Of a stretch of 64,000 nt of DNA, positions 1-64,000 are shown in pieces. The notes beneath the pieces are model-generated. The model had not been told where the DNA came from, made no database searches, and was given only the letters and a program-made list of their open reading frames with translations. The position numbers and the translations under genes are program-made. This DNA is from an uncultured Candidatus Saccharibacteria bacterium. Lineage in GTDB: Bacteria; Patescibacteriota; Minisyncoccia; Phycocordibacterales; JACOZG01. Numbering within the stretch: the stretch's first letter is position 1; every line of letters begins with the position of its first letter. Location: the NCBI GenBank assembly GCA_965230925.1, contig OZ246403.1, positions 530,230 through 594,229 of the forward strand. Direction: 5' to 3'.

Positions 1-1179
1 TCGGAGTTCGTGGAGATGTTTGTGGGCGTGGGAGCTTCGCGCGTGCGCGACCTTTTCAAGATGGCCAAGAAGACCGCCCCGGCGATTATTTTCATTGACG
101 AAATTGATGCGATCGGTCGCCATCGCGGTGGTGGTATGGGTGGCGGCAATGACGAGCGCGAGCAGACTTTAAACCAAATTCTCGTTGAGATGGACGGCTT
201 CGAGCCCAATGAGAAATTAATTGTGATGGCAGCGACCAACAGACCCGATGTGCTCGATGTCGCCTTGCTCCGTCCCGGCCGCTTCGATCGCCGCGTGGTG
301 CTGGATAAGCCAGATCTTAAGGATCGCGAAGAAATTCTCGGGATTTATGCGCGCAAGAAGCCGCTCCATGAAGATGTGAACTTGCGCGTCATTGCTCAGC
401 GCACACCTGGTTTCTCTGGTGCCGACCTTGCCAACGTGATGAACGAAGGCGCGATCTTGGCCGCGCGCGAGAATCGTAAACAGATTACGCAATATGATCT
501 CATTCGCTCGGTGGAGAAGGTGATTCTTGGGCCAGAGCGGAAGAGTCATATCTTGTCGGAGCGAGAGAAGAAAATTACGGCTTATCATGAGATGGGCCAC
601 GCCCTGATTGGCTCGGTCTTGCCGCACTCGGATCCGGTGCATAAAGTCTCGATTATTTCTCGCGGTCACGCGGCGGGCTACACGCTCAAGCTGCCGTTTG
701 AAGATCGCAAACTCGAGTCGAAGAAAGAATTCCTCGATGAAATTGCGGCGCTTCTCGGTGGTTACGCGGCGGAACAAATGGTCTTTGGCGATATTACTAC
801 CGGGGCCTCCAATGACTTGGCGGTCGCGACGTACACGGCGCGGAATATGGTGACCAAGTATGGCATGAGCGAGAAGCTTGGTCCGGTGGCCTTCGACACC
901 GGTGGCGAGCGCCATCTCATCAGCACCGGGCAATTGGTGGAGAAAGCGTCATCGGAGGCGGTGTCAGCGCTTATTGATCAAGAAATTTCTAAAATTCTTA
1001 ATGAAGGTCTGGCTCGTGCCAATCAGGTGCTCACCGAGAAGCGCGCCGTCCTCGACGCGATGTCGGAAGAATTAATCAAAGTTGAAACCCTCGACCACGA
1101 AGATTTCGACAAACTTCTCATTTTGAACGGGATTAAGCCGAAGAAGGAGGAAGAGAAAGAAACAGAAGCAGTTGCTTAA
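1..1179 (+). CDS. ftsH: ATP-dependent zinc metalloprotease FtsH, C-terminal part (5' end lies outside the window)
   Basis: The frame is open to the window edge. AAA+ second region of homology and arginine finger are present ([12 protein letters not shown]). The M41 peptidase HEMGHA zinc motif is present (HEMGHAL). Confidence 0.9.
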
Positions 1180-1194
1180 TATATAAAAACAAAA

Positions 1195-1226
1195 TTCCCA
1201 CCAGAGGCCGCGAGGCGTGGTGGGAA
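1195..1226 (-). terminator. GC-rich hairpin (ttcccaccag...ctggtgggaa) between convergent ftsH and peroxiredoxin genes
   Basis: Perfect stem cccacc/ggtggg with extended pairing. On the minus strand it is followed by a T-run (rc of atataaaaacaaaa). Likely terminates the minus-strand gene and possibly ftsH. Confidence 0.5.
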
Positions 1227-1250
1227 CGAAGATTGCTTTGCTGTTGTCCT

Positions 1251-1760
1251 TCACGAATCGTAAATCTCGATAGCTTGTTCGAGGACGGCATGGGGATTGG
1301 CAGCCGCATCAGTAATATTGTCGACAACGTCGATGATTGTGCCATCGAGTATGAGAAGAGTGACCCGCCGGTAGTAAAACCTTCCCTCACAATCGAAGAC
1401 TTCGAGCCCAAGGATTTGTCGGAGCAGGAGGTCCTTGTCTGACAAAAAGTGATACCGGATGGTTCTACTGACCTGGAATCTCTCCAGGGTGGTGAGGTCT
1501 CTCGAACTCACGCCGAAAAGTTGGATTCCTTTTCGACGAAAGTCCTCAGCGAGATCGCTGAAACAAAGGCATTCTCCCACACACCCCACAGCACCGGGTA
1601 TGTCATACCATCCTTGAGGAACCGTATCTCCCGGAGGTATGGCGCCAGGATGAACCTGAAGAATCATTCTTCCGGGAATTTGTTCAATCGGAACTCTAGT
1701 TCCGTCGGTACAGACAAACGACACTCTCGGTAAAACCCGACCAATTAGTGCGTGCGGCAT
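1251..1760 (-). CDS. peroxiredoxin (Bcp/PrxQ-like, AhpC/TSA family)
   Basis: Thioredoxin-fold pattern: PGAVGCVGECLCFSD resembles TPGCTxEACxFRD, and FGVSSRDLTTLERF...HFLSDKD...GRFYYRRVTLLILDGTI matches the Bcp VLGVS.D....F....L.FPLLSD...RaTFvID pattern. Assignment from motif recall only. Confidence 0.6.
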   Translation of the reverse strand: MPHALIGRVLPRVSFVCTDGTRVPIEQIPGRMILQVHPGAIPPGDTVPQGWYDIPGAVGCVGECLCFSDLAEDFRRKGIQLFGVSSRDLTTLERFQVSRTIRYHFLSDKDLLLRQILGLEVFDCEGRFYYRRVTLLILDGTIIDVVDNITDAAANPHAVLEQAIEIYDS

Positions 1761-1875
1761 GAGTAGCCCCTCTCAATGTTCTATATTACCCCGCGATGCT
1801 CTCGCGGTGTGAGGCCACAAGCAATGCCCGTGACATTTCTAAACTAGATCACATAAAGTTTTTTGTCAAATTACT

Positions 1876-1904
1876 TTGAAAACAGTAGCTTTTTTATCTA
1901 AATC
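1876..1904 (+). promoter_or_regulatory. candidate sigma70-like promoter upstream of first SBP gene (TTGAAA-17-TAAATC)
   Basis: Hexamers ttgaaa (1876-1881) and taaatc (1899-1904) with a 17-nt spacer, about 40 nt upstream of the ATG at 1943. Weak match, by eye only. Confidence 0.2.
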
Positions 1905-1942
1905 GGCTATGATTGGGCCATTATTAGGCTAAAGCCAAAGGG

Positions 1943-3067
1943 ATGAAAAAAATTATTTGGATTATCGTTATTGTTGTCATCGTCGGACTTCTCGTTTGGT
2001 CCCGGCGGGGGGGCGAAACAGATAAGCCGGCAAATAGTATTGAACCGGTTAAGCTCGGGGTAATTATTTCTCAAACTGGGGTGGCCTCAGCTTTTGGTGA
2101 GATGTCGAAGTTTGGGATTGAAATGGCGGTAAAGGAGATTAATGAGGCGAGCGGAATGGCTACTCCGATGGTAGAAGTGGTCTATGAAGATGATCGGACG
2201 GATCCAAAAGCTGCTACCGGTCTCTACCAGAAACTAACGAGCATCGATAAGGTTGATGCGATTATTGGCAGCAACTTCGATTTCGTAACGCAACCCATTT
2301 TCGCTTTGGCTGAAACCACGGGTACGGTGGTGATCTCTCCTTCCTCCCCACGAATTCCTGGTGCCTTCGAGACCAATGCTAATAGTTTCGTGATGATGAG
2401 TGACTTCTCAAAAATTATTTCTGAACTCAAGCCGTATCTCACCGGCAAGTCATATAAGCAACTTGGTATTATTCACTTCGCTTCTGCCTTCGGTGCCGAG
2501 ATCACCAAGACGCTCAAAGAAATTAATGGGGGTTTGAACAAGCCAGAAGTGGTAGAAGAAACATACAATCAGATTGGAGGTAACGATTTCCGCACGGCAA
2601 TTCTGAAGCTTAAGACCGCTGGTGTGGATGTTTTGTTCCTCGATATGGCTGGTCCTGATCCCCTCACCTTTGTTCGTCAGGCCAAGCAACTTGGTTATGC
2701 GCCAACTTTGATTGCCGACACGGCAGTTAAGGATTCCCTCGCTGCCGCGGGGGCCGATCAATCGCTCTTTAATGGAGTGGTAGTGCTCAATTGGGATGTG
2801 ACGACAGATACCTTCGCCGCCAAGTTCCGTGCCCTCCACGGTCGCGACCCGGGTAACTCGGTGAATCGCGCTTATGACGCGGTGTATATTCTCGTTAATG
2901 CCGTATTGGCGACCGAGACTTCTCAAGAAATCCCTGCCTTCCTAGAGAAAACTCAATTTAATACGCCCAATGGCGACTTCCGCTTTAGCCCTGAGCACGC
3001 GGCGCTCAATACGCCTGTGGCAATCGAAGTTATTCAAGACGGTAAGTTTACGCCATTAGCAAATTAA
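1943..3067 (+). CDS. ABC transporter substrate-binding protein, Leu/Ile/Val-binding (LivJ/LivK, Peripla_BP_6) family, paralog 1, N-terminal TM anchor
   Basis: N-terminus MKKIIWIIVIVVIVGLLVW (hydrophobic anchor, no lipobox). It is followed by the PBP type-I signature KLGVIISQTGVASAFGE. Length 374 aa. Confidence 0.85.
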   Translation: MKKIIWIIVIVVIVGLLVWSRRGGETDKPANSIEPVKLGVIISQTGVASAFGEMSKFGIEMAVKEINEASGMATPMVEVVYEDDRTDPKAATGLYQKLTSIDKVDAIIGSNFDFVTQPIFALAETTGTVVISPSSPRIPGAFETNANSFVMMSDFSKIISELKPYLTGKSYKQLGIIHFASAFGAEITKTLKEINGGLNKPEVVEETYNQIGGNDFRTAILKLKTAGVDVLFLDMAGPDPLTFVRQAKQLGYAPTLIADTAVKDSLAAAGADQSLFNGVVVLNWDVTTDTFAAKFRALHGRDPGNSVNRAYDAVYILVNAVLATETSQEIPAFLEKTQFNTPNGDFRFSPEHAALNTPVAIEVIQDGKFTPLAN

Positions 3068-3071
3068 TAAT

Positions 3072-4181
3072 ATGAAAAAAATTATTTGGGTTATTGTTAT
3101 CGTTGTCATCATCGGGCTTTTTGTTTGGTCTGGAAGGAAGAAGGAGGGAACGACGCCAACGGGAACTGCTGAACCCTTGAAGATTGGCGCCATCTTGCCG
3201 CTCACTGGTCCGATTGCGAATGGGGGTGAGTTTGCGCGCCATGGCGCTGAACTCGCGCTTGAAGACGTGAATAAAGATGGAGAAAAAGTCCAGGTATTTT
3301 TTGAAGATTATCAATACGACGCGAAGCAGGCGGTGGGGACCTACAACAAGTTGCGTGACACTGACGGGGTGAATGCTATTTTCGCCTTTGGTACGCCAGC
3401 GGGAATGCCGCTTTCTCCGGTGGCCAATCAGGCAAAGGTTCCGCTCCTCACCATTCTCGCCGGCACGAGTTACTCTACGCCAAACGATTATACGTACCGA
3501 GTAGTGGGAAGTGGTAAGACGGATGCGAAAGCCGCGGTGGATGTTCTCGTAGATAAATTAGGGAAAAAGAAAATTGCCGTGGTGTCTCTCAACAATGACT
3601 ACGGTTCAGGCACCTTAGAAGAATTTAAGAAGCTTATTGTGGGGAAGGCTGAAGTGGTTGCGGCCGAGAGTGCGGCACCTGGCGTGACCGATTACCGCAC
3701 CCAATTAACTAAGGTGAAGGCGGCGAATCCTGATGCGATCTTCTTACCCACGCTTTATAAAGAAGGTGGGACAATTATCAAACAAGCGAAGGAAATGGGG
3801 ATTAACGCCACCTTCATGTGTGGTCAGCCCTGCGAGAATCCAGAATTTCTCGCTGCGGCAGGAGCGGCGGCGGAAGGGGCTTTTGTTATGACGCCGACGA
3901 ATCAAGATACGTATGGCTTCGGTACCCGCTACCAGGAGCGATATGGTATACCACCGAGCTATATTGCCTTGCGGAGTTACGATGCGATTAAGATGTTGGC
4001 CGCGGCGGCCGAAGGGTGCCGGGAGGGAAATTACGCGGGCGAGTGTTTGAAAATGAAGCTAGATAGCTTACGTAATTTCCCTGGCCTTTCATTCCCCATT
4101 ACCTTTGACGAGAATGGTGACATTACCGACATGTTCTCGATTAAGGTTGTTCGCGATGGAAAGTTCGTTCCTTATGAATAA
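3072..4181 (+). CDS. ABC transporter substrate-binding protein, LivJ/LivK family, paralog 2
   Basis: MKKIIWVIVIVVIIGLFVW anchor and LKIGAILPLTGPIANGGE motif. 4-nt spacing to previous gene. Confidence 0.85.
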   Translation: MKKIIWVIVIVVIIGLFVWSGRKKEGTTPTGTAEPLKIGAILPLTGPIANGGEFARHGAELALEDVNKDGEKVQVFFEDYQYDAKQAVGTYNKLRDTDGVNAIFAFGTPAGMPLSPVANQAKVPLLTILAGTSYSTPNDYTYRVVGSGKTDAKAAVDVLVDKLGKKKIAVVSLNNDYGSGTLEEFKKLIVGKAEVVAAESAAPGVTDYRTQLTKVKAANPDAIFLPTLYKEGGTIIKQAKEMGINATFMCGQPCENPEFLAAAGAAAEGAFVMTPTNQDTYGFGTRYQERYGIPPSYIALRSYDAIKMLAAAAEGCREGNYAGECLKMKLDSLRNFPGLSFPITFDENGDITDMFSIKVVRDGKFVPYE

Positions 4182-4206
4182 ATTAAAAGTTAATTATAAT
4201 TAAAAT

Positions 4207-5349
4207 ATGAAAAAGATAATTTGGATCATCGTTATTGTGGTAGTGATTGGTTTGCTTGTCTGGGCTGGGAAGGGAACCGATACCACCATGCCCCCGACTG
4301 GTTCCACCGAGCCGATTAAGATTGGCCTCGTTACACCGCTCACCGGTGATGCGGCTGCTTTGGGAGAGTTTATGAAAAATGTTACTGATCTCGCGGTAGC
4401 AGAAATAAATGAAGCTGGTGGGGTGAATGGTCAGATGATGGAAATTATCTACGAAGACGGTAAGTGTTCAGGAGCGCCGTCGGTAAGTGCTACCCAGAAA
4501 CTGCTCTCTAGCGATCAGGTAAAAATTATTATGGGTGCTGAGTGTAGTGGAGGAGTGTTGGCTATGTTGCCGGTGACTGATCAGGCAGGAGTTTTCGTTT
4601 TCTCGAGCAGTGCCACGAGCCCAGACTTGTCTGACAAGAGCCCGCTCTTTGCGAGAACTATCCCAAGCGATGCGAGCCAGGGACGAGTTTTGGCCGAGGC
4701 GGCTATTACCCGAGGGTGGAAGAAGGTTTTTGTGATTCAAGAATCTTCAGATTATGCTCTTGGTATCTTCCGAGCTTTTGAATCAAATTATCCCGCTACT
4801 GCCGGTACGATTACGAAAGAAGAATATCCAGCTAATACGACAGATTTCCGCTCCATTCTTGCTAAGGCTAAGACTGCTCAGCCAGATGCTATGCTCTTTA
4901 TCCCCCAATCGCCAGGAACGGCAGAGCGCCTGATTAAAAACTTCAGTGACCTGAAGTGGAACGTGCCGGTAATGGCCGACGACGTTATTGGTGGTAACCC
5001 TCCGCTCTTGTCTAACTTTAAGGATTCAGTAGAAGGAATGTTGGTAGCAGAGCAAGCCCTCGACCAGACGAATACCAAGTTTCAAACTTTAGACAGTAAT
5101 TACAAGACAAAATACAACAAAGAATTGGTTTACAAGACCTACGGTCAAGCTCAATACGATTTGGTCTACTTGGTTAAAGAGGGTCTCATGAAGTTCGGGA
5201 ATGATCCGATGAAGATTGCCGCTTGGGTGAGAACGGTGGCTGATTGGGAAGGTGCTTCGGGTAAAGTCACGATCGGCATGAATGGCGACCGGATTGGTGG
5301 CCATGTGGTAAGAGTGGTTGCTGGCGGTGTGGTGACAGACGTGAAATAA
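4207..5349 (+). CDS. ABC transporter substrate-binding protein, LivJ/LivK family, paralog 3
   Basis: MKKIIWIIVIVVVIGLLVW anchor and IKIGLVTPLTGDAAALGE motif. Confidence 0.85.
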   Translation: MKKIIWIIVIVVVIGLLVWAGKGTDTTMPPTGSTEPIKIGLVTPLTGDAAALGEFMKNVTDLAVAEINEAGGVNGQMMEIIYEDGKCSGAPSVSATQKLLSSDQVKIIMGAECSGGVLAMLPVTDQAGVFVFSSSATSPDLSDKSPLFARTIPSDASQGRVLAEAAITRGWKKVFVIQESSDYALGIFRAFESNYPATAGTITKEEYPANTTDFRSILAKAKTAQPDAMLFIPQSPGTAERLIKNFSDLKWNVPVMADDVIGGNPPLLSNFKDSVEGMLVAEQALDQTNTKFQTLDSNYKTKYNKELVYKTYGQAQYDLVYLVKEGLMKFGNDPMKIAAWVRTVADWEGASGKVTIGMNGDRIGGHVVRVVAGGVVTDVK

Positions 5350-6216
5350 GTGGACATCCTTCCTCAACTTATACTCAATAGTTTGATTGCGGGGGCGATC
5401 TATAGTTTGGTCGCGCTCGGATTCAACCTCATCTATAGTACGGTCAAATTTTTCGACCTCGGTTACGGCGCGCTCACGGCGGTGGGCGGGTATGCTACGT
5501 TCTTTCTCTTCAAGATGAACGGCTTTAATCTTTATCTCGCGGTCATCGCGGGGATGATTGTCGCTGGCTTCATCAGCTTCCTCGCCGATCGCTTGGTGTA
5601 TCGGCAGTTGCGCGCCCGCAAGGCTTCCGGCATGGTCTTCCTCGTCGCGGCGCTTGGGATTTTCACTTTGCTCCAAGCGCTCATTGCGATTTTCTTCACC
5701 AGCCAATTCCAGACGCTCTTCCCGGCGAGCGCGAGTTCTCAGGTCTACGACATTGGTGGTGCCGTGATTACCCACGTGCAACTGGTGATTCTCATCACCG
5801 GTCTCGTGCTCATGACCTTGCTCGGAATTCTCTTAAAGAAAACTTTGTTTGGTAAAGCGATTAAAGCGGTGGCTGATGATGAAGAGGTGGCGAAGATTGT
5901 GGGCATTAATACCAATACGATTATCAGCGCCGTGTTCTTCATCGGCGGCGCGATTGGTGGCCTCGCGGGGATTCTCGTTGGCTTCGATACCGGGATTGAG
6001 CCGACCATGGGCCTCTCGCTTCTCCTCAAGGGTGTGATTGCCTCGATTATCGGCGGGATCGGCAATATTTACGGCGGTGTCCTCGGGGCTTTCCTCCTCG
6101 GTGTGGTCGAGAACTTCGGTATCTGGAAAATTTCTGGCGAGTGGAAAGATGCGATCGCCTTCGCCCTGCTCATCGTGTTTTTGCTTTTTAGACCTAGTGG
6201 TTTATTGAGACGATGA
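5350..6216 (+). CDS. livH: branched-chain amino acid ABC transporter permease (LivH-like)
   Basis: GTG start directly after the SBP3 stop. The product is polytopic and ends ...LLFRPSGLL, typical of LivH/LivM permeases. Confidence 0.8.
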   Translation: MDILPQLILNSLIAGAIYSLVALGFNLIYSTVKFFDLGYGALTAVGGYATFFLFKMNGFNLYLAVIAGMIVAGFISFLADRLVYRQLRARKASGMVFLVAALGIFTLLQALIAIFFTSQFQTLFPASASSQVYDIGGAVITHVQLVILITGLVLMTLLGILLKKTLFGKAIKAVADDEEVAKIVGINTNTIISAVFFIGGAIGGLAGILVGFDTGIEPTMGLSLLLKGVIASIIGGIGNIYGGVLGAFLLGVVENFGIWKISGEWKDAIAFALLIVFLLFRPSGLLRR

Positions 6217-6261
6217 GCAGGGCGAGAAATCCGAAGCCCGAATATCGAAACTCGAAACAAT

Positions 6262-6630
6262 ATGCCAAGCACCGAAAATCAAAATTCAAAACGGTATGAC
6301 CTTGAAGAACGGACAAAGGCTTTCGCCAGACGCGTGAGGGACTTCGTGAAAGGTTTGCCGAGAACTACAGCCGTGTTTGAAGACAGTAAACAGGTGGTGC
6401 GGTCCTCGGGCTCGGTTGGGGCGAATTATATTGAGGCTAATGAGGCATTAAGTAAAAAAGATTTTCTAATGCGGATTAAAATTTGTCGTAAGGAAGCGAA
6501 AGAAACCGCTTTCTGGTTAGACTTACTAGAAGCGGGCGACAAGCTTGGTGACAGTGAGCGACGCAATTTGATCCAGGAAGCCAAAGAGCTTATGATGATC
6601 TTTGGGGCGATTTTAAAGAAGAGCGAATGA
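6262..6630 (+). CDS. four-helix-bundle protein (23S rRNA intervening-sequence protein / Avd-like family, TIGR02436)
   Basis: 122 aa with the family motifs SVGANYIEANEALSKKDFLMRIKICRKEAKETAFWL (compare GANIAEG...SKKDFI.F..IA.GS..E..T.L). Inserted between livH and livM and flanked by complementary repeats. Confidence 0.7.
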   Translation: MPSTENQNSKRYDLEERTKAFARRVRDFVKGLPRTTAVFEDSKQVVRSSGSVGANYIEANEALSKKDFLMRIKICRKEAKETAFWLDLLEAGDKLGDSERRNLIQEAKELMMIFGAILKKSE

Positions 6631-6703
6631 TGTTTATGATTTCCTTGTTTATAAATTTGAATTTGTTTCGGATTTCGAAATTCGAATTTCGTGCTTTTAA
6701 CTT

Positions 6704-7570
6704 ATGGAATACTTAATTCACCTCGCAATTCTTGTTGGCATCTACTCGATTCTCGGGATTAGTCTCAACTTGGTGGTTGGATTCACTGGCTTATTGAGCA
6801 TCACCCAAGCGGCCTTCTATGGTCTCGGTGCCTACGCCACGGCGATCTTGCTCACGAGCTTCGGGCTTAACTTCTTTCTTGCCACCATCATCGGCATTGC
6901 GCTCACCGCAGTCATAAGCCTTTTGGTTGGTCTTGTTTTGAGTCGCTTCCGCGGCGATTACTATGCGCTCGGTTCCTTCGGTTTCAACATTATTCTCTAC
7001 AGCATCTTTCTCAATTGGCAGTCGCTGACCCGCGGCCCGCTTGGCATCCCAGGCATCGGCCGGCCGAGTTTGTTTGGTTTCTCTTTTTCTTCCAATCTGT
7101 CTTTTCTCATTTTAACTTTCATCTTTGCTCTTTTGACTTTCCTTTTCTCCCGGTGGCTCACCACGTCTTCCTTCGGCCGCGTCCTCAAAGCCATTCGCGA
7201 AGATGAACCGGCGCTTCAAGTCTTTGGCTATCGTACCATTTACTTCAAGCTCGCGATTTTTGTAATTTCTTCCGGCGTGGCGGCGCTTGCGGGATCACTC
7301 TTCGCTTCCTACATTACCTTCATCGACCCGTCGAGCTTCGTTCTCTTCGAATCCATTTTTATCCTCGCCATTATAATCTTGGGTGGCCTCGCCAACCTCA
7401 AGGGCTCCGTCTTGGGCGCACTTTTTCTCATCCTCTTGCCTGAGGCCTTGCGCTTCGTCGGCTTCCCCTCCGACATCGCCGCCCAGATGCGCCAAGTGGT
7501 GTACGGCTTGATTCTCGTTCTCCTCATGCTCTACCGCCCGCAGGGATTGGTTGGAGAATATAAATTGTGA
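6704..7570 (+). CDS. livM: branched-chain amino acid ABC transporter permease (LivM-like)
   Basis: Polytopic membrane protein ending ...LYRPQGLVGEY. Followed by SBP genes and then the LivG-like ATPase. Confidence 0.8.
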   Translation: MEYLIHLAILVGIYSILGISLNLVVGFTGLLSITQAAFYGLGAYATAILLTSFGLNFFLATIIGIALTAVISLLVGLVLSRFRGDYYALGSFGFNIILYSIFLNWQSLTRGPLGIPGIGRPSLFGFSFSSNLSFLILTFIFALLTFLFSRWLTTSSFGRVLKAIREDEPALQVFGYRTIYFKLAIFVISSGVAALAGSLFASYITFIDPSSFVLFESIFILAIIILGGLANLKGSVLGALFLILLPEALRFVGFPSDIAAQMRQVVYGLILVLLMLYRPQGLVGEYKL

Positions 7571-7582
7571 TAAGGTAAAAAT

Positions 7583-8707
7583 ATGAAGAAACTCGTTTGG
7601 CTTATCGTTATCGTAGTAGTAATTGGTCTCATTGCTTGGGCGAGTACCAAATCCGAACCATCGATTACGGGCGAGACAATTAAGATCGGAGCCGTGTTGC
7701 CGATGACCGGAGCTGGGGCGGCGTATGGCGAGGATCAGAAGAGGGCAATTTCTTTGGCTGTAGAGGAGATCAATGCTGCTGACGGAATTGGTGGCCGGTT
7801 ACTTGAGGTAATTTACGAAGATGACCAAACTGATCCGAAGTTCTCGGTGTCAGCGGCACAAAAGTTGATTAATGTTGATGGGGTCAAAGTAATCATTGGT
7901 GGTGTCTGGGATCATTTGGCAAATGCTATTGCCCCAGTTATTGATCAAGAGAAAATTGTTTTGATCAGTCCATCAGTAAATGCGGACACGGTTGGTATCT
8001 CAAGCCCGTACTTTTTCATGACCTATCCGCCAGTGGCGAGTACTCGTCCGGCATTCGAAAAATTTTTAGCAAAATTTCCAAATGCCAAGGTGGTGACTAT
8101 GACTTGGAACAATAACTGGGGTCTCGGTAATGCGAAAGTTTTTAAAGAAGCGGTGGCGAAAACGGGTGGGCAGGTGGTGAAGGAAATCGTTTTGACGAAG
8201 CCAGATGGGAATGATATCCAACGCGAACTTACCTTACTCGCTCCACTGAATCCGGACATTATCTTCACGGTAATGAATTTCAGCGACACGGCTGTGTTTG
8301 CCCGAAAGAAGAGCGAATTGGGAATCAAGGCCACAGCCCTCAATCACTATAATCTAGCAACGGCATATCTCAACGGCCAAATTCCTAATGAATTTATGGA
8401 AGGGTTGTATGTATTTAAAAATTCTCCCTCGAGCACTGAGTTTGTCGAGAAATATAAGAACCGCTATCAGATGGAACTCCAAATTCCTGATGCCGACTCG
8501 GCCTACGACGCTGTTCAAGTAATTAAACTTGCGCTCGAGAATAATGAGGGTGATTACAGCGCCGAAACCTTAATGTCAGGAATTCATGCGATTAAGAATT
8601 ATCAAGGCGCTTCAGGTTTGATCGACTTCAGCCAAACCAATTACACCGAGAACAAAAAACCAGTGCTTGAATTATTCCAAGGTGGTAAATTTGTGGAAAT
8701 AAAATGA
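7583..8707 (+). CDS. ABC transporter substrate-binding protein, LivJ/LivK family, paralog 4
   Basis: MKKLVWLIVIVVVIGLIAW anchor and IKIGAVLPMTGAGAAYGE motif. Confidence 0.85.
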   Translation: MKKLVWLIVIVVVIGLIAWASTKSEPSITGETIKIGAVLPMTGAGAAYGEDQKRAISLAVEEINAADGIGGRLLEVIYEDDQTDPKFSVSAAQKLINVDGVKVIIGGVWDHLANAIAPVIDQEKIVLISPSVNADTVGISSPYFFMTYPPVASTRPAFEKFLAKFPNAKVVTMTWNNNWGLGNAKVFKEAVAKTGGQVVKEIVLTKPDGNDIQRELTLLAPLNPDIIFTVMNFSDTAVFARKKSELGIKATALNHYNLATAYLNGQIPNEFMEGLYVFKNSPSSTEFVEKYKNRYQMELQIPDADSAYDAVQVIKLALENNEGDYSAETLMSGIHAIKNYQGASGLIDFSQTNYTENKKPVLELFQGGKFVEIK

Positions 8708-9801
8708 AGAAATTTATCTGGATCATCGTCATTCTCGTTGTGCTCGTTTTACTTTTCTTAACCAATGTAAAACCTCAATCACCGACTTCTGATGGGCCAA
8801 TTAAAATCGGAGCAATTCTCCCTTTGTCGGGAGATTTTGGATCAATTGGGGAGGAGATTAGACGAGGAGCGGAACTGGCGGTTGAGGAACTTGGTAAACA
8901 GGGGAAAGAAATTATTTTAATCAGCGAAGATGACCAGTTTTTGCCAGTGAGAGCAGCTTCGGCAGCCAACAAATTAGCGGTGATTGATAAAGTGGACGCA
9001 GTGTTTACCGCCGTTGGCGAAGAGGCGCGGCCAGTTACCAAAATATTTAATGACAACAAAGTTCCTCTGCTGGTGGCCTTTGATAGTAATGAAGAACTGA
9101 AAAAGTCTGGTGACTACATTTTTAGTATCGGTTTCGGGACAGAAGCAAATGGAGAAAAGTTGGCTACCTATACTTATAACACGTTGGGTCTAAAGAAGAT
9201 CGCTGTTTTGAGTCATGTGGATAATGTGGCAGATATTTTATCCGAGGCGTTCAAAAACAAATTCACTCAACTGGGAGGGACAATCAGTTCTCACGATCGT
9301 ATTCAGACCACCGAAGACAATTTCCGTACCTATATTGTGAAGGTGAAAGCAGATCAACCCGATGGAGTGTATTTTGTGTTCCTTCCTCCCAGTAATGAAA
9401 TATTTCTGAAACAAACCGGTCAGCTTGGGCTAAAGACCACCCTCTTGGGCAGTGATGCCATCCAAAAGTTTGAGATTGAGAATGCTGGTCCAGCGGCAGA
9501 AGGCCTTATCTTTACAGGCTTTTATGTTGAGGATGAGGAAGGAATTACTCAGTTATACAAGAACAAGTTTGGTAAAGAGCCAGACAATCCGGCCTTTGTG
9601 GCTTCCGGCTACGATTCAATTATTACTCTGGCCGCTGGGAAAACTATTGCCAATGAAGAAAAGATTACGTTGCGAGAGGCGTTGATGCGCGTTAGCACCA
9701 ATGAGACCACCTTCCCAGTAAACATGAACGGCACCCAATTTTCTGAAAGGCTAGAAAAGATTTATAAAGTTACTAACGGCGAATCCCAAGTGATCGAATA
9801 G
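8704..9801 (+). CDS. ABC transporter substrate-binding protein, LivJ/LivK family, paralog 5
   Basis: ATGA overlap with previous gene. MKKFIWIIVILVVLVLLF anchor and IKIGAILPLSGDFGSIGE motif. Confidence 0.85.
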   Translation: MKKFIWIIVILVVLVLLFLTNVKPQSPTSDGPIKIGAILPLSGDFGSIGEEIRRGAELAVEELGKQGKEIILISEDDQFLPVRAASAANKLAVIDKVDAVFTAVGEEARPVTKIFNDNKVPLLVAFDSNEELKKSGDYIFSIGFGTEANGEKLATYTYNTLGLKKIAVLSHVDNVADILSEAFKNKFTQLGGTISSHDRIQTTEDNFRTYIVKVKADQPDGVYFVFLPPSNEIFLKQTGQLGLKTTLLGSDAIQKFEIENAGPAAEGLIFTGFYVEDEEGITQLYKNKFGKEPDNPAFVASGYDSIITLAAGKTIANEEKITLREALMRVSTNETTFPVNMNGTQFSERLEKIYKVTNGESQVIE

Positions 9802-9814
9802 AGTTATAAAAAGT

Positions 9815-10909
9815 ATGAAAAAATTAATCTGGATCGTCATTATCTTAATAATCCTTGGGGCGATTTGGTTTGTGGTTGGTAAACAAGAACCAGTGACTTC
9901 TGGTGAATCCATTAAGCTTGGTGTTATTGTCGGTACGAGTGGTCAATACGCTCCAGCCGGGGAGGCTTATGTCAAAGGTTTTAATTTGGCTTTAGAGCAA
10001 TGGAATAATTCTTCCCAAACACCTAAATTTGAAGCTGTTTTCGAAGATGATGGATTTGAAGCCGTAAAGGGATTATCGGCCTACAAAAAATTACGCGAGG
10101 CCAACAAAGTGAATGGATACGCTATTCTTTCTTCCTTCACTATTGATGCAGTCTACGATCTGGTTCATCAAGAGGATAAGCCAGTAGCGTTGGGATTTGA
10201 ACAAAGTCGGCCAGCTGAGGCCGATAATATTTTTCAAGTTTTGCCAGCAGCTAAACCGGTTCAGGCTGGCTTGGGACAGAAAATGAAAGAGTTGGGATAC
10301 CAGAAGCCGGCTGCCGCGGTGAGCAATAATACGCCCGTTTATCAAAATTTTTATGACGGCTTTAGAGAGGGTTACGGATCAGAAGTGCAGAAATTTGAAA
10401 TTGGGAGTGATGTTGGAGGGATTCGATCCCAGGCTTTGGCTTTGTTAGCCGCTCGGCCTGATGTTATCGCTTTCTTTATGGCACCCAAAGAGGGTGCTTT
10501 GTTGGTGAAAGAGATTCTAAAAATTACAACCTCGGAGAATCGACCTGATTTTGCTTTTGACCAAAGTGTGCAGTCGGGATCAACCGATTACCAATCTATC
10601 CTTGCCGGCGAACTCACAAAAATTGATGGTAGTCTCGTCTCTATGTCGAGGAATGATCTGAGCGAAATGTTCAAAAGTGCATTCAAAGAGAAATATAGTA
10701 TGGATGTACCATTTGGTGCTGATATGGGCTATAACTCCTTTACGCTTCTCGCGTCAACCTATGATTCTGACCCGAACATTTGGATTAATAATATGAAAAT
10801 GGCTCGTATCGCAGGCTCGGATGGTGAGATTTATTTTGATGAAAATGGTCTCAGAGTACCAAACATATTTTTTGGTACCATAAAGAACGGTCAGGTTCTT
10901 ACTCAGTAA
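9815..10909 (+). CDS. ABC transporter substrate-binding protein, LivJ/LivK family, paralog 6
   Basis: MKKLIWIVIILIILGAIWF anchor and IKLGVIVGTSGQYAPAGE motif. Confidence 0.8.
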   Translation: MKKLIWIVIILIILGAIWFVVGKQEPVTSGESIKLGVIVGTSGQYAPAGEAYVKGFNLALEQWNNSSQTPKFEAVFEDDGFEAVKGLSAYKKLREANKVNGYAILSSFTIDAVYDLVHQEDKPVALGFEQSRPAEADNIFQVLPAAKPVQAGLGQKMKELGYQKPAAAVSNNTPVYQNFYDGFREGYGSEVQKFEIGSDVGGIRSQALALLAARPDVIAFFMAPKEGALLVKEILKITTSENRPDFAFDQSVQSGSTDYQSILAGELTKIDGSLVSMSRNDLSEMFKSAFKEKYSMDVPFGADMGYNSFTLLASTYDSDPNIWINNMKMARIAGSDGEIYFDENGLRVPNIFFGTIKNGQVLTQ

Positions 10910-10912
10910 TTT

Positions 10913-11644
10913 ATGCCCACGCTGCAGACAAAAAATGTGGTGAAGCGTTTTGACGGGGTCCATGCGGTGGATCATCTTTCGGTTGAGTTCCGGCCCGGGG
11001 AAATTACGGGGATCATCGGTCCCAATGGCTCGGGCAAGTCGACTTTGATTAATACTCTCACTGGGATGATCCCGCTCGATGGCGGTGTAGTGAAAATTGC
11101 CGATACCGGGCTTGAACGGATTGAGGCCTTCGACGTTATTAATTACGGCATTACCCGCACCTTCCAAGACGTGCGACTCTTTGAGCAAATGCCGGTGCTC
11201 GACAATGTTCTGGTGGTGCTCACCGAGCGGCAGGTTTTTGCCTCGCTCTTCGAGCGTCATAGGGCTTTCCACCTCGAGCAGGCCGAGGCGGTGCTCACTC
11301 GTGTGGGTCTCTGGGGTAAGCGCCATGAACTGGCCGCCAATCTCTCCTACGGCCAGCGCAAGCTCCTCGAGATCGCCCGAGCGCTTGCGATGAAGGCCGA
11401 GATTTACTTTTTCGACGAGCCCTTTGCCGGTCTCTTCCCCGAGATGGTGAAGACGGTGGTGGTGGTGCTCCAGGAGTTGCGCGCGGCGGGGAAAGCGATT
11501 ATTCTCGTAGAGCACAATATGGACTTGATCCGCGAGCTTTCCGATCGGGTGATCGTGATGGATAGCGGTAAGCTCCTCGCCGAGGGTGAGCCAGAAGCGG
11601 TGCTGAAGCGGCCGGAAGTAATAGAGGCTTATTTAGGAGAATAA
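10913..11644 (+). CDS. livG: branched-chain amino acid ABC transporter ATP-binding protein (LivG-like)
   Basis: Walker A GPNGSGKST, ABC signature LSYGQRKLLEIARAL, Walker B IYFFDEP, H-loop VEHNM, and a C-terminal ...IEAYLGE. Confidence 0.85.
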   Translation: MPTLQTKNVVKRFDGVHAVDHLSVEFRPGEITGIIGPNGSGKSTLINTLTGMIPLDGGVVKIADTGLERIEAFDVINYGITRTFQDVRLFEQMPVLDNVLVVLTERQVFASLFERHRAFHLEQAEAVLTRVGLWGKRHELAANLSYGQRKLLEIARALAMKAEIYFFDEPFAGLFPEMVKTVVVVLQELRAAGKAIILVEHNMDLIRELSDRVIVMDSGKLLAEGEPEAVLKRPEVIEAYLGE

Positions 11645-11653
11645 TTTTTTAAT

Positions 11654-12739
11654 ATGAACAAAATCATTGGTTGGATTGTTGCGGTCATTCTGGTCGGTAT
11701 TATTGCCTGGACATTTGTTGGCAAAGATCAGCCGGCGGCAAACGGCTTTAATCTAGGACTAATTAGTATTTTGAGCGGGGATTATGCCGTGGTGGGAGAA
11801 AATATTCGCAATGGTGTGATTTTAGCTAGTGAAGAATACAATCAGGCTCATCCAGATGCCCAAATTAAACTTGTTACAGAAGACGATGGATTTAATGGTG
11901 GTAAGGGTTTGAGTGCCTATCGGAAAATGACCACGGTCGACAACATTGATGCGTTGATTAATGTTTCTACACCAACTATTGATGCAATTTACGAAGCGGT
12001 GACGGCGACGAAGTTACCGGTGATCCAGCTCGGTGAACAAGGCCGTGAGCCGAGTGATGATAATGTGATTGGTATCTTTCCGAGTAGTATTGCTTCGGAA
12101 TATGACTACGGTGTTTATCTGAGGAATAAAGGGATCACCCAGATGGACTTAGTGTATACCAATATCGATGCCATGGTTCGTTTCGTCGATAGCTTCAAGA
12201 AGGGTTTCCAAGGCCAAACGACTGATTTCATCATTCAAGCTGACGAGAAGGATCTTCGAACCCATGCTCTCAAGGTGGCCGTGGCTAATCCGTCTACCCT
12301 CGGCTTGTTCATTGTTCCTCAGCAAGGGGCGCAGTTTATGAAGGAATTTTTGAAGGTGAAGAAAACTGATCCACAGCTTTTCTTTGATGCCAATTTCCAA
12401 TCCGGCTTTTCTGATTATGAGCGGATTCTCGGTGATCTCACGGTCTTAGACGGAACCTTGGTTGGTACCGTAGATTCAACGGTTGCGGATTCATTTAAAG
12501 AGGCGTACAAAAAGCGCTTTAATTCTGATGCCGGATTTTTGGCCGATATGGGGTATGACGCCTTCAACCTTCTCGTTGCTACGCGCAATGCCGATCAGGT
12601 GGCGTGGCTCAATAATCTTAAGAAGGCTAATTATAGCGGAGTGAGCGGCAATATTCAGTTTGATCCAGCCGGCAATCGCCAACCAAAAACGAAAGTGATG
12701 GTGGTGAAAAATGGAGTGATTAGTGATCTAGAGCAATAA
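11654..12739 (+). CDS. ABC transporter substrate-binding protein, LivJ/LivK family, paralog 7 (MNK subgroup)
   Basis: MNKIIGWIVAVILVGIIAW anchor. The product has a PBP type-I fold, 361 aa. Confidence 0.8.
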   Translation: MNKIIGWIVAVILVGIIAWTFVGKDQPAANGFNLGLISILSGDYAVVGENIRNGVILASEEYNQAHPDAQIKLVTEDDGFNGGKGLSAYRKMTTVDNIDALINVSTPTIDAIYEAVTATKLPVIQLGEQGREPSDDNVIGIFPSSIASEYDYGVYLRNKGITQMDLVYTNIDAMVRFVDSFKKGFQGQTTDFIIQADEKDLRTHALKVAVANPSTLGLFIVPQQGAQFMKEFLKVKKTDPQLFFDANFQSGFSDYERILGDLTVLDGTLVGTVDSTVADSFKEAYKKRFNSDAGFLADMGYDAFNLLVATRNADQVAWLNNLKKANYSGVSGNIQFDPAGNRQPKTKVMVVKNGVISDLEQ

Positions 12740-12745
12740 ATTAAT

Positions 12746-13756
12746 ATGAACAAAGTCATCAAGATTATTATCGCCATTATTGTTCTCGGATTCTTGGTCT
12801 GGGCCGTGGGAACAAAGTCGGAGCCAAATGAGCCCGGAGAAAACACCCCGATCAAGATTGGTGTTATCGCACCGCTGACTGGTCCGGTGGCGGATTATGG
12901 TGAAGAGGTGCGCAAGGGCGTAATGGCTGGCGCTCCGGCGAGTGGTGTGGAATTTGTGTTTGAAGATGATAAGTGTGATCCGAAAGAGGCGGTCTCAGCC
13001 TTTAAGAAGCTCGCTGAGTTCGATAAGATGCAGTTCATCATTGGTCCGGCTTGTGGCTCGTCGCAAGAGGCGATTGTGCCCTTGCTCGCCGGGAAGGAAA
13101 TAATGACGGTGGTGCCAGCTGCGGCCTCTTCAGCTCTCTATGCGCAAAGTGGCAATAACTTTTTCAACATCCAGTACTCGCTCCAAGATGAATCCAAGTT
13201 CGTGGCCGAGAAAATGACCGCGCTCGGTTATACCAAGGTGGCGCTCGTGAGTTACGCCAATGCTTTCTCCAAGGCCCATGCCGACAGTTTCCGCGAGCAC
13301 TTCGCTGGCACTATTGCCATTGATTCCGTGATCACTGACGAGAACACCAATCTCGCCACCGAGGTGACCAAGATTAAAGCGGCGCGAGTAGACGCGATTT
13401 ACTCACCCGACATTTCTTTTTTCTTCGCGAGTGGTCTCGCTAAACTCCGTGAGCAAGGAGTGATTGCGCCTGTCTTTTCTACCTATGTAGTGGAGTTGCC
13501 GGCTGTGCGCGAGGTGGTGGCCGATGTAATGTATTCTTACCCCGCCGAGATTGCCGATACCGAAGCAGCGGTTTTTGGTCTCTCCAAGCGCGCGGCGGAA
13601 TTACTTTCTCAAACGGTGCTTGAATGCGAGGGTGCTTACCAATGCGTGCACGACAAACTCACCTCCTCTGGCCCCTTCGACCAAAACGGCATCTACCGCC
13701 GCAGCATGCTTCTGAAGCAAATTAAGAACAGTGTGCCGACCGTTATTAATAGTTAA
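12746..13756 (+). CDS. ABC transporter substrate-binding protein, LivJ/LivK family, paralog 8
   Basis: MNKVIKIIIAIIVLGFLVW anchor and IKIGVIAPLTGPVADYGE motif. Shorter at 336 aa. Confidence 0.75.
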   Translation: MNKVIKIIIAIIVLGFLVWAVGTKSEPNEPGENTPIKIGVIAPLTGPVADYGEEVRKGVMAGAPASGVEFVFEDDKCDPKEAVSAFKKLAEFDKMQFIIGPACGSSQEAIVPLLAGKEIMTVVPAAASSALYAQSGNNFFNIQYSLQDESKFVAEKMTALGYTKVALVSYANAFSKAHADSFREHFAGTIAIDSVITDENTNLATEVTKIKAARVDAIYSPDISFFFASGLAKLREQGVIAPVFSTYVVELPAVREVVADVMYSYPAEIADTEAAVFGLSKRAAELLSQTVLECEGAYQCVHDKLTSSGPFDQNGIYRRSMLLKQIKNSVPTVINS

Positions 13757-13765
13757 CGTATTATC

Positions 13766-14824
13766 ATGAACAAAACAATTGGCATCGTTGTCGCCATCAT
13801 CATTATTTTACTTATCGTCTGGGGAGTGAAGTCGAATCAACCCGCAGCACCCGGAGAAAATACGCCAATCAAAATTGGTGCCGTTTTACCTCTCACTGGC
13901 GGTGCGGCGGCTCTGGGTGAGCCAATGAAAAACGGAATGGAATTAGCGCTCAAAGATAAAAGTAATATCATTGTTCAGTATGAAGACAGTAAGGGGATAC
14001 CTGCTGAGGGTGCTTCGGCCTATCATCGTCTCATTGCTGGTGGAGTGAATGCTGTGGTGTCGGCTTATAGCAACGTGAGTGTGCCGCTTACGAAGATTGC
14101 CGAACAAAATAAAGTTCCGCTTCTGATGTCGCTCGTGGCTGCTGACAATGTCACCAATGAATATTCTTATCGTTACTATGCCACGGCGCAAAGTTATGTC
14201 GCCCCGGCCTTCACTGATCCTGCTTCGCCACTCAAGGATGTGACAGATATCGCCGTGATTTATCGTAATGATGAATATGGTAACTCAGTCAAAGCGCGGA
14301 TCACCGAGATGGCAGCGCAACATAATAAAAAGATTCTTATTGCTGAGCCTTATCAGACCAACGAAACTGATTTCTCTACCCATCTCACCAAGATTAAAGC
14401 AGCGAAGCCACAAGCGCTTCTCTTTGTTGATGGAACTCCAGCAGAAGGGGTGGCGATTCTAAAGAAAATTGATGAGTTAAAGCTAAATCTCTTGGTGATG
14501 GAAACGTCGGCAATCTTCTCTGATCCGGCCGTGCAGAAGCAGGCTCCGTTGATGACTTTTTACACCGCAGCTTTCCGCTTCTCACTTCCCGAAGACAACA
14601 CTGAATTTAAAAAGTTATATATGGACACGTATGGCACTTCACCCAACTTCGGTGCGGCTTTTGGCTACGATATTGGGACATGGCTTGCCGATTGCGTTGG
14701 TCAGGGTTCTGATGTTCAGCAATGTTTGTCGCAAACAAACTCCGTCAACGGCTTAACGGGTGAAATTACCAATATCACTAATCACGAAATTAATCCGCCC
14801 ATGTTCTTGGTGAAAGTGAACTAG
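13766..14824 (+). CDS. ABC transporter substrate-binding protein, LivJ/LivK family, paralog 9
   Basis: MNKTIGIVVAIIIILLIVW anchor and IKIGAVLPLTGGAAALGE motif. Confidence 0.8.
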   Translation: MNKTIGIVVAIIIILLIVWGVKSNQPAAPGENTPIKIGAVLPLTGGAAALGEPMKNGMELALKDKSNIIVQYEDSKGIPAEGASAYHRLIAGGVNAVVSAYSNVSVPLTKIAEQNKVPLLMSLVAADNVTNEYSYRYYATAQSYVAPAFTDPASPLKDVTDIAVIYRNDEYGNSVKARITEMAAQHNKKILIAEPYQTNETDFSTHLTKIKAAKPQALLFVDGTPAEGVAILKKIDELKLNLLVMETSAIFSDPAVQKQAPLMTFYTAAFRFSLPEDNTEFKKLYMDTYGTSPNFGAAFGYDIGTWLADCVGQGSDVQQCLSQTNSVNGLTGEITNITNHEINPPMFLVKVN

Positions 14825-14843
14825 ATTGTGGTAGAGTAGAAGG

Positions 14844-15941
14844 ATGAACAAAACCGTCGGTTGGATTATCGCGATAATTGTTATTGTTGGCGCTTTCTGG
14901 TGGCTCAACCGAGGCCCGATTTCCGGGCCTTCAACGGATGGTCCAATCAAGATTGGCGCCCCGCTGATTTTATCAGGAGATTTTGCCAAGTATGGTGAAC
15001 GAGCCAGACGATCGATTGATTTGGCGGTAGAGAAATTTAACCAAGAACATCCGGAGATTAATGTGCAAGTGGTGTATGAAGATACTCATGCGGATCCCAA
15101 GCAGGCAGTTTCGGCCTATCGAAAATTAGTTGATCTCGATAGGGTTCAAGCTATTGTTGGTCCCTTGTTGCAAGTAGAAATGGCGGCGCTTTTGCCCCAG
15201 ATTCAGCAGGATAATATTCCCGTGTTTAGTATGGCGCCCGTCACCCGTGACTTGCGTGCTGACACTTCGAATCCTTTGGTGATCTGGCCTGACCCCACGC
15301 TGGAGGCGGGGCAAATTGCTGAATACGTTTTTAACCAAGGAGTGAAGACCGTCGCAATTCTTGGTACGCAAGATAGTTGGGAGAATGAAGTTTCTGGAGC
15401 TTTTGCGAGTAAATTTACCGCGCCCGGTGGTACTGTGACCGCCCAAGAAATTGTTTTACCCACTGCAAGTGATGTGCGTTTGGCGGTAACTAAGGTTGTT
15501 GGGACGAAGCCAGAAGCCGTTTTTCTCGGCACGTATTACAAGTTTTTCCCTTTCATTAAATCTTTAAACGAACAGGGTTACAAAGGCAAACTGTATAGTA
15601 TCGAGATTGATACCTATCTCGCTGAAGAAGCGGGGGCGCTCGCGAACGGTTTGCGTTTTATTTCTCCAGACTTTTATACTCCAGGTTTTACCGCCGAATA
15701 TCAAAATCGGTATAGCGAAGTGCCAAGTTTACCCGCTGGCCAATCCCACGACGCCGCTCAAATTCTGTTGTCGCTTATTGCTGAAGGAAAAACAGGGGAC
15801 GATCTCATAGATGCTATGGGAGCCTTGAAAGAATTTAACGGTGTGTCTGGTAAAATTATTTTCACTGATGATCACCGCGCCACCTTCCCGCTTTCAATTT
15901 TTGAGCTCCAAGATGGCCAGATTAAAAAATTAGAAAATTAA
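14844..15941 (+). CDS. ABC transporter substrate-binding protein, LivJ/LivK family, paralog 10
   Basis: MNKTVGWIIAIIVIVGAFWW anchor and IKIGAPLILSGDFAKYGE motif. Confidence 0.8.
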   Translation: MNKTVGWIIAIIVIVGAFWWLNRGPISGPSTDGPIKIGAPLILSGDFAKYGERARRSIDLAVEKFNQEHPEINVQVVYEDTHADPKQAVSAYRKLVDLDRVQAIVGPLLQVEMAALLPQIQQDNIPVFSMAPVTRDLRADTSNPLVIWPDPTLEAGQIAEYVFNQGVKTVAILGTQDSWENEVSGAFASKFTAPGGTVTAQEIVLPTASDVRLAVTKVVGTKPEAVFLGTYYKFFPFIKSLNEQGYKGKLYSIEIDTYLAEEAGALANGLRFISPDFYTPGFTAEYQNRYSEVPSLPAGQSHDAAQILLSLIAEGKTGDDLIDAMGALKEFNGVSGKIIFTDDHRATFPLSIFELQDGQIKKLEN

Positions 15942-16669
15942 TGCCCACGGAAACCCTTCTTGAGCTTAAGAATATTCATGTTCACTACGGCGGGGTGCGG
16001 GCGCTGGATGGTGCGAGTGTGAAGGTGGACGAAGGAGAAGTGGTGGCTTTGATGGGGCCGAACGGTGCGGGCAAGAGCACGGCCTTGAAGGCGATGTTTG
16101 GTCTCGCGCCGATTGATGAAGGCGAGGTGCGCTGGCATGGGGAGACCATTAAACCGGTGCCGCACGAGGTGGTGGCGCGCGGGATTGCCTTTGTACCTCA
16201 GGGCCGGCGAGTCTTCCGTCATCTCACCGTGCTCGAGAATTTAGAAATTGGCGGCTTCGTGGTGAAGAATAAGAAGTTGATCGCTGAGCGGATTACAGAA
16301 GTGCTGGATCTCTTGCCCGCCTTGAAGCCCAAGCTCAAAGCCAAGTCGGGAACCTTAAGTGGCGGTCAGCAACAGATGCTCGCTATCGCTCGCGGGCTCA
16401 TGGTGGACCCAAAGGTTTTATTGCTCGACGAACCATCTTTAGGTCTCGCGCCGAAGATTGTGAAAGAAGTTTTCGAAGTAATTAAAGAAATTGGCGAGAA
16501 GCGACGGATTGCGATCGTGATCGTGGAGCATAATCTTAAGACTCTGCTCGCCATCGCCACTCGCGCCTATGTGCTAGATAAAGGGCGGGTGGCCGCCGAG
16601 GGTAAACCCGCCGACCTCTTATCTGCCGGTATTTTGCAAAAAGTGTTCTTGGGAGAAGCGGTAAGCTAG
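15941..16669 (+). CDS. livF: branched-chain amino acid ABC transporter ATP-binding protein (LivF-like)
   Basis: TAATG overlap with SBP10. Walker A GPNGAGKST and signature LSGGQQQMLAIARGL. The segment GIAFVPQGRRVFRHLTVLENLEIGGF is typical of LivF. Confidence 0.85.
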   Translation: MPTETLLELKNIHVHYGGVRALDGASVKVDEGEVVALMGPNGAGKSTALKAMFGLAPIDEGEVRWHGETIKPVPHEVVARGIAFVPQGRRVFRHLTVLENLEIGGFVVKNKKLIAERITEVLDLLPALKPKLKAKSGTLSGGQQQMLAIARGLMVDPKVLLLDEPSLGLAPKIVKEVFEVIKEIGEKRRIAIVIVEHNLKTLLAIATRAYVLDKGRVAAEGKPADLLSAGILQKVFLGEAVS

Positions 16670-16676
16670 GTTTTTG

Positions 16677-16748
16677 TGCGCGCTCTTGGATTCGAACCAA
16701 GGACCGGTCGTGTATAAGACGACTGCTCTACCGCTGAGCTAAGCGCGC
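16677..16748 (-). tRNA. tRNA with anticodon UAU (putative tRNA-Ile reading AUA)
   Basis: The rc folds as a cloverleaf: GCGCGCT-TA-GCTC-AGCGGTA-GAGC-A-GTCGT-CTTATAC-ACGAC-CGGTC-CTTGG-TTCGAAT-CCAAG-AGCGCGC-A. All four stems are Watson-Crick. Anticodon loop CUUAUAC gives UAU. No encoded CCA. Confidence 0.7.
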
Positions 16749-16860
16749 AAGGGGGGTTGTCCACACCCGTAGAAATATAGCAGAATTTATGCTAATCTAA
16801 TACTTGCCAAAGGGAAGTGGTTTTTATGGCTAACTTTGGCCTTAATATTAGCTTAAATTC

Positions 16861-17664
16861 ATGAATAAATATTTTATTAGTGGCGCATTAGCGCTCACGT
16901 TAGTGTTGACCCCCGCGTTTGGCATCGCAGCTAAAGTTCACGCTGCGCAGACAGAGAAAAACAGTCGACCAAGTTTATGGTCAAGAATTTTGTCGCGGTT
17001 TAATGATCGACCGGCGCCAAAGGTGGTGAAGCCAATCGAGCCTGTAATTGTTCCGCCAGAGACGGTTCTTCCTATTCCCGAGCCGCAAGTTAATGTTCTC
17101 GCCATGGTTTCTAGTAACCCTCCTTCTGGAGCGGTAATTTCTGGTCAGCCCTGGAGCACAGATGGCGCTCTTTATGGTGGTTCTAAGATTCAAATTATTG
17201 AGGTAACGATGTCGAATACGGCGACCGCGATGGTGGCAGAGGACTTCGAAGTTACTTCACCTAACCCAGACACGCCGAGGGTGGTGAGCTTGATGCCAAG
17301 CGAGAAGAACAATACCGTAAAATTGGTGCTCCAATACCCACTTCCTCTTGGTGTTTGGACCACGATTACTCACAAGGCTAGCGGCAGTAAGATTGTGCTT
17401 GGGCGCTTGCCTGGCGATGTTAATCAAGACGGTGCTTTTACCCCCCACGATATCTTGAAGATGGTAGATTATCAGAACGGTGTGGCAGATTTGCCTCTCT
17501 ATGCCGTTGACATGGATAATAGTGAGGCCTTTACTCCTGCTGACTTCTTGCGGCTCATTGATTTAATCAATGGTGCTGACAAGCTTGATCCGGTGGGAGA
17601 AGCCCGATGGTTTGGCCGCTCACTTGGTCCGAACCCACTTACGAGCCAGCCAACAGCGAACTAA
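16861..17664 (+). CDS. secreted protein with C-terminal conserved module plus type-I dockerin-like repeats
   Basis: Signal peptide MNKYFISGALALTLVLTPAFGIAAKVHA. C-terminal GDVNQDGAFTPHDILKMVDY...DMDNSEAFTPADFLRLIDLINGAD resembles the dockerin double Ca-binding repeat. Confidence 0.6.
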   Translation: MNKYFISGALALTLVLTPAFGIAAKVHAAQTEKNSRPSLWSRILSRFNDRPAPKVVKPIEPVIVPPETVLPIPEPQVNVLAMVSSNPPSGAVISGQPWSTDGALYGGSKIQIIEVTMSNTATAMVAEDFEVTSPNPDTPRVVSLMPSEKNNTVKLVLQYPLPLGVWTTITHKASGSKIVLGRLPGDVNQDGAFTPHDILKMVDYQNGVADLPLYAVDMDNSEAFTPADFLRLIDLINGADKLDPVGEARWFGRSLGPNPLTSQPTAN

Positions 17665-17687
17665 TAAATTTATCCACTTTCCCAAAA

Positions 17688-17715
17688 AGACCTCTCAACG
17701 GAGAGGTCTTTTTGT
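17688..17715 (+). terminator. rho-independent terminator (agacctctc-aacg-gagaggtct + T-run)
   Basis: Perfect 9-bp stem, 4-nt loop, followed by ttttt. Confidence 0.6.
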
Positions 17716-17732
17716 GTTATGATGTCGAGCGT

Positions 17733-19646
17733 ATGAAAAAATTTACCCTTTTATCTTTATTTTTAGCCTTAATTTTTATTAGTCCAATTGCGGCCCGAGC
17801 TCAAGATACGAGCAAGCTTGATTACTCTAGCCTGCTTAAAATCTTGGAACAGCTTCGAAGTCAGAAGGCTGTTCCTTCCGTGACCGTTACGCCGGTTGAC
17901 GGTGTTTTTAAACCCGTTGATGTGCCTGTCGCCTTCAAGATTGGTGAGAGTGGCCCTGAGGTGAGAGCGATCCAAGAAAAACTTCGTGCCTCCGGCGACT
18001 TCACTTATCCAGAAATTACTGGTTATTACGGCAAAGTCACCGATGATGCGGTGAAGAAGTATGAGGCGCGAACCAAAGAGAAAATTCTTAAGCCGCAACC
18101 AATTGCAAGACCGTTCCCAATGTGGCCAGTTTCTGGAGCGGGTCTCGGTAATTTCTCGGTGAAGGAAATAAACGCCGCGATTGCTGAAGCTTATAGTGGA
18201 AATGATAAAACCGGAGTTTGGAAGGAAATTCCTGGTAGTAAAGAGTACAGCCAATTTCAGTCCGGCCCAATTAATTGCAATGGCGCCAATACTTGCATTG
18301 ATGGTCTTTACAACTTTGCCCAGATTTCTCGGGTGGCAGTAAATTCTTCTGGTAATGTGGCGGTGGTGGCGGTAAATACTGGATATGTGTATCCGGAGGG
18401 GCAACTTATTAAGAAGGGAGATACTCAGGTGCCAGCAGTTTTTCCTACTTTCGCTTATGGTGGACCTCGTCCGACGCTGTACCCAATAGAAAAGAAGGTT
18501 GATGGTCGCGTGGTACTCGGTATGCCGTATCGATTGTATGAATATCCTACCGAGACGGAGTTTTCTCGCTCCAATGTTAGCGACCTCAACTTCAAAGGGG
18601 AAAACCTTTTGTTTGTTCTGGTAACAGGGCAGAAGAATTATCATGACACTCGTGGTTTGGTAGACGCGAGTGACACCTATCCCTTCACGGTTCAGCTCGA
18701 TCGCGCTACCGATATGTATCAATTGGTGCCTGGTCAGAAAACAGAATACCCAACACCAATAACAAGTGGTATCCAAGTGATCTCACCCAATGGTGGCGAG
18801 GGGCTTGCCTTGGGAACAACTTATCGAGTGGCTTGGAATACAAAATATAATTTTCCCGCAGACATTTTCCTTGTTGACCAAACGGCTCTTGCGCCAATTC
18901 AAATTGGTGATGAATACACTGGTTATTTTGACTGGGTAGTTGGAAAAAGAAACAGAAATTCTGATCGAGAAATAAAGCCAGGAAGTTATTTTATTAAAGT
19001 TTGTGTATTAGCTGATCCTTCAGACGAGAAAAGCGTAGTTTGTGACCAAAGTGATTCTTACTTCAAAATTTATTCTGACACTCAGACAGGTGAACCAAAG
19101 CCCGGGGTTTTTGGAATCATGAGCAGTGTCCCGAGTTCGGGCGCGGTTGATGCGCGGATGCCATCGAATCCTGATGGTTCAACGGTCAGTGGTTGGCAAA
19201 CATTTGAATTGATCTTCAATGAAGGCAATGCGGCGAAGATGAGATCACTTAAGCCGAGCGACTTTCTGGTGAAAAACACCGGCGCCGGGTCGCTTAAAGT
19301 CTCTTCTGTTGAAGTGCTTGGTGAGAACAATATCCGGGTAAAGCTAGATAAACCAATTCCGGTTGGTCAGTGGACGCTCATTGTTCATGAAGATTCTGGT
19401 ACCTACGCCAATTTTGGCTTCTTGCCGGCCGACAGTAATGGCGACGGTGTAGTTAATTCCACTGACCTTTTGCTTCTCATTGATGTAAACAATCAGGCCA
19501 AGAAAGCGGAAGTGTGGCAGGTAGATATTGATCGCAGTGGGGTGGTAAATATTCTCGATCAACTAATGTGGATTAACCTGATCAATGGTGCCGACGCCTT
19601 CGACATTTGGCTCAATAAATCATTGCCGCCACTTTACGGAAACTAA
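17733..19646 (+). CDS. secreted surface protein: PG_binding_1-like domain + Kre9/KNH-like Ig-like domain + conserved module + type-I dockerin-like repeats
   Basis: Start taken at MKKFTLLSLFLALIFISPIAARA; the upstream part of the 17607 ORF overlaps the previous gene. FKIGESGPEVRAIQEKLRASGDFTYPEITGYYG resembles the peptidoglycan-binding motif. ISPNGGE...W matches the Ig-like motif. C-terminal DSNGDGVVNSTDLLLLID and DIDRSGVVNILDQLMWINLINGADA form the dockerin pair. Confidence 0.65.
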   Translation: MKKFTLLSLFLALIFISPIAARAQDTSKLDYSSLLKILEQLRSQKAVPSVTVTPVDGVFKPVDVPVAFKIGESGPEVRAIQEKLRASGDFTYPEITGYYGKVTDDAVKKYEARTKEKILKPQPIARPFPMWPVSGAGLGNFSVKEINAAIAEAYSGNDKTGVWKEIPGSKEYSQFQSGPINCNGANTCIDGLYNFAQISRVAVNSSGNVAVVAVNTGYVYPEGQLIKKGDTQVPAVFPTFAYGGPRPTLYPIEKKVDGRVVLGMPYRLYEYPTETEFSRSNVSDLNFKGENLLFVLVTGQKNYHDTRGLVDASDTYPFTVQLDRATDMYQLVPGQKTEYPTPITSGIQVISPNGGEGLALGTTYRVAWNTKYNFPADIFLVDQTALAPIQIGDEYTGYFDWVVGKRNRNSDREIKPGSYFIKVCVLADPSDEKSVVCDQSDSYFKIYSDTQTGEPKPGVFGIMSSVPSSGAVDARMPSNPDGSTVSGWQTFELIFNEGNAAKMRSLKPSDFLVKNTGAGSLKVSSVEVLGENNIRVKLDKPIPVGQWTLIVHEDSGTYANFGFLPADSNGDGVVNSTDLLLLIDVNNQAKKAEVWQVDIDRSGVVNILDQLMWINLINGADAFDIWLNKSLPPLYGN

Positions 19647-19649
19647 ACT

Positions 19650-20171
19650 TTGAATGTGAGTGTAAGAGAACATGATGCTCTACGTCACCAGCTTTTAGAA
19701 GCTCATGACGCCTGGTCGAAAGCGATTTTTCGCCATCTTTCCTTCCGAGTAAGAGATCGTGAGCGGGTTCTTGAGCTGACGCAAGAGGTCTTTCTTCGTG
19801 CTTGGCAAATGCTCTCTCGAGGAGAAAAGGTGGAGAATATGCGAGCCCTTCTCTATCGTATTGCCCGCAATCTGACCATTGATGAGTACCGCAAGCCGAA
19901 GACGGAATCGCTTGATGCCCTAACTGAAGCGACTGATTTTGAGCCGGTAGATCCGCGGGAGGAAAACTTGGTTGATCAGCTTGATGGGGCGCGGATGCGC
20001 GAACTGGTGCTCAAGCTTGAACCGCTTTACCGGGAGCCTTTGGTCTATCGTTATATTGATGATCTGGCGGTGAAGGAGATCGCGAGTCTCCTCGGAGAGA
20101 CAGAAAACGTGATCTCTGTTCGGCTTCATCGCGGTTTAGCCAAGCTCCGCGAGCTTATTTTAAAATCATGA
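19650..20171 (+). CDS. ECF (sigma-70 family group 4) RNA polymerase sigma factor
   Basis: Region 2 (LTQEVFLRAWQ..., RNLTIDEYRK) and a region 4 HTH (LVYRYIDDLAVKEIASLLGETENVISVRLHRGLAKLRE). 173 aa. TTG/GTG start 4 nt after the previous stop. Confidence 0.8.
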   Translation: MNVSVREHDALRHQLLEAHDAWSKAIFRHLSFRVRDRERVLELTQEVFLRAWQMLSRGEKVENMRALLYRIARNLTIDEYRKPKTESLDALTEATDFEPVDPREENLVDQLDGARMRELVLKLEPLYREPLVYRYIDDLAVKEIASLLGETENVISVRLHRGLAKLRELILKS

Positions 20172-20240
20172 ATCCCGTTACAAATTCAGCCAACCTAACT
20201 ATGAGTAAGATTATTAAGTGTGTTAAATTTGTAACGGGAT
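20172..20240 (+). promoter_or_regulatory. perfect 15-bp inverted repeat (atcccgttacaaatt / aatttgtaacgggat) spanning sigma stop to anti-sigma start
   Basis: Arms at 20172-20186 and 20226-20240 with a 39-nt loop. The right arm contains the ATG (20239) of the downstream gene. Seen directly in sequence. Confidence 0.4.
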
Positions 20241-20718
20241 GAATCACTTAGAACGCGCCCTGGGGCGAGCAAAAAACGAAATGAATTTGACCGAGGCCGA
20301 GGAGGCGAGTCTTAAGCAGGCTTTGGAGTGGAAAATGGGTGAGGAGAAACTGGTAAGAATCCCCGAAGACTATCGTCATCATGCTTGGTGGCGGGGTTTA
20401 GCCCTAGTTTTGCCACTCATTGTCATTTTTATCGCGGCGCGTCAAGTAACGGCACCAAGGCCGGACGTGTTGCCGCAAGTGTCGGATAGTGCTACCGAAA
20501 TGGTTGTACCCATGACGGTTCCCGTTGCTCCAGTTGCACCTCCTCCGGCACCGGTAATGCTGAAGCGAATGCCGGTGGTGGAACCGCCGGTGGCGCCAGT
20601 AGAGCCTCAGTTTCCTACGATGACGCCGTCAGCGGGTGGACTGATGTCTGTTCCAGAAGATGAGACAGAGTTGCTACGAGCCACCACGTCCACAAGTACG
20701 ATTGAGATTGAAGAATAA
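20239..20718 (+). CDS. putative anti-sigma factor / membrane-anchored regulator (single TM, Pro/Val-rich extracytoplasmic tail)
   Basis: Immediately downstream of the ECF sigma. One TM helix (WWRGLALVLPLIVIFIAA) and a low-complexity PVAPVAPPPAPV tail. No recognisable zinc-finger anti-sigma N-domain, so assignment is by context only. Confidence 0.4.
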   Translation: MNHLERALGRAKNEMNLTEAEEASLKQALEWKMGEEKLVRIPEDYRHHAWWRGLALVLPLIVIFIAARQVTAPRPDVLPQVSDSATEMVVPMTVPVAPVAPPPAPVMLKRMPVVEPPVAPVEPQFPTMTPSAGGLMSVPEDETELLRATTSTSTIEIEE

Positions 20719-20728
20719 TAAATTTATA

Positions 20729-23059
20729 ATGAATAATATGAAAAAAATAAACATCCTCTTGCTTGGTCTTGCTTTGGTGGGGGGCTTGGTAATGCCCACC
20801 ACGACGCGAGCCCAAATTACTAGTCCTTGGGAAGAAACGGCTTATTTGCCGCCGTGGTCTCCTGTTCAAACCGAAGTGCGGTTTAAGATTGGTGAGAGTG
20901 GTCCCGAGGTGCGAGCGATCCAAGAGAAGCTTCGTGCTTCTGGCGATTTTACCTATCCTGAAATCACTGGCTATTACGGTCAACTGACTGATGCCGCGGT
21001 GAAGAAGTATGAATTGAGAACTGGGCAGAAAATTATTAAACCAATGCCGAGACCGCTTCCAATGCCACCAGTTAGCAGTGATGATATCACGGTGCTTTCA
21101 CCAAATGGCGGGGAAAAATTAAATATAGGAGACAAGTTTAATATTAGTTGGTCAATTAAAGATGGTAAGATAGATTTTCCGTCGATAAGTATTCATTTGC
21201 GAGAGCACCTTACCTGTACACCAGAAAACCATCCCAACGACCCATTCTTTTGCTCTTTGTGGGATCCCGCCCCACCGAAGTCCTATGCAGTAATAGTTGG
21301 TGCTCCTAATTCGCTAAAGAACGGTGGAAGCTATGCTTGGTTAGTTGGTAGAGCGCAAAGAATTGATGACGATATTGTTTCTTACTTAAACATCCCTTCT
21401 GGAAAATATTTCCTAGAAATATGTTATTCGCAGATAATTCCAATTGCTGGAGGATTAACAAACAACACTTCCCGAGCTCAGGTTTGTGATAAGAGTGATT
21501 CCTATTTCACTATTTCTTCTAACGACATCATTCCTTATCCTCGACCATTCGGCAATCAACCACCGGTAATTCACGGTGTCTCTGGTCCGACGGTGTTACG
21601 AGTGGGCGAGGCGGGTGAGTGGTCAGTGAAGGCGAGTGATCCAGAGAACGGTAGCTTGAAGTATGCTATTGATTGGGGTGATCGAAGGGCTTCAGCTGGT
21701 GCGGAGGGCTTGCCTTCAGTGTTTGGTCTTACGTTTGATACGACTCAGAAAAGCACCTTTACTCACAGCTATGGTTCCGCCGGTACTTATACGATTACTT
21801 TTGCGGTAAGTGACGATTGGGGTAATAGCGCCAAGTCCAGCATGACGGTGCGAGTAGGTAATAGTGTTGTTGGTAATAATAAAGTCCAAGTAATTTCACC
21901 TAACGGTGGTGAATCGTTGCTTGCTTACTCCAACGCCACTATTACTTGGCAGTCTCCTAGTGCTAAGGTTGATTTATATTTGCAGCCAGATTGGTCTTGT
22001 CCTGCTGGTTATGCTTGTCCGGCCGTAATGCCACAGCCTTACCTTCTCGATAAGAATATTTCTGGAAATGTGTATTACTGGATTGTGGCGACTGATGTAA
22101 ACAATAAAAGAATTCCGAGCGGAAGTTATAAAATAGAAATTTGTCCGGCTGGGTCTGACTCGGGTTGTGATTCTAGTGACAATTCTTTCAGAATTTATTC
22201 TAATAGCAACTTGCCGGCAGAGGCTGAAGGTGAGCTGAGTGTGGACGTTGTAACTTCAAAGAGCGAGAAAACTCTTACCAGTGCGCGACTCTCGGTGCAC
22301 ACAAGTAGCGGGCGCTTTGTGGCCACGGGCAATACAAGCGATGGCCCGGAAATCTTTAGCGACTTAGCTTATGGTTCTTATGTGGTCTACGCTCAGGCCT
22401 CTGGTTATGCGCCAGCGAGAAAGGCTTTCACCCTCTCGGCCAAAAAGCCTTCAGCCACGGTGGTGATTAAACTTAAGACGGCGAAAACGGTAGATATGCC
22501 CAAGGTGGTAACTTCAGGTATTGTCTCGAGTAATCCGCCAAATGGTGCTATCGATGCGCGGATGCCCTCGAATGTGAACGGCTCCGGCTTCTGGCAAGGT
22601 TGGAATCAATTTGTACTTAAAATTGCTGGAGTAAATACGGCCAGCCTCACTCCAACTGACTTTGCCATGAAGACAACCGGCGGAGTGTCGACGAAGATCA
22701 ATGACGTTTCTGTTGCAACCGGCGATTCAACTCTTGGTGTGATTCTTACTACCCAGTATGGCGTGCCAATTCCGGAAGGCGAGCGGACGGTTATCAGACA
22801 TGAGGCGAGTGGTACTGAGATTTGTCTCGGGTATCTCCCCGGCGACGTGGACGGTAGCGCCAAGGTGGACGGTGCCGACTTGCTTGCCCTCATTGATGCG
22901 ATCAACGGCGTGAAGACCTTGCCAGATTATTCTACCGATCTCAACCGCGACGGTGTGACGAACAATGAAGATCAGCTTACTTGGATTGATCTCACTAACG
23001 GCGCCGACGCCTACAGCGCTTGGTTTGGCGAGACCTTGCCCAAGTGTCCGAAGATCTAA
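20729..23059 (+). CDS. large secreted surface protein: PG_binding_1-like + Kre9/KNH Ig-like x2 + PKD-like + conserved module + type-I dockerin-like repeats
   Basis: Start taken at MNNMKKINILLLGLALVGG. The FKIGESGPEVRAIQEKLRASGDFTYPEITGYYG stretch is identical to the 17733 protein. A PKD-like domain is present (YAIDWGD...GTYTITFAVSDDWGN). C-terminal GDVDGSAKVDGADLLALIDAINGV...DLNRDGVTNNEDQLTWIDLTNGADA forms the dockerin pair. Confidence 0.65.
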   Translation: MNNMKKINILLLGLALVGGLVMPTTTRAQITSPWEETAYLPPWSPVQTEVRFKIGESGPEVRAIQEKLRASGDFTYPEITGYYGQLTDAAVKKYELRTGQKIIKPMPRPLPMPPVSSDDITVLSPNGGEKLNIGDKFNISWSIKDGKIDFPSISIHLREHLTCTPENHPNDPFFCSLWDPAPPKSYAVIVGAPNSLKNGGSYAWLVGRAQRIDDDIVSYLNIPSGKYFLEICYSQIIPIAGGLTNNTSRAQVCDKSDSYFTISSNDIIPYPRPFGNQPPVIHGVSGPTVLRVGEAGEWSVKASDPENGSLKYAIDWGDRRASAGAEGLPSVFGLTFDTTQKSTFTHSYGSAGTYTITFAVSDDWGNSAKSSMTVRVGNSVVGNNKVQVISPNGGESLLAYSNATITWQSPSAKVDLYLQPDWSCPAGYACPAVMPQPYLLDKNISGNVYYWIVATDVNNKRIPSGSYKIEICPAGSDSGCDSSDNSFRIYSNSNLPAEAEGELSVDVVTSKSEKTLTSARLSVHTSSGRFVATGNTSDGPEIFSDLAYGSYVVYAQASGYAPARKAFTLSAKKPSATVVIKLKTAKTVDMPKVVTSGIVSSNPPNGAIDARMPSNVNGSGFWQGWNQFVLKIAGVNTASLTPTDFAMKTTGGVSTKINDVSVATGDSTLGVILTTQYGVPIPEGERTVIRHEASGTEICLGYLPGDVDGSAKVDGADLLALIDAINGVKTLPDYSTDLNRDGVTNNEDQLTWIDLTNGADAYSAWFGETLPKCPKI

Positions 23060-23081
23060 ACTAAATAAAACGCTTGATCCC

Positions 23082-23115
23082 AAAGCCGCACCTTGGTGCG
23101 GCTTTGTTGTTTTTA
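23082..23115 (+). terminator. rho-independent terminator (aaagccgcacc-tt-ggtgcggcttt + T-run)
   Basis: 11-bp perfect stem followed by gttgttttt. Confidence 0.6.
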
Positions 23116-23159
23116 ATCAACACGGTACAATTAGTAATTATTAGCAATAATACCTAACC

Positions 23160-24329
23160 GTGAATTTTAAATTAGACGAAGGAAAATTATTCACTCTCTT
23201 ACTTGTAATTATTATTCTTTCCGGCCTCTCTTTGTTTTTTCAGGTTGTTAATTTACAAATACAAGGTTCTAATTCACCGGCCTTAGTTAAAAACGGTTCT
23301 CAATTTGAGGTGCAAGAGAGGCCGTCATTTGAACCGTCTTTACCAGCCCGTCAGAGATATGTGATTACTGACGTGGGTTCCCTCACGGAACCGAGTTTTG
23401 TTGAGTCGGTTTCCGTTAACTCTTCTGGTTGGGTGGTGGGTAACGCTAATGGTGGTGATGGGTACCCTAGACCAATTTTGTCTCGTGATGGTCACATTCA
23501 AGCTTTGGGTTTTCCTTCACCAGGCATTTTGCGTGGTTGGGCTCGGGATATAAACGATGGTGGGTCAGCGGTGGGTAGTGTGGAAGACGGTGTTATCGAG
23601 AAGCCTGTTTGGTGGAACAGCAGTTTCTTGCCGCAAATGTTACCTACGGGTACAGCCGCTCGTGGGCAAGCAGATGGGATTAATAATTTGGGTGAGATTG
23701 TGGGCAATATTGTCCAGATTGGACCAAAGGCGGTTAAGTGGAGCGGTGGCCAGATGACTCTTTTGGAAAGTTTGGGTGGTAGTAAATCTTATGCCCATGA
23801 CATAAATGACGGCGGAAAAATTGTTGGATCCTCAACCCTGACAAACAATGAAACATACTTTTTTGCTTGCCTTTGGGATAAGGGGCAAGTTGTGGAGCTC
23901 GGTGCCTTACCCGATGGTCTGGGAAGTTCTGCAGAGGCTATAAATGAGAACGGTGAAGCCGTTGGTTTTTCCTTTACCCCGCACCACAATTTTCCTGGTG
24001 GTGGGCAGGTGAAGAGGGCTGTTGCTTGGCGTGATGGGGAGATTGTTGATTTGGGTAGCTTGCCTGGAAATGTAGATTTTTCCTACGCTCTTGGGATTAA
24101 TGACCGTGGTTGGATTGTGGGTTCTAGCGGCGGCGGTTTTGGTCAAGAGTCAGTGGCAACATTGTGGCGCGACGGTGTAATTATTGATTTGAACACTTAC
24201 TTACCAGAAAATTCTGGTTGGTATCTGCTTGAGGCGCATGACATTAATGAGAGAGGTGAAATTACCGGCATTGGTTACTTAGAAGGCTTTAGTAATCAAA
24301 GTCGGGGGTTTGTTATGAAGCCGGTATAG
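23160..24329 (+). CDS. membrane-anchored extracellular HAF-family repeat protein
   Basis: N-terminal TM anchor. It carries at least six repeats of the DIN(D/N)xG.IVG type (DINDGGSAVGS, INNLGEIVGN, DINDGGKIVGS, INENGEAVGF, INDRGWIVGS, DINERGEITG), matching the HAF extracellular repeat. Confidence 0.55.
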   Translation: MNFKLDEGKLFTLLLVIIILSGLSLFFQVVNLQIQGSNSPALVKNGSQFEVQERPSFEPSLPARQRYVITDVGSLTEPSFVESVSVNSSGWVVGNANGGDGYPRPILSRDGHIQALGFPSPGILRGWARDINDGGSAVGSVEDGVIEKPVWWNSSFLPQMLPTGTAARGQADGINNLGEIVGNIVQIGPKAVKWSGGQMTLLESLGGSKSYAHDINDGGKIVGSSTLTNNETYFFACLWDKGQVVELGALPDGLGSSAEAINENGEAVGFSFTPHHNFPGGGQVKRAVAWRDGEIVDLGSLPGNVDFSYALGINDRGWIVGSSGGGFGQESVATLWRDGVIIDLNTYLPENSGWYLLEAHDINERGEITGIGYLEGFSNQSRGFVMKPV

Positions 24330-24334
24330 TTTGT

Positions 24335-26461
24335 TTATTCAAAATGTAATTCGCTTGGCTTCTTGAGCTGAGTGAGAAGGGAAGGATGATGGTTTAGATT
24401 AGGATCAGCGGTGAGAAGCCGTCCGGCCTCAAGTCGGGCGGCTTCGACCATTTTGAGATTTTGCAAAGCTTCCATGCCGAGATCGGAGATGCCCCATTGT
24501 TTACCCGTACCAGAGAGCGAGCCGGCACCGCGGAGTTTGAGATCAAGCTCGGCGAGTTCAAAACCATTTTTCGCTTTTTGCAGAGCTTCCAGGCGCGGGA
24601 GAATCGTTTTGGTCTCTTTGGTGGTAAACAAATAGCAGTAAGATTGCGCTGTACTGCGCATCACGCGGCCGCGGAGTTGGTGTAGTTGAGCGAGTCCGAA
24701 GCGCTCGGCGCCTTCAATCACGATCACTGTGGCGTTTGGAATATTAACCCCAACCTCAACCACTGAAGTGGAGACGAGAATTTGAATCTTATTTTCTTTG
24801 AAGTCGCTAATCACTTGCTCTTTATCGGCCGGCTTCAACTTGCTGTGGAGGAGTCCGACGGTGTAATGCGGGAATTTCTCGGCAATAATTTTTGCCTCTT
24901 GTTTCGCTGATTTGGTCTCGAGCGCGAGTTCTTTGGAGGGATCAGGCTCGTCGATGCGCGGGCAAATGATATAGGCTTGATGACCAGCTTCTAGTTCTTG
25001 ATGAATTTTCTGATAAGCTTCCGTTCGCCGATTTTCTGGAATCACTTCCGTAATTACTGGCCGCCGACCCGGCGGCATTTCATCGAGAAGGGTGAGATCA
25101 AGATCGCCATAAATCGTTAATGCGAGCGTGCGGGGAATCGGCGTCGCCGTCATACTCAAGAGATGGGGCGCGCGCGCATTTTTCTTCACCAAATTGGCGC
25201 GCTGATTGATGCCGAAGCGATGTTGTTCATCAATAATCACATACGCCAAGTTTTTAAATTTCACCGATTTCTGAATGAGCGCTTGGGTGCCAAGGAGAAT
25301 GGCGATTTCACCACCGGCGACCCACTTGAGCATCTGCGCGCGCGAGATATGGGTGTCTTGTCTGCCACCGCTAATGCCAATCTTCGACGGGAATTTACGA
25401 CACTCGGTGCCGGTGATGAGACCAATGTTGATCGGCAAGTGGGCGAAGTAATCAATAAATGATTCATAATGTTGGCGAGCGAGAATTTCCGTCGGTGCCA
25501 TATAGGCTACCTGCAGGCTGGTCTTCACCACTGCGTAGGCTGTGGCCGCGGCTACCAAGGTTTTTCCCGAACCAACGTCACCCTCGAGGAGGCGCGTCAT
25601 AGGTTTATCGGCCGCGAAGTCGAGGGTAATTTGCTCAATTGCGCGGTTCTGCGCTGCGGTTGCTGCGAAGGGGAAGCGCTTGAGAAATTTTTCTAATTCA
25701 TCTTTGTCGCTCTTAATCACGAAGCCGCCGCCGGCTTGATATTCTTTCCGCGTGCGCTGACGTTCGAGTTGGATGAGAAAAACTTCTTCGAAGGCAAAGC
25801 GTTTGCGCGCGGCCACGGCATCCGCTTCTTTCTGCGGTTGATGAATAAAGACCAGTGCGCTCTCGAGATTAGGCAGATGATAGCGAGCAATAATTTCTGC
25901 TGGCAGAGTTTCGGTCACTTTCTTCGCCAGCCTATTCTCCAAAAGTTTTTTAATATGATGCTCAAACCAGAGCGAAGACAGACTTTTTGTCTCCGGATAA
26001 ACGGGGGCAAAGTTTCCTGTTTCCGGCTCGCGCATAATTTCTAAATCGCTGATACCAGAAATCGCCGGGTTCGCAATATATTTTTCTCCTTTGCGCTCAG
26101 TCACTTTGCCCGAGACGCGCACCAGCGCTCCTTCCGGCGCCTTCTTGGCCATATAGGCTTGATGAAACCAAAGCAATTTTATTTTCCCTGTTTGGTCTTC
26201 GAGCCAGAGCTCGGCCATCGGCATTTTCTTATAAAACGCTTTGGCTGTTTTCGCTTTTATAATCTGACCATGGAGAGTGACCGTATCACCCACGGCGAGT
26301 TCCGCAATTGTCTTCGTCGGCGCCGGTGTTTCGTAGCGACTGGGAAAATAAAATAATAAAGCTCGTAAAGTCTTGAGTTTGAGTTTAACTAAAGCACGGA
26401 CTTGGTTTGGATTGAGCCGAAAATGTGTTTCAATGAAGTCATTAGGCGCCATGCGGCCCAT
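24335..26461 (-). CDS. recG: ATP-dependent DNA helicase RecG
   Basis: 708 aa. Wedge/OB N-terminal domain, helicase motif I GDVGSGKT, motif II DEQHRFG, and a C-terminal helicase domain. Confidence 0.9.
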   Translation of the reverse strand: MGRMAPNDFIETHFRLNPNQVRALVKLKLKTLRALLFYFPSRYETPAPTKTIAELAVGDTVTLHGQIIKAKTAKAFYKKMPMAELWLEDQTGKIKLLWFHQAYMAKKAPEGALVRVSGKVTERKGEKYIANPAISGISDLEIMREPETGNFAPVYPETKSLSSLWFEHHIKKLLENRLAKKVTETLPAEIIARYHLPNLESALVFIHQPQKEADAVAARKRFAFEEVFLIQLERQRTRKEYQAGGGFVIKSDKDELEKFLKRFPFAATAAQNRAIEQITLDFAADKPMTRLLEGDVGSGKTLVAAATAYAVVKTSLQVAYMAPTEILARQHYESFIDYFAHLPINIGLITGTECRKFPSKIGISGGRQDTHISRAQMLKWVAGGEIAILLGTQALIQKSVKFKNLAYVIIDEQHRFGINQRANLVKKNARAPHLLSMTATPIPRTLALTIYGDLDLTLLDEMPPGRRPVITEVIPENRRTEAYQKIHQELEAGHQAYIICPRIDEPDPSKELALETKSAKQEAKIIAEKFPHYTVGLLHSKLKPADKEQVISDFKENKIQILVSTSVVEVGVNIPNATVIVIEGAERFGLAQLHQLRGRVMRSTAQSYCYLFTTKETKTILPRLEALQKAKNGFELAELDLKLRGAGSLSGTGKQWGISDLGMEALQNLKMVEAARLEAGRLLTADPNLNHHPSLLTQLKKPSELHFE

Positions 26462-26467
26462 TCTAAC

Positions 26468-27472
26468 ATGAACTTTTGGCTTTTAATTTTGAGTCTTTTT
26501 GCGACGCCGAGCGCGGGTGTGGCGCTCAATTGGCAAACTGTTTCGACCCCGAGTCCTTGGACGGCGCGGGATGCTCAGGAGGTTTTTATTTGGGATGATC
26601 GTCTTTGGCTCACAGGTGGTCTTACTGGTGTTTGGGACAAGGCGCACAACCAGGTGAATTATTGGGACATGCCGCACTGGAATGATTTGTGGTCGAGTAA
26701 GGATGGCGAGATGTGGCAACGCGAGGCTGAACATCTTTCTTTCCCGCCCCGGCGATCACTTTCTGTTGTTTCGTTCAAAGACAAGCTTTGGATGCTCGGT
26801 GGTTGGAGTTCGCTCGATGGTTACAAGAGCGATGTTTGGACTTCGACAAATGGAAAAGACTGGCAGTGGCTTGTTTCTGCGGCACCGTGGAAGGCTCGTG
26901 AAGGGCAAACGCTGACGGTTTTTAATAATGAATTATGGTTACTTGGTGGAGTAAATTTTGATACCCGAGAAGTTTTTCATGACATTTGGTCGAGCGTTGA
27001 TGGCTTCACTTGGCAGTGGCGCGGGCAAGCTCCATGGTCTGGGCGTTATGATCATGCGGTTGAGGTTTTTGATAATCGTCTCTGGCTCACTGGTGGTTTG
27101 GATACGAGCGGCGAAGGTAAGAGCGATACTTGGGCTTCGGTTGATGGTCTAAGCTGGACGCTTGTTGACGCCAATGCTCTCTGGGGTAAACGGCATGGTC
27201 ATGAATTACTAGCGATCAAAGATCGCCTATGGCTTGTGAGTGGCTGGAACACCACCGCCGATCATGGGAGCGCGGAGGTTTGGTTGTCTAAAGACGGAGT
27301 GTTTTGGGAGAAAACGGCTGACACGCCAAAGTGGCTTGGTCGAGAAGATCATGCGATCATATTTTTCCGCGACAAACTCTGGCTCATGGGCGGCATGGCC
27401 GACGGCTTTGTTTGGCGTAATGATATTTGGTCAACCGCCGTGCCAGAGATCGAAATTGAGACTAACCCTTAA
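26468..27472 (+). CDS. secreted Kelch-repeat beta-propeller protein
   Basis: Signal peptide MNFWLLILSLFATPSAGVA. Six repeats carry the W...(D/N)xLWLxGG signature (DDRLWLTGG, DKLWMLGGW, NELWLLGGV, DNRLWLTGGL, KDRLWLVSGW, RDKLWLMGGM). The start codon is 6 nt from the divergent recG start. Confidence 0.55.
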   Translation: MNFWLLILSLFATPSAGVALNWQTVSTPSPWTARDAQEVFIWDDRLWLTGGLTGVWDKAHNQVNYWDMPHWNDLWSSKDGEMWQREAEHLSFPPRRSLSVVSFKDKLWMLGGWSSLDGYKSDVWTSTNGKDWQWLVSAAPWKAREGQTLTVFNNELWLLGGVNFDTREVFHDIWSSVDGFTWQWRGQAPWSGRYDHAVEVFDNRLWLTGGLDTSGEGKSDTWASVDGLSWTLVDANALWGKRHGHELLAIKDRLWLVSGWNTTADHGSAEVWLSKDGVFWEKTADTPKWLGREDHAIIFFRDKLWLMGGMADGFVWRNDIWSTAVPEIEIETNP

Positions 27473-27950
27473 TTTCAGGTAAGCTCTGAGTGGAGAGAAA
27501 ACGGATGGCAATTTCTCGGCCCGAGTTATCGCGTAGCGCTACGTCTACGGCAGGATCAAAGACCTTGTCACCGTTGTCGCTTAAGAGGAGAGCGTAATAA
27601 TATTTTCCTTCTTCGGTGAGTTCGAGTAAGTTTACTACGCCGGTGGTATCGGTGCCGGCGCTAAAGTATTGCGTGCCAATTGTTTTGCCGGGTGTTGCCC
27701 CTTCTTCGTCCGTAATAATTACCCAACCGCCAGCTGACGTGGTGACGGAAGAGACATACACAATCGCGCCGGGGAATTGATCGTTTACCATGAGGCTATT
27801 ATTGCGATTGGCTTGATTTGTCGGAATGCCGCCGACAGCCGCGGTATTACCATTGTTTTCTGGCGCACCTTTAAAGACCCAGAAGGAAATACCAAGGGCG
27901 ATAACCACTAATACAACAACAGTAACAACGAAATTTTTTGAGTTTTCCAT
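27462..27950 (-). CDS. hypothetical membrane-anchored protein (N-terminal TM, beta-rich ectodomain)
   Basis: 162-aa ORF with a VVTVVVLVVIALGISFWVF anchor. No recognisable family. Confidence 0.4.
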   Translation of the reverse strand: MENSKNFVVTVVVLVVIALGISFWVFKGAPENNGNTAAVGGIPTNQANRNNSLMVNDQFPGAIVYVSSVTTSAGGWVIITDEEGATPGKTIGTQYFSAGTDTTGVVNLLELTEEGKYYYALLLSDNGDKVFDPAVDVALRDNSGREIAIRFLSTQSLPEIKG

Positions 27951-28009
27951 GACCCTGATTGTACCACTCGCGGCTCATTTGGCAACCGTGATTCTGGTAT
28001 ACTTTTGCC

Positions 28010-29149
28010 ATGCGTTTAGTCATCGATCAAAGTGGTATAGCCGAAGCAAGATTGCAATCTACGGTAACAAGTTTGTATGAGTCATTACCGCAACTCGCTG
28101 AAGAACCGTTTTTCAAATTACCGAACGACGTTCAAGTTCTAGAACAGGTGCAAAAATTAGTGAAGGAGAAAATCACGCCCCATCTCAAATATATTATTCT
28201 CGTCGGCATTGGTGGCTCGAGTGAGGGTGCACAAGCGATTTATGAAGCCTTGGGTGTGGGCGGTAAGAAAAAAATAATTTTTCTCGAAGGCTTGGAACCC
28301 AATTTGCCGAGCACTTTGGCCGATTTGTTTTCACAGATTAAGCATCCGGAAGAAATTTTGGTAACAGTCATTAGTTTCAGTGGCACTACTGTTGAAACGC
28401 GACTTAATGCTGAGCTGGTGACAGCCGAGCTTGCCAAACGCTGGCCCAAAAATTACGAGGAACGCATAGTTCATGTTTCGCAACAAGCTGGAGCGGATCT
28501 CATGGTCCCACCCGGCATTGGTGGTCGTTACTCCCTTTTTGCCCACGATGTTCTCTTTCCGCTCGCCGCGGCCGGTATTGATATTGCCGCCCTGCGCGCT
28601 GGCGCCGCCGAGATTAGCGAGTGGCTCTTGGCACCGGACCTCTCGAACCCGGCTATTCTTCTCGCCGCGCTCGATTACCTCGCGCTGGAGGATGGTCGCG
28701 GCCTGCTCGTGGATTGGTTTGACCGGCCGAGCCTCGAGAGCCTCGGCAAGTGGGGGCGGCAACTCGTGGCCGAGAGTTTGGGTAAAGATGGCGATGGTCC
28801 CACGCCGCTTCTCGCCGTGGCCGAGAATGATCGCCACTCTCTTCTCCAGCTCGATCTCGGTGGGCCGGATAATAAATTTTTTCACTTCATTTCGACCGAT
28901 CGCGACACGGGGAATGAAAAAATAATCAAAGTAAAGCGCGCTATCAACGAGGCTGTGCTCCAGAGTTATCGCCGCGCGCGGCGGCCCTACCTCGAGCTCA
29001 TCTTGCCCGATCTCTCGCCGCGCTCCTTGGGCGCCTACTGCCAACTCCGCTTCGCCGCCACCGTGCTCTTTGCCCATCTCCTCGACGTGAACCCCTTCAA
29101 CCAGCCCGACGTGGAGGGGTATAAGAATTCACTGAAAGGTTTGCTATAA
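28010..29149 (+). CDS. pgi: glucose-6-phosphate isomerase (short form)
   Basis: PGI signatures VGIGGSSEG, ISFSGTTVETRLN (SKSGTT.ET) and GGRYSLFAHDVLFPLAAAGIDIAALRAGA (GGRYSLWSAIG...). Confidence 0.75.
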   Translation: MRLVIDQSGIAEARLQSTVTSLYESLPQLAEEPFFKLPNDVQVLEQVQKLVKEKITPHLKYIILVGIGGSSEGAQAIYEALGVGGKKKIIFLEGLEPNLPSTLADLFSQIKHPEEILVTVISFSGTTVETRLNAELVTAELAKRWPKNYEERIVHVSQQAGADLMVPPGIGGRYSLFAHDVLFPLAAAGIDIAALRAGAAEISEWLLAPDLSNPAILLAALDYLALEDGRGLLVDWFDRPSLESLGKWGRQLVAESLGKDGDGPTPLLAVAENDRHSLLQLDLGGPDNKFFHFISTDRDTGNEKIIKVKRAINEAVLQSYRRARRPYLELILPDLSPRSLGAYCQLRFAATVLFAHLLDVNPFNQPDVEGYKNSLKGLL

Positions 29150-29156
29150 TCCGACC

Positions 29157-29969
29157 ATGGCCTATCTTTTATTCGACATCGGTGGGACGAAAACGCGGTT
29201 GGCGCTCTCGGAAGACGGCAAGACATTTGGCGTGCCGGAGATTTTTGCGACGCCGAAGAACTTTGATGAAGGGATGCGGATGATTGAGGAGCGGGCGAGG
29301 ACCTTGGCGGAAGGGCAGGAGCTGGAGCGAGCCGCGGGCGGTATTTCTGGCACACTTAATCCCGATAAGACCACGCTCACTCACGCTACTCACTTGCCTG
29401 AATGGGTTAATGAGCCGCTCTTAGAACGTTTGCAAATTGCGCTCGACACCACGGTGACACTGGAGAATGATACAGCGGTGGTTGGTTTGGGCGAGGCGAT
29501 GGCTGGTGCGGGACGAGGGTTTGGCGTGGTGGTCTATCTCACGGTGAGCACGGGTGTTGGCGGAGTTAAAATTGAGCGGGGGAAGATTGATAGCCACACT
29601 TTCGGTTTCGAACCTGGTTTTCAGATTATTAATGAAGCGACGGGGGAGACGCTTGAGAGTGCGATCTCGGGCACGGCAATTGCGAAGAAGTATGGCAAGG
29701 CGCCGCGAGAGATCACGGACCAGGCCGTGTGGGATGAATGCGCGCGGATTCTCGCCGTGGGTGTGCACAACGCGATTCTTCATTGGTCGCCGGAGGTGGT
29801 GGTGATTGGTGGCAGTATGATGAAGGCGCCAGCGGGGATTAATGTGGCGGCAGTGACTGAACACTTGGCTAAATTACCTAATCCTTTGCCCGTTTATCCG
29901 CCCCTCAAGGCCGCGGCGCTCGGTGATTTGGGTGGCATCCACGGCGCTCTCGCTTTGCTCTCGGAGTAA
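29157..29969 (+). CDS. ROK-family sugar kinase (putative glucokinase)
   Basis: N-terminal LFDIGGTKTRLAL (ROK/glucokinase ATP-binding motif). 270 aa. Adjacent to pgi. Confidence 0.7.
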   Translation: MAYLLFDIGGTKTRLALSEDGKTFGVPEIFATPKNFDEGMRMIEERARTLAEGQELERAAGGISGTLNPDKTTLTHATHLPEWVNEPLLERLQIALDTTVTLENDTAVVGLGEAMAGAGRGFGVVVYLTVSTGVGGVKIERGKIDSHTFGFEPGFQIINEATGETLESAISGTAIAKKYGKAPREITDQAVWDECARILAVGVHNAILHWSPEVVVIGGSMMKAPAGINVAAVTEHLAKLPNPLPVYPPLKAAALGDLGGIHGALALLSE

Positions 29970-29988
29970 GGCGGTTTATACTATCGGC

Positions 29989-32900
29989 ATGAAAATTCAT
30001 CGCCGATTTTTTGTTGCTCTTTTATTAATTACTTTATTAGTTCCCGCTGTTAGTCGCGCACAAACCTCGCTTGATTTACTCCGAAGTTTTCTCAACATTC
30101 TTCAGATGCGTCTTGCGGGGACTGGTGGTGGCATGAACGCCGCGCCACGGCCTATTGGCGACTCGGGGATCCACATGCCAGAGGATGCCACTATTTTCCA
30201 AGGAGTTCAGCCAGCTATAAGCCCTGCTCCAATTCCTAACCGTGAACCGAATGCCAATGCTGGTGCGGATCAAACCCTTGCCCCGGGTGTGACCCAAGTT
30301 ACCCTCAATGGTTCTCTGTCGAGCGACTCTGATGGTCAAATTGTTTCTTATGTTTGGCGCAAGGGAAATTTTGTAGTGGGAACGGTGATGAATCCAACCA
30401 TTTCTCTCCCGGTAGGAACGCACACTATTACCCTCACGGTCACTGACGATGACGGGGCGCGTGATACCGATAGTGTAAACATTACAATAACCCCACCTGA
30501 CCAGAATCAAGAGCCTGTTGCCAACGCTGGTCCGGATCAGGTGGCCAATACGGGGACGCTTGTTTCTTTCAACGGAGCAAACTCAATAGATCCTGATGGT
30601 ACTATTACCCAACACCATTGGGATTTCGGTGACGGTGCTAGTATGGACGGGGCGACAGCTTTTCATACATACAGTACCCCTGCTGTACATACTGCCAGGC
30701 TTACCGTTACTGATGATGATGGGGCAACTGACGATGATACTGCTCTGATCACGGTGAGTATCGCTGACCCCTGCTCCTCCAACCTTCTTCCTGCCGCAAG
30801 CGCTGGCACTGACCAAACCGTTACCGAAGGCGCTACCGTTTCTTTCACCGGCACCGGTCTCGATCTTGATGGCACTATTACGGGTTACGCTTGGAACTTC
30901 GGTGACGGCAGCACTGGAAGTGGAGTAACACCCACCCACGTTTACACCACCACCGGTGTCTACACCGCCACTCTCACTGTCACGGATAATTGTGGTGCGT
31001 CGGCGAGTGACACCAGTACAATTACCATCAATGGAGTTAATTCTTGCGTTGATAATTCCGCTCCTCTTGCTAACGCGGGGATGGATCGTGTTGTTGGTGT
31101 TGGGGAAACGATATCCTTTAGTGGTTTAGATTCTGTTGATCCAAATATGGGAGACACTATTTTGAGTTACATGTGGTCTTTTGGGGATGGTTTTGGTGGG
31201 GTGTTTGGCGCTAACCAGAATCATGTTTATGACGAACCGGGAACTTATATTGCCCACTTGGTTGTGAAGGATGAATGCCAGTTTGTTCATTCTGATTCGG
31301 TTGAAATAACGGTTTTGGGTGTTCAGAACACCCCGCCCACTATCGTTTCAGTTTCTGGTGGCCCTACAACCATTACTTGGCCAAACAATTTCACTACTTT
31401 TTCTGCGGTGGTTACTGATGACCACCCTGAAATGCTGGTTTATCAGTGGGTTAAAGAAAGTGATTCCCAAGCAGAGGCGATACTAGAGCAATATTCTTTA
31501 ACGACCCCAGTATCTTTTCCCACAAAAAATAAAATTTACAAGTATCGTCTAAAGGTAACTGATAATGGGATTAGTGGAAGTGCGCCAGTTTTGTCAGACT
31601 TGATATCAATCTTTGTAGCAAATGGTTCTGGGTCTTGTTCGAATAACCACGTTCCAAATCTTACTGCAAACCCATCGGGTAACATCGGTGCGCAGGTAAA
31701 CCAAAATATAATTTTTTCTGGTTCAGCTACGGATCAAGATTCTGGACAAACCATAACTTATAAATGGAATTTTGGTGATGGTAGTGCCGAGATTGAGCAG
31801 GCGAATACAAATCATGCGTACAACACCTCCGGTGTTTATCTGGCTTATTTAACTGCCAGAGACAGTTGTGGTTCCGTGTCGATTAAACCTTCACGCATTG
31901 ATGTTTCTTCTTTGCAGGCAGAGTATTCTGTAAGTCGTCTGCTAGAGACAGAATGGGGTCGTCTAGTTTGGTCACCGTCAATTAATTTAGGTAGCGAAAC
32001 TGTCTCTAAAAACGAGTTTCTAAAGTTCAATGGCACCCTGTCTACGGGAGGACCATTTTCTCTACTAAGTTGGTTGTTTGGTGATGGGGGATTTGAGACG
32101 GGAGAAGTGGTTTATCATCAATATGATGATGTTGGTAATTATGGTGCCGCCCTATCTGTGTTTAGTCCTACGCAACAGAATATTTCGACCAACACAAAAA
32201 CGGTAAACGTGACAAATAAGATGACCTTCCTCGACGCCATGGGTCTAGCCGACGATTCTTCCATGGACATCGTCGCTCTCGGTTCCTACGCCTACACCAC
32301 CCACTCTACTGGTCTTCTCACTACTCTAGACATTTCTAACCCCAGCAATATGCAGATTACCAGCGCGTTCTCTGCTCCTATTGGTCGAGCGATCGCCGCC
32401 GCCAACAATCATGTTTATGTTGGCGCCTCCAGTCTTGGCCTCACCACGTACACCGCTACGGCTAACCCCACCTTTGTCGGTACCTACAACACCAACACGG
32501 TCGATGGTCAAAGCGTTCGAGACTTGATGGCTGAAGGCAAAGTGGTTTTCATGGCTGCTGGTCCGGCTGGTCTCAAGATTGTGAATATGAGTGACCCGGC
32601 CAATCCCACGGTTATTGCTTCAAAACTTTTGCCCAATAATGCTACGGCTGAAGTAATTCTGATTCAAGACGGCAGAGCCTATATCGCTGATACCTCAATG
32701 CGTGTTCACATCTACGATATCTCAATGATTAATGTGAATAATCCTGTGCCAGCTAACCCGATTCTTATTTCTACTCTTTCCCCCGGCTGGAATGTACACC
32801 AACTCGCTAGGGTGGGTGACGACACATTGGTTGCCCAAGCCAATCCCGGTGGTATGCATATTTATGATATTACTAACCCCGCAAGCCCCATTTTCCTCAC

Positions 32901-33189
32901 CAATTATGATTACTCTTCTGACGCTGGCGGTTTGTCTCCCGGTGGTATTCTTGGAACGGAAGACGGCTCCCTCTACGCTACCATGGGTCAAGTGATCGGT
33001 ATCGGCACTAGTGTGGCGCGAGTGAGCCTCCACAACCCTAGCGAACCCCGGATCATGGAATGGCTATCCCTCAATTCACAGGTAGCTGGTATCAACCGCG
33101 GACCATTCTTTGCCAATGATGATGTTTATGGGCGCATTCTTCTAATGGCCAATAGCAAGTACAAGGCGGTGGCGGTGGATGTGCCGTAG
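29989..33189 (+). CDS. giant secreted protein: multiple PKD domains + C-terminal LVIVD-repeat beta-propeller-like region (copy 1)
   Basis: Start at MKIHRRFFVALLLITLLVPAVSRAQ. Repeated WDFGDG...HVY...GTYTATLTVTD units (PKD). C-terminal repeats of the form AGPAGLKIVNMSDPANP / YDISMINVNNPVP / YDITNPASP resemble the LVIVD repeat. Confidence 0.7.
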   Translation: MKIHRRFFVALLLITLLVPAVSRAQTSLDLLRSFLNILQMRLAGTGGGMNAAPRPIGDSGIHMPEDATIFQGVQPAISPAPIPNREPNANAGADQTLAPGVTQVTLNGSLSSDSDGQIVSYVWRKGNFVVGTVMNPTISLPVGTHTITLTVTDDDGARDTDSVNITITPPDQNQEPVANAGPDQVANTGTLVSFNGANSIDPDGTITQHHWDFGDGASMDGATAFHTYSTPAVHTARLTVTDDDGATDDDTALITVSIADPCSSNLLPAASAGTDQTVTEGATVSFTGTGLDLDGTITGYAWNFGDGSTGSGVTPTHVYTTTGVYTATLTVTDNCGASASDTSTITINGVNSCVDNSAPLANAGMDRVVGVGETISFSGLDSVDPNMGDTILSYMWSFGDGFGGVFGANQNHVYDEPGTYIAHLVVKDECQFVHSDSVEITVLGVQNTPPTIVSVSGGPTTITWPNNFTTFSAVVTDDHPEMLVYQWVKESDSQAEAILEQYSLTTPVSFPTKNKIYKYRLKVTDNGISGSAPVLSDLISIFVANGSGSCSNNHVPNLTANPSGNIGAQVNQNIIFSGSATDQDSGQTITYKWNFGDGSAEIEQANTNHAYNTSGVYLAYLTARDSCGSVSIKPSRIDVSSLQAEYSVSRLLETEWGRLVWSPSINLGSETVSKNEFLKFNGTLSTGGPFSLLSWLFGDGGFETGEVVYHQYDDVGNYGAALSVFSPTQQNISTNTKTVNVTNKMTFLDAMGLADDSSMDIVALGSYAYTTHSTGLLTTLDISNPSNMQITSAFSAPIGRAIAAANNHVYVGASSLGLTTYTATANPTFVGTYNTNTVDGQSVRDLMAEGKVVFMAAGPAGLKIVNMSDPANPTVIASKLLPNNATAEVILIQDGRAYIADTSMRVHIYDISMINVNNPVPANPILISTLSPGWNVHQLARVGDDTLVAQANPGGMHIYDITNPASPIFLTNYDYSSDAGGLSPGGILGTEDGSLYATMGQVIGIGTSVARVSLHNPSEPRIMEWLSLNSQVAGINRGPFFANDDVYGRILLMANSKYKAVAVDVP

Positions 33190-33291
33190 GAGTTAGTTGG
33201 TAAATGTTGCCGACTAAGTAAATTTCTTCTCCAGTTTTGGTTATCAACAGCATTCTATACCGCTTCAAATAAGGCGGTTTATACTATCAAC

Positions 33292-36200
33292 ATGAAAATT
33301 CATCGCCGATTTTTTGTTGCTCTTTTACTAATTACTTTGTTAATTCCCACCGTCTCCCGGGCGCAGACCTCACTTGATCTTCTTCGGAGCTTTTTGAATA
33401 TTCTTCAGATGCAACTTTCTGGAGCCGGGGGCGGGATGAATGCTGCGCCACGACCACCCATCGAGCCACCCGGTTGGTTTTTGGATGAATATGATGCGAA
33501 TGTTCAGTTAGAGAATCATACTAGCTTATCACCCACACCCAACCAAGATCCTATTGCCCATGCTGGTGCGGATCAAACCCTTGCCCCGGGTGTGACCCAA
33601 GTTACCCTCAATGGTTCTTTGTCGAGTGACTCCGATGGTCAGATTGTTTCTTATGTTTGGCGCCGCGGCAGCTCGGTGGTTGGTCTTTCTGTAAACCCGA
33701 CGATTTCTTCTCTCGCTGTTGGTACCCACACCATTACGCTCACAGTTATTGACGATGATGGCGCCCGCGATACCGACAGTGTAAACATTACGATTACTGC
33801 CGCTCCTGATCCTTGTCTCAACAATCAAGCACCGACCGCTGTGCTTCAAGGACCGGCTACCGGCGAAATCAATCAAAACCTATTGTTCTCCGGGTTTCTC
33901 TCGACTGATCCTGAAACTGAACTTGGTTCACTACAATATCGCTTTACCTTTGGCGACGGTGTTGTGTCTGAATGGCAAAGTGCCACCGCAGATATTTTCC
34001 ATCATTACACTGCTGCTGGTATTTACACTGTTTCTTTGGAAGTTCGTGACTCTTGTGGGGCCATCGATGTTTCTGAACCACGACAAGTCGATATTGCTCC
34101 GAACCAAGCTCCTGTTGCCGATGCTGGCCCCGACCAGGTTGCCGATGCCGGGTCGCTAGTTTCTTTCTACGGCAACAATTCCTATGACCCTGACCTTTGG
34201 GGTGCGATTACCGAATACCACTGGGATTTTGGCGATGGTGCCAGCATGAATGGTCAAAGCGCTTTTCACGTCTACAGTACTCCCGCAATTTACACCGCTA
34301 CTCTCACCGTGACTGATGATGGTGGTGCTATTGATAATGACACTGCCCTGATCACAGTAAGCGTTTCTAATCCCTGCGCTAATAATAATCCACCCACGGC
34401 AAGTGCTGGTCTTGACCAAACGATCAATGAGGATACTTCTGTCTTTTTCGCCGGTTCTGGTACCGACACTGATGGTACCATCACTAGCTATGTTTGGGAC
34501 TTCGGTGATGGTGATACTGGAAACGGAGCAACTCCCACCCACGTTTACACTACTCCTGGATCATATTTTGCTACCCTCACGGTGACCGACAATTGTGGCG
34601 CCACCAGCTCTGATCAAGCTACTGTGACCGTTACAAGTTCAGCCCCTGCTCAAGTCCCACCTCGTGTTAATGCTGGTGTTGACCAAAGTAATCTCTCTTT
34701 CCCTACCACCGTTTCTTTGACCGGGTCAGTTGTCGGTTTCCCTGCCGGTTACAGTGTTGTGTGGACTAAAGTAGCTGGTCCCGGTACGGTTAATTTCTCA
34801 AATGGCAGCGGTCTTCAAACAAACGCCACCTTCTCAGCCGCCGGTCTCTACACCCTTAAGCTTACTGCAACCTCAGGTAGCTTAACCAGATCTGATACCG
34901 TTCAAATTGTTTTCAATCAAACAGTTTCAGTTAACGCTGGTCCTGACCGGATTCTCAATCTTTCGACCAGTAATCACCAAGGGTCCATTACCCTTGATGC
35001 TTCGGTAACAGCGAGTGACCCCGCTCCACTCTCATATTCTTGGTCTCAGGTTTCTGGACCATCTCAGCTCTCTATTACTGATAATCAAATTGCCGACATT
35101 GCCATTTCTTCTACTAAGGCCGGAACATATGTCTTGCGCTTGTTGGTGTCTGGTCCTGGTGTTATTCCGGTCCAGGACACCATGACACTCTTTGTTCGTG
35201 ACTTAGAGGCCGGAGAAACTAAAACTGTTGTTTGGCCAGCAACTGCCACTCTCTCAGGTGTTGCCACCAATTTCCCGACTGATACCACCTATCAATGGTC
35301 ACAGCAATCCGGTCCGGCAAATGGTGCCGTGTTCTCTCCCCCCAACAGCTTAAGCACCACAGTGAGTTTTCCTTCTCAACCCTCTGCGAGCGGAGACATT
35401 TACCAGTTACGTCTCACTGCTACTCCGCCAGGTGAGTCACCAATCATCGACACCGTTCAGGTTAATGTTAATCCAACCGGTAGTTTGGGTGTTAATGCCG
35501 GACCAGATCAATTAAACCTGGTATTTACTTCGCCCTCAGCTACGATCAACCTTACTGGTACAGCGGTTAATGTCCCTTCTGGTACCGCCTACAAATGGAC
35601 GAGAACCTCAGGTCCTGCTGCAGGAGTTGTGTTTTCACCTAGCGATACAGTTCTTAGTCCCACAGTGACCTTAACCCAAGCTGGGAATTACACCTTCCAA
35701 CTAAAAGCCACGCCCCCAGCTGGAGTTCAGATGATTGATTCAGTGAATATTACTTTCAATCTTAACCCTACCAATGTTCTCGCTGAAGCATCGCCTCATT
35801 ACTTAACCTGGCCTAATGATTCAACGAGCTTAAACACTCACTTCTCTGATTCTAATCCTGGGGTGGTAAATGCCGCCTGGACGCAATATTCTGGGCCAAC
35901 GGGTGGAAACACCACGTTTGCTAATGAAAATGCTTTCGATACCACGGCGACCTTCAATCAAACCGGGCAATTCGGTCTTAGGGTTGTGCTTAATGATGGG
36001 TTAGCTTTTTCACCACAAGACGAAATTTCAGTTAATGTCTATCCCGCTTGTGATGCAAACAATCAACCACCAGTAGCTTCAGGTAGTTATGATCAATGGG
36101 CGCAAGTTAATCACCCGGTACCTTTGTCTGGGTCTGCACCCATTGCCTCCAGTGACTCCGACGGTCTCATTGCTTCACATTACTGGGATTTTGGAGACGG

Positions 36201-37641
36201 AAGTTTTGCGGTCGGGAGTTCCCTTTCCCATAGCTACAGTCAGCCAGGAACCTATACTGCTACTCTGACTGTGGCTGATAATTGTGGGCAGGTAGCTACC
36301 AAAGAAATTAAAGTTCACGTTATACCCGTTACTCCTGGGGCCTTCAACCCAATTCTCAAACTTTATAAACTCGAGACAGTAAACCCAATTACCGGTGAAG
36401 AAAACTGGACCGAGCTTGTGGGAAACAATCTCGCGGTGAGCACTGGTGATTTCATCCGCTTCGATTTGCTTTCTAGTACCGGTAGCCTCGGTTTATTTAG
36501 CTGGAGTACCAATGCTGGTGCTGGAGAATCTCAGTCATTCTACGGTGGTCTTGCTAACTTTATCCGTTTCATCGAACCGAGTGATAACAATTCTCCGTAT
36601 CAGTTGAATGTTACTGTCTACTCTGAAGATTTTTCCTCCCAAGTTAATTTCACGAGAACCATTGAAGCAAACAATCTTCTCACTTTCCTGGATGATGGTA
36701 GTCCGATTAACGGAGAAAATTCTTTTGATGTGGCGGTAGATGGTAATTTGGCTTTTACCGCGCACAACAATAGTCTGTTGAGCAAAATCGATATCACCAA
36801 TCTTCCTAATATTCAAGTAGTAAATTCTGTTAGTGCGCCCGGAGGTCAAACAGCCATTGCTGCTTCCAATAACCACGTGTATGTTGGTGCCGGTAATCAG
36901 GGAATATTTATCTACCGTCAAGATGATCTTGATCACCTTACGACCTATAACACTTCTGGTCAGGATGGACAGAGTGTCCGTGATCTTTACGCGAGAGGCA
37001 AGGTTGTTATCGTGGCTGCTGGTAATCCGGGGATCAAGGTGCTTGATATGACTAATCCTGCTCAGCCAAACCTGATTGCGAATATCGACCTCCCTCTGGC
37101 TAATGATAGCGCTTCTCGTTTAGTGGTGACTGGTAGTCGGCTATATGTTTCTAGTGTCAATCGGGTTTATGTCTACGATATTTCTGGCCTTAACTTTAAT
37201 AACCCTCAGCCCTTTACTCTTCAGTTACTAGGGACGCTGGCGATGAATGCTCCTGGAGTTTCTGTGTTTGGGATATATGTTTCTGGAGATATCTTACTCG
37301 TTGATGGCGGTGGAAAAATGTTCCTTTACAGCTTGGTAGATCTCTCAAACATCGTTCAGGTTGGCTACTTTGATCCCGGCATTCAACAGGCGGGCATGTT
37401 TTCTGTTTTTGACGGTCGCGCTTACTTTACGACGGGACCGATTTCTGGCTATGGCACATCAGTCTTTCGCGTTGATGTGGCAAACCCATCTTCCCCACAG
37501 ATTGTAGAAACTCTATCCCCTCAAGTAATTTCTGGGACGTTAAGAAATCCGGTTTTGCATGATGTGGGAGGGGGTCTAGGGAAAGTATTCTTCTACGCGG
37601 CGTCGGAGGATGTGATTGTGGCGATTGATGTTGCCGACTAA
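33292..37641 (+). CDS. giant secreted protein: multiple PKD domains + C-terminal LVIVD-repeat region (copy 2, tandem paralog)
   Basis: Same N-terminus (MKIHRRFFVALLLITLLIPTVSRAQTSLDLLRSFLNILQM). Same PKD and LVIVD architecture, 1449 aa. Flanking non-coding sequence is also duplicated. Confidence 0.7.
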   Translation: MKIHRRFFVALLLITLLIPTVSRAQTSLDLLRSFLNILQMQLSGAGGGMNAAPRPPIEPPGWFLDEYDANVQLENHTSLSPTPNQDPIAHAGADQTLAPGVTQVTLNGSLSSDSDGQIVSYVWRRGSSVVGLSVNPTISSLAVGTHTITLTVIDDDGARDTDSVNITITAAPDPCLNNQAPTAVLQGPATGEINQNLLFSGFLSTDPETELGSLQYRFTFGDGVVSEWQSATADIFHHYTAAGIYTVSLEVRDSCGAIDVSEPRQVDIAPNQAPVADAGPDQVADAGSLVSFYGNNSYDPDLWGAITEYHWDFGDGASMNGQSAFHVYSTPAIYTATLTVTDDGGAIDNDTALITVSVSNPCANNNPPTASAGLDQTINEDTSVFFAGSGTDTDGTITSYVWDFGDGDTGNGATPTHVYTTPGSYFATLTVTDNCGATSSDQATVTVTSSAPAQVPPRVNAGVDQSNLSFPTTVSLTGSVVGFPAGYSVVWTKVAGPGTVNFSNGSGLQTNATFSAAGLYTLKLTATSGSLTRSDTVQIVFNQTVSVNAGPDRILNLSTSNHQGSITLDASVTASDPAPLSYSWSQVSGPSQLSITDNQIADIAISSTKAGTYVLRLLVSGPGVIPVQDTMTLFVRDLEAGETKTVVWPATATLSGVATNFPTDTTYQWSQQSGPANGAVFSPPNSLSTTVSFPSQPSASGDIYQLRLTATPPGESPIIDTVQVNVNPTGSLGVNAGPDQLNLVFTSPSATINLTGTAVNVPSGTAYKWTRTSGPAAGVVFSPSDTVLSPTVTLTQAGNYTFQLKATPPAGVQMIDSVNITFNLNPTNVLAEASPHYLTWPNDSTSLNTHFSDSNPGVVNAAWTQYSGPTGGNTTFANENAFDTTATFNQTGQFGLRVVLNDGLAFSPQDEISVNVYPACDANNQPPVASGSYDQWAQVNHPVPLSGSAPIASSDSDGLIASHYWDFGDGSFAVGSSLSHSYSQPGTYTATLTVADNCGQVATKEIKVHVIPVTPGAFNPILKLYKLETVNPITGEENWTELVGNNLAVSTGDFIRFDLLSSTGSLGLFSWSTNAGAGESQSFYGGLANFIRFIEPSDNNSPYQLNVTVYSEDFSSQVNFTRTIEANNLLTFLDDGSPINGENSFDVAVDGNLAFTAHNNSLLSKIDITNLPNIQVVNSVSAPGGQTAIAASNNHVYVGAGNQGIFIYRQDDLDHLTTYNTSGQDGQSVRDLYARGKVVIVAAGNPGIKVLDMTNPAQPNLIANIDLPLANDSASRLVVTGSRLYVSSVNRVYVYDISGLNFNNPQPFTLQLLGTLAMNAPGVSVFGIYVSGDILLVDGGGKMFLYSLVDLSNIVQVGYFDPGIQQAGMFSVFDGRAYFTTGPISGYGTSVFRVDVANPSSPQIVETLSPQVISGTLRNPVLHDVGGGLGKVFFYAASEDVIVAIDVAD

Positions 37642-37743
37642 GTAAATTTCTTCTCCAGTTTTGGTTATCAACAGCTTTTGTAGGTTATCATTAGTGGTGA
37701 GAGTAAAATATCTCCGTTATTAGTTAATTTTTATCAAAAATCT

Positions 37744-40074
37744 ATGGCCGGAGCCCAAAAAATTGCCAAAATTGCCAAAAATTCACTGAAAAGCGTGAAA
37801 AAGCGTGATGGAACAACAGTTCCGTTCGAAGAAGAGCGAATTGTGGTGGCGGTGGGCAAGGCGATGAAGGCTTCTGGCGAGGGCACCGAGGCGCAGGCTG
37901 CACAAGTGGCTAAGTCGGTGACTAAGGATCTTACGGCTCTGGTTAAGGAAATGGGGGCGGGCTTTATTCCGTCTGTGGAGGGGGTGCAAGATTTGGTGGA
38001 GAAGCAGCTCATTCTCCATAATTTGGTAAAAACTTCTAAGGCCTACATTCTCTATCGTCAGCGTCGCACCGATTTGCGTCAACAGATCGGCGAAGTGCCC
38101 AAAGAGGTAAGGGAACTGGTCACCGAGAGTAAGAAATATTTCCGCAATCAACTTTCCGAGTTTGTTTATTACACCACTTACTCCCGTTGGCTTGATGATA
38201 AGAATCGTCGCGAGACTTGGCTTGAGACGGTAGGTCGTTACTTGAGTTTTATGAAGGAGAATTTGGGGGACAAGTTGAAAGATAAGGAATATGCCGAGAT
38301 TCGCGAGTATATGCTGGCGATGAAAGCTCTTGGTTCGATGCGCCTTTTGCAGTTCTCGGGTAAGCCGGCAGCGCGAGATAATGTGGCCGCTTACAATTGC
38401 GCTTACACCGCCCCTTCAAGTTGGCAAGACTTTGGCGAGATTGTATATATTCTCATGCGCGGGACGGGGATTGGCTTCTCGGTGGAGGAGCAAAATATTG
38501 GTGTACTCCCCATGATTAAACGTCAGACAGGAGAGAAGGCTACCACCCATGTGATCCCCGATAGCGCCGAAGGTTGGGCAGACTCTCTGGTGCATGGGAT
38601 GAAGACTTGGGCGGCGGGGAAGGATGTTATTTTTGATTACTCGGAGTTGCGACCGCGCGGGGCACGACTCAAGACTATGGGCGGCCGCTCATCGGGGCCG
38701 GATCCACTGCGTAATTTGCTTAACTTTACTCGGGAGCGGATGCTGGCGCGCCAGGGTCGCCGCCTTAAGACTATTGATGCTCACGATATTATTTGCAAGA
38801 TCGGCGAGGTGGTGGTGGCGGGTGGGGTGCGCCGCTCGGCCCTGATCTCGCTCTCTGGTCTCGACGATGTGGAAATGCGCGAGGCCAAGAATGGCCAATT
38901 TTATCTCACGAATCCCGAGCGTTCGATGGCCAACAATTCGGTGTCTTACAATGAGAAGCCGACGATGCCGCAATTTTTGGATGAGTGGGTAAATTTGGCC
39001 AAGGCTGGTTCGGGCGAGCGGGGCATCTTCAATCGTGGTGGACTTAAATCGCAATTGCCGACGCGCCGGTGGAAAGTCTTTGAAAAAGACCTCGACACTT
39101 CGGGGACTAATCCTTGCGGCGAGATTGTGCTCAAGTCGAAGCAATTTTGTAATCTCTCGGAAGTGGTGGCGCGACCAGAAGATACGGAAGAAAGTTTGAT
39201 GGAAAAGGTGCGCATCGCGACTATTCTCGGTACTTATCAAGCGACCTTAACTCACTTCCCATATCTTTCTAAGGCTTGGAAGGAACACTGTGAGGAAGAG
39301 GCCTTGCTTGGTGTCTCGATTACCGGTCAATGGGATGCACCAGTGCTCCGCTCGCCAGCGGTGTTTCGGAAACTTAAAGAAGTGGCAATTGAGACCAATC
39401 GCAAATATGCCGAGCGTTTTGGTGTCAATCGCTCAACTTGTATTACGACAGTAAAGCCGTCGGGGAATGGTTCCCAACTTTTCGATTCATCTTCTGGGAT
39501 GCATCCGCGTCATGCGCCGTATTACATTCGTCGCGTGCGCATTGAGGGCCATAATCCCATTTTCCACATGCTTAAAGATATGGGTGTGCCCTATCATCCG
39601 GAAGTGGGTCAAGACCCCACGACTGCCACTACCTTTGTCCTCGAATTTCCTATTCATGCGCCGAAGAGTAAGGTGTATAAAGATGGCCTTACCGCTATTG
39701 AGCAACTCGAATATTGGAAAATGGTGAAAGAGAATTACACCGAACATAATCCTTCTACTACGATTTCCGTGAGTGAGGACGAGTGGCTTAAGGTGGGGAA
39801 TTGGGTTTATGAGAATTGGGAAATGATTGGTGGACTCTCCTTCCTCCCGCGCTCCAACCACGTCTATCGCCTCGCGCCGTATGAAGAAATTACCGCCGAG
39901 CAATATGAAGAACTGGTGTCCAAGTTCCCAGCCATCGATTTCTCTAAGCTCGTGCTCTACGAGAAAGAAGATGAGACAACAGTAAAGAAAGAACTTGCCT
40001 GCGTCGCCGGCGTCTGCGAAATTGATCTCCCGACAGCAGAAGCGTTGCCTACGAGCTCAAGTTCGAAATCTTAA
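37744..40074 (+). CDS. nrdJ: ribonucleoside-diphosphate/triphosphate reductase, adenosylcobalamin-dependent (class II)
   Basis: 776 aa. Carries the class II active-site motif TNPCGEIVL and RNR barrel segments (MRGTGIGFS, GGRSSGPDPL). Confidence 0.8.
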   Translation: MAGAQKIAKIAKNSLKSVKKRDGTTVPFEEERIVVAVGKAMKASGEGTEAQAAQVAKSVTKDLTALVKEMGAGFIPSVEGVQDLVEKQLILHNLVKTSKAYILYRQRRTDLRQQIGEVPKEVRELVTESKKYFRNQLSEFVYYTTYSRWLDDKNRRETWLETVGRYLSFMKENLGDKLKDKEYAEIREYMLAMKALGSMRLLQFSGKPAARDNVAAYNCAYTAPSSWQDFGEIVYILMRGTGIGFSVEEQNIGVLPMIKRQTGEKATTHVIPDSAEGWADSLVHGMKTWAAGKDVIFDYSELRPRGARLKTMGGRSSGPDPLRNLLNFTRERMLARQGRRLKTIDAHDIICKIGEVVVAGGVRRSALISLSGLDDVEMREAKNGQFYLTNPERSMANNSVSYNEKPTMPQFLDEWVNLAKAGSGERGIFNRGGLKSQLPTRRWKVFEKDLDTSGTNPCGEIVLKSKQFCNLSEVVARPEDTEESLMEKVRIATILGTYQATLTHFPYLSKAWKEHCEEEALLGVSITGQWDAPVLRSPAVFRKLKEVAIETNRKYAERFGVNRSTCITTVKPSGNGSQLFDSSSGMHPRHAPYYIRRVRIEGHNPIFHMLKDMGVPYHPEVGQDPTTATTFVLEFPIHAPKSKVYKDGLTAIEQLEYWKMVKENYTEHNPSTTISVSEDEWLKVGNWVYENWEMIGGLSFLPRSNHVYRLAPYEEITAEQYEELVSKFPAIDFSKLVLYEKEDETTVKKELACVAGVCEIDLPTAEALPTSSSSKS

Positions 40075-40109
40075 CCCTTTACTTCTGTTGTTTTGTTTGG
40101 TAAAGTAAC

Positions 40110-40470
40110 GAAGCTTGGTGCTGAGTGATTGCTCGCCAAAAGCCCTTACAGGGCATTTAGGCGGGAGGAAAGTCCGAACACTGCGAATGATCTTTTGATC
40201 AGGGAAGGGTAGAAGGTAATTCCTTTCCGTCGTGAGACGGAGATGCGAACAGAAACGCCAAAGCCGAAAGGCAGAGGGTTCCCTCGTGGAATAGTTTTGC
40301 CGCAAGGCAAGAATGAAACGGCTAAACTCTTACCTCAGTGCAAGGTCGTGCTCCGACGTTCAAACTGAAAGGTTTGAAGTTGGAGAGTGCCGCTTGATCC
40401 GTCGGGTGACCGACGAGACAGATAAATAATCACACAGAACAGAATTCGGCTTACGGGCACCAAGTTTACC
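40110..40470 (+). ncRNA. rnpB: RNase P RNA (bacterial type A-like)
   Basis: Conserved P4 strands GGAAAGUCCGAAC (40163 region) and ACAGAAUUCGGCUUAC (40437-40452). The P1 5' strand gaagcttggtgc pairs with the 3' gcaccaagttt. The 3' region agacagataaataatcac...acagaattcggcttacggg parallels E. coli gAUAGAUGAAUGACUG...ACAGAACCCGGCUUAUCGG. No credible ORF lies in this interval. Confidence 0.75.
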
Positions 40471-40540
40471 CCGACGTAACGTCGGGGCAGGAATCAAAAA
40501 TTCTCCCTTTGCGGGGGAATTTTTGTGTTATGATTATTGG
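40469..40540 (+). terminator. tandem hairpins after rnpB (accccgacg-taa-cgtcgggg; aaattctccc...gggggaattt + T-run)
   Basis: Two GC-rich stem-loops, the second followed by tttttgtgtt. Confidence 0.5.
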
Positions 40541-42692
40541 CGCCATGGCAGTTGCTAAAGCAAAGAAGGTTAAAGTTTTTCCATTCGATCTCATTGTGTC
40601 GTGGCTTGTCTTCGCGTTGCCGCTCGTTGCGCTCATTTTTTTCTTACCGCTTGGTTTACCCCTCGAGTTTAGCAAGCAGGTAATAGTTGCGGTGCTTGTT
40701 TGCCTTGGTTTTGGTCTTTTTTTTCTCGCTCGGTTGCAAGACCAAACTTTCTCTTTCCCTGGGTATCCTCTTTTGCTTGCTTTTTTTTCCGTGGTTCTTG
40801 TTTCTGCTCTTTCTGGTCTTTTTTCTTCAGCCCGCCTTCCTGCCCTTTTTGGTTTGGGTGGAGAAACTTCTACCACGATTACTTTCGCTTTTGGTTTAGT
40901 GATTACTTTTCTTACCAGTCTTTATCTTAGAGATAAGACGCGGATTTTTTGGCTTATGCTTGGTTTGCTGATTGGTTTTCTTCTTGTTTTTCTGACTCAG
41001 ATTGTTCAGTTGATCACTAGTTGGAATTTTGTCTGGATCGGTTTTTCTTATGATGCGGCCGTATTTGCTGGTTTGGCGGCCGTGCTTTCTCTCTCGGCGC
41101 TGGAACTCTGGCCACTTAAGACTTCACCCTGGCGCTGGTTTATGGTTGTTGCCCTGGTACTTTCCCTTGCATACCTTGCCCTCGCCAATCTTGTGCCCTT
41201 GTGGTTTCTGATCACGCTCGTGTCACTCATTTTGCTTGTTTATCAATTGGTGGTTTCTTCGTCATGGACGTATGGCGTTTTGCGCCCATCGTTTTTTGTC
41301 CTCGTTGTCTCTCTGCTCTTTTTTCCACTTCTTGCCTCTCATACTAATTTACTCGGTTCAAGTTTGAATTGGGTGGGAGATAAAATTGGTTGGTCGCGGC
41401 CCTTAGAAATTAAATATCCTGCCACTTCCTTGTTTGGTCAATTACCTGAGACGGTTTTGGGTACTGGGCCAAGTACTTTTACTAGAGAGTGGATCAAGGA
41501 ATCACCGACCTTGGTCAATCGCAATGATGACGGAAAGACAATTTTTCCTTGGGGTCTGGGAACTTGGTTGCGCGCTCCGCTTGAGACTGGTTGGCTTGGG
41601 GTGGTGAGCTGGCTTGCTTTTCTTGGTACCCTTTTGTTTTATGGGGCGAAGTTTCTGAACCAACTTTTTGCGGGCAAGCGTGCCCCGGGCTTCTTCCTTA
41701 TTTTTCTCGGTGCGGTGTACTTGTGGTGTCTTAATTTGTTTTATGCGCCAGGTTTTGCCCTTACTGCCTTGACCTTCACTTTCACCGGTCTTGTTGTGGC
41801 TGAGGCAGCCGGTCTCGGCTTTATCCCAAGTCTTAATTACGAAGCGAAAGGGGTTGGCCGAACGATTTTTGTCACCCTTTCGGTTCTTCTTTTGATCGCG
41901 AGTGTTTTGGGAGGATATTTTTTCCTTCAACGATTAGTCGCGCGTTATCATTTCACTCGCGCCTTGGCTTATTCGCAAGAAGCAAATCAAACCGTGGCGG
42001 TGCGGGCTGAACTTGCTCGAGCCATTGAGCTAGAAGAAAATGATTTATATCTCCGGGCCCTTACCGAGTGGGGAACCCTTCGCTTGAATGAATTACTAGC
42101 AAGTAGTGGTTTGCCAGCCGAGACTCTTCAGCAAGAGGCGAGCGCGGCCATTACCACTGCCACCACGGCGGGTCAGCAAGCTCTCGCTTATCGAGAAAGT
42201 GCTGAAAATTGGTTTACCCTCGGCTCTTTTTATGAGCGGCTTATCCCACTTGAGATTAATGGAGCTTCCGCAGAAGCGATGAAGGCTTATCAAGCGGCTC
42301 AAGCCTTGAGTCCTTACGACCCAGTAATTCGCCAGGCTGAGTCTCGTCTGGCTGAGGCTGCTGGTGACTTAAATCAAGCGGCAGCGCTCGCCGGTGATGT
42401 GGTGCGCTTGGCTCCCACAGACTTTACCGCTTGGTTCCGCTTGGGCGTTCTTGCTTACCGTTTGAATGATATGGAAACTGCTCGTTTAACTCTTGAGCGC
42501 GCGCTTGTCTTGAATCCTGGCTACGCCAATGCCCGCTACTTCCTGGGCCTTACTTACGACAAACTTGGTCTCCGTGACGCGGCCCTTGACCAATTCACAG
42601 CTGTTGAGCAGACTAATCCTGATAACCAAGACGTGAAAGCAATTTTGAACAATTTACGGTCGGGTCAGCCAGCCCTCTCTACCGGCGAGTAG
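40530..42692 (+). CDS. polytopic membrane protein with C-terminal TPR repeats (possibly O-antigen ligase/Wzy_C-like)
   Basis: About 440 aa of multiple TM helices followed by TPR-like repeats (AWFRLGVLAYRLNDMETARLTLERALVLNPGYANARYFLGLTYDKLG). Start taken at the first ATG after the rnpB terminator. The family call is tentative. Confidence 0.45.
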   Translation: MIIGAMAVAKAKKVKVFPFDLIVSWLVFALPLVALIFFLPLGLPLEFSKQVIVAVLVCLGFGLFFLARLQDQTFSFPGYPLLLAFFSVVLVSALSGLFSSARLPALFGLGGETSTTITFAFGLVITFLTSLYLRDKTRIFWLMLGLLIGFLLVFLTQIVQLITSWNFVWIGFSYDAAVFAGLAAVLSLSALELWPLKTSPWRWFMVVALVLSLAYLALANLVPLWFLITLVSLILLVYQLVVSSSWTYGVLRPSFFVLVVSLLFFPLLASHTNLLGSSLNWVGDKIGWSRPLEIKYPATSLFGQLPETVLGTGPSTFTREWIKESPTLVNRNDDGKTIFPWGLGTWLRAPLETGWLGVVSWLAFLGTLLFYGAKFLNQLFAGKRAPGFFLIFLGAVYLWCLNLFYAPGFALTALTFTFTGLVVAEAAGLGFIPSLNYEAKGVGRTIFVTLSVLLLIASVLGGYFFLQRLVARYHFTRALAYSQEANQTVAVRAELARAIELEENDLYLRALTEWGTLRLNELLASSGLPAETLQQEASAAITTATTAGQQALAYRESAENWFTLGSFYERLIPLEINGASAEAMKAYQAAQALSPYDPVIRQAESRLAEAAGDLNQAAALAGDVVRLAPTDFTAWFRLGVLAYRLNDMETARLTLERALVLNPGYANARYFLGLTYDKLGLRDAALDQFTAVEQTNPDNQDVKAILNNLRSGQPALSTGE

Positions 42693-42695
42693 GCC

Positions 42696-44372
42696 ATGGT
42701 CCAGGGCGTGATTCGACTGTTTCAGCGGGAGTTTGGCCGCCTTGAAGAGGCGGCGCTTTTGCTTGGTGCCTCGGCCCTGGTCTCTCAGCTCTTAGCTCTT
42801 GTTCGCGACCGGCTACTTGCGGCGCGTTTTGGTGCGGGGGTTGATCTTGATATTTACTATGCCGCGTTTCGCGTCCCAGACCTTATCTACGTCGCGGTGG
42901 CCTCGCTTGTTTCTCTTACGGTGGTCATTCCGGTTTTAGTTACTCATCTCGACCAAGGCAACACGGCTCGAGCGAAGCGTTTTCTCGACAGTCTCTTTAC
43001 AGTTTTTAATATTTTGATGATCGTGGTTATGGCCGTGGCTTTTCTCCTTATGCCCATTATTACTCGGTTTTCAGCGCCGGGTTTTGGTGGCCCGGCAGCG
43101 GAGGAGCTCATTCAACTTTCACGTTTACTCCTACTCTCGCCGCTTTTTCTTGGTCTTTCTAATTTATTTGCAAGTATTACCCAATCGTTTAAGAAATTCT
43201 TTGTCTATGCCTTGAGCCCGGTTTTTTATAATCTTGGGATCATTGTTGGGATTATTTTCTTCACGCCGCAATTTGGTTTGCTTGGTCTTGGTCTTGGTGT
43301 GGCGCTCGGCGCCCTGTTGCATCTTCTGGTTCAAGTGCCGGTGGTAATGAGTTTGGGCCTTACGCCGATTCCTACTTTGCGAATTGCTTGGTCTGAGGTG
43401 AAGCAGACGATGTATTTATCTCTACCAAGAACTCTCGCGCTTTCCGTACACCAATTAGTAATTTTAATCTTGGTGGGACTTGCTTCCCTTATGGCCGCAG
43501 GATCAGTCGCCGTGTTTAACTTTGCCTACAATCTCCAGTCGGTGCCTATTGCGATTGTGGGCCTCAGTTACTCGGTTGCGGCCTTTCCCACTTTAGTCCG
43601 GCAATTTCATAATGGCGACAAGAAAATATTTCTCGAGCAGGTGAGTCGCGCTGTCCGCCAGATTATGTTTTGGTCAATTCCTTTCGCCGTTCTTTTAATT
43701 GTTCTTCGAGCGCAAATTGTTCGGGTCATTCTTGGCGCTGGTGAATTTGATTGGACCGACACGCGTTTAACGGCCGCGGCGGTTGCTGTGTTCTCTCTTT
43801 CTCTCGTAGCTCAGAGTTTGGTCTTGCTCTTTGTTCGCGCTTATTATGCGGCAGGGAAAACGCGTCAACCGCTTATCATCAACTCCCTTTCTTCTCTTCT
43901 TGTTGTGATTTTTGCTGGTCTTTTGGTTTGGTGGTTTAAAGCTGATTCCGCTTTGGCCTCGCCACTCGCTCTTCTCTTGCGTCTAGGTGATGTGCCTGGA
44001 GCCGAAATGGTTATTTTACCCACCGCTTTTTCCCTTGGCCTTTTGATTAACTGGCTGGTTCTCGCACGATTCTTCCGACGCGATTTTGGCCCGCTTGCGG
44101 GGGTGGGCCGCGCCTTTTGGCAAATTGTTGTCGCCAGTTTGGCTGGCGGGGTTGCGAGTTATCTTGTTCTCAATGTTTTAGCTCCCGAGCTCGAGCAAAA
44201 CACTTTCAGTGGAATTTTTACGCAAGGTTTAGTGGCAGGGCTCGTCGGAATTGGCGTAATTGTGTTAGGGTTAAGACTGCTTGGCAACCGAGAGCTTGCT
44301 GATGTCAGCCGCGCCTTTTCTCAGCGTTTTTGGCGGACTAAGGTCATTGCTCCGGAGCCGAGTGAGATGTAA
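42696..44372 (+). CDS. murJ: lipid II flippase MurJ (MviN)
   Basis: LGASALVSQLLALVRDRLLAARFGAGVDLDIYYAAFRVPDLIY matches the MurJ N-terminal signature. 558 aa, polytopic. Confidence 0.8.
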   Translation: MVQGVIRLFQREFGRLEEAALLLGASALVSQLLALVRDRLLAARFGAGVDLDIYYAAFRVPDLIYVAVASLVSLTVVIPVLVTHLDQGNTARAKRFLDSLFTVFNILMIVVMAVAFLLMPIITRFSAPGFGGPAAEELIQLSRLLLLSPLFLGLSNLFASITQSFKKFFVYALSPVFYNLGIIVGIIFFTPQFGLLGLGLGVALGALLHLLVQVPVVMSLGLTPIPTLRIAWSEVKQTMYLSLPRTLALSVHQLVILILVGLASLMAAGSVAVFNFAYNLQSVPIAIVGLSYSVAAFPTLVRQFHNGDKKIFLEQVSRAVRQIMFWSIPFAVLLIVLRAQIVRVILGAGEFDWTDTRLTAAAVAVFSLSLVAQSLVLLFVRAYYAAGKTRQPLIINSLSSLLVVIFAGLLVWWFKADSALASPLALLLRLGDVPGAEMVILPTAFSLGLLINWLVLARFFRRDFGPLAGVGRAFWQIVVASLAGGVASYLVLNVLAPELEQNTFSGIFTQGLVAGLVGIGVIVLGLRLLGNRELADVSRAFSQRFWRTKVIAPEPSEM

Positions 44373-46132
44373 TGCCAATCAGAAATTTTTCGATTATTGC
44401 CCATATTGACCACGGCAAGTCAACGCTTGCTGACCGACTGCTAGAGGCGACCGGCGCTATTGAGAAGCGGCGGATGCGCGAGCAGTTTCTTGACATGATG
44501 GAACTCGAGCGCGAGCGCGGCATCACGATTAAGATGCAGCCGGTGCGCTTGAGTTATCAAGGTCATATTTTAAATCTCATCGACACGCCCGGCCACATCG
44601 ATTTTTCTTATGAAGTCTCGCGCGCTCTCGCGGCCGTGGAAGGAACTCTACTTTTAGTAGACGCCACGCGCGGTGTGCAGGCGCAAACCCTTTCCGTTCT
44701 CGCCATGGCCCAAGAGCTCAACCTCGTTATCATTCCGGTGATTAACAAAATTGATTTACCGGTAGCGCGGGTCGAGGAGACCAAGCAGGAAATTATTCAC
44801 TTACTTCACTGTAAGCCAGAAGACATTATTTTAGTCTCAGCAAAAACAGGGGAAGGCCTTGAAGACTTGCTTAAAGCGATTGTGGCCAAGGTTCCGGCGC
44901 CAAAAGCTGAAGTGAGTGCCGCTAGTCTTCAGGGTCTCGTTTTCGATTTTGAATATTCGCCGCATCGAGGTGTTATTGTTTATACGCGACTTTTCCAAGG
45001 GGAAATTAAACCTGGCGATGAATTAATGTTTGCCACTTCTCGCCGACGTTTTAAGGTCATTGAAGTGGGTGTGTTTCGACCGGAAAAAGTAGCTACGGAA
45101 GCATTGCGCCCGGGTGAAATTGGTTATGTGGTGACCGGGATTAAGGAGACCGGCCAAGCCAAAGTGGGTGATACCTTAGTTTCTGCTCGCGCTCCAGCAC
45201 CAGCGCTTCCCGGTTACGGTGAGGCAAGGCCAGTAGTCTGGGCGTCATTGTATCCGGAAAATCAAGATGATTTCGTAAGTTTGCGTCAGGCGCTCGGCGC
45301 GCTTCAGCTTTCTGATTCTTCCTTTTCTTTTGAAGAAGAGTCGTCTGGCGCTCTCGGCCGTGGTTTCCGAGTTGGTTTTCTGGGGATGCTTCACTTAGAG
45401 ATTATTACCGAGCGCCTGCGGCGAGAATTTAAATTACAGCTTGTTGTGACTTTGCCCTCCATTAGTTATGAGGTAAGTGGTAAACTCATTTATTCTCCAC
45501 ACCTTTTTCCCGATGATCCGAAGAGTGAAGTAATTCAAGAAACCTGGGTGAGCGCCAAAATTATTACACCACCAGATTATTTAGGAGAAATTATTAAACT
45601 TCTCAATGAGCACGAGGGTCACATTGCTGAGACCGAGAGCTGGAGCGAGACTAGAACGGTGGTCCGTGCCGAGATGCCCTTGCGGGAACTCATGCGGCAA
45701 TTCTTTGATGAATTGAAAAGCGCGACTTCAGGCTTTGCCTCGCTTACTTATGAGCCGATTGCTTGGCGACCGGCTGATGTGGTGCGACTCGATATCTTGG
45801 TGGCAGAAGAGTTGGTGCCGGCTTTTTCGCGCGTGGTGGCCAGGGCGCGACTTCAGGTAGAAGCTGAGGCTTTGGTAGAGAAATTGGCCGACCTTTTACC
45901 CCGCCAACTTTTCGTCTTGAAGATTCAAGCTAAGGCTCTCGGGCGAATTCTCTCGTCACGCTCCTTGAGCGCGCTTAAGAAAGATGTGACCGGCTATCTC
46001 TACGGTGGTGATATTACCCGCAAGCGCAAACTCTGGGAGAAGCAAAAGCGCGGTAAGAAAAAACTCCTCGAGCGAGGGAAAGTAGACATCCCACAAGATG
46101 TGTTTCTGGCGATGCTTAACTCAAGAAAATAG
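44372..46132 (+). CDS. lepA: elongation factor 4 (LepA)
   Basis: N-terminus IRNFSIIAHIDHGKSTLADRLLE, G-domain motifs DTPGH and NKID, and a LepA C-terminal domain. Confidence 0.9.
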   Translation: MPIRNFSIIAHIDHGKSTLADRLLEATGAIEKRRMREQFLDMMELERERGITIKMQPVRLSYQGHILNLIDTPGHIDFSYEVSRALAAVEGTLLLVDATRGVQAQTLSVLAMAQELNLVIIPVINKIDLPVARVEETKQEIIHLLHCKPEDIILVSAKTGEGLEDLLKAIVAKVPAPKAEVSAASLQGLVFDFEYSPHRGVIVYTRLFQGEIKPGDELMFATSRRRFKVIEVGVFRPEKVATEALRPGEIGYVVTGIKETGQAKVGDTLVSARAPAPALPGYGEARPVVWASLYPENQDDFVSLRQALGALQLSDSSFSFEEESSGALGRGFRVGFLGMLHLEIITERLRREFKLQLVVTLPSISYEVSGKLIYSPHLFPDDPKSEVIQETWVSAKIITPPDYLGEIIKLLNEHEGHIAETESWSETRTVVRAEMPLRELMRQFFDELKSATSGFASLTYEPIAWRPADVVRLDILVAEELVPAFSRVVARARLQVEAEALVEKLADLLPRQLFVLKIQAKALGRILSSRSLSALKKDVTGYLYGGDITRKRKLWEKQKRGKKKLLERGKVDIPQDVFLAMLNSRK

Positions 46133-46249
46133 GGCTGGGATATAGAGCAAAATCATTCCGGCGATCACGATAATACTGACAATGGTCCAGAAGATTTGAA
46201 GCTTCTTTTTGTGACTTTTTTGGAGTAACATGAGGAGTATTGTAAAGCA

Positions 46250-46654
46250 ATGATTAATCACTTTCAAGGGTCGAAGAAGAAGCGCTCCTGGTTTTTCTCG
46301 CCAGTGGTTTTTGTCCTCTTGTTGCTTCTCATGGTTGTTCTGTTAAAATCGGTTTGGGCGCTCTATGGCAAGAGCCAGTTGGTTGGTACCGAGCGTGGTC
46401 GAGCTTATGAAGAATGGCATGAGCTCGATCTGCGCCGGCAAGGACTTGAGGCGAAGGTGGCGAGCCTCCAGACTGATCGAGGAATTGAGGCTGAGCTTAG
46501 GGAAAAGTTCGCGATTGTGAAGCCGGGAGAGAAGGTGGTGAGCATTGTGGAAGATGAGGCGGCGCTGGAGGTGACACCCCAAACTCCCACCTGGTGGGAG
46601 AAGTTCAAAGGCGGGATTAGTTTAGTGGTAGGACGATTGCTTCCCAAGCAATAG
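46250..46654 (+). CDS. FtsB/DivIC-like septum formation initiator
   Basis: N-terminal TM, coiled coil (LDLRRQGLEAKVASLQ), and GIEAELREKFAIVKPGEKVV resembling the FtsB C-terminal motif. The last 44 nt overlap tRNA-Gly. Confidence 0.5.
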   Translation: MINHFQGSKKKRSWFFSPVVFVLLLLLMVVLLKSVWALYGKSQLVGTERGRAYEEWHELDLRRQGLEAKVASLQTDRGIEAELREKFAIVKPGEKVVSIVEDEAALEVTPQTPTWWEKFKGGISLVVGRLLPKQ

Positions 46655-46681
46655 GCGCGGGTTCGATTCCCGCATCCCGCA
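46611..46681 (+). tRNA. tRNA-Gly (anticodon CCC)
   Basis: Cloverleaf GCGGGAT-TA-GTTT-AGTGGTA-GGAC-G-ATTGC-TTCCCAA-GCAAT-AGGC-GCGGG-TTCGATT-CCCGC-ATCCCGC-A with a perfect acceptor stem. No encoded CCA. Confidence 0.75.
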
Positions 46682-46684
46682 CCC

Positions 46685-46972
46685 ATGTCAGAAACATTTA
46701 AACGTGTGCAAGAAGACTTTGTTTGCGAACACTGTGGGGTGGAAGTGCGGGGGAATGGGTATACCAATCATTGCCCCGAGTGTCTCTGGAGCAAGCATGT
46801 GGACATTAATCCAGGTGATCGCGCCGAGGGTTGTAATGGGCTCATGAAGCCAGTTAATTTAGAGCAGAAGGCGGGGGAATTTGTGATCACTCACGCCTGC
46901 GAAGGTTGTGGTAAAACGCGGCCCAATAGAGCGGCGCCGGGAGACAACCTTGCTTCGCTTCTCTCCGCTTGA
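46685..46972 (+). CDS. small zinc-ribbon protein (RNHCP-domain-like)
   Basis: 95 aa with paired Cys motifs CEHCG...NHCPEC and CEGCGK. YTNHCPEC resembles the RNHCP family signature. Starts 4 nt after tRNA-Gly. Confidence 0.45.
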   Translation: MSETFKRVQEDFVCEHCGVEVRGNGYTNHCPECLWSKHVDINPGDRAEGCNGLMKPVNLEQKAGEFVITHACEGCGKTRPNRAAPGDNLASLLSA

Positions 46973-46987
46973 TAGAATTCTGGCACT

Positions 46988-47233
46988 ATGAAAAAGGTGG
47001 TAATTTATACAACCCCAACGTGTACCTATTGCCGGATGGCAAAGCAGCTCTTCCAAGAGCACAATGTTCAGTATGAGGAATACAATGTGGCAACTGATCT
47101 AAAACGTCGGGAAGAAATGGTAAACAAGAGTAGTCAGATGGGTGTGCCGGTGATTACAATTGCCGACGATGGCCGAGAAGAAGTGATTGTGGGGTTCGAC
47201 GAGAGGCGACTCCGCAAATTGCTTGGGGTATAA
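46988..47233 (+). CDS. glutaredoxin-like protein (NrdH/Grx family)
   Basis: 81 aa. VIYTTPTCTYCRMAK carries the CxxC motif, and GVPVITI is the conserved glutaredoxin segment. Confidence 0.7.
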   Translation: MKKVVIYTTPTCTYCRMAKQLFQEHNVQYEEYNVATDLKRREEMVNKSSQMGVPVITIADDGREEVIVGFDERRLRKLLGV

Positions 47234-47240
47234 ATTTCTC

Positions 47241-47312
47241 GTCCCTATAGTTCAATGGATAGAACAACCCCGTCCTAAGGGGTAAATGTGGGTTCGATTC
47301 CTGCTGGGGACA
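47241..47312 (+). tRNA. tRNA-Arg (anticodon CCU)
   Basis: Cloverleaf GTCCCTA-TA-GTTC-AATGGATA-GAAC-A-ACCCC-GTCCTAA-GGGGT...TTCGATT...TGGGGAC-A. Anticodon loop GUCCUAA gives CCU. Confidence 0.75.
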
Positions 47313-47331
47313 TTCGTGTTATACTTTAGCC

Positions 47332-47610
47332 GTGGCATACGGTGATGATCATCAGAGTTTCCGCGAGCTCACAGAGCTAGCGCGCGAGAATAATAAGATT
47401 CTCCGCGGTTTGAGGCGCACGGCGCGTTGGCATGGATTTTTCTCTTTTATTAAGTGGGTAGTTATTCTTGTTTCGATTGCTGCCTCCTACTACTATTTGC
47501 AGCCCCAAATTGACAACCTGCGTGATCTCAAGGGTTCTATTCCCTCGCTTGACGAGGCGATCGAAAACCTGAAGAATCTATCTGATCAATTGCCAAATGC
47601 GGGTAATTGA
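47332..47610 (+). CDS. hypothetical small membrane protein
   Basis: 92-aa ORF with one TM (FFSFIKWVVILVSIAASYYYL), wedged between tRNA-Arg and tRNA-Phe. Confidence 0.35.
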   Translation: MAYGDDHQSFRELTELARENNKILRGLRRTARWHGFFSFIKWVVILVSIAASYYYLQPQIDNLRDLKGSIPSLDEAIENLKNLSDQLPNAGN

Positions 47611-47613
47611 CTT

Positions 47614-47689
47614 GCCGAGGTAGCTCAGTTGGTAGAGCGTCCGCCTGAAGAGCGGTAGGTCGCCGGTTCAAGCCCGGCCCTCGGCACCA
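47614..47689 (+). tRNA. tRNA-Phe (anticodon GAA)
   Basis: Cloverleaf GCCGAGG-TA-GCTC-AGTTGGTA-GAGC-G-TCCGC-CTGAAGA-GCGGT-AGGTC-GCCGG-TTCAAGC-CCGGC-CCTCGGC-A-CCA. CCA is encoded. One 27:43 mismatch. Confidence 0.75.
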
Positions 47690-47744
47690 CAGTTGTTTTT
47701 TATCTCGGTTTGTTGTATAAATAAAAGCGGATCTTCTTCTTTCT

Positions 47745-47972
47745 TTGGAGACTTGTATGTTGAAAAGAGTAGTTAGAGATTCCACTGGTGATGAGCGTGA
47801 GGTTGAAGGTGTGCCGGTTGTTTTTGTTGAGCGCCAGACGCGGAGTAAAAAAGTAACCAAGTCGTTGGTGAAAAGTACCGAACCGCAACAGTCAAAAGAA
47901 ACTCCCACACAAGACCAACTGTTTCTCGACACCACCTGGATCGTTCCTCCTGGCCATAGTTGGGCCGACTAA
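47745..47972 (+). CDS. hypothetical small protein (low confidence)
   Basis: 75-aa ORF following tRNA-Phe. No family features. Possibly not expressed. Confidence 0.2.
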   Translation: METCMLKRVVRDSTGDEREVEGVPVVFVERQTRSKKVTKSLVKSTEPQQSKETPTQDQLFLDTTWIVPPGHSWAD

Positions 47973-47993
47973 CTCGCAAATCAGGTAACCAAA

Positions 47994-48020
47994 AAAGCGC
48001 GCCCCGGAGGAGCGCGCTTT
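47994..48020 (-). terminator. bidirectional GC hairpin (aaagcgcgc-cccggagga-gcgcgcttt) downstream of hsp20
   Basis: 9-bp perfect stem. On the minus strand it is followed by tttttt (rc of aaaaaa at 47991-47996). Confidence 0.5.
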
Positions 48021-48027
48021 CCCATCT

Positions 48028-48501
48028 CTAGAGTGTTTTTATTTTCAACCGCTTCGTTTTTTCTTTATCAATCTTGGGCAAGGTAATGGTGAGCAAGCCA
48101 TGACTCTCAGTTGCTTCAGCGTCTTCGGCTTCCACTTCGGCCGGCAGGAGAATAGTACGAGAGAATGAACCCCAATAGAGTTCTTGTTGGAAGTAATCGT
48201 CGTTGTGGACACTCATTTCTTCTTCCCGCTTACCTTTAATCGTCACCATTTCGCGGGTGATCGTGACATTAATATCCTCAAGTCGTACCCCGGCCACCAT
48301 CGTCTTAATCACAATCGAGTTCGGGGTTTGATACACGTCAACAGCGAGCTCTCCTTCTTCGGCCGATTCCTTCATCCAGCCACTTTTAGGATCCTCTTCT
48401 TCAGCGTTGAGGGATGGTTCAGGAGTTTCTGCAGGCGCGTCATTATTTAAACTAATGCTGCCAGTTAGTCGCTCGAAGAATGATTTTCTATTTTTGAACA
48501 T
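48028..48501 (-). CDS. Hsp20/alpha-crystallin family small heat-shock protein
   Basis: Alpha-crystallin domain with the C-terminal GLLTITLPK motif. 157 aa. Confidence 0.85.
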   Translation of the reverse strand: MFKNRKSFFERLTGSISLNNDAPAETPEPSLNAEEEDPKSGWMKESAEEGELAVDVYQTPNSIVIKTMVAGVRLEDINVTITREMVTIKGKREEEMSVHNDDYFQQELYWGSFSRTILLPAEVEAEDAEATESHGLLTITLPKIDKEKTKRLKIKTL

Positions 48502-49237
48502 TATAAATTAGATTTGGTCGCACCGTGGCCTTCACTTGTTCAAACACCATAATAATGAAAACAGTGAAGAGCCACAGAAGGGCAAAGACTTGCACCAATT
48601 CTCCCACATCAATCGAGCCAGTGAATGGATCTTTCCGTAGGTTAATTATAAAAAGATTAAACATTGCATGCAACATCACGGCTGTGATTAAGCCTAAAAT
48701 GGAGTAACACCAACGCTTGATTTGTGACTTCTTGTAGAAGGCGAGAGCAATGAGGCCACCGAGGATGGCGGAGGAAACCACGTGGAGTAAGGTGGCGCCA
48801 AGGAAGCGGAGATTGCCGGTGAGGAGAAAGTCGACCCCGCTACGATCGAAGAGGTAAAGCGTATTTTCTACCGCCGCGAAGCCGAGTGCCGCAGTGATAA
48901 GATAAATCATTGCATCGGTCGGTTCGTCGAAGTTCTTGGTCCGGAAGGCGAGGAAGTAGGCCGCTCCCCACTTTAGCAACTCCTCAATCACCGCCCACAA
49001 GAGCCAAATTAGTTTCTGGTTCTGAATACTGTCGATGAAGTGGAGATCAGACACGGCGCGCTCCATCCAGAGGGCAATACCGACAGTAATGCCCCCAGCA
49101 ATGAAGACGCGGACAATCATTCCGTTTGGTTCCGGACGTAATTTGTCTTCCTTGAGCCAGAACCAGAGCCAGACTAGAGTAGGGAGGGCGCCACCAAGAA
49201 TAGGGTAAAGATAGTTTACGACTTGGTCGATTGCCAT
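48488..49237 (-). CDS. PrsW-family intramembrane metalloprotease
   Basis: Polytopic. Motifs EELLKWG (EExxK), FAAVENTLY (FxxxE) and HVVSSAILGG, as in PrsW/anti-sigma-W protease family. Confidence 0.6.
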   Translation of the reverse strand: MAIDQVVNYLYPILGGALPTLVWLWFWLKEDKLRPEPNGMIVRVFIAGGITVGIALWMERAVSDLHFIDSIQNQKLIWLLWAVIEELLKWGAAYFLAFRTKNFDEPTDAMIYLITAALGFAAVENTLYLFDRSGVDFLLTGNLRFLGATLLHVVSSAILGGLIALAFYKKSQIKRWCYSILGLITAVMLHAMFNLFIINLRKDPFTGSIDVGELVQVFALLWLFTVFIIMVFEQVKATVRPNLIYNVQK

Positions 49238-51312
49238 ATTTCTTCGGTGATGAATGGCATAAATGGAGAAAGCAAAGTTAAGCTCTTTGCTAAAATTTGC
49301 TCCAAAACTTTTACTCCAGATTTTTTATCTGGGCGTCCTTTCACCTCCTCAATAATTATATCAGCGAAGCGATGCCAGAAGTAGTGGTATAACTTCTCGG
49401 CGGCCAAGTAGAAGCGATATTTTTCCATATCAACCTTAACTTCTTTTTCGAGTTCAGTAAGTTCTTCGAGGTGTTGCTTGTCAGTTTCAGAAAATTCGGC
49501 ATCGGTCGGATCACCAACCTCATCTTTTTGGGTTAGCACAAATCTCGTGGCATTCCAGATTTTATTGGCAAAGTGTTTATACGCCTTAATCTTGTCTTCC
49601 GAAATGCGACTATCATTACCGGGACTCGTACCAATAATGAGCGACATCCGGACAGCGTCCGCGCCATATTTCGCAATCATTTCTAGTGGGTCAATGATGT
49701 TCCCGAGCGACTTACTCATCTTTTTGCCACCCTCGTCGCGCACCAGGCCGTGCATATACACTTCCTTAAACGGCACCTCGCCGAGCAAGTATTGACTCAT
49801 CAAGATCATTCGTGCGACCCAGAAGAAGATAATGTCGTAACCCGTCTCCATCATCGAGAGCGGGTGATAGCGCTTAAATTCTGGTGTTTCTGCGGGCCAG
49901 CCAAGCGTAGAGAATGACCACAAACCGCTTGAGAACCAAGTGTCTAGTGTATCCGGATCTTGCTCCCAGCCTTCGCCAGTTGGGGCTTCAACATCAACGT
50001 AAATCTCATCGCCCGAACCGCTTGTCGCGCTTCGGTACCAAACAGGAATCTGGTGGCCATACCAGATTTGCCGCGAGATGCACCAGTCGCGTAAGTTATC
50101 AATCCATTGGAAATAAATCTTCGCAAATCTTTCTGGAACAATTTTAATTTGCCCGTTAACGACCGGCTCGCGCATTAATTCTTTCAGTGTTTTCCCACCG
50201 CGCGCCGCGATCGGCTTATTCACATCCACGAACCACTGCTTCAAGATTTGCGGCTCAATAATTTCACCCCCGCGGCTATTGGTCGGCACAGCGTGAATGT
50301 AATTCTCATCAATTTTTTCTACCAAGCCTTTGGCTTGTAACTTCTCGACAATCATCGGCCGTGCTTTCTTAATATGCAAGCCAGAGAATTCTCCCGCAAT
50401 CGGCAGCAGTTTACCTTTCAGATCAATCACCTGTTCTTTCTCCAGCTTATGCCGCTCGGCGATCTCCCAGTCGGTGGCATCGTGCGCGGGCGTAATCGTC
50501 ATCACGCCGGTGCCGAAGGTCCTGTCGATCGCCTCGTCCTTAATCACGGTCGCGGTAATCGGACCGTTAATCCACTCGAGTTCCAACTTCTGCCCATGCG
50601 CCCAGTCTTTATACCGCTCGTCGGCCGGATGCATCACCACGTACTTATCGCCAAACTTGGTCTCTGGTCGCGCCGTGCCAATAGTGAAGGGGCCGTATTT
50701 TAGATAATAAAATTTCTCGGTTACTTCCTTGGTCTCAATCTCGTCGTCCGACACCGTGGTTTGCATTTTCGGATCCCAATTCACCAGCCGCTCGCCGCGA
50801 TAAATGAGACCATCGTCGTACATACGTTTAAACGCCGTGCGCACGGCAAGACTGCGCGGTTCATCGAGGGTGAAGGCCTCGCGCGACCAATCAAGCGAAG
50901 CGCCGAGCTTCTTAATCTGATTCACAATCGTGTCGTGACTCGCGGTGGCAAAGTCGCGCACCCGGCGCAAGAATTCTTCCCGCCCCAAATCGTGGCGCGT
51001 CTTGCCTTCTTTCTTATAAATTTCACTCTCCACCTTCGCTTGCGTGGCAATCGCGGCGTGATCCGTGCCCGGGATCCAGAGTACGTCCTTACCCAAGAGG
51101 CGAGCGTAGCGAGCCATAATGTCTTCAATCGTCACCATGGCGGCATGACCCATGTGTAAAACGCCGGTCACATTCGGCGGCGGCAGAACCATCGAAAAAG
51201 GCTCCTTTCCAGAATCCGGTTGAGGCGTAAAGTCACCTCGTTCTAACCACAATTTATATATCCGTTCCTCCGTCTCGGCCGGATTATAAGGCTTCAGAAA
51301 TTTTGGATCCAT
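49216..51312 (-). CDS. valS: valine--tRNA ligase (short form, 698 aa)
   Basis: HIGH-region PPNVTGVLHMGHA (ValRS-type) and KMSKSLGN. Lacks the long C-terminal coiled-coil extension of typical ValRS. Confidence 0.85.
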   Translation of the reverse strand: MDPKFLKPYNPAETEERIYKLWLERGDFTPQPDSGKEPFSMVLPPPNVTGVLHMGHAAMVTIEDIMARYARLLGKDVLWIPGTDHAAIATQAKVESEIYKKEGKTRHDLGREEFLRRVRDFATASHDTIVNQIKKLGASLDWSREAFTLDEPRSLAVRTAFKRMYDDGLIYRGERLVNWDPKMQTTVSDDEIETKEVTEKFYYLKYGPFTIGTARPETKFGDKYVVMHPADERYKDWAHGQKLELEWINGPITATVIKDEAIDRTFGTGVMTITPAHDATDWEIAERHKLEKEQVIDLKGKLLPIAGEFSGLHIKKARPMIVEKLQAKGLVEKIDENYIHAVPTNSRGGEIIEPQILKQWFVDVNKPIAARGGKTLKELMREPVVNGQIKIVPERFAKIYFQWIDNLRDWCISRQIWYGHQIPVWYRSATSGSGDEIYVDVEAPTGEGWEQDPDTLDTWFSSGLWSFSTLGWPAETPEFKRYHPLSMMETGYDIIFFWVARMILMSQYLLGEVPFKEVYMHGLVRDEGGKKMSKSLGNIIDPLEMIAKYGADAVRMSLIIGTSPGNDSRISEDKIKAYKHFANKIWNATRFVLTQKDEVGDPTDAEFSETDKQHLEELTELEKEVKVDMEKYRFYLAAEKLYHYFWHRFADIIIEEVKGRPDKKSGVKVLEQILAKSLTLLSPFMPFITEEIWQSTKS

Positions 51313-51337
51313 TGGGCTTATCCTATCAAAAAACGGC

Positions 51338-52591
51338 TTATTTTAAAACCAAATTACCGTTGGCGGAGAAATTTTTTTTGGTAACTTTTTTCTTTTGAAC
51401 AAGGCGAAGGTAAGCAGCTGCGCCGATCATGGTGGCATTGTCGGTGGTGAGGGGTTGGTCGGGGACCAAAAGAGTAAGCCTTTGGCGTGTTAACTTTTGA
51501 GAAGAATTTTTATTAAACTCGGTAACGTGATTTTCAAAATGTTTGCGGAGCGCAGTATTCGCAATCACGCCGCCGCCGATGAGGAGGGTGCGGGGTTTAA
51601 ATTTCTCCACGGCGCGGAAGGTTTTGGTGGCCAGGACCTCAATCACCGCTTCTTGGAATTCGTGGGCAATAGCGGCCTTGGTCTTTTCATCAAGTGTTCC
51701 TAACTTTTGAGTCAAATAAAGTACCGCAGTTTTTAAACCAGAAAAAGAAAAGTCGAAGTCAGGCGAGTTGAGCATCGGCCGCGGTAAGGTCACAGAAATC
51801 GCTCCACTTGCGCCTTCGGACGCCGTCTGGGTCGGCGTGGCCAGTTGCGGCTCCAAGCGAGTCGCTGTTGCTGCTAACTTCGAGAGCGCGGGGCCGCCGG
51901 GGTACGGGAGACCGAGAATGCGCGCTACCTTGTCGAAGGCTTCTCCCACCGCATCATCGCGCGTTTGGCCAATCACTTTATACTTGCCCCAATTTTTCAT
52001 GAGCACAATCTCGGTATGACCGCCCGAGACGAGGAGAGCAAGAGCGGGGAACACGAGCTTCGTTAGCTTGTTAGCTGCAGTAGCTTGAACGAGAGGGGAA
52101 ACCACATGCCCTTCCATGTGATTAATCGGGATCACCGGCAAATTCCACACCGCGCCGAGCGCCTTGGCGAAGTTGATCCCAACCCACAGCGCCGGCTCCA
52201 GCCCCGGGCCTTGGGTCACAGCGATTGCGTCTATCTTTGGAATTTTAATTTTCGGAATTTCGGCGATGAAAACTTCTCGCAATTCACGTTCGCGCTCGAG
52301 AATTTTTACTACTTTCTTCGCCATGCCGAATCCGCCGTTTTGGCGGAGAAGGTGGGTCGGTTTATTAAGTTTTGCTTGCTCAAGTGCCCGAACCAAGAGG
52401 GGAACCAAGTTGCGTTGATGTTCCCTCTTGGCCAAGTTGGGCACCACGCCGCCAAACGGCGCATGAATTGCCGTTTGCGAGCTCACCAAGTGGGCAAGCA
52501 CTTTAAAAATTGGCTTCTTCAAGCCTCCCTTTCCGTCCACCACGCTAATCGCTGTCTCATCGCAACTTGTCTCGATGGCTAAGATTCGCAT
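51338..52591 (-). CDS. tsaD: tRNA N6-adenosine threonylcarbamoyltransferase TsaD (with lineage-specific insertions)
   Basis: N-terminal ILAIETSCDETAISVV and metal-binding HMEGH. It is 417 aa against the usual 340 because of two inserted segments. Confidence 0.8.
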   Translation of the reverse strand: MRILAIETSCDETAISVVDGKGGLKKPIFKVLAHLVSSQTAIHAPFGGVVPNLAKREHQRNLVPLLVRALEQAKLNKPTHLLRQNGGFGMAKKVVKILERERELREVFIAEIPKIKIPKIDAIAVTQGPGLEPALWVGINFAKALGAVWNLPVIPINHMEGHVVSPLVQATAANKLTKLVFPALALLVSGGHTEIVLMKNWGKYKVIGQTRDDAVGEAFDKVARILGLPYPGGPALSKLAATATRLEPQLATPTQTASEGASGAISVTLPRPMLNSPDFDFSFSGLKTAVLYLTQKLGTLDEKTKAAIAHEFQEAVIEVLATKTFRAVEKFKPRTLLIGGGVIANTALRKHFENHVTEFNKNSSQKLTRQRLTLLVPDQPLTTDNATMIGAAAYLRLVQKKKVTKKNFSANGNLVLK

Positions 52592-52888
52592 TTACGCCGC
52601 CTTTCTCGAAGTTCTCTTTAATCTGTCTAATTCTCGCTCGTTTGATTGATGTCTTTGGCCAATCTGCATCTTTTTTTGTTCTAACTCTCGAAGTTCAGCC
52701 TCTTCCTTTTCCAGTTCTAGTTTTATTTTCGCTGCCTCCTGTTCTTTTGCCGTTAATTTGGTTTTAACCTTTTGGACTTCTTGATTCTCTGCTTTGATCT
52801 CTCTGTCTAGTTCTCCTAGCTCGCGTTTTTCTTCTTCTACTTTTTTCTCGAAATCTTGCAAGGCTTCTGCAGAATCATTATTGTGCAT
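52592..52888 (-). CDS. hypothetical coiled-coil protein
   Basis: 98 aa, E/K-rich heptad-like sequence throughout. Directly upstream of tsaD (stop/start abut). Confidence 0.35.
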   Translation of the reverse strand: MHNNDSAEALQDFEKKVEEEKRELGELDREIKAENQEVQKVKTKLTAKEQEAAKIKLELEKEEAELRELEQKKMQIGQRHQSNERELDRLKRTSRKAA

Positions 52889-52917
52889 GTTTAATTTGTT
52901 GTTTGATAAAGGCTTTC

Positions 52918-52992
52918 TGGTGACCCTACCGGGAATCGAACCCGGATTAACGGCTTGAAAAGCCGGCGTCCTAACCGTTAGACGATAGGGCC
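52918..52992 (-). tRNA. tRNA-Glu (anticodon UUC)
   Basis: rc is GGCCCTA-TC-GTCT-AACGGTTA-GGAC-G-CCGGC-TTTTCAA-GCCGT-TAAT-CCGGG-TTCGATT-CCCGG-TAGGGTC-A-CCA. Anticodon loop UUUUCAA gives UUC. One 27:43 mismatch. CCA encoded. Confidence 0.6.
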
Positions 52993-53035
52993 GAATGGTG
53001 GGCCCGCCTACGACTGAGTCGCGCGCTGCCCATTG

Positions 53036-53758
53036 TTAGGTTACAAGGAACTGTGGTCGGAACCTAAGGTTTCTTCTGAGTCCGGCGGTAATAAGATTCA
53101 CCTTCCGTTTTGGGTATGACGGGTGGCGAAAGTTAAGCGGGATCTCCTCTTGGATGACCTGCCATCTTCTTCTCGACAGGCGGAGTTCGTTGAAGATTTT
53201 GCCAGTCTTGAGGCTTCTGAGATCTGCCTTGCTTATTACTACCGCTTTTTCGTCTGGTCGACAAGCGAACACCCCGGTTTTAAGGTGCCCGTTTTTAGAC
53301 AGGGCCACCATCAGTTCAATGTCGAACAGATAAACTTCGGTGGTATTAAAGTAGAGCATTGTGCGGATTTCCTGCTCTGATCTACACCTGGCCATCTCGG
53401 TTTTTGATGGCTTGTTGCCAAACGCTCTTGTTCTTCGGTTGGTGTAAACATACACCAGGTAAAACACTTGATGGTAAGGAAATCCTCGAGCAAGTTCCGC
53501 ATGGCGATTGATTTGATACAAAGCAAATCTCAAGACGCTTACCGTGTTTCTTCCCTTCACGTCTACTCCCGTTCTGTTCGACACCACCATGTCGACGTCC
53601 CCGTAGTCGCTCTCAACAGCTTCTGCGTCTAGAGCTTTAAGAGACAGGTGTTCGTAAAATCTCCTTACTGTTTCTAGTTTTGAAGGACTGCCTGGTCCAC
53701 TGAGACCAGCAACGGTTCGCATCCAGCGTCTTCCTGCCGGACTATATTTTTTTTCCAA
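53036..53758 (-). CDS. hypothetical Arg-rich protein with candidate PD-(D/E)xK nuclease-like motif
   Basis: 240-aa ORF between tRNA-Glu and tRNA-Ser. The segment GDVDMVVSNRTGVDVKG shows D...(D)xK spacing typical of the restriction-endonuclease-like fold. No other recognisable family features. Confidence 0.4.
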   Translation of the reverse strand: MEKKYSPAGRRWMRTVAGLSGPGSPSKLETVRRFYEHLSLKALDAEAVESDYGDVDMVVSNRTGVDVKGRNTVSVLRFALYQINRHAELARGFPYHQVFYLVYVYTNRRTRAFGNKPSKTEMARCRSEQEIRTMLYFNTTEVYLFDIELMVALSKNGHLKTGVFACRPDEKAVVISKADLRSLKTGKIFNELRLSRRRWQVIQEEIPLNFRHPSYPKRKVNLITAGLRRNLRFRPQFLVT

Positions 53759-53851
53759 GGTTCTTCACCTCCTTCCTTTCTGTTCCCCAAGATACCATGC
53801 CCGCGAGCTTTTGAAAATTGATCCGAAGTGCTAGGATCAGGGTTGTTTTTT

Positions 53852-53938
53852 GGAGGCGTGGCAGAGAGGTCTAACGCGCCGCACTCGAAATGCGGTTGGG
53901 GGGCAACCCCCTCGGAGGTTCGAATCCTCCCGCCTCCG
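53852..53938 (+). tRNA. tRNA-Ser (anticodon CGA), type II with long variable arm
   Basis: GGAGGCG...anticodon arm CCGCA-CTCGAAA-TGCGG, variable arm TTGGGGGGCAACCCCCTC, T-arm GGAGG-TTCGAAT-CCTCC, acceptor 3' CGCCTCC-G. Confidence 0.8.
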
Positions 53939-54053
53939 TCTTCGCCACGACGTAGCTTTAGCAAAGTCGGGCTTTAAACCTATTTTGTGGCTACGACGTG
54001 ACACGGTCCGTTGGGTAGCGAAAAGTAGAAGTTTTTGGTAGATTTACTACACT

Positions 54054-54125
54054 GCGCGCTTAGCTCAGTGGTAGAGCATCTCATTGACGTTGAGAGGGCC
54101 GGGGGTTCAAATCCCTCAGCGCGCA
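54054..54125 (+). tRNA. tRNA-Val (anticodon GAC)
   Basis: GCGCGCT-TA-GCTC-AGTGGTA-GAGC-A-TCTCA-TTGACGT-TGAGA...TTCAAAT...AGCGCGC-A. The 5' half is nearly identical to the UAU tRNA at 16677. Confidence 0.8.
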
Positions 54126-54151
54126 CCGTTCGATTCCACTCACGGTAAACC

Positions 54152-55081
54152 TTATTTTCCCGTGTGTAAGTAAACGTAAATATCTTCGAGCGCTTTAATG
54201 GCGTCGCCCGCGGCGATATTGTTTTGGTGGTAGAGACCATCAGCGCAGTCGCCCGCGGCCCAGATACCGGCCGTGGTGGCCCGCTGATTCTTAGGGTCAA
54301 CAACGACGGAGCCATAAGGATTAAGCGTGGTAACCTCTTTGAGGAATTCTGTGGTCGGTGTGAAGCCGATCTCGACGAAGACGCCACCAGTTGCGAGCTC
54401 ATGATTCTCACCGGTAATTTTATCTTTATAAACCAGCGCGGTGACAAATTTATCACCCTTCACTTCCACGGTTTCGGCGTTTTTAATCGCTTTCATTTTA
54501 GGATTGGCGAGGACTTTCTCGACAGTAATTGGATCAGCCTTGAACTCGGCGCTGTGATGAATCATGGTGACGGAATTGGTGTAGGCGAGGAGTTGGAGTG
54601 CGGTCTCGAAGCCGGCATTGCCGCCGCCAATCACGACGACGTTGCGACCAGAGAAGAGTGGTCCATCACAGGTAGCGCAATAAGTAATTCCTTTTTGTTC
54701 AAACGTGTCGGCGCCAGGCACGGTGAGTTTGCGGCGATGAGCGCCGGTGGTGACGAGAACGGTCTTGGCTTCGAAGGTGTCGCCATTATCAGCGGTGACG
54801 AGGAAATTGCCGTCTTTTTTCTCAACCTTGGCCACCTTGAGACTCGTTTTGATTTCTAAACTCTCGCCTTGATGGGCGTACAAATGATCTTTAAGCGCTG
54901 TGGCCAGGTCTTCGCCCGAAATTGCTTTTGTGCCGACCCAGTTCTCGATACTCGGCGAGACAATGCTCTGACCGCCGAAGTCGTAGGTTATTAAAACGGT
55001 TTTAATTTTCTTCCGCGCGGCATAAATACCAGCCGCCACGCCCGCAGGTCCACCACCTAAAATGGCTAAATCATAAATCAT
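54152..55081 (-). CDS. trxB: thioredoxin-disulfide reductase
   Basis: FAD motif ILGGGPAGVAAGIYAA and the redox-active CATCDG. NADPH motif present (VVIGGGNAG). 309 aa. Confidence 0.9.
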   Translation of the reverse strand: MIYDLAILGGGPAGVAAGIYAARKKIKTVLITYDFGGQSIVSPSIENWVGTKAISGEDLATALKDHLYAHQGESLEIKTSLKVAKVEKKDGNFLVTADNGDTFEAKTVLVTTGAHRRKLTVPGADTFEQKGITYCATCDGPLFSGRNVVVIGGGNAGFETALQLLAYTNSVTMIHHSAEFKADPITVEKVLANPKMKAIKNAETVEVKGDKFVTALVYKDKITGENHELATGGVFVEIGFTPTTEFLKEVTTLNPYGSVVVDPKNQRATTAGIWAAGDCADGLYHQNNIAAGDAIKALEDIYVYLHTGK

Positions 55082-55093
55082 CGGCCTATTGTA

Positions 55094-56302
55094 CTATTTA
55101 TTTTTCGGTCGACGCAAGAAAGCGGGAATCGATGACCAGTCATCCTCATCTTCTTCTGTTACATTATTTTCGCGTGGCGGTGGGAAGATTCTTCCAGCTG
55201 GCGGCTTGCTCGTTAGAGAATCAATTTTCTTGATTCCCGCTGGTGCTTTAAGACCAAAGTCAGGTGTTGCCGAGGGGGGTTCTGTGGGAGTTGAAGGGGT
55301 TTCTGGTTTTGTCTCACCGAAGGAGGCCATGGGTCGTTTGCGCGAATTTTCGGGGAAGCCGGTGGCGATAACGGTTACTCGGATTTCGTTTTTCGCTAAT
55401 TTATCGCTATGAATGGCGCCGAAAATAATTTTGGCATTTGGATCGACTGATTCCGTAATTACCTTGGCCGATTCTTGAATTTCAAACATCGTCATGTCGC
55501 TACCGCCGGCAATGGCGAAGAGGACACCCTTAGCCCCGTCAATCGAGAGATCAAGGAGCGGAGAATTAATCGCGGCCTTGGCGGCTTCTACCGCCCGATT
55601 GTCTCCCGCCGCGGAGCCAATACCCATGAGGGCCGACCCAGCATTGGCCATAATCGAGCGAATGTCGGCGAAGTCAACGTTGATGATGCCCGGCGTGGTA
55701 ATGAGGTCGGAAAGCCCTTCTACGGCTTGGCGCAAGACCTCATCACAAATAGCGAAGGCTGAGAGACAGGTGGTAGTTTTATCAATAATTCCGAGGAGGC
55801 GGTCGTTTGGAATCACCACAATGGCATCAACTTCTTTGCGCAATTCTTCAATCCCTTTCTCGGCAATTTGCATCCTTTGATTGCCTTCGAAGAAAAAGGG
55901 TTTGGTAACAATGGCGATAGTGAGAATTCCTTGGTCTTTGGCTGTCTTGGCTACGAAGGGAGCGGCGCCGGTGCAACTGCCACCACCCTCACCACCAGCA
56001 ATGAAGATCATGTCGGCACCCTTAATCATGGTCTGAATTTCTTCAGCCGTTTCTTCTGCGGCTTTGCGACCGAGTTCCGGGTTCATGCCGGTGCCAAGAC
56101 CGCGAGTTAGGGTTTTCCCGATATGGATTTTTTTCTTAGCGAGTGAGTGGTGGAGATGTTGAGCGTCAGTATTGATGGCGATAAAATCAACCCCTTTGAC
56201 ATTACTTTTGACCATGTGGTTGACGGCATTGGTGCCGGAGCCACCCACTCCCAGAACTTTAATCCGGGCAAAAGTCTCAATTTCCGGGTTGATTTTTGGC
56301 AT
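55094..56302 (-). CDS. ftsZ: cell division GTPase FtsZ
   Basis: Tubulin signature GGGTGTGAAP, N-terminal VLGVGGSGTNAV, and a C-terminal variable linker. Confidence 0.95.
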   Translation of the reverse strand: MPKINPEIETFARIKVLGVGGSGTNAVNHMVKSNVKGVDFIAINTDAQHLHHSLAKKKIHIGKTLTRGLGTGMNPELGRKAAEETAEEIQTMIKGADMIFIAGGEGGGSCTGAAPFVAKTAKDQGILTIAIVTKPFFFEGNQRMQIAEKGIEELRKEVDAIVVIPNDRLLGIIDKTTTCLSAFAICDEVLRQAVEGLSDLITTPGIINVDFADIRSIMANAGSALMGIGSAAGDNRAVEAAKAAINSPLLDLSIDGAKGVLFAIAGGSDMTMFEIQESAKVITESVDPNAKIIFGAIHSDKLAKNEIRVTVIATGFPENSRKRPMASFGETKPETPSTPTEPPSATPDFGLKAPAGIKKIDSLTSKPPAGRIFPPPRENNVTEEDEDDWSSIPAFLRRPKNK

Positions 56303-56350
56303 AGATCGCCACTACATTACCAGCAAAGCATAGGGAGCGCAAACGCCGTT

Positions 56351-57511
56351 TTAAGGCCAAAGTTCTTTGACCCAACGGAAGAAACGATGTTTAGTTCGGT
56401 GAATCATTTTGAGGCCAAAACTGTCTTCATTTTCACCCCCAGAGCCGAAGAGGGCAAGGCCGTAAGCCACAATTGCGCCAGCGTCTTTAATCGGTAATTG
56501 TTGAGTGTCGGGATTGATGTTGAGCACGCGCGCAGGCAAACGCAGAGCATCTTTAGCGAGTTTTTCAATTCCTTCGAGTCCAGAACCACCGCCGGTAAGA
56601 ATGACGCCCGCTGGGAGTAAACCGTTTCGCCCTAACTTTTTTAATTGACCTTCAATCAGCTCAAACATATCTGAAAGTCTGGCTTCCACAATTTCATCAA
56701 GTTTCTTTTTAGCTACCAACATTGGCTCGATACCAAGCTTCACCTTTTCTGCTTCTTCTGGAGGTAAGCGTAAACCGAGGGCAATGTCATTGGTAATATC
56801 GGTGGAGCCAAGAGGGAAAATTTGGAGAGCAATTGGTAGACCGTCTTCGAAGACAGCGATTGAGGTAGTTTGAGAACCGATATTAACGAGAATAGCACCG
56901 ACGGCTTTCTGATTGGGTGTGAGCGCCGCGAGTCCGGCGGCGAGTGGTGCCGCGATAATATCTTCAACAGTGAGGCCGGCTTGCTCCACCACCTTCACTA
57001 GATTGTTCAAAGGCTGGGTAAGATAGGTAACGAAAAAAGTTTTTACCTCGAGCTTGGTACCCTTCATGCCCTCTGGGCGGCCAATCACGCGCTCACCATC
57101 GAGTTTAAAAGCGAGGGGAATGGTATGAATGATGCGGCGATTACTGAGGTCGGTGAGGGAGAGTTCGCTGGCTTCAATCACGCGGGTTACATCGCCCTCG
57201 GTAATCTCGAGATCAGCTCGCGAGACAATAATTTGCCCTTCGCCAATTTTACCCGCGAGTGGTACGCCGCCGAGGCCGAGGACTACGCTCCTGAGGCTTA
57301 CTTTCACAATTTTTTCCGCTTCCGCAATGGCAGCGCGAATACTTTCAGCCGCTTCGTCGAAGTTTACAACGTAACCTCGCTTGAGGCCGCGACTCTCTTT
57401 TTTAACCAAGGCTAACACCCGCGGCAGTTTATTACCTTTAAGGTTTTCGCACACCGCGACCCTGATGAAAGCGGTGCCAATGTCCAGGCCAACAATTAAA
57501 TTGCCGCGCAT
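56351..57511 (-). CDS. ftsA: cell division protein FtsA
   Basis: Actin-like ATPase. N-terminal IVGLDIGTAFIRVAV and LTGGGSGLEGI. Located upstream of ftsZ. Confidence 0.85.
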   Translation of the reverse strand: MRGNLIVGLDIGTAFIRVAVCENLKGNKLPRVLALVKKESRGLKRGYVVNFDEAAESIRAAIAEAEKIVKVSLRSVVLGLGGVPLAGKIGEGQIIVSRADLEITEGDVTRVIEASELSLTDLSNRRIIHTIPLAFKLDGERVIGRPEGMKGTKLEVKTFFVTYLTQPLNNLVKVVEQAGLTVEDIIAAPLAAGLAALTPNQKAVGAILVNIGSQTTSIAVFEDGLPIALQIFPLGSTDITNDIALGLRLPPEEAEKVKLGIEPMLVAKKKLDEIVEARLSDMFELIEGQLKKLGRNGLLPAGVILTGGGSGLEGIEKLAKDALRLPARVLNINPDTQQLPIKDAGAIVAYGLALFGSGGENEDSFGLKMIHRTKHRFFRWVKELWP

Positions 57512-57866
57512 ACTTTTTTTCAGCGACCTCCATTCTACTACCGTGGTCGAGCCCTTTCAAATGAAGCAAACCGTGGATAAAAAGAAAACCGAGACCCCAT
57601 GAGGCACCGCGGTGAGGATTAAGGAAAATTTCTCCGGTTGTTTTTGAAAGCGGAAAACTCAAAACATTGGCTGATTTGTCTTTACCGCGGTGAAGGCGAT
57701 TGAGGGTTCGTGATCGTCGATCGCCGACAAAGACGAGGCTCAATTCATACTTTTTACCAAGAATTTTGTCCTTAGCCTTTTGCCAAGGAAAAGAAAGGGG
57801 TTTTGTTTTTGTAAAATTCCGGACGGCTAACAAACTAGATTTTCCCAAGCTTTTTGAGACGTTCAT
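57438..57866 (-). CDS. ybeY: endoribonuclease YbeY (rRNA maturation factor)
   Basis: Zinc motif IHGLLHLKGLDHG (H..LH..G.DH) and LSLVFVGDRRSRTLNRLHRGKDKSANVLSFP. The ORF as drawn overlaps ftsA by 74 nt and rpsU by 32 nt, so the true start may be an internal alternative codon. Confidence 0.65.
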   Translation of the reverse strand: MNVSKSLGKSSLLAVRNFTKTKPLSFPWQKAKDKILGKKYELSLVFVGDRRSRTLNRLHRGKDKSANVLSFPLSKTTGEIFLNPHRGASWGLGFLFIHGLLHLKGLDHGSRMEVAEKKYARQFNCWPGHWHRFHQGRGVRKP

Positions 57867-58053
57867 TGGCTTGACGGCGGTCGAGGCGCACCAGAGCTGC
57901 TTTTTTACGTTTGAAGTAGGACTGCGTTCGTTCTTGGAAGCGGCCCGCCTTTACCTTGCGAATAAGACCAGAACCTTGGACGCGTTTAGAGAAGCGTCGC
58001 AACAGGCTCGACGTTGATTCATTGGCTTGGCGATTGACGATAATGGTAGCCAT
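57835..58053 (-). CDS. rpsU: 30S ribosomal protein S21
   Basis: 72 aa, basic. LRRFSKRVQGSGLIRKVKAGRFQERTQSYFKRKKAALVR matches the S21 consensus. Confidence 0.8.
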   Translation of the reverse strand: MATIIVNRQANESTSSLLRRFSKRVQGSGLIRKVKAGRFQERTQSYFKRKKAALVRLDRRQANERLKKLGKI

Positions 58054-58090
58054 ATTTTTTGAGTGACTTTAGGCTAACACAAAAGCTTTT

Positions 58091-59182
58091 TTAGGGCAAT
58101 GGGGTAAGGAGAACTGCCCGGGTTTGGCCAAGATACTGGCCCCAACCAACAATAGACCCAGAGTTATTAATTGCTCGCGCGGCCTCGATTTTCCAATGAG
58201 TACCTGGTTCAATTAAATCATTCAAATCTTGCATTACCCCGTTTTCATAAATGAAAGCGCGCGGACCGGTAATGGTTTTCACCTGACCCACAATTTTTCC
58301 GTCATTGTTAATGTCGTAAGCCACACTGCCTTCGCTGCCCCGACCGAGATCACCGAGTAAGGTGGCTGCTGCCCAGTTATGGTGAGAAGTCTCGGTCCAG
58401 AGGGCTGCTTGTTTGGGTGTGCCAATTGTGCCAACCATGGTGTGGGTGTTATTGATGGCATAAACCGTAGCTGGAACACTGGTGGTGAAGGGAAGCGGCA
58501 GCCACTGGCCGGCTAAATTGCGCCAGGCTTCACCTCGGATAATTCCAGTACTACCGGTTGGCAATTTTCGATTGCCAACTGCCACGACACCGCTCGGATC
58601 AAGGTCATAGGCTTGCGTTTGATGACAGGCTTTGCAGAAATTTAGGTCGAGCGGTAAGCCGCCCTCGTTGAGCCAAATGGTGGCGCTTGGAATAATCCCA
58701 CCCTGATGAGAGAACGGGGACCAACCAAGCGCTTGACCACTCTCGCCCATACCGAGCACCTCGCTCCACTGGTCAGCGCCGAAGGTACCGGCGTAATTGG
58801 GGTTAAGAGTACGCGTGATGACCCAACCAGCACCGGTGTTTTGCCAGACCACACCGCGCGTATTGCGTCCCACCGTATCACTCATAAGTTCTGAATTGCC
58901 GGCAATCGTGCCACTCGCATCAATCGCCACACCCTCACTCATATTTGAATCAGGGAGAGGAGGCAGTATTTCTAAATTGCCGTTTTCCCAGGCAAAGCCG
59001 CGGCGAGAACCATCTTCGAGTTTGAGCCAGCCGGTAACTTGCCCGGCATCATTAATGTCATAAGCCTGGGCTTCGCCATCAAAGTGGCCGAGACTGGTGA
59101 TGGTGTATTGCGCCTCACCACGCGCGGCAGTGAAAGTTACCAAGCCGAGCGTCAGGATGAAGATGGCAAGAAATTGTTTCAC
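58091..59182 (-). CDS. secreted HAF-family repeat protein (paralog of 23160..24329)
   Basis: Signal peptide MKQFLAIFILTLGLVTFTAARGEA. Repeats YDINDAGQVTGW, IDASGTIAGN, YDINNDGKIVGQ, INNSGSIVGW. Confidence 0.55.
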   Translation of the reverse strand: MKQFLAIFILTLGLVTFTAARGEAQYTITSLGHFDGEAQAYDINDAGQVTGWLKLEDGSRRGFAWENGNLEILPPLPDSNMSEGVAIDASGTIAGNSELMSDTVGRNTRGVVWQNTGAGWVITRTLNPNYAGTFGADQWSEVLGMGESGQALGWSPFSHQGGIIPSATIWLNEGGLPLDLNFCKACHQTQAYDLDPSGVVAVGNRKLPTGSTGIIRGEAWRNLAGQWLPLPFTTSVPATVYAINNTHTMVGTIGTPKQAALWTETSHHNWAAATLLGDLGRGSEGSVAYDINNDGKIVGQVKTITGPRAFIYENGVMQDLNDLIEPGTHWKIEAARAINNSGSIVGWGQYLGQTRAVLLTPLP

Positions 59183-60468
59183 TTTAAGCCCTTGAGATAC
59201 TCACCAAGTTTAGCGATTTTTACCGTGTCTTGTGAGCGAGTGGTGAGATTTCTCACAATCACCGACTCTTCGATTGCTTCTTTTTGACCAAGAATAATGG
59301 CATAGGGAACTTGCAGTTTTTCGGCGAGGGCGAGTTGGGTGCCGAGCGAGTCTTTTGGTAATGATTGAGCCAGGGGAATTTTTGCTTTGCGCAGAATCTC
59401 GATTACCGCGAGGCTTTTGAGTTTGGCCTCATAACTGAGTTGGATGAAGAAGACTTTAGGCTTTTTTACAATGCGCGGACTAAGTTGGTGAATATCGGGA
59501 AGGAGGAGAATCCGATCAAGACCAATACCTACACCAGCAGCTGGAACATCGCGGCGGGAACCAAGCGCCTTGGCTAAGTAATCATAGCGACCGCCACCGC
59601 CAAGCGATAAACCGGCACCAGTTTCATCCACTTTCACAAACTCAAAGACAGTGCGGGAATAATAATCAAGACCACGAACCAGGCTGTTATCAATTTCGTA
59701 GGTGATATTGAGGGCTTCTAGGTATTCGAGCACTTCGCGGAAATGCGCTTTGCAGGCTGGACACAAGGTGCTTACGGCTGACGGGGCTTCTGCTTTAATT
59801 GCTTGGCATTTTGGTTCTTTGCAATCGAGAAGACGTAGAGGGTTTGTTTTGAAGCGCTCGCGACAATCGGGGCAAACTTCTTTTAGGTGTTTCTTGTAGT
59901 AATTAATCAGTTCGCGACGATAAGTCGGTCGGCATTCTTTGTCACCCAGACTATTAATTTTTACCGTCAGATCTTTTACCCCCGCCTCCTCGAAGATGAG
60001 TGTAGAAATTTTGATAATCGTGGCATCGGCAATGCTTTTACTCGTGCCAATTACCTCCAAGCCAAATTGATAAAATTGGCGATAGCGGCCCTTCTGCGGA
60101 TTGTCATGACGGAAATAAGGACCATGATAATAGAGCATTACCGGTTGCGGCTGGGCTTGCATACCGTTTTCGAAATAGGCGCGCATGACCGGCGCCGTGC
60201 CCTCTGGCCGCAGAGCGAGCTTGTCGCCACCCTTGGTGCGGAGGGTATAAATTTCTTTCTGAACAATATCGGTGTCGGTGCCTACGCCCGAGGTAAACAA
60301 GTTTTCAAATTCGAGCACTGGTGTCTCGATTGGCGTGAAGCCGTAGTAATGAGCAATTTCGGCGGCTTTCTCAATTAGGCCTTGATAGGCATAGCAAGTG
60401 GGGCCAATGAGATCGCGCATCCCCTTCGGTAGTCGCAACAAGTCAGACTCGGTTCCTTTTTTGGTCAT
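59179..60468 (-). CDS. hisS: histidine--tRNA ligase
   Basis: Class II aaRS. N-terminal PKGMRD, motif 2 YYHGPYFRHDNPQKGRYRQFYQFGLEVIG, and a C-terminal anticodon-binding domain. Confidence 0.9.
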   Translation of the reverse strand: MTKKGTESDLLRLPKGMRDLIGPTCYAYQGLIEKAAEIAHYYGFTPIETPVLEFENLFTSGVGTDTDIVQKEIYTLRTKGGDKLALRPEGTAPVMRAYFENGMQAQPQPVMLYYHGPYFRHDNPQKGRYRQFYQFGLEVIGTSKSIADATIIKISTLIFEEAGVKDLTVKINSLGDKECRPTYRRELINYYKKHLKEVCPDCRERFKTNPLRLLDCKEPKCQAIKAEAPSAVSTLCPACKAHFREVLEYLEALNITYEIDNSLVRGLDYYSRTVFEFVKVDETGAGLSLGGGGRYDYLAKALGSRRDVPAAGVGIGLDRILLLPDIHQLSPRIVKKPKVFFIQLSYEAKLKSLAVIEILRKAKIPLAQSLPKDSLGTQLALAEKLQVPYAIILGQKEAIEESVIVRNLTTRSQDTVKIAKLGEYLKGLK

Positions 60469-60470
60469 AA

Positions 60471-60968
60471 TTAATTATTTTTTCCTGGCAGCCAGGCAAG
60501 TTCGGAAATTGGGAAGAGGCGCAAGAGAACACGCCCAGTGATCAGCTTGTCGGGTACTGGACCCCAAGCGCGCGAGTCGAGACTCTGTGGGCGATTGTCA
60601 CCGAGAACATAATATTCACCCTCTTCGAGTATGCGCTTCCCTTCAGGTAACTCAACTTCGTCGCCTGGCAGACCCTCAATGCGCTTGATGAAGAACTTGG
60701 TTTCGTCTTTTGGATAACGGAAAACGACCACTTCTCCGCGTTCTGGTTCTCGGAAATGGTAGGATAGTTCATCCACAATGAGGTATTGGCCATTTTGGAA
60801 GGTGGGCACCATTGACTCTCCGGCAACGATGAAGGGTTGAGCCACATAAGTTCGAACGGGGACGACGATTACGAGAGTTACAATCACAAACTTAAGGATT
60901 TCCCACGCTCCCTGCTTGAATTTATCCATAATTTTTGGCATTTTATTACAAAAGTCGATATAGTACAA
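60471..60968 (-). CDS. lepB: signal peptidase I
   Basis: Catalytic Ser box GESMVPTF, Lys box region, and YYVLGDNRPQSLDSR. Confidence 0.8.
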   Translation of the reverse strand: MYYIDFCNKMPKIMDKFKQGAWEILKFVIVTLVIVVPVRTYVAQPFIVAGESMVPTFQNGQYLIVDELSYHFREPERGEVVVFRYPKDETKFFIKRIEGLPGDEVELPEGKRILEEGEYYVLGDNRPQSLDSRAWGPVPDKLITGRVLLRLFPISELAWLPGKNN

Positions 60969-60976
60969 ATCTACCT

Positions 60977-61579
60977 ATGGCAACATCGTTTATTATTGTG
61001 GGATTGGGGAACCCGGGAGAAGAATATGAGACCACGCGCCACAATACGGGGCGGATTTTACTCGATGCTTGGCGGAAGAAACACGATTTTCCTGACTGGG
61101 AAAAGGATAAAACACTCAATGCTCTGGTAAGTAAGGGGAAAGTGGGTAAACAACTCGTAACTTTGTGCCTACCTGAGACGATGATGAACAATTCTGGTAA
61201 AAGTGTGAAGTTGCTTTGCAAAACACCAAAAGAGGCAAAAAACCTTGTTGTTGTTTACGACGATCTCGATTTACCACTAGGCTCTTTACGAGTGAGTTTT
61301 AATCGTGGTTCGGGTGGGCATCATGGTGTGGAGTCAATTATTAAGGCCTTGAAAACACGGGAGTTTGCGCGTCTACGCGTGGGGATTAGCAAGGTTACAT
61401 CGGCGGGTAAGTCAAAGAAGGTATCAGCCGAGAAGGTGGTTGATTTTATTTTAGGTAAATTTAGCCCCGCGGAGCTCGCGGGGCTAAAGAAGGTGACCTC
61501 AAAGGTGGTAACTGGTCTCGACACCATTCTTGAGAAGGGTGTCGAATTGGCGATGAACGAGATTAACTCTTCTTTTTAG
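60977..61579 (+). CDS. pth: peptidyl-tRNA hydrolase
   Basis: Start at MATSFIIVGLGNPGEEYETTRHNTGRILLD (Pth signature with catalytic His). The upstream 14 codons of the 60935 ORF overlap lepB. Confidence 0.85.
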   Translation: MATSFIIVGLGNPGEEYETTRHNTGRILLDAWRKKHDFPDWEKDKTLNALVSKGKVGKQLVTLCLPETMMNNSGKSVKLLCKTPKEAKNLVVVYDDLDLPLGSLRVSFNRGSGGHHGVESIIKALKTREFARLRVGISKVTSAGKSKKVSAEKVVDFILGKFSPAELAGLKKVTSKVVTGLDTILEKGVELAMNEINSSF

Positions 61580-62681
61580 CCTCAGGGTAAGAGAGAATGA
61601 GCTTTTGGCTCTTTGGGTCAAAGACTGAGATAACAAAATTGTAGCTTTTACCAAGGGCGAGTTGAGTGCGTAGCATTTCTTCGGTGCCAAATTCTGAAAC
61701 GTGGACAAGCCCGGCCACCCCTTCTTCAATTGAAGCCAAGGCACCATATTTATTGTATTTAATGATTACCCCTTTCACGGTGTCGCCCTTGTGATACTTC
61801 TGACCCGCTTCTTCCCAAGGGTTTTTCTTTAGCGCTTTGATCGAGAGTGAGACTTTATCATCCTTAATCTCAATAACTTTAGCTTTGATTTTATCGCCGA
61901 GGCGGAAGAAGTCGCGAGGGTTCTCTACCAGCGACCAAGCAATTTCCGAAATATGAACTAAACCCTCGAAGCCTTCCTCGAGTTTTACGAAAACGCCAAA
62001 ATCGACAATACCACTCACTTCACCCTCTACAGTATCGCCAAGATTATACTTAGCCACAATTTCCTTGCGGCTCTTATTGTTGACTACTTTCTCCGAGAAA
62101 ATTAGCTTTCCTTCCTTTGGATCAGCCCCAATGATAAAAACTTGCAACTTTTCTCCCACGAGCTTGCGGAGTTCCTCCACAATCTTATCGCGGTCACCAT
62201 CGGCCACTTTCGGATAATGTTCTGCCTTGAGTTGAGAAGTGGGGACGAAACCGTCGAGATTTTGCCAAGTGAGAATTAAACCACCTTTATTGGCGGCCTT
62301 TACTGGAAGATCAAAAACTTCTTTATTTTCAATGGCCCGACGAGCCTCACTCCAGACGAGGGCTTGCTTAGCTTCTTTGAGCGAGAGCTCAATATAGCCA
62401 TCTTCACCCTCACTTTCCGTTACCTTGGCGGTAACAATGTCACCAATGTTGATATCTTTAATTAGATCGCGGGCGTTTAAGTATTCCCGACCGAAGATTA
62501 GGCCGGTACCGAAGGGTGCCAAGTCGATAAATAGGGTCATCTTATCCTTGGCGATGACGGTGCCTTCCACCAAGGAGCCTGGGGCCGGCATCGCTGGCAT
62601 CGTTCGCAAGATTTCGTCCATCCACGAAGATGGCTCAGCTACTACCTCGGCATTTCCCTTCATTTCTTCCTTAATAATCAT
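61563..62681 (-). CDS. S1 RNA-binding domain protein (30S ribosomal protein S1-like, 4 S1 domains)
   Basis: 372 aa. It has four S1-domain-like repeats (GTVIAKDKMTLFIDL..., GDIVTAKVTE..., GDTVEGEVSGIVDFGVFVKLEEGFEGLVHISE..., GDTVKGVIIKYNKYGALASIEEGVAGLVHVSE). Confidence 0.7.
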   Translation of the reverse strand: MIIKEEMKGNAEVVAEPSSWMDEILRTMPAMPAPGSLVEGTVIAKDKMTLFIDLAPFGTGLIFGREYLNARDLIKDINIGDIVTAKVTESEGEDGYIELSLKEAKQALVWSEARRAIENKEVFDLPVKAANKGGLILTWQNLDGFVPTSQLKAEHYPKVADGDRDKIVEELRKLVGEKLQVFIIGADPKEGKLIFSEKVVNNKSRKEIVAKYNLGDTVEGEVSGIVDFGVFVKLEEGFEGLVHISEIAWSLVENPRDFFRLGDKIKAKVIEIKDDKVSLSIKALKKNPWEEAGQKYHKGDTVKGVIIKYNKYGALASIEEGVAGLVHVSEFGTEEMLRTQLALGKSYNFVISVFDPKSQKLILSYPEAKKKS

Positions 62682-62779
62682 AGTGGGGTAATTATAGCGA
62701 AGAAGCTCTCTTTGGCAAGGCTGGAGGGTAAAAAGGGTCTAGCGCTGAGGCTTATTTTCTGCTAAACTAGGGGCATAAA

Positions 62780-63394
62780 ATGATTATTACCTACCACGGC
62801 GGGGGGCTTATTAAGGCCCAATTAGGAGATAAAATTGTCGCTTTCAATCCAATCGGCAAGGATGCCGACGAGAAGCCAGTGCGCTTTGGGGCCAATTTGG
62901 TTCTCGTTTCGCTCAACCATCCGCTTTATAACGGCGTAGAGTTTATGGCGCACGGGTCAAAGACACCCCTGGTGATCGATGGTCCGGGAGAATATGAGGC
63001 TGATGAGGTTTTTGTTAGAGGTTTACTTTCTGCTGGACCGGAGGGGAAGATTAACACTATTTACTCAGTGCTTTTTGAAGACATTCGCCTGGTTCATCTT
63101 GGTGCCTTGGTGGAGTCGAAGCTCGATGATAAAATCCGCGAGGCGATTGGTGTAGTGGAAATCTTGTTTGTTCCAGTGGGTGATGGTCGCTTGGTGCCGG
63201 CTGAAGCCGCCAAGCTCGCTCTTTCCTTCTCGCCCAAGGTGATTATTCCGGTTGATTATGCGGGCGACAATAAGGCGCTTCAGGCTTTTCTTAAAGAAAT
63301 TGGTAATAGTTCTGAGACTTTAGATAAACTGACAATAAAGAAGAAAGATCTTGTTACCGAAGAAGTAAAAACAGTTGTGCTCAAAGTGTCATGA
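62780..63394 (+). CDS. hypothetical protein (possible MBL-fold/UPF0173-like hydrolase)
   Basis: 204-aa ORF. Only the N-terminal pattern MIITYHGGGLIKA...IVAFNP loosely resembles the UPF0173 family. Not supported by full motifs. Confidence 0.3.
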   Translation: MIITYHGGGLIKAQLGDKIVAFNPIGKDADEKPVRFGANLVLVSLNHPLYNGVEFMAHGSKTPLVIDGPGEYEADEVFVRGLLSAGPEGKINTIYSVLFEDIRLVHLGALVESKLDDKIREAIGVVEILFVPVGDGRLVPAEAAKLALSFSPKVIIPVDYAGDNKALQAFLKEIGNSSETLDKLTIKKKDLVTEEVKTVVLKVS

Positions 63395-63618
63395 AAGAAT
63401 ATCTAGATCAATTGCGAGCTAAGCCAGAGTCGAGCCGTCGGCGGATCGCCTTTTTTACTTCGCTTGCGTTTACTCTTTTAATTGGGGGAGTTTGGCTTAC
63501 TAATTTGCGATTTTCTGAGAAGGCGCTTGTCGCCAAGAATAATCAAGACTCTCGTGGTGCTATTGAGCGTATTCGGGCTGGGTGGGAATCGATTACGGCG
63601 TCGGTAATTAAGAAATAA
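63391..63618 (+). CDS. hypothetical small membrane protein
   Basis: 75 aa, one TM ([18 protein letters not shown]). ATGA overlap with the upstream gene. Directly precedes gyrA. Confidence 0.3.
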
Positions 63619-63619
63619 T

Positions 63620-64000
63620 ATGGCTGAAGAAACTCGAGATAAAGTTATTCCGATTGATATTGTGACCGAGATGAAGGACTCGTATCTCGACTATTCGATG
63701 AGCGTGATTGTGGATCGCGCTTTGCCCGATGTCCGCGATGGTCTTAAGCCCGTACACCGGCGTTTGCTCTACGCCATGCACGAGCTCGGACTATATTCTA
63801 AGTCACGTTTCCGTAAATCAGCGCTCGTGGTGGGTGATGTGCTCGGTAAATATCATCCGCATGGTGATCCGGCTTGTTACGGTGCCTTGGTCCGGTTGGC
63901 TCAAGATTTCTCAATGCGTTACCCGCTCGTGACGGGCCAAGGAAACTTCGGTTCGGTTGACGGCGATTCGGCGGCGGCGATGCGTTATACCGAGGTTAAA
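63620..64000 (+). CDS. gyrA: DNA gyrase subunit A, N-terminal part (3' end lies outside the window)
   Basis: ATG at 63620, frame open to the window end. [29 protein letters not shown]...AMRYTE matches the GyrA N-terminus up to the active-site region. Confidence 0.9.

Follow-up and report, generated by a model that had tools for sequence, protein, structure and literature searches.

Among described systems, livJ/livKHMGF of Escherichia coli (LIV-I/LS; HAAT family, TC 3.A.1.4) comprises five protein families, with more than one substrate-binding protein (SBP) per LivHMGF; its two soluble periplasmic SBPs are ~80% alike and encoded upstream of contiguous livH, livM, livG, and livF. In a 64-kb stretch of DNA (the window) from a member of Patescibacteria/Paceibacterota, a reduced-genome CPR lineage, we found the same five families, again with more than one SBP per LivHMGF. 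Unlike in E. coli, ten SBPs that are ~22% alike and carry hydrophobic N-terminal helices are encoded before livH, between livM and livG, and between livG and livF. One of these, S3, retains LivJ-like contact residues, as in E. coli LivJ.

Several paralogous receptors serving one translocator, some of them encoded in tandem beside it, are also found in Dpp/Opp systems. The Borrelia OppA1-5 proteins share the OppBCDF translocator. In Pseudomonas aeruginosa, the paralogous receptors DppA1-A5, with different specificities, use one DppBCDF translocator (PMC4206461). Unlike the block described here, these systems include up to five SBPs, which belong to a different, peptide-binding SBP cluster and are lipoproteins or periplasmic, and their genes are not interleaved with those for the permeases and ATPases. 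We know of no report of 5'-end homogenization in multi-SBP importers of the Dpp/Opp type.

Ligand mapping of Peripla_BP_6 proteins from Rhodopseudomonas palustris showed that numerous divergent cluster-B SBPs recognize compounds other than amino acids, for instance aromatic and fatty acids (PMC3223731). In that bacterium, which has the large genome of a free-living organism, the SBPs are scattered across numerous loci with their own transporters, whereas here they are gathered in one operon of a ~0.7 Mb genome. Archaea and some monoderm bacteria reportedly hold SBPs by an N-terminal hydrophobic helix rather than a lipid. The SBPs of the window resemble these in having such a helix and no lipid anchor, with the anchoring being predicted, and differ in the concerted evolution of anchors among unrelated paralogues. 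A homogenized or shared 5' leader region followed by differing bodies is known in the bab/sab/hop genes of Helicobacter pylori and the variable lipoprotein genes of mycoplasmas, surface-protein families that serve antigenic or phase variation. Unlike these, the window genes encode nutrient receptors, lie in direct tandem, and all appear to be expressed; neither silent copies nor invertible sites were seen.

The interleaved block and its counterparts in related genomes

The block consists of 15 compactly arranged genes on the plus strand (1943-16669; 14.7 kb), with intergenic gaps of -4 to 25 nt. The block and its flanks include the following features:

1251-1760, minus: redoxin gene, divergent from S1
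1761-1942, plus: 182-nt upstream intergenic region facing the divergent redoxin gene, probably the promoter region of the block
1943-3067, plus: S1, Peripla_BP_6 SBP (Pfam E 3.1e-45), N-terminal helix MKKIIWIIVIVV...
3072-4181, plus: S2, Peripla_BP_6 SBP (Pfam E 9.4e-53)
4207-5349, plus: S3, Peripla_BP_6 SBP, the most LivJ-like (Pfam E 5.1e-46), in the canonical place adjoining livH
5350-6216, plus: livH-like permease (BPD_transp_2 E 1e-44), GTG start, 0-nt gap from S3
6232-6260 and 6663-6691: 29-nt inverted repeats, 79% complementary, flanking the IVP ORF (element 6232-6691)
6262-6630, plus: four-helix-bundle/23S_rRNA_IVP (TIGR02436) ORF, 122 aa, between livH and livM
6704-7570, plus: livM-like permease (BPD_transp_2 E 9e-47; top NCBIfam model LivM)
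7583-8707, plus: S4, Peripla_BP_6 SBP (Pfam E 7.4e-51)
8704-9801, plus: S5, Peripla_BP_6 SBP (Pfam E 8.3e-46), start overlapping the S4 stop by 4 nt
9815-10909, plus: S6, divergent Peripla_BP_6 SBP (Pfam E 2.4e-18)
10913-11644, plus: livG-like ATPase (ABC_tran and BCA_ABC_TP_C; top NCBIfam models UrtD/LivG)
11654-12739, plus: S7, divergent Peripla_BP_6 SBP (Pfam E 1.9e-26)
12746-13756, plus: S8, short SBP, 336 aa (Pfam E 7.5e-26)
13766-14824, plus: S9, Peripla_BP_6 SBP (Pfam E 1.6e-38)
14844-15941, plus: S10, Peripla_BP_6 SBP (Pfam E 1.6e-47), stop overlapping the livF start by 1 nt
15941-16669, plus: livF-like ATPase, final gene of the block (ABC_tran E 2e-34; top NCBIfam models UrtE/LivF)
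16676-16748: tRNA-Ile(UAU), convergent, directly past livF

The first-pass annotation had described ten LivJ/LivK-family SBPs in one co-directional block, set as three before livH, three before livG, and four before livF of a single LivHMGF. Profile searches bear this out: all ten S proteins (336-380 aa) exceed the Pfam Peripla_BP_6 gathering score of 31.7 bits (67-180 bits, E 2e-18 to 9e-53), and the order is 3 SBP-H-M-3 SBP-G-4 SBP-F, with one H-M-G-F set. No component of the importer reached an NCBIfam equivalog cut-off, including the livH-like permease, for which LivH/UrtB were the top models, and no NCBIfam model matched S6 or S7. The region 1761-1942 is the sole sizeable non-coding gap ahead of the block and contains one weak sigma-70-like site (1830-1859); such sites were not enriched over shuffles, and no excess of promoters or terminators was seen in the block. 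The tight spacing of the genes suggests that the block would be transcribed as one unit, with partial translational coupling.

The ORF between livH and livM, which the first reading had overlooked, matches the IVP family with 53.4 bits in Pfam (cut-off 33.8) and 74.6 bits for TIGR02436. With its inverted repeats, it has the look of an insertion between livH and livM, and 10 loci carry an ORF of this family at that junction.

Could such an array result from misassembly, by expansion or by the chimeric joining of fewer genes? Short common 5' repeats might in principle confuse assemblers, and nothing else was found in favor of an artifact, which we regard as extremely improbable. Contigs from three different sequencing runs match the window across the whole block with 0 mismatches, and the three assemblies agree exactly over stretches of up to 17.5 kb. 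At the DNA level, identity between the gene bodies is 34-48%, far too low for a collapsed or expanded repeat; tracts common to the window genes do not exceed 59 nt and 88% identity; and every SBP gene has its own orthologues in other genomes.

The livM-like permease is 69-85% identical over 80 Paceibacterota loci, in which SBP genes are nearly always co-directional with, and packed against, livH, livM, livG, and livF. SBP genes lie inside H-M-G-F in 31 of the 40 complete loci, the window counted, and the remaining 9 have the canonical order S-H-M-G-F. The splitting of the component genes by SBP groups is, hence, a real trait of the lineage. Up to 5/3/4/4 SBPs occur per slot, and the window has the highest number, 10, among the complete loci. 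At a threshold of at least 45% identity, the SBPs of the lineage form 92 orthogroups with about one member per genome; the receptors of the window come from this pool of at least 92 types, which spans the lineage. Conservation of the operon slot of each type is only partial.

Divergent receptor bodies and similar N-termini

The SBP bodies are as highly diverged as had been claimed, with a mean amino acid identity of ~22% between paralogues, whereas the best orthologue of each is 43-74% identical. At the LivJ ligand-contact positions, of which those in the C-terminal lobe come from a low-identity alignment, residues are constant within orthogroups and differ between them. Distinct, ancient SBP types, rather than recent copies, are indicated by these two observations, and the orthogroup-specific residues fit the earlier suggestion of many ligand-specific receptors. 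S3, whose best PDB match is LivJ (4gnr, E 6e-26), retains equivalents of LivJ C78/S79/A101/T102/D121/Y150 and is alone LivJ-like among the ten; its orthogroup precedes livH in 8 of 9 members. The S8 orthogroup follows livG in 9 of 11. Conserved loops are common to the orthologues of S1 (GAIISETGVA; 44-55% identity), S6 (GVIAGTTGQYAPAG; 64-67%), and S10 (PLILSGDFAKY). S2 is a rare type with a single orthologue (57%), and S7, the nearest paralogue of S6 (35% body identity), is the type most widely conserved in the lineage (18 members in 18 genomes, up to 74% identity). The AlphaFold2 model of S7 (pLDDT 92.3) consists of a helix (residues 2-22), disorder centered on 23-26, a first strand at 32, and a two-lobe fold. 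Foldseek grouped it with cluster-B SBPs at 14-20% identity, the top neighbors being R. palustris SBPs (PDB 4evq, 4ey3, and 4f8j).

The N-termini of S1-S10 are far more similar than the bodies: the mean identity of the first 20 residues is 51% vs 22% in the body, and the DNA identity is 51-88% vs 34-48%. A repeat finder independently detected a direct-repeat family, D1, whose six copies open S1-S5 and S7:

1943-2001, plus: 59-nt anchor-coding repeat, D1 reference copy, start of S1
3072-3130, 4207-4265, 7583-7641, 8704-8762, and 11654-11712: other D1 copies, 88/75/69/64/61% identical to the S1 reference

A degenerate anchor pattern matched five SBP starts, with 0 matches expected in the 64 kb and none found elsewhere in it. 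The claim that the first ~20 codons are strongly conserved at the nucleotide level applies to S1/S2 and, in weaker form, to S3/S4, but not to the others; the MNK subtype (S7-S10) is modestly conserved (0.45).

The N-terminal similarity of the ten window SBPs (0.451) exceeds that of composition-preserving shuffles (0.315 +/- 0.008, maximum 0.339), random ten-SBP sets from other genomes (0.323 +/- 0.024, maximum 0.393), and each window SBP compared with its own best orthologue (0.37). Across genomes, it is 0.335 for orthologues and 0.322 for non-orthologues, with higher values within genomes (0.457 in the window), and the anchors group by genome rather than by orthogroup. N-terminal similarity does not correlate with body similarity (rho 0.06), and similarity falls weakly with distance (rho -0.25, p=0.06). 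The 5' ends that encode the anchors have evolved independently of the bodies.

Gene conversion and selection on the anchor-coding 5' ends

Gene conversion or selection had been proposed to keep the anchor constant, and the genome-wise clustering of anchors supports this, as do tracts in relatives. There, paralogues that are ~25% identical share tracts of 60-125 nt with 93-100% identity (loci L066, L068, L038, L078, and L043). The tracts start at the ATG or just 5' of it, once ~95 nt upstream, and end abruptly; the five most clear-cut pairs agree at 14/14 to 18/18 synonymous codons. Of 606 within-genome pairs whose bodies are less than 35% identical, 10 reach at least 85% identity in their first 60 nt, compared with 0 of 35,410 cross-genome pairs. 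Such sharply bounded, near-identical 5' tracts in diverged paralogues indicate that short-tract gene conversion homogenizes the anchor-coding 5' ends within a genome. Nucleotide-level tracts were found in 7 of 55 genomes, the window included.

Within the window, the first 60 nt of S1 and S2 are 87% identical, with 10 of 14 synonymous codons the same (p=0.025). Because overall synonymous identity at the N-terminus equals that of the body (0.41 vs 0.40; S1-S4 pooled, 29/72 = 0.40), recent conversion is demonstrated here only for S1/S2. This pair is the last detectable conversion event in the window genome, with the other similarity kept at the amino acid level. The equal synonymous identities also favor selection or convergence alone (for example, on targeting by Sec/SRP, the initiation of translation, or membrane thickness), with no DNA exchange, as the source of the anchor similarity in the window, and all 276 lineage SBPs begin with one generic design, MKK or MNK and then a helix rich in I/V/L. 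We consider this explanation unlikely, given that orthologues under equal generic constraints have anchors no closer than those of non-orthologues, that the positional similarity in the window is far above that of the composition shuffles, and that S1 and S2 share codons; moreover, six of the seven genomes with tracts go beyond what protein-level selection would produce. Gene conversion remains the preferred reading.

Proposed membrane tethering and working of the importer

As had been claimed, the anchors contain no lipobox, given that Cys is absent from the first 40 residues in all ten SBPs. Monoderm bacteria and archaea tether their SBPs; a released SBP would escape from a cell that lacks an outer membrane, and it would serve an importer poorly where there is neither such a membrane nor a lipid anchor. 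Secreted neighbors encoded at 16861, 17733, and 20729 carry ordinary AxA signal peptides, which the N-termini of S1-S10 do not resemble. Taken with the missing lipobox, these considerations suggest that the N-terminal helix is kept uncleaved as a membrane anchor.

The N-termini might instead be cleavable Sec signal peptides, leaving the mature SBPs free in a space bounded by the wall or S-layer, or released into the medium or at the host interface. Endings in V-W-A, A-W-A, or V-W-S are compatible with the -3/-1 rule for signal peptidase I, so that cleavage is conceivable; a Gly lies ~6 residues ahead of them, and the two basic and ~16 hydrophobic residues followed by a polar stretch are reminiscent of long Gram-positive signal peptides. 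The hydrophobic core, however, exceeds that of the neighbors' AxA peptides in length and in beta-branched content, the helix in the S7 model is unbroken through residue 22, and a freed SBP would be inefficient; cleavage thus appears improbable.

Under the tethered arrangement, each SBP would be exported, with the ~20-residue hydrophobic helix remaining in the membrane to tether it and a polar linker of ~9-16 residues next in the chain. The structural family binds amino acids, 2-keto acids, aromatic acids, fatty acids, urea, and amides, and every SBP type would catch a different small solute, with S3 a putative LivJ-like amino acid binder. From gene linkage within the 64 kb in view and knowledge of the family, we infer that all ten would feed one LivH-LivM channel driven by LivG-LivF. 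Alternatively, most of these SBPs could be sensors, host-surface or adhesion proteins, or receptors for another translocator, placed in the operon for co-expression. The fold is used by non-transport receptors (AmiC and GABA-B are among the S7 structural matches), only S3 keeps a LivJ-like pocket, and S6 and S7 lack an NCBIfam match. Nevertheless, this seems quite unlikely considering the packing of co-directional SBP genes on livH, livM, livG, and livF in nearly all 80 loci, the absence of any Pfam-detectable signaling domain fused to S1-S10, and well-documented multi-SBP importers such as DppA1-A5 with DppBCDF (PMC4206461). The locus, then, probably encodes one importer of the HAAT family (Liv/Urt-type) with ten receptors.

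Gene content and layout of the importer block

The block at 1943-16669 comprises 15 ORFs, all on the forward strand. The first-pass annotation had listed ten substrate-binding protein (SBP) genes of the Peripla_BP_6 family, denoted S1-S10 from 5' to 3', and all ten scored 67-180 bits against the Pfam gathering score of 31.7, which places them among cluster-B (LivJ-type) SBPs. The order that it gave (S1-S3, livH, livM, S4-S6, livG, S7-S10, livF) matches the ORF and domain annotation. Its inventory was accurate for the SBP and livHMGF genes but overlooked an ORF of 122 aa between livH and livM, which encodes a four-helix-bundle protein of the 23S_rRNA_IVP family (hereafter the IVP ORF).

Table. 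Genes of the block at 1943-16669 (window coordinates, strand, assignment)
1943-3067, +, S1, Peripla_BP_6
3072-4181, +, S2, Peripla_BP_6
4207-5349, +, S3, Peripla_BP_6
5350-6216, +, LivH/UrtB-like permease, BPD_transp_2 (best NCBIfam match)
6262-6630, +, IVP ORF, 122 aa, 23S_rRNA_IVP / TIGR02436
6704-7570, +, LivM/UrtC-like permease, BPD_transp_2 (best NCBIfam match)
7583-8707, +, S4, Peripla_BP_6
8704-9801, +, S5, Peripla_BP_6
9815-10909, +, S6, Peripla_BP_6
10913-11644, +, LivG/UrtD-like ATPase, ABC ATPase with BCA_ABC_TP_C tail (best NCBIfam match)
11654-12739, +, S7, Peripla_BP_6
12746-13756, +, S8, Peripla_BP_6
13766-14824, +, S9, Peripla_BP_6
14844-15941, +, S10, Peripla_BP_6
15941-16669, +, LivF/UrtE-like ATPase, ABC ATPase (best NCBIfam match)

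Together with the SBPs, two BPD_transp_2 permeases and two ABC ATPases, one carrying BCA_ABC_TP_C, make up a complete HAAT-family gene set, and the block is predicted to encode an importer of this family. None of the four transporter proteins reached equivalog-level identity to LivHMGF or UrtBCDE in NCBIfam, the scores lying far below the curated cut-offs (LivH, 122 vs 379; LivM, 173 vs 366; LivG, 194 vs 362; LivF, 199 vs 441), so that a substrate class is not transferable by homology. In the Escherichia coli liv locus, livK-H-M-G-F are contiguous, with livJ nearby, whereas in the window this canonical arrangement is absent, three SBP genes being located between livM and livG and four between livG and livF.

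Adjacent genes of the block are separated by -4 to 25 nt, except on the two sides of the IVP ORF (45 and 73 nt), and two junctions overlap (S4/S5 and S10/livF). Promoter-like and terminator-like sites within the block are as numerous as expected from shuffled sequences, so a subdivision by internal promoters or terminators was rejected. These tight gaps and overlaps, together with the lack of excess signals, fit a single long operon. The block is flanked by a divergent redoxin gene on the 5' side and, on the 3' side, by a convergent tRNA gene predicted by ARAGORN as tRNA-Ile with anticodon UAU (16676-16748, -). Such a tRNA would be unusual; in most bacteria, AUA is read by a modified CAU tRNA.

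The assignment of the IVP ORF is clear (Pfam, 53.4 bits with a cut-off of 33.8; TIGR02436, 74.6 bits with a cut-off of 24), and the ORF is bracketed by 29-nt inverted repeats (6232-6260 and 6663-6691) that are 79% complementary. In 10 loci (the window and nine relatives), the livH-livM junction holds a same-strand ORF of this family, and the loci examined contain such ORFs at no other position. The ORF with its repeats has the look of an intervening-sequence-like element, here within an mRNA operon; RNase III processing between livH and livM would be one possible role. The family presumably includes the Avd proteins, and a diversity-generating retroelement was considered; a direct-repeat scan of 1-22000 revealed no template/variable-repeat pair, and no reverse transcriptase was detected in the subset of window ORFs that was examined. 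Apart from short matches at chance level, the direct repeats in 1-22000 were limited to the SBP 5' segments discussed below and a 161-nt repeat with 80% identity (17934-18094 and 20882-21042). The latter is shared by the genes of two neighboring secreted proteins with PG_binding_1 and dockerin-like or PKD domains, which are paralogous surface proteins encoded just 3' of the operon.

The integrity of the array is supported by contigs from three sequencing runs that match the window without a single mismatch over as much as 17.5 kb, and the exact LivM protein is recorded on six contigs. Mis-assembly, a concern raised by the first-pass annotation, is ruled out by these independent contigs, and the SBP bodies (the portions downstream of the N-terminal helix) are only 34-48% identical in DNA, so that collapse or expansion of repeats cannot explain the array. 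LivM has hundreds of relatives at 75-95% identity, and those that are named come from Candidatus Paceibacterota, Nomurabacteria or "Patescibacteria group." The identical LivM protein is encoded on a contig of 715,934 bp, the basis for a genome size of about 0.7 Mb, which is compatible with a small CPR genome. The remaining gene content of the window, namely, huge PKD-repeat surface proteins, dockerin-like secreted proteins, MurJ, RecG, and class II ribonucleotide reductase, also agrees with such a genome. Two secreted proteins of very large size (1088 and 1449 aa), encoded at 29923-37641, have many PKD / K319L-like repeats, and the first also contains LVIVD repeats; both look like typical CPR surface or adhesion proteins. 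The genes for a TPR protein and MurJ lie in a stretch (40001-44000) with a strong negative AT skew (-0.30 to -0.32), probably caused by the T-rich codons of membrane proteins, and the RNase P RNA gene (40113-40469) lies next to these two genes. The same genome (locus L001) encodes an eleventh Peripla_BP_6 protein (565-1671 of that locus) outside the operon, 5' of window position 1 and beyond smpB and ftsH. Its N-terminus, MRTTTKWIGVIVIIILIVWG, is related to those of S1-S10 yet different from them.

Interleaved SBP genes across the lineage and the identity of the receptors

For comparison, we used 80 loci from a scan of one genome per species, nearly all of them Patescibacteria metagenome-assembled genomes, annotated with profiles made from the window proteins. 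Complete loci, defined by the presence of livH, livM, livG, and livF on one strand, numbered 40, including the window. In 31 of these, the livHMGF set is interrupted by one or more SBP genes, and the remaining 9 show the canonical S-H-M-G-F order. The mean number of SBP genes is 1.5 before livH, 0.15 between livH and livM, 1.4 between livM and livG, and 0.7 between livG and livF, with maxima of 5, 3, 4, and 4, respectively. The window, with 3, 0, 3, and 4 in these slots, has the largest SBP total among the complete loci. Interleaving of SBP genes is thus a trait of the lineage, and the window is the extreme of a common pattern rather than a one-off. In 12 loci, the livM match spanned about 1240 nt instead of 864 nt; this proved to be a true livM joined to a weak paralogous match at the 3' end of livH, and an insertion or intron in livM was discarded.

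Amino acid identity among the bodies of S1-S10 averages 22% (range 16-35%), whereas the orthologs of each in other genomes are 43-74% identical to it. The 276 full-length SBPs from the loci form 92 clusters at 45% identity or more, including 51 singletons, with approximately one member per genome per cluster. Such old and distinct clusters indicate that the arrays were built from different ancient families and not by recent tandem duplication. Some families are bound to a particular slot: in the largest, all 23 members precede livH, as do 8 of 9 in the S3 family, and 9 of 11 in the S8 family follow livG. The S1, S7, and S10 families are found in several slots.

To compare the ligand pockets, orthogroups were aligned with E. 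coli LivJ and read at its contact residues (Y18, C78, S79, A100-T102, Y150, Y202, and E226), the alignment being one of low identity for the positions in the C-terminal lobe. The residues at these positions are largely kept within an orthogroup and differ between orthogroups. Only S3 retains a LivJ-like set in this alignment (C78, S79, A101, T102, D121, and Y150); S8 keeps Y18, C78, and A101, and the other eight SBPs differ at most contact positions. The first strand-loop motif is also family specific (GAIISETGVA, GVIAGTTGQYAPAG, GLISILSGDYAVVGE, and PLILSGDFAKY). Among the SBPs tested, the best sequence match in PDB was 4gnr for S1 and S3, 4ey3 for S7, and 3hut for S10. From these orthogroup-specific contact residues and loop motifs and the differing PDB matches, we infer, with good support, that different SBPs bind different ligands, which fits the notion of many ligand-specific receptors put forward in the first-pass annotation.

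AlphaFold2 modeling of S7, the sole SBP modeled, yielded a two-lobe type I periplasmic-binding-protein fold (pLDDT 92.3), and Foldseek matched the model with a probability of 1.00 to 4evq, 3hut, 3td9, 4gnr, and 2liv. The structural neighbors of S7 bind 4-hydroxybenzoate, leucine, fatty acid, 2-keto acids, and urea or amides, and all are only 14-20% identical to it; the sequence match of S7 to 4ey3 is likewise weak (E 9e-8). No ligand can be transferred at this level of similarity, and assignment from solved structures was rejected. S3 is the sole SBP for which a ligand can be named at all, and its contact residues suggest one that is "amino-acid-like."

Many relatives additionally encode winged-helix regulators of the TrmB family (Pfam TrmB, about 250-290 aa), with 93 genes in 39 of the 80 loci. 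Most of these (76 of 93) immediately precede an SBP gene and are encoded on the other strand; none directly precedes livG or livF, and few precede livH. Regulators located between SBP genes are exemplified by loci L005, L008, L013, and L025. The repetition of such divergent regulator-SBP modules in many genomes implies receptor-by-receptor control. With a profile built from the regulators of the relatives, no TrmB-type regulator was found in the block of the window, whose ten receptors are therefore probably expressed together.

The putative N-terminal anchor and its homogenization

All ten SBPs start with M(K/N)K followed by about 16-19 hydrophobic residues, a polar linker (about 9-16 residues, with many Pro, Gly, Ser, and Thr), and the first strand of the body. 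In the S7 model, this region is a single helix (residues 2-22), with the pLDDT minimum at residues 23-26 and the first strand starting from residue 32. None of the ten contains Cys within the first 40 residues, so a lipobox is lacking, as initially noted. By contrast, the signal peptides of the window's other secreted proteins are shorter, rich in Ala and Leu, and end in AxA, which places the SBP N-termini in a separate class. For one ORF with a listed start at 17607 (17607-19646), that start overlaps the preceding gene; the start at 17733 (MKKFTLLSLFLALIFISPIAARA), which yields a normal signal peptide, appears more likely. The SBP N-termini end in V-W-A, A-W-A, or V-W-S, which could serve as a signal peptidase I site, and cleavage there is possible. 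In a cell without an outer membrane, the favored and functionally sensible reading is that the helix would be retained as a membrane anchor.

The N-termini of the ten SBPs share a mean of 51% amino acid identity compared to 22% for the bodies, consistent with the excess noticed at the outset. The first 22 residues have a similarity of 0.451 among all ten and 0.70 among S1-S4, compared to 0.315 +/- 0.008 for composition-preserving shuffles and 0.323 +/- 0.024 for random sets of ten SBPs from other genomes, which excludes a pure composition effect; each window SBP and its own best ortholog score 0.37. Across all loci, ortholog anchors from different genomes resemble each other no more (0.335) than non-ortholog anchors do (0.322), whereas the anchors of paralogs within a genome are more alike (mean 0.373; window 0.457; up to 0.73). 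How alike two anchors of the window are shows no correlation with the identity of the bodies (rho 0.06), and their similarity declines only weakly with distance (rho -0.25, p=0.06). The two anchor subtypes, MKK..W in S1-S6 and MNK in S7-S10, track position and not body relatedness: S6 and S7 have the mutually closest bodies (35%) yet different anchor types. Anchor and body evolve separately.

The anchors had also been described as conserved at the nucleotide level. This holds for S1 and S2, which are 87% identical over 60 nt and share 10 of 14 codons at identical residues (p=0.025), and alone stand out in the window. It does not hold window-wide: the fraction of identical residues with the same codon is 0.41 for the anchor and 0.40 for the body, and recent gene conversion across all ten genes is thus unsupported. 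In the relatives, 5' segments of SBP genes are 93-100% identical over 60-125 nt in loci L066, L068, L038, L078 (two pairs), and L043, although the bodies share only 25-31% of their amino acids.

Table. SBP genes of relatives with near-identical 5' tracts (locus, positions)
L066, 7986/10289
L068, 1589/2753
L038, 3343/6406
L078, 4099/7652 and 13610/14755
L043, 6510/7668/8773

In the five clearest pairs, synonymous codons are identical in all cases, or in all but one or two. The identical tracts open at the ATG or a few bases before it and end sharply 60-125 nt into the gene; in L038, identity starts about 95 nt upstream of the ATG and takes in the leader. Among SBP pairs with body identity below 35%, at least 85% identity over the first 60 nt was found for 10 of 606 within-genome pairs (in 7 of 55 genomes, the window included) and for none of the 35,410 cross-genome pairs. 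Near-identical tracts with sharp ends that occur within but not between genomes are the hallmark of an anchor-coding module that undergoes short-tract gene conversion or is replaced by recombination. The original proposal, that gene conversion or selection keeps the anchor constant, is borne out by these pairs. For the window, the most economical account is that the anchors stem from older conversion events of the kind seen in the relatives, S1/S2 being the latest, and would since have been maintained by purifying selection on the helix.

Relation to known systems and implications for CPR uptake

That several SBPs can serve one ABC translocator is established, as in Pseudomonas aeruginosa (DppA1-A5 with DppBCDF; PMC4206461). 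E. coli LivJ and LivK are another example. Borrelia OppA1-5 are a further case, SBPs tethered by a helix are known from some monoderms and from archaea, and 5' leader regions undergo gene conversion in surface-protein families of Helicobacter and mycoplasmas. Given that multiple SBPs per importer, tethering of SBPs by a helix, and conversion of 5' ends within multigene families are all already known, the locus is an extreme, newly described variant and not a new kind of system. What sets it apart is the combination: 10-11 receptors with a mutual identity of about 22%, encoded by a genome of about 0.7 Mb, lineage-wide interleaving, a pool of at least 92 receptor types, and homogenization of the anchor alone by recurrent conversion. 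No description of interleaved SBP arrays or anchor homogenization in Patescibacteria was found in full-text searches of a collection with few subscription journals.

A more far-reaching interpretation, which we consider rather unlikely, is that the liv locus of Paceibacterota is a cassette-like array. The single importer operon would have fixed slots, and SBP types from a lineage-wide pool of 92 or more would be acquired, discarded, or shifted from one slot to another, in many genomes with each type paired with its own divergent TrmB-family regulator. The recombination handles enabling SBP exchange would be the homogenized 5' segments that encode the anchor, in some cases along with the leader before them. 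Alternatively, under the same low expectation, the anchor that the SBPs share could serve for docking, as an element particular to each genome that evolves in concert with LivHM. If true, either version would amount to a dedicated mechanism for the fast retuning of scavenging in CPR bacteria.

Which compounds CPR/Patescibacteria obtain from a host or from their environment remains a central question, as these bacteria lack most biosynthesis and are mostly uncultured. Here, about 15 kb of a genome of about 0.7 Mb is given to one predicted importer with 10 or 11 different putative receptors, and the receptor set, taken from a pool of dozens of conserved types, varies among genomes. The locus is also a clean natural case of two modes of evolution in one gene, the anchor being homogenized by conversion and the ligand-binding bodies remaining ancient and distinct. 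Because the soluble ectodomains are amenable to expression and ligand screening, the question of what these bacteria import becomes a concrete experiment.

Follow-up and report, generated by a model that had tools for sequence, protein, structure and literature searches.

Intervening sequences in rRNA genes that carry an S23p or four-helix-bundle open reading frame have been recognized from the early 1990s onward, and to our knowledge the origin, function and way of spreading of these reading frames have found no explanation so far. Such intervening sequences (IVSs) were described in the 23S rRNA of Leptospira and Coxiella burnetii, and 16S and 23S rRNA insertions of CPR bacteria belong here too (PMC4990558, PMC11270868). 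In Coxiella, the terminal repeats of the 23S IVS form a 28-bp stem that is cut by RNase III, and tandem heptamers precede the ATG of S23p (PMC4990558). Genes termed 23S_rRNA_IVP also lie inside cas operons, and the 18 genes found in cas loci were read as functional partners of Cas nucleases (PMC3936711). A homologous fold is used by Avd, which assembles into a pentamer and binds structured RNA within the ribonucleoprotein of diversity-generating retroelements. The Correia elements of Neisseria are an example of bacterial MITE-type repeats that share a transcript with operon genes and undergo processing as RNA; elements of this type contain no gene, duplicate a TA target and are species-restricted. 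We found no description of heptamer-armed four-helix-bundle (4HB) elements outside rRNA in the literature searched. Here, we analyzed a stretch of 64,000 nt (the window), in which positions 6217-6703 probably constitute an IVS-type selfish element of ~480 nt, consisting of one 4HB gene between inverted heptamer arrays.

A preliminary description of the window had proposed that a small mobile element is inserted in a liv operon. Bases 6217-6703 (487 nt) indeed form a discrete insert that extends from the livH stop codon to the livM ATG:

5350..6216, + strand: livH-like branched-chain amino acid ABC permease, the upstream host gene (PF02653, E 1.1e-44; partial match to LivH/UrtB NCBIfam models); its stop is the TGA at 6214-6216
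6217..6703, + strand: whole insertion, 487 nt (empty livH-livM junction in the related locus L085; GC contrast)
6704..7570, + strand: livM-like permease, the downstream host gene (PF02653, E 8.6e-47; LivM model NF008450, E 1e-50)

The closest relative, L085, is 93.8% identical in LivH and 92.0% in LivM, with collinear flanking sequence. Its site is empty: the livH TAA directly abuts the livM ATG (gap 0), and nothing is duplicated there. Because of this empty site, the limits of the insertion are exactly 6217..6703, the same coordinates that had been proposed from the window. About 50 of 66 other LivH relatives have a livH-livM gap of ≤28 nt, mostly 0-6 nt, and the GC content of the insert is 42.9% compared to 51-53% in livH and livM. 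The segment has been inserted at a junction whose usual length is 0-6 nt. No second copy of the element lies within the 64,000-nt window, which also contains no rRNA gene, and none was found when 15 related loci having large non-coding gaps were checked. All genes called within ±10 kb belong to the transporter, SmpB, FtsH-like or redoxin types; no transposase was detected among them or inside the element. Promoter- or terminator-like signals were not in excess in the region, and no Rfam family covers the element.

The insertion contains a single gene:

6262..6630, + strand: 4HB protein gene, 122 aa, TIGR02436 / PF05635 (23S rRNA IVS protein family; profile matches, structure)

The proposed membership of this protein in the 23S rRNA IVS family was confirmed by matches to PF05635 (E 3.3e-14, 53.4 bits, cut-off 33.8) and TIGR02436 (E 6.7e-21, 74.6 bits against a cut-off of 24, with positions 3-108 of 109 aligned), and a phmmer comparison with PDB 2RLD gave E 1.6e-13. 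The AF2 model (pLDDT 90.6) is a four-helix up-down bundle, as anticipated, with helices at residues 6-30, 36-60, 65-88 and 94-121. Foldseek placed 2RLD first (TM 0.76-0.85), followed by 2GSC and then by the Avd structures 8UB7 and 4DWL (TM 0.66-0.70), and the protein is presumably a pentamer by analogy with 2RLD (five chains), 2GSC and Avd. The family motif RxxxSxxxNxxE (PMC3936711) is present as R47-S51-N55-E58 in VVRSSGSVGANYIEANE, with S51, N55 and E58 invariant among 29 homologues, while the G that opens GxxR in the published form of the motif (PMC3936711) is missing from the window protein. Differences at the three codon positions (0.31/0.21/0.61) imply purifying selection, under which the gene is kept in essentially all copies.

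Kinship with Avd had been suggested as well, and one alternative is that the gene is an orphan avd left over from a diversity-generating retroelement. The homology of the fold speaks for this, as does the finding that Avd proteins match PF05635 (PMC10053308), but the closest structural matches are S23p-type proteins (2RLD, 2GSC), and the Avd equivalog model NF033474 is not among the NCBIfam matches of the 122-aa protein at E ≤ 0.01. In agreement with the preliminary description, none of the genes called within ±10 kb encodes a reverse transcriptase, and positions 1-20000 contain no TR/VR-like repeat pair, the only direct repeats of ≥40 nt there being the signal-peptide regions of paralogous binding-protein genes. 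Lacking both a reverse transcriptase and template/variable repeats in these ranges, the locus is not a diversity-generating retroelement, and an orphaned remnant of one is extremely unlikely.

The 4HB gene is enclosed by two arms:

6226..6261, + strand: left arm, five heptamers GAAATCC GAAGCCC GAATATC GAAACTC GAAACAA(T), ending at the ATG (lag-7 autocorrelation; family consensus alignment)
6631..6662, + strand: trailer spacer from the 4HB stop codon to the right arm (family consensus TGTTTTGAACATTTG..ATTTGAATTT)
6663..6703, + strand: right arm, inverted heptamers TTGTTTC GGATTTC GAAATTC GAATTTC GTGCTTT and a degenerate outer unit (TAACTT) that reaches the livM ATG (inverted repeats I1/I2/I3/I6; family alignment)

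The lag-7 autocorrelation of the left arm is 0.56 in the window and 0.52 family-wide. The family consensus of the left arm is AAATyCGAAGCACGAAATyCGAAATCCGAAACAAATTCAA, directly followed by the ATG, and the right-arm family sequence is GAATTTGTTTCGGATTTCGAtATTCGAATTTCGGATTT. The complementary cgaaa/tttcg flanks noticed earlier are upheld. Their perfect 10-nt complementary core (6226-6235, GAAATCCGAA; 6667-6676, TTCGGATTTC) is present and belongs to an inverted repeat of 29 nt with 79% complementarity (6232-6260 / 6663-6691). In the minimum-energy fold of 6200-6710 the flanks pair around the gene, with a whole-region z of only -1.46; with the ORF removed, the flanks fold at -31.4 kcal/mol (z -2.75), and 3 of 200 shuffles fold as well. 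The flank-to-flank duplex amounts to -37.6 kcal/mol in the window compared to about -22.5 kcal/mol for shuffled flanks. Family-wide, cognate flank duplexes average -33.8 kcal/mol versus -27.6 for non-cognate and -19.4 for shuffled pairs (n=79, Wilcoxon p 5e-6), and arm-to-arm alignments have a median length of 34 nt at 81% identity.

One might argue that the complementarity arose by chance in low-complexity, A/T-rich intergenic DNA, given the modest whole-region z and the many alternative pairings that heptamer repeats allow. The flanks-only z contradicts this, and comparative data refute it: arms of the same kind (~41 nt left, ~40 nt right) surround the gene at ~80 independent homologous loci (60-70% protein identity) in >12 phyla, with both arms co-varying. 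We therefore assign a negligible probability to chance. This recurrence around homologues from other genomes is the decisive support for the observation, and the arms are an inherited, co-evolving part of the element across these phyla.

The idea that the flanks form a long imperfect stem may hold only in part. The predicted fold does pair them around the gene, and in an alignment (A1) of loci pre-selected for good ungapped arm alignments, 79.8% of cells pair compared to 50-56% after a slide of ±1, and four pairs show GC<->UA exchanges of both partners in 8-9 of 23 sequences. However, the 3-nt spacers between the CGAAA/TTTCG cores are mostly non-complementary (unpaired in 10-18 of 23 sequences). 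Selection of a helix on the + strand RNA also found no evidence in the arm mismatches, which show no G.U excess (81 of G.U type versus 104 of A.C type). The unpaired spacers and the missing G.U excess thus leave RNA-helix selection, as opposed to inverted motif arrays, unsupported. What is conserved in the flanks is an array of short motifs with a period of 7 nt, and because the spacers are mostly non-complementary, the "long stem" may in part simply reflect inverted arrays of putative binding sites. We also considered whether the trailer sequesters the start codon of the 4HB gene and rejected this, as the effect is weak family-wide (-10.1 versus -7.6 kcal/mol) and does not occur in the window (-5.1).

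Separate from the heptamer arms, we observed a second inverted repeat that had escaped the preliminary description:

6161..6225, + strand: perfect 16-bp hairpin, arms 6161-6176 (TCGCCCTGCTCATCGT) and 6210-6225 (ACGATGAGCAGGGCGA), 33-nt loop (inverted repeat I4, 100% complementary)
6217..6225, + strand: 9-nt filler GCAGGGCGA, reverse complement of livH bases 6161-6169

This hairpin encloses the final livH codons and the stop codon (MFE -40.1 kcal/mol, z -6.3). Its 3' arm is composed of the last 7 nt of livH and the filler GCAGGGCGA, which falls outside the family-wide left arm. An analogous 16-nt repeat with one mismatch occurs at a further related locus, L003, and the hairpin is not present at the empty site of L085; in Rfam it returned only sub-threshold chance matches to miRNA hairpin models. 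A hairpin abutting the left arm does not represent a general insertion target, with the distribution being the same as in controls (Mann-Whitney p 0.28). An excess was confined to the tail, with perfect hairpins of ≥9 nt at 9 of 83 loci versus 8 of 628 controls (Fisher p 3e-5), several of which resemble ordinary terminators.

Across the family, the elements nearly always fit snugly between neighboring genes and point the same way. Co-orientation with the element holds for the upstream gene at 69 of 74 loci, for the downstream gene at 67 of 71, and for both at 56 of 64. The livH-livM junction itself was used repeatedly: nine other such junctions hold TIGR02436 genes that represent at least five additional lineages, and each of these has heptamer arms of its own, so that this junction in related hosts carries at least six different 4HB element lineages. 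In addition, ORF-less hairpin inserts at the same junction in L131 (z -5.8) and L157 (z -7.9) are element remnants. Phage, viral and plasmid records contained no close homologue to account for spread between phyla: no relative was found in IMG/VR, and the best homologues reached ≤41% identity in phage and ≤42% in plasmid records.

These data bear on whether the gene could instead be an immobile accessory component resident in the liv operon, for instance a regulator, that is passed on vertically and whose repeat flanks are its own regulatory sites. The L003 copy would fit this, being 76% identical at the same junction next to LivH and LivM that have diverged to a similar extent (73% and 76% identity). 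The presence/absence polymorphism contradicts it: the gene is absent from L085 and from most other relatives, and homologues of 60-70% identity occur beside unrelated genes in unrelated phyla, as in Planctomycetota, where one lies between the genes for the Aconitase and Aconitase_C subunits. Element and host phylogenies are also incongruent, with LivH of L114 and L161 being 88% identical and their 4HB proteins only 31%. Residence is thus very unlikely, and the proposed mobility is upheld.

In some lineages both arms switch together from CGAAA/TTTCG to CTAAA/TTTAG, the window copy being of the CGAAA type. Residue 119 of the protein follows this switch: 41 of 46 elements of the CGAAA type have R/K there, whereas 21 of 25 of the CTAAA type have E/T (chi2 64.5). 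Residue 119 versus the G/T position of the heptamer is a candidate protein-repeat recognition code. The repeat type is weakly clustered on the core-protein tree, since it requires 15 changes compared to a shuffled mean of 20.7 (minimum 14). Given the distance of four codons between residue 119 and the right arm, the association could also owe something to physical linkage or to shared descent. CpG avoidance as the cause of the change from CGAAA to CTAAA was rejected, with CpG observed/expected being equal in ORFs (1.06 versus 1.03) and host flanks (1.13 versus 1.14).

The co-variation is also relevant to a DNA-level explanation, in which the insert is a non-autonomous, MITE-like transposon with arms that bind a transposase encoded elsewhere, the 4HB gene is cargo, and arm complementarity is a by-product without RNA processing. 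Terminal inverted repeats are a trait of DDE-type transposons and MITEs, and the periodic motif in place of a continuous helix, arm mismatches without G.U bias, the persistence of the ORF-less derivatives in L131 and L157 and the independent entry of different lineages into one junction are all compatible with it. Yet neither a target-site duplication nor bases that are constant or duplicated beyond the arms turned up at the ~80 boundaries inspected, and no transposase lies within ±10 kb of the window copy. The gene is retained under purifying selection, the strong co-orientation with host genes would be unexpected for a purely DNA-level element, and self-recognition fits the co-variation of residue 119 with the motif better than cargo does. 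We consider the MITE-like explanation unlikely.

Based on these findings, we favor the IVS-type selfish element and propose the following working model. The element would have no promoter of its own and be transcribed within the liv operon mRNA, where an interrupted stem of ~30-40 bp could form between its arms. Such a stem may serve as an RNase III substrate, by analogy with the intervening sequences of 23S rRNA, and cleavage of the polycistronic RNA would consequently separate its livH, 4HB and livM portions; we infer such cutting of the liv transcript purely from this analogy. The 4HB protein might recognize the heptamer motif (CGAAA in the window copy) and thereby control processing or translation, or aid the spread of the element. 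Spread probably occurs through rare insertion at stop-start junctions combined with homologous recombination of the flanks between relatives.

The locus provides a clean occupied/empty pair outside rRNA, an element layout conserved across phyla and the candidate recognition code, which together make the role of the IVS protein accessible to binding and RNase III assays. It also cautions that TIGR02436 genes inside operons, CRISPR-cas loci included, may be selfish insertions and not partners of their neighbors. More tentatively, 4HB "IVS" units might possibly form a single, very widespread class of selfish elements that are minimal (~475 bp) and autonomous and whose sole protein, a pentameric 4HB, reads the heptamers at both ends (Arg/Lys119 with CGAAA, Glu/Thr119 with CTAAA). 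They would colonize any transcribed, cleavage-tolerant spot, such as operon stop-start junctions and rRNA loops, with a mobility unlike that of any known transposase, intron or retroelement. If so, the classical 23S rRNA IVS would be one special case, and scattered "four helix bundle protein" genes, those of cas loci included, would be insertions.

Compared with described systems, the window element shares a homologous four-helix-bundle fold with Avd but, unlike the Avd system, has its own inverted heptamer arms. Like Correia-type MITEs it is small, has terminal inverted repeats, lies between co-directional genes and has arms that can pair in the transcript; unlike them, it encodes a conserved protein, has no target duplication and is found across phyla. 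Regarding the cas loci, a plasmid of cultured Pseudanabaena carries a family gene between csx2 and cas1 with heptamer (CTTCnnn) arms, and such arms together with insertion polymorphism suggest that cas-locus 23S_rRNA_IVP genes are inserted selfish elements and not Cas partners. The rRNA IVSs differ from the window element in their site, a 23S rRNA helix and not the stop-start junction of an ABC-transporter operon, and the nearly perfect 28-bp Coxiella stem contrasts with the interrupted arms (79% complementary) in the window. The two share the protein family (PF05635/TIGR02436), the size class (~430-760 nt), an ORF framed by terminal inverted repeats and a sporadic, horizontal distribution (PMC4990558, PMC11270868). 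Tandem heptamers directly upstream of the ATG are likewise common to both (GACAGAT in Coxiella, GAAATCC in the window; PMC4990558). RNase III excision without religation, as in rRNA IVSs, may by analogy also affect the element in the liv operon.

The gap between the livH-like and livM-like permease genes of the window holds a small four-helix-bundle (4HB) gene. The preliminary description had placed its product in the 23S rRNA intervening sequence (IVS) protein family, and profile matches to PF05635 and TIGR02436 well above the cut-offs confirm this. The features concerned are:

5350-6216, LivH-like permease gene, upstream neighbour of the 4HB ORF
6262-6630, + strand, 4HB ORF, 122 aa, matching PF05635 and TIGR02436
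6704-7570, LivM-like permease gene, downstream neighbour of the 4HB ORF

A LivH scan of metagenome contigs returned 80 relatives, sampled largely from 0.1-μm groundwater fractions. In the closest, contig L085 (LivH 93.8% and LivM 92.0% identical; 82-85% nucleotide identity), the livH stop codon abuts the livM ATG (...cgaTAA, then directly ATGgaatactta...). Between the corresponding stop and start codons the window carries 487 additional bases, which defines the insert as exactly 6217-6703. About 50 of the 66 relatives with both gene ends on the contig have a livH/livM gap of at most 28 nt, mostly 0-6 nt; apparent inserts in two others, L095 and L156, are merely interrupted livH reading frames. 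The GC content of the insert is 42.9%, compared with 51-53% in livH and livM. We conclude firmly that a segment was inserted at this junction, between two permease genes and outside rRNA. The empty L085 site, together with arms of the same kind throughout the family, bears out the proposal of a small mobile element in a transporter operon.

Both flanks of the ORF are made up of cgaaa/tttcg-rich repeats. The perfect 10-nt complementary core described for them lies within a 29-nt inverted repeat that is 79% complementary (6232-6260/6663-6691). In the minimum-energy fold of 6200-6710 the flanks indeed pair around the gene, with a whole-region z-score of only -1.46, while the flanks without the ORF fold at -31.4 kcal/mol (z -2.75), which was equalled by 3 of 200 shuffles. 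The evidence for flank pairing from the window by itself is moderate, and comparative evidence settles the matter.

The window protein has thousands of homologues at approximately 60-76% identity. Scanning one genome per species yielded 80 loci whose proteins are 59-71% identical to the window 4HB protein, in Saccharibacteria and other Patescibacteria, Planctomycetota, Desulfobacterota, Gammaproteobacteria, Bacteroidota, Nitrospirota, Verrucomicrobiota, Dehalococcoidia, Omnitrophota, WOR-3 and others. Nearly all of these loci share the same non-coding ends: a left arm of about 41 nt, (T/A)AAATyCGAAGCACGAAATyCGAAATCCGAAACAAATTCAA, which runs to the ATG, and, after the stop codon and a spacer of about 30 nt, GAATTTGTTTCGGATTTCGAtATTCGAATTTCGGATTT, giving a canonical unit of about 474 nt. 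The left arms are periodic at 7 nt: their lag-7 autocorrelation is 0.52 across the family and 0.56 for the window copy, whereas within the ORF the lag-7 value is 0.32 and lags 1-12 range over 0.20-0.32. Flank duplexes averaged -33.8 kcal/mol when cognate, -27.6 when the arms came from different loci and -19.4 after shuffling (n=79, Wilcoxon p 5e-6). When an arm was aligned locally with the reverse complement of its partner, the median alignment was 34 nt long and 81% identical. That the arms belong to the element, as a family-wide architecture, is a firm conclusion. In L003, an occupied livH/livM relative (3330-3375), and in L016, L029 and L058, the left-arm leader (gaaatccgaagcac...gaaacaaattcaaatg) is present a second time, behind or overlapping the 3' end of the 4HB gene, which in L003 lengthens the protein by about 10 residues; tandem or partial arm copies are present in other loci. 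These extra copies suggest that elements insert beside, or recombine with, one another.

The long imperfect stem of the preliminary description was upheld in part. We aligned 23 arm pairs from loci picked for good ungapped arm alignments, so that absolute percentages are optimistic: in a 38-pair helix, 79.8% of cells were paired, compared with 50-56% when one side was slid by one column, and at four pairs 8-9 sequences exchange G-C and U-A in both arms. The slid controls and double changes stay informative despite this preselection. In the same alignment, near-invariant complementary 4-5-bp cores, in which C(G/U)AAA faces UUU(C/A)G, alternate with 3-nt spacers that are unpaired in 10-18 of the 23 sequences. 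Among arm mismatches, the G.U type is no more frequent than the A.C type (81 vs 104). A short recognition motif, arrayed in opposite orientations in the two arms, therefore accounts for the data no less well than a helix maintained for its own sake.

The arms fall into types, CGAAA/TTTCG at 46 loci (window included), CTAAA/TTTAG at 25 and a handful of rarer kinds (for example ACAAA, seen in L069 and L083), and the type switches jointly in all units of both arms. General CpG avoidance does not account for the CGAAA/CTAAA switch, since CpG content does not differ between the types in ORFs or host flanks. The protein is under purifying selection, because homologues differ at codon positions 1/2/3 by 0.31/0.21/0.61. 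Its AlphaFold model (pLDDT 90.6) has four helices and best matches the pentameric S23p-family structures 2RLD (BT_0352) and 2GSC (Xcc0516), followed by Avd, the accessory protein of diversity-generating retroelements (DGRs), in a DGR ribonucleoprotein (8UB7) and free (4DWL). The family motif RxxxSxxxNxxE (PMC3936711) is present as R47, S51, N55 and E58. Across loci L005-L084, residue 119 (K in the window, 6616-6618) is R/K in 41 of 46 CGAAA-type and E/T in 21 of 25 CTAAA-type elements (chi2 64.5), and residues 111, 112 and 122 likewise track repeat type. On a noisy neighbour-joining tree of residues 12-108, repeat type requires 15 changes (shuffled mean 20.7, minimum 14); type is thus only weakly clustered on it, and the association does not reduce to a single early split. 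Linkage could add to it, residue 119 lying four codons from the right arm. Arginine-guanine pairing is a common form of base readout, and we hypothesize from the covariation that residue 119 may be a protein-nucleic acid recognition contact, R/K going with CGAAA and E/T with CTAAA.

Co-orientation with host genes is equally firm: among the 80 genome loci, the 4HB gene runs in the same direction as its upstream neighbour in 69 of 74 cases, as its downstream neighbour in 67 of 71 and as both in 56 of 64. In 40% of loci, the upstream reading frame ends 36-48 nt before the 4HB ATG, which puts its stop codon at the outer edge of the left arm, and the terminal TAAAT of the element often provides that codon. 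From the 4HB stop to the start of the following gene the median distance is about 80 nt, which reaches roughly a dozen bases past the right arm. Around the window copy, no promoter- or terminator-like excess was seen. This placement fits an element dependent on host transcription. Two copies lie within 3 kb in L043 and in L079. Many planctomycetal copies lie between the genes for the large (Aconitase) and small (Aconitase_C) subunits of a LeuC/LeuD-type dehydratase, which may be a second junction hot spot:

L034 1690-3922 (also L008, L013, L024, L032, L056, L072, L079, L084), copies at the Aconitase/Aconitase_C junction, CGAAA- and CTAAA-type variants

Repeated use of the livH/livM junction is a firm conclusion as well. 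Nine further relatives carry inserts of 417-560 nt there, all of which code for a TIGR02436 protein (E 1e-19 to 2e-35) and are bounded by distinct inverted heptamer arms, among them TAAGAAT, TACGGAT, CTAATTT and AGACAAA types. The junction 4HB proteins share 15-68% mutual identity and form at least six lineages. Host and element relationships disagree, since L114 and L161 are 88% identical in LivH and only 31% in the 4HB protein. Three junction inserts lack an ORF, as short ORF-less rRNA IVSs do, and have the look of deletion products:

L131 2368-2496, 129 nt, long hairpin of heptamer-type arms, z -5.8
L157 1039-1133, 95 nt, long hairpin of heptamer-type arms, z -7.9
L129 2365-2445, 81 nt, ORF-less insert

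The closest homologue of the window protein (P0003, 76%) also lies at livH/livM, in L003, which shares 73% identity with the window in LivH and 76% in LivM. The empty L085 is far closer to the window than the occupied L003, which implies either precise loss in the L085 line, two gains, or transfer of the occupied allele by flank recombination. The junction accepts other insertions too, because L087 (2368-3480) carries an extra 358-aa substrate-binding protein gene in place of the 4HB element. The liv-type ABC transporter cluster of the window (1943-16669) itself shows an expansion unusual for a single operon, with at least 10 paralogous Peripla_BP_6 substrate-binding protein genes, of which three precede livH, three follow livM and four lie behind the first ATPase gene. 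Their signal peptides begin almost identically (MKKIIWIIVIVV...). Together with the groundwater origin of most relatives, these many paralogues suggest that the host is a Patescibacteria-like bacterium. A divergent lineage with a small genome would fit both the tRNA-Ile of anticodon TAT (16676-16748) and the bacterial RNase P RNA (40113-40469), whose score of 105.1 is barely above the Rfam gathering threshold of 100.

A perfect 16-bp inverted repeat with a 33-nt loop (6161-6176/6210-6225; -40.1 kcal/mol, z -6.3) surrounds the livH stop codon. Its 5' arm lies within livH (codons AFALLIV), and its 3' arm joins the last 7 nt of livH (ACGATGA) to the first 9 nt of the insert, a filler (GCAGGGCGA) outside the family-wide left arm. 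A comparable repeat in L003, 16 nt long with a single mismatch (CCTTCGCGGCACTACT/AGTAGCGCCGCGAAGG), differs from that of the window in sequence; in it, nearly the same codons pair with the L003 stop codon and 11 inserted bases. The repeat is absent from the empty L085 site, and the other livH/livM inserts have no filler. The hairpin could be an insertion scar, formed when the target 3' end folded back on 5-7 nt of microhomology, was extended and was joined to the element. Alternatively, it could be a selected RNA structure, for example one guarding the 3' end of livH RNA after cleavage. Across the family, enrichment of strong hairpins next to the left arm is confined to a tail of the distribution (9/83 loci vs 8/628 controls, p 3e-5), and several of these resemble terminators.

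Overall, what had been observed at this junction is real and its interpretation essentially right. Membership of the window copy in a DGR is rejected: searches upheld the reported lack of a reverse transcriptase (called genes within 10 kb on either side) and of template/variable repeats (1-20000), and the protein did not match the Avd model. Avd, the DGR homologue of the 4HB protein, binds RNA as a pentamer. The PF05635 family has been seen in cas loci and interpreted as functionally linked (PMC3936711). On a plasmid of the cultured Pseudanabaena galeata (NZ_CP112878.1; L165 1380-2040), a gene annotated as "four helix bundle protein" lies between csx2 and cas1, with CTTCnnn heptamer arrays upstream and the complement nnnGAAG at its 3' end, and 4HB genes inside cas loci may be inserted elements. 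In the literature searched, which was incomplete, we found no account of heptamer-armed units at operon junctions, of empty sites or of residue-repeat covariation. In CPR bacteria, 23S_rRNA_IVP ORFs occur within insertions in both 16S and 23S rRNA (PMC11270868). The 23S rRNA IVS of Coxiella burnetii, of unknown origin, is 428 nt long, has a 28-bp stem of terminal inverted repeats that is cut by RNase III, and carries tandem GACAGAT heptamers just upstream of the S23p ATG; for the Leptospira IVS, a mobile-element origin has been proposed, with the ORF involved in mobility (PMC4990558). We infer that RNase III would excise the element RNA, by analogy with the IVS, that the 4HB protein may recognize the heptamers and that the element would have a mechanism of mobility. 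The window copy lies outside rRNA, the defining location of an IVS, so that, on this analogy, the element would work like an IVS without being one in the strict sense.

Follow-up and report, generated by a model that had tools for sequence, protein, structure and literature searches.

A conserved gene cluster for exported Ig-dockerin proteins as a candidate surface-docking system of a Parcubacteria-type CPR bacterium

Five genes within a 64-kb stretch of DNA (referred to as the window), from a tiny, groundwater-type organism placed on the Parcubacteria side of the CPR, encode three exported proteins (P1, P2 and P3) with a common C-terminal Ig-dockerin unit and, between P2 and P3, an ECF-type sigma factor and a putative anti-sigma factor (Table 1). 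At about even odds (probability roughly 0.5), we interpret this locus as a conserved envelope-protein cluster, whose peptidoglycan-anchored Ig-dockerin proteins dock to a partner. A surface-docking or attachment kit built from known parts is plausible because of the shared Ig-dockerin ends, the peptidoglycan-binding domains and the cluster's own sigma/anti-sigma pair; it might serve host interaction.

Three exported proteins with a shared C-terminal unit

All five genes lie on the plus strand, at the positions first assigned to them. P1, P2 and P3 are exported, and each starts with a cleavable Sec-type signal peptide. Pairwise BLASTP aligned P1 with P2 (33% identity over 186 aa, E = 8e-26), P1 with P3 (33% over 208 aa, E = 1e-28) and P2 with P3 (45% over 184 aa, E = 4e-38), in agreement with a preliminary description of three secreted proteins sharing a C-terminal region. 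Since the alignments extend this far, the shared unit measures ~180 aa and not the 110 aa originally proposed, and comprises a beta-sandwich of ~105 aa and a dockerin of ~70 aa. Searching the window with a profile of the unit gave exactly three copies.

Table 1 Features of the cluster and its flanking non-coding elements.
Feature	Position	Strand	Remarks
P1 upstream region	16749..16860	+	edge is tRNA-Ile(UAU), minus strand
P1	16861..17664	+	267 aa; Sec signal peptide, Pro/Val-rich linker, Ig-like domain, dockerin
P1 Ig-like domain	nt 17092-17394	+	
P1 dockerin	nt 17398-17631	+	
Hairpin 3' of P1	17683..17713	+	14-bp stem into U-tract, immediately behind P1
P2	17733..19646	+	637 aa from signal-peptide start; gene callers start at 17607
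P2 PG_binding_1	nt 17949-18068	+	behind signal peptide
P2 orphan region	about nt 18120-18737	+	~200 aa
P2 SPNGGE / Kre9_KNH-like Ig domain	about nt 18738-19103	+	
P2 Ig-like domain	nt 19107-19409	+	
P2 dockerin	nt 19413-19631	+	
ECF-type sigma factor	19650..20171	+	173 aa from TTG; 171 aa from GTG at 19656
Hairpin at sigma/anti-sigma junction	20172..20240	+	15-bp stem, starts directly behind sigma stop codon
Putative anti-sigma factor	20239..20718	+	159 aa
P3	20729..23059	+	776 aa; signal peptide first
P3 PG_binding_1	nt 20897-21019	+	
P3 first SPNGGE Ig domain	about nt 21074-21526	+	
P3 PKD	nt 21554-21853	+	
P3 second SPNGGE Ig domain	about nt 21884-22207	+	
P3 CarboxypepD_reg-like domain	nt 22250-22474	+	score under cut-off
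P3 Ig-like domain	nt 22511-22825	+	
P3 dockerin	nt 22826-23047	+	
Predicted intrinsic terminator 3' of P3	23081..23106	+	11-bp stem, 7 G-C pairs, then T-run

The dockerin-like calcium-loop repeats recognized earlier were recovered in all three proteins as two D-x-[DN]-x-[DSN]-x6-[DE] loops, spaced by 31 residues and each followed by a helix. Pfam Dockerin_1 (cut-off 22.9) scored 27.7 bits for P2, 23.4 bits for P3 and, just under the cut-off, 22.0 bits for P1. The last strand of the sandwich passes straight into the first calcium-binding loop at a G-x-L-P-x-D junction, and an AF2 model based on a 39-sequence alignment (pLDDT 89.5, pTM 0.85) shows seven strands and then three helices without a linker. 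A PDB profile search with the unit matched dockerins at E values of about 5e-4, and the matches to three X-Doc chains (2b59_B, 3kcp_A and 5g5d_B) continued beyond the dockerin into the last part of the X-module in the profile alignments; none of the structure searches paired the whole two-domain unit with a solved X-Doc. Pfam and NCBIfam lack a model for the Ig part, whose best structural matches were CopC and S-layer Ig domains, the latter including SbsC, Sap and EA1. The shared sandwich is an Ig-like (CopC / S-layer-Ig-like) domain in a fixed, rigid Ig-dockerin unit.

The module had been called novel, but sequence comparison places it in a large family with at least 1,185 cluster representatives at E ≤ 1e-30, arguing that it is no novelty of this genome. 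In 140 of the best 150 representatives, no more than 15 residues separate the unit from the C-terminus. Organism-labelled members were mostly from Planctomycetota, and those outside the CPR came from Planctomycetota/Phycisphaerae MAGs. The cargo ranges from M12B (reprolysin), S8 and trypsin-like peptidases to beta-helices and propellers. This C-terminal position on varied secreted proteins therefore resembles the behavior of a docking tag.

P2 and P3 have an N-terminal PG_binding_1 domain (28.4 and 29.2 bits; cut-off 23) and behind it a stalk composed of Ig-like, PKD and prealbumin-like domains; PKD_4 reaches 32.4 bits in P3. In P1, domain searches revealed neither an anchor nor a cargo domain. 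The peptidoglycan-binding-like stretch, described as identical in the two larger proteins, is indeed a run of 33 identical residues, FKIGESGPEVRAIQEKLRASGDFTYPEITGYYG. Its coding sequences differ at 15 of 99 nucleotides, all synonymously, which argues for purifying selection and led us to reject recent gene conversion. The Kre9/KNH domains ascribed to both proteins were recovered only in part: Kre9_KNH matched P3 weakly (16.3 bits; cut-off 24.6) and P2 not at all, and scored 38.2 bits on a homologous domain from a related genome. The orphan region of P2, for which the homologue search was empty, the family search gave no match and a single-sequence structure model was uninformative, is the sole unassigned region in the operon.

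The embedded sigma factor and the non-coding elements

The sigma factor contains Sigma70_r2 and Sigma70_r4_2 domains and matches TIGR02937 with 67.5 bits (cut-off 42.9), confirming the ECF assignment made at the outset. Family searches gave no match for its proposed counterpart of 159 aa, in which a single TM helix (residues about 51-72) separates ~50 cytoplasmic residues at the N-terminus from a Pro/Val-rich outer segment of ~90 aa. In L003, L008 and L009 this protein is encoded directly behind the sigma factor, with 55-60% identity and an identical TM segment. Position, the single TM helix and conserved synteny suggest that it is an anti-sigma factor. The same three loci keep the order Ig-Doc protein, PG-binding protein, sigma factor, anti-sigma factor and P3-like protein, so that in at least three lineages P2 and P3 are separated by the genes for a sigma factor and for a membrane protein with a single pass.

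The sigma gene starts 3-9 nt behind the P2 stop codon, and gaps of 3-10 nt flank the sigma and anti-sigma genes. It is embedded in the surface-protein genes and, as judged from this layout, co-transcribed with them. The GGAAC-N16-CGTC-type motif proposed along with the ECF control suggested earlier was absent upstream of all three surface-protein genes; a motif scan for GAAC-N14-18-CGT was likewise negative upstream of every cluster gene. The embedded sigma factor may control the surface-protein genes. The P1-like gene of a further CPR genome (L004) lies beside surface-protein genes without any sigma factor, and the regulatory link is therefore not general.

Upstream of P1, a -10-like TAATAT (16844-16849) falls within the block TTTGGCCTTAATATT. 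This block and an inverted repeat (GCCAAA...TTTGGC) also occur at the orthologous locus L003 and are candidates for a promoter or operator; the conservation is weak evidence because just two independent sequences were compared. A sigma-70 promoter scan of the P1 upstream region gave a signal no better than chance. The hairpin behind P1 (-20.4 kcal/mol, z -3.7; an equally good fold in 0 of 200 shuffles) is likely an intrinsic terminator or attenuator between P1 and P2. It has no counterpart in L003, where the intergenic gap is 4 nt. At the sigma/anti-sigma junction, the 3' arm of the second hairpin (-23.3 kcal/mol, z -4.3) spans the anti-sigma ribosome-binding region and the AU of its AUG, and may couple translation of the anti-sigma factor to that of the sigma factor; the two genes overlap in L003 in place of this arrangement. 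The predicted terminator behind P3 (-19.2 kcal/mol, z -4.3) probably marks the end of the transcription unit.

Proposed docking role and competing interpretations

In the proposed mechanism, the N-terminal domain would hold P2 and P3 on the cell's own peptidoglycan, and their stalks would project the calcium-loaded Ig-dockerin tip outward. The tip would dock onto a protein partner on the same cell or a host cell, possibly a divergent cohesin or another beta-sandwich. P1, with no anchor, no cargo and a terminator behind its gene, would be a free form of the tip, probably present in larger amounts, and would cap, compete for or bridge that partner. The sigma factor would be retained by the membrane protein until the latter is removed in response to an envelope or contact signal, with a PrsW-type protease encoded 28 kb away as a candidate for this step, and release of the sigma factor would increase transcription of the cluster.

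As noted before, no cohesin partner is visible in the window: Pfam Cohesin (PF00963) matched none of its ORFs of at least 150 aa. Cohesins were also absent from the precomputed annotation of about 10 kb on each side, so that the search covered ~84 kb of a contig that is at least 716 kb long, and no cohesin-like fold was seen among the operon domains, the middle region of P2 being without a usable model. This absence fits a possible, although on balance unlikely, cohesin-independent function, in which the genome lacks cohesins and a calcium-stabilized Ig-dockerin end binds a wall or host glycan or just stabilizes the protein. Many non-cellulosomal dockerins are reportedly without an identified cohesin, which also counts for such a function. 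Peer et al. 2009, as far as cited in PMC10066038 and PMC6461901, treats non-cellulosomal dockerins as common, glycan targeting was suggested by the authors of a study on Saccharibacteria for their dockerin protein (PMC10633639), and the sandwich is closer to CopC/S-layer Ig domains than to cellulosomal X-modules. However, the dockerin has a canonical fold and canonical loops, with a close superposition on dockerins that bind cohesins, and strict C-terminal placement on very diverse cargo better suits a protein-docking tag. Moreover, Planctomycetes with dockerin-bearing M12B peptidases, a cargo type also found on the Ig-dockerin unit, are reported to encode cohesins (PMC6461901).

The S-layer proteins SbsC, Sap and EA1 among the best structural relatives of the sandwich point to a self-assembling coat, which we consider improbable. 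Here, the dockerin tips of the peptidoglycan-anchored P2 and P3 and of free P1 would bind Ig-like domains of their paralogues (SPNGGE/Kre9-like or the sandwich) and form a wall lattice or S-layer-like coat instead of an attachment device. A tip-only P1 with a terminator behind it is expected of an abundant subunit, the P1-like gene of L004 lies with two surface-protein genes between fusA and tuf, a highly expressed neighborhood, and all large cluster proteins have the same domain kit. A cellulosome-type polysaccharide-degrading complex is very improbable, as only the presence of Dockerin_1 modules speaks for it. Neither P1-P3 nor the rest of the window contains glycoside hydrolase, carbohydrate esterase, CBM or cohesin domains, in line with the initial impression that cellulosome enzymes are missing, and the sequence comes from a CPR bacterium whose genome is small.

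Comparison with known dockerin systems

Like type I dockerins (C. thermocellum Xyn10B, PDB 2CCL/1OHZ; PF00404), the dockerin of the cluster is a C-terminal module of ~65-70 aa on secreted proteins with a duplicated F-hand, i.e., two 12-residue calcium loops with a helix each, and its model superposes on them at 1.7-2.2 A with 22-30% identity. In contrast to type I dockerins, which hang on a flexible linker, it is fused linker-free to an Ig-like domain, and its cargo is non-enzymatic (PG-binding domain and Ig stalk), no CAZymes being seen in the region examined. In cellulosomal scaffoldins (ScaA/CipA 2B59, CipB 5K39), the XDoc dyads, which attach the larger structure to the cell surface (PMC5141474), also have a seven-stranded Ig-like domain of ~100 aa directly before a ~66-aa dockerin in a single C-terminal unit of ~165-180 aa. 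However, the sandwich of the cluster best matches CopC/S-layer Ig domains and not X-modules, no structural match covers the whole dyad, the dockerin scores as type I, and neither a type II cohesin nor an anchoring scaffoldin was seen.

In C. thermocellum, SigI/RsgI sigma/anti-sigma pairs regulate cellulosome genes (PMC6582324, PMC10328401, PMC4711584), so that in both cases genes for surface proteins with dockerins are accompanied by an alternative sigma factor and an anti-sigma factor (putative in the cluster) that crosses the membrane once. The sigma factor described here differs from SigI in being of ECF type, with regions 2 and 4 only, and the Pro/Val-rich outer part (~90 aa) of its putative anti-sigma factor contains no recognizable sensor module.

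A non-cellulosomal cohesin-dockerin system, as put forward in the preliminary description, had already been proposed for Planctomycetes (PMC6461901) and Omnitrophota (PMC10066038). The "planctosome" hypothesis (PMC6461901) concerns such proteins in the Nemodlikiaceae of the Planctomycetes, together with M12B and M14 peptidases. Compared by description only, they resemble the Ig-dockerin family in its occurrence on reprolysin/M12B, S8 and trypsin-like peptidases and in a non-cellulolytic role. In contrast, the proteins from the window have no peptidase and are probably anchored to peptidoglycan in what is probably a single-membrane bacterium, and no cohesin adaptor was found. Dockerins also occur on SEML1_0315, an essential envelope protein of the cultured epibiotic Saccharibacterium Southlakia epibionticum (PMC10633639), and as non-cellulosomal repeats on giant proteins of Omnitrophota (PMC10066038; bioRxiv 10.1101/2023.11.21.568195). 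On the level of published descriptions, these share with the cluster the presence of dockerins on envelope proteins of ultra-small host-dependent bacteria, for which adhesion was proposed. Non-cellulosomal dockerins have thus been described in Planctomycetes, Omnitrophota and Saccharibacteria (PMC6461901, PMC10066038, PMC10633639), and the parts of the cluster are already known. Apart from its placement on the Parcubacteria side of the CPR, which separates it from the Saccharibacterium, the system described here is set apart from SEML1_0315 and the Omnitrophota proteins by the PG_binding_1 ... Ig-Doc architecture and the embedded sigma/anti-sigma pair, which are specific to this cluster.

Domain make-up of the secreted proteins

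P1, P2 and P3 have a C-terminal region of ~180 aa in common (33–45% identity; BLASTP, E-values 8e-26 to 4e-38), which confirms the shared C-terminus claimed in a preliminary description of this DNA, where its size had been given as ~110 aa. Exactly three copies of this unit, an Ig-like sandwich followed by a dockerin, were found by profile search in the 64-kb window. All three proteins are very likely exported because signal peptides are present. For P2, gene callers choose a start at position 17607 that overlaps P1, whereas its signal peptide starts further downstream, at 17733. One NCBI assembly and several Logan assemblies record exact copies of P1, of P3 and of the putative anti-sigma factor encoded between P2 and P3.

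Positions of the genes for P1, P2 and P3 and of predicted RNA structures in the cluster
Feature	Position	Strand	Description
P1	16861-17664	+	267 aa, hydrophobic Sec-type signal sequence at start
14-bp hairpin and U-tract	17683-17713		after P1
P2	17733-19646	+	637 aa, hydrophobic Sec-type signal sequence at start
15-bp-stem hairpin	20172-20240		begins immediately downstream of the sigma stop codon and extends over the start codon of the anti-sigma gene
P3	20729-23059	+	776 aa, hydrophobic Sec-type signal sequence at start
Strong terminator	23081-23106		after P3

The dockerin-like repeats seen earlier were borne out. P2 (27.7 bits) and P3 (23.4 bits) passed the gathering score of Dockerin_1 (PF00404; 22.9 bits) and P1 (22.0 bits) fell 0.9 bit short. 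Each protein possesses exactly two canonical 12-residue, EF-hand-like calcium loops (D1, D/N3, D/S/N5, D/E12) spaced by 31 residues. In the predicted structure a helix follows each loop, and the dockerin half adopts a three-helix fold that is superposable on solved dockerins.

A peptidoglycan-binding-like domain had also been proposed for the two larger proteins, and it was recovered as PG_binding_1 (PF01471; gathering score 23 bits) with 28.4 bits in P2 and 29.2 bits in P3, covering positions 1–40 of the 57 in the model. The N-termini of P2 and P3 are 54% identical, and the two proteins also share internal Ig-like repeats (BLASTP). Within the peptidoglycan-binding region, 33 consecutive residues are the same in both proteins while 15 of the 99 underlying nucleotides differ, all synonymously, which indicates that selection acts on the peptide. 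Recent gene conversion as the source of this stretch is ruled out by the 15 synonymous differences.

The Kre9/KNH domains named in the preliminary description were harder to substantiate, as P3 reached only 16.3 bits with Kre9_KNH (PF10342; cut-off 24.6 bits) and the Pfam scan gave no match in P2. However, a domain homologous to these SPNGGE domains, located in a 484-aa protein of another CPR genome (L004), passes with 38.2 bits. Since homologues in a related genome score this high, the SPNGGE domains of P2 and P3 are probably distant Kre9_KNH members. P3 also contains a PKD_4 domain (Pfam); inside the PKD region, NCBIfam gave a weak match (E = 0.012) to PamR, a pilus protein of CPR bacteria, which was taken as noise. 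P2 and P3 combine an N-terminal PG_binding_1 domain with a stalk of Ig-type domains, and the C-terminus of P1, P2 and P3 alike is a rigid Ig-dockerin tip whose calcium loops are intact. Every domain of P3 is accounted for, and the sole unassigned part of the cluster proteins is a segment of ~200 aa in P2. This middle region (aa 110–356) had no Pfam match and no homologues in a lossy search that also missed P2 and P3, and its single-sequence AF2 model (pLDDT 37) is uninformative as to a cohesin-like fold.

Two very large secreted proteins of 1,088 aa (29923-33189, +) and 1,449 aa (33292-37641, +) are encoded elsewhere in the window. Both carry many PKD or K319L-like PKD domains, the former additionally LVIVD repeats, and a profile search of the window detected neither a dockerin nor the Ig-dockerin unit in them.

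The Ig-dockerin unit as a protein family

The unit of P3, modelled with AF2 on an alignment of 39 sequences (pLDDT 89.5, pTM 0.85), consists of seven beta-strands (residues 13–118) that are followed without a linker by the three-helix dockerin. A G-x-L-P-x-D motif at the junction of the last strand and the first calcium loop is invariant or nearly so. Foldseek matched the modelled unit to SbsC and to dockerins, and no PDB entry was matched by the two-domain unit as a whole. In profile searches against PDB sequences, dockerins were found at E-values of about 5e-4 and a Sap Ig domain at 0.009, and where the match was to one of three X-module-dockerin chains (2b59_B, 3kcp_A, 5g5d_B), the alignment extended back into the end of the X-module.

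The shared module had previously been regarded as novel. It is real and unannotated, as no Pfam or NCBIfam model matched the Ig half of P1, P2 or P3, yet it is widespread. When 1.84 billion cluster representatives (clusters at 50% identity) were searched exhaustively with a profile of the unit, 4,912 matched at E ≤ 1e-3, of which 2,310 reached E ≤ 1e-10 and 1,185 reached E ≤ 1e-30, and the strongest matches all span both the Ig and the dockerin half. In 140 of the 150 best matches, which are proteins of 180 to 2,857 aa, the unit ends at most 15 residues from the C-terminus, and it behaves like a C-terminal docking tag. According to Pfam scans of 60 family members, the attached cargo includes reprolysin/M12B, trypsin-like and S8 peptidases, right-handed beta-helices, and LDL-B, SGL and FG-GAP propellers; Dockerin_1 was detected at E ≤ 1e-5 in 12 of the 60. 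Family members with an organism label stem from Planctomycetota or Phycisphaerae metagenome-assembled genomes (MAGs), with the nearest relative of P1, labelled Patescibacteria, as the only exception. With this large family (>1,000 clusters at 50% identity) defined, many secreted proteases and adhesin-like proteins of Planctomycetota could be better annotated, and the search for the receptor of the unit would gain a handle.

Regulator genes, transcription and genome setting

The 173-aa sigma factor encoded after P2 scored 38.5 bits with Sigma70_r2, 44.6 bits with Sigma70_r4_2 and 67.5 bits with TIGR02937 (cut-off 42.9 bits). Judged by these matches it is a clear ECF-type factor with regions 2 and 4 only, and no ECF subfamily model in Pfam or NCBIfam passed its own cut-off. 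The gene directly downstream codes for a 159-aa protein with ~50 cytoplasmic residues, one transmembrane helix and a Pro/Val-rich outer segment. Of the ECF sigma/anti-sigma pair described earlier, the sigma factor is clear, whereas its single-helix neighbor is conserved but matches no anti-sigma or other family in Pfam or NCBIfam.

The genes of the cluster are co-transcribed with those for the ECF sigma factor and the membrane protein. The sigma gene starts 3–9 nt past P2, the anti-sigma candidate 67 nt past the sigma gene, and P3 10 nt past the anti-sigma candidate. P1 may be expressed above the rest of the cluster, because it is followed by a hairpin with a U-tract. The hairpin between the regulator genes could, by its position, couple the translation of sigma and anti-sigma factor.

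The ECF promoter motif that had been suggested for the cluster genes is absent: GAAC-N14-18-CGT, one common ECF promoter type, does not occur in front of P1, P2, sigma or P3, and has 25 matches across the window versus 38 expected. A sigma-70 promoter scan performed at chance level (10 found versus 8.9 expected) and its best match, which overlaps the P3 start codon, was dismissed. Since ECF operons are usually autoregulated, control of the P1–P3 genes by the cluster's own sigma factor is plausible by analogy. Upstream of P1 lies the block TTTGGCYTTAWTAYT, which is matched 6 times in the window where 1.1 matches would be expected; one match precedes ftsZ by ~45 nt. Two genomes (window ~16806-16840; ~9941-9978 in L003, a MAG contig with the same gene order) have an inverted repeat, GCCAAA-N23-26-TTTGGC, ahead of the P1 gene, and it overlaps TTTGGCYTTAWTAYT, which is common to both. 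With two orthologous upstream regions at hand (n = 2), the repeat and TTTGGCYTTAWTAYT could be an operator or promoter element. Directly upstream of P1, both genomes also encode a tRNA-Ile with the anticodon UAU (window 16676-16748, −; L003 9847-9918, −), which is unusual because AUA is decoded in most bacteria by a tRNA whose CAU anticodon carries lysidine. The window further contains a PrsW-family intramembrane metalloprotease (48488-49237, −); PrsW of Bacillus subtilis is the site-1 protease that cleaves the anti-sigma factor RsiW.

The order of Ig-dockerin protein, PG-binding protein, sigma factor, anti-sigma candidate and P3-like protein is kept in three related loci: L003, L008, which represents essentially the same organism as L003 (identical ORF lengths, near-identical scores), and the more divergent L009. 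Across the conserved loci the sigma factors are 66% and the anti-sigma candidates 55–60% identical. The related loci were obtained from the 0.1-µm fraction of Hainich samples, which we read from the sample names as groundwater. An alignment search with P1 found one locus only in a genome collection of species representatives, among which the source genome is not included. In L004 (GCA_964648765.1, 553-kb contig), a P1-like gene and two PG-binding/PKD/SPNGGE genes (10001-14428) are inserted between fusA and tuf in the str/S10 ribosomal region. The regulator link is specific to one lineage, because no sigma factor is present near this P1-like gene.

Two further gene types recur near the cluster. 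HAF-repeat/DUF3466 proteins are encoded just past the cluster terminator (23160-24329, +) and at 58091-59182 (−), and an orthologue adjoins the cluster in L003 (18471-19619), on the other side of recG. In two genomes (window 27462-27950, −; L003 20094-20561, −), the neighborhood of the cluster also encodes a conserved membrane-anchored DUF7282 protein.

Housekeeping genes in the window include those for FtsH, FtsZ/FtsA, LepA, MurJ, several aminoacyl-tRNA synthetases, RNase P RNA and seven tRNAs. LepA is at most 68% identical to any other sequence, with the best named relatives (63–67%) in Candidatus Vogelbacteria, Parcubacteria, Paceibacterota and Minisyncoccia, and these identities and relatives place the source organism as a deep-branching member on the Parcubacteria side of the Patescibacteria (CPR). 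The class A RNase P RNA (40113-40469, +) only just clears its gathering score of 100 bits, with 105.1 bits, and is thus a divergent copy. Ten paralogous Peripla_BP_6 (Liv-type) solute-binding genes occupy ~14 kb of the window (1943-15941, +) together with two BPD_transp_2 permease and two ABC ATPase genes, and an eleventh copy is located just left of the window (13387-14493 of the left flanking DNA); this expansion is striking for a genome of ~0.7 Mb. In the right flanking DNA, ~5–7 kb from the window, four consecutive small genes with T4SS_pilin/TrbC matches (15200-17182 of that flank) adjoin an SBP_bac_1 gene.

Possible docking partner and relation to known systems

As stated in the preliminary description, no cohesin-like partner was visible in the window. 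Cohesin (PF00963) had no Pfam match in window ORFs of at least 150 aa and was missing from the precomputed annotation of 10 kb on either side; together this covers ~84 kb of a contig that measures 716 kb or more. CAZyme, CBM and cohesin domains were found neither in P1, P2 and P3 nor in the rest of the window, and with neither CAZymes nor cohesins in view a cellulosome was discarded as an explanation.

Very little is understood of the way in which CPR/Patescibacteria, few of which are cultured, attach to partners and build their envelopes, and the cluster offers a concrete, conserved set of candidates: stalk proteins that would be anchored in the wall and bear a docking tip, the tip as a separate free protein, and a dedicated regulator pair. 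P2 and P3 would be held on the cell's own peptidoglycan by their N-termini, and their tips would dock to a protein receptor, either on this cell or on a different one; the receptor may be a divergent cohesin or some other sandwich domain. P1, as a free tip, would act by capping, competing or bridging. The sigma factor would stay sequestered by the membrane protein as long as no envelope signal causes the removal of the latter, and by analogy with the action of PrsW on RsiW the PrsW-family protease would be a candidate for this step. In its broadest form, which we consider unlikely (probability roughly 0.12), this proposal makes the Ig-dockerin unit the docking half of a previously undescribed surface-display system common to Planctomycetota and groundwater Parcubacteria, with a receptor other than a classical cohesin; the CPR proteins that combine PG_binding_1 and Ig-dockerin would bridge the symbiont wall to a receptor on the host cell, and the embedded sigma/anti-sigma pair would sense the contact. 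A rival explanation is that the unit is a cohesin-independent end-domain which binds a ligand or stabilizes the proteins; should the tip have no partner, P1, P2 and P3 would be ordinary modular surface proteins. According to another rival, the cluster proteins build a self-assembling coat.

Non-cellulosomal dockerins are already described or proposed. In Omnitrophota, proteins with dockerin repeats are putative adhesins (PMC10066038; bioRxiv 10.1101/2023.11.21.568195), and a dockerin-domain envelope protein is essential in a cultured Saccharibacterium (PMC10633639). SigI/RsgI provide a precedent for sigma/anti-sigma control of dockerin-protein genes (PMC6582324, PMC10328401). In the literature we found no account that treats the Ig-dockerin unit as a single conserved family of ~180 aa, shows it combined with a PG_binding_1 anchor at the N-terminus in Parcubacteria, or notes the conserved embedding of an ECF sigma/anti-sigma pair in such a cluster. 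The closest architectural counterpart is the XDoc dyad of cellulosomes, in which a seven-stranded X-module of 98 residues precedes a dockerin of 66 residues (PMC5141474). The unit studied here likewise places a seven-stranded Ig-like domain of ~100 aa directly N-terminal to the dockerin with no linker, a likeness in architecture. The proposed "planctosome" of Nemodlikiaceae features dockerin-bearing M12B peptidases (PMC6461901). In contrast to this system, which combines dockerins on M12B or M14 peptidases with cohesin adaptors, P1, P2 and P3 have no peptidase domain (Pfam), whereas relatives of their Ig-dockerin unit do carry reprolysin, S8 and trypsin-like domains.
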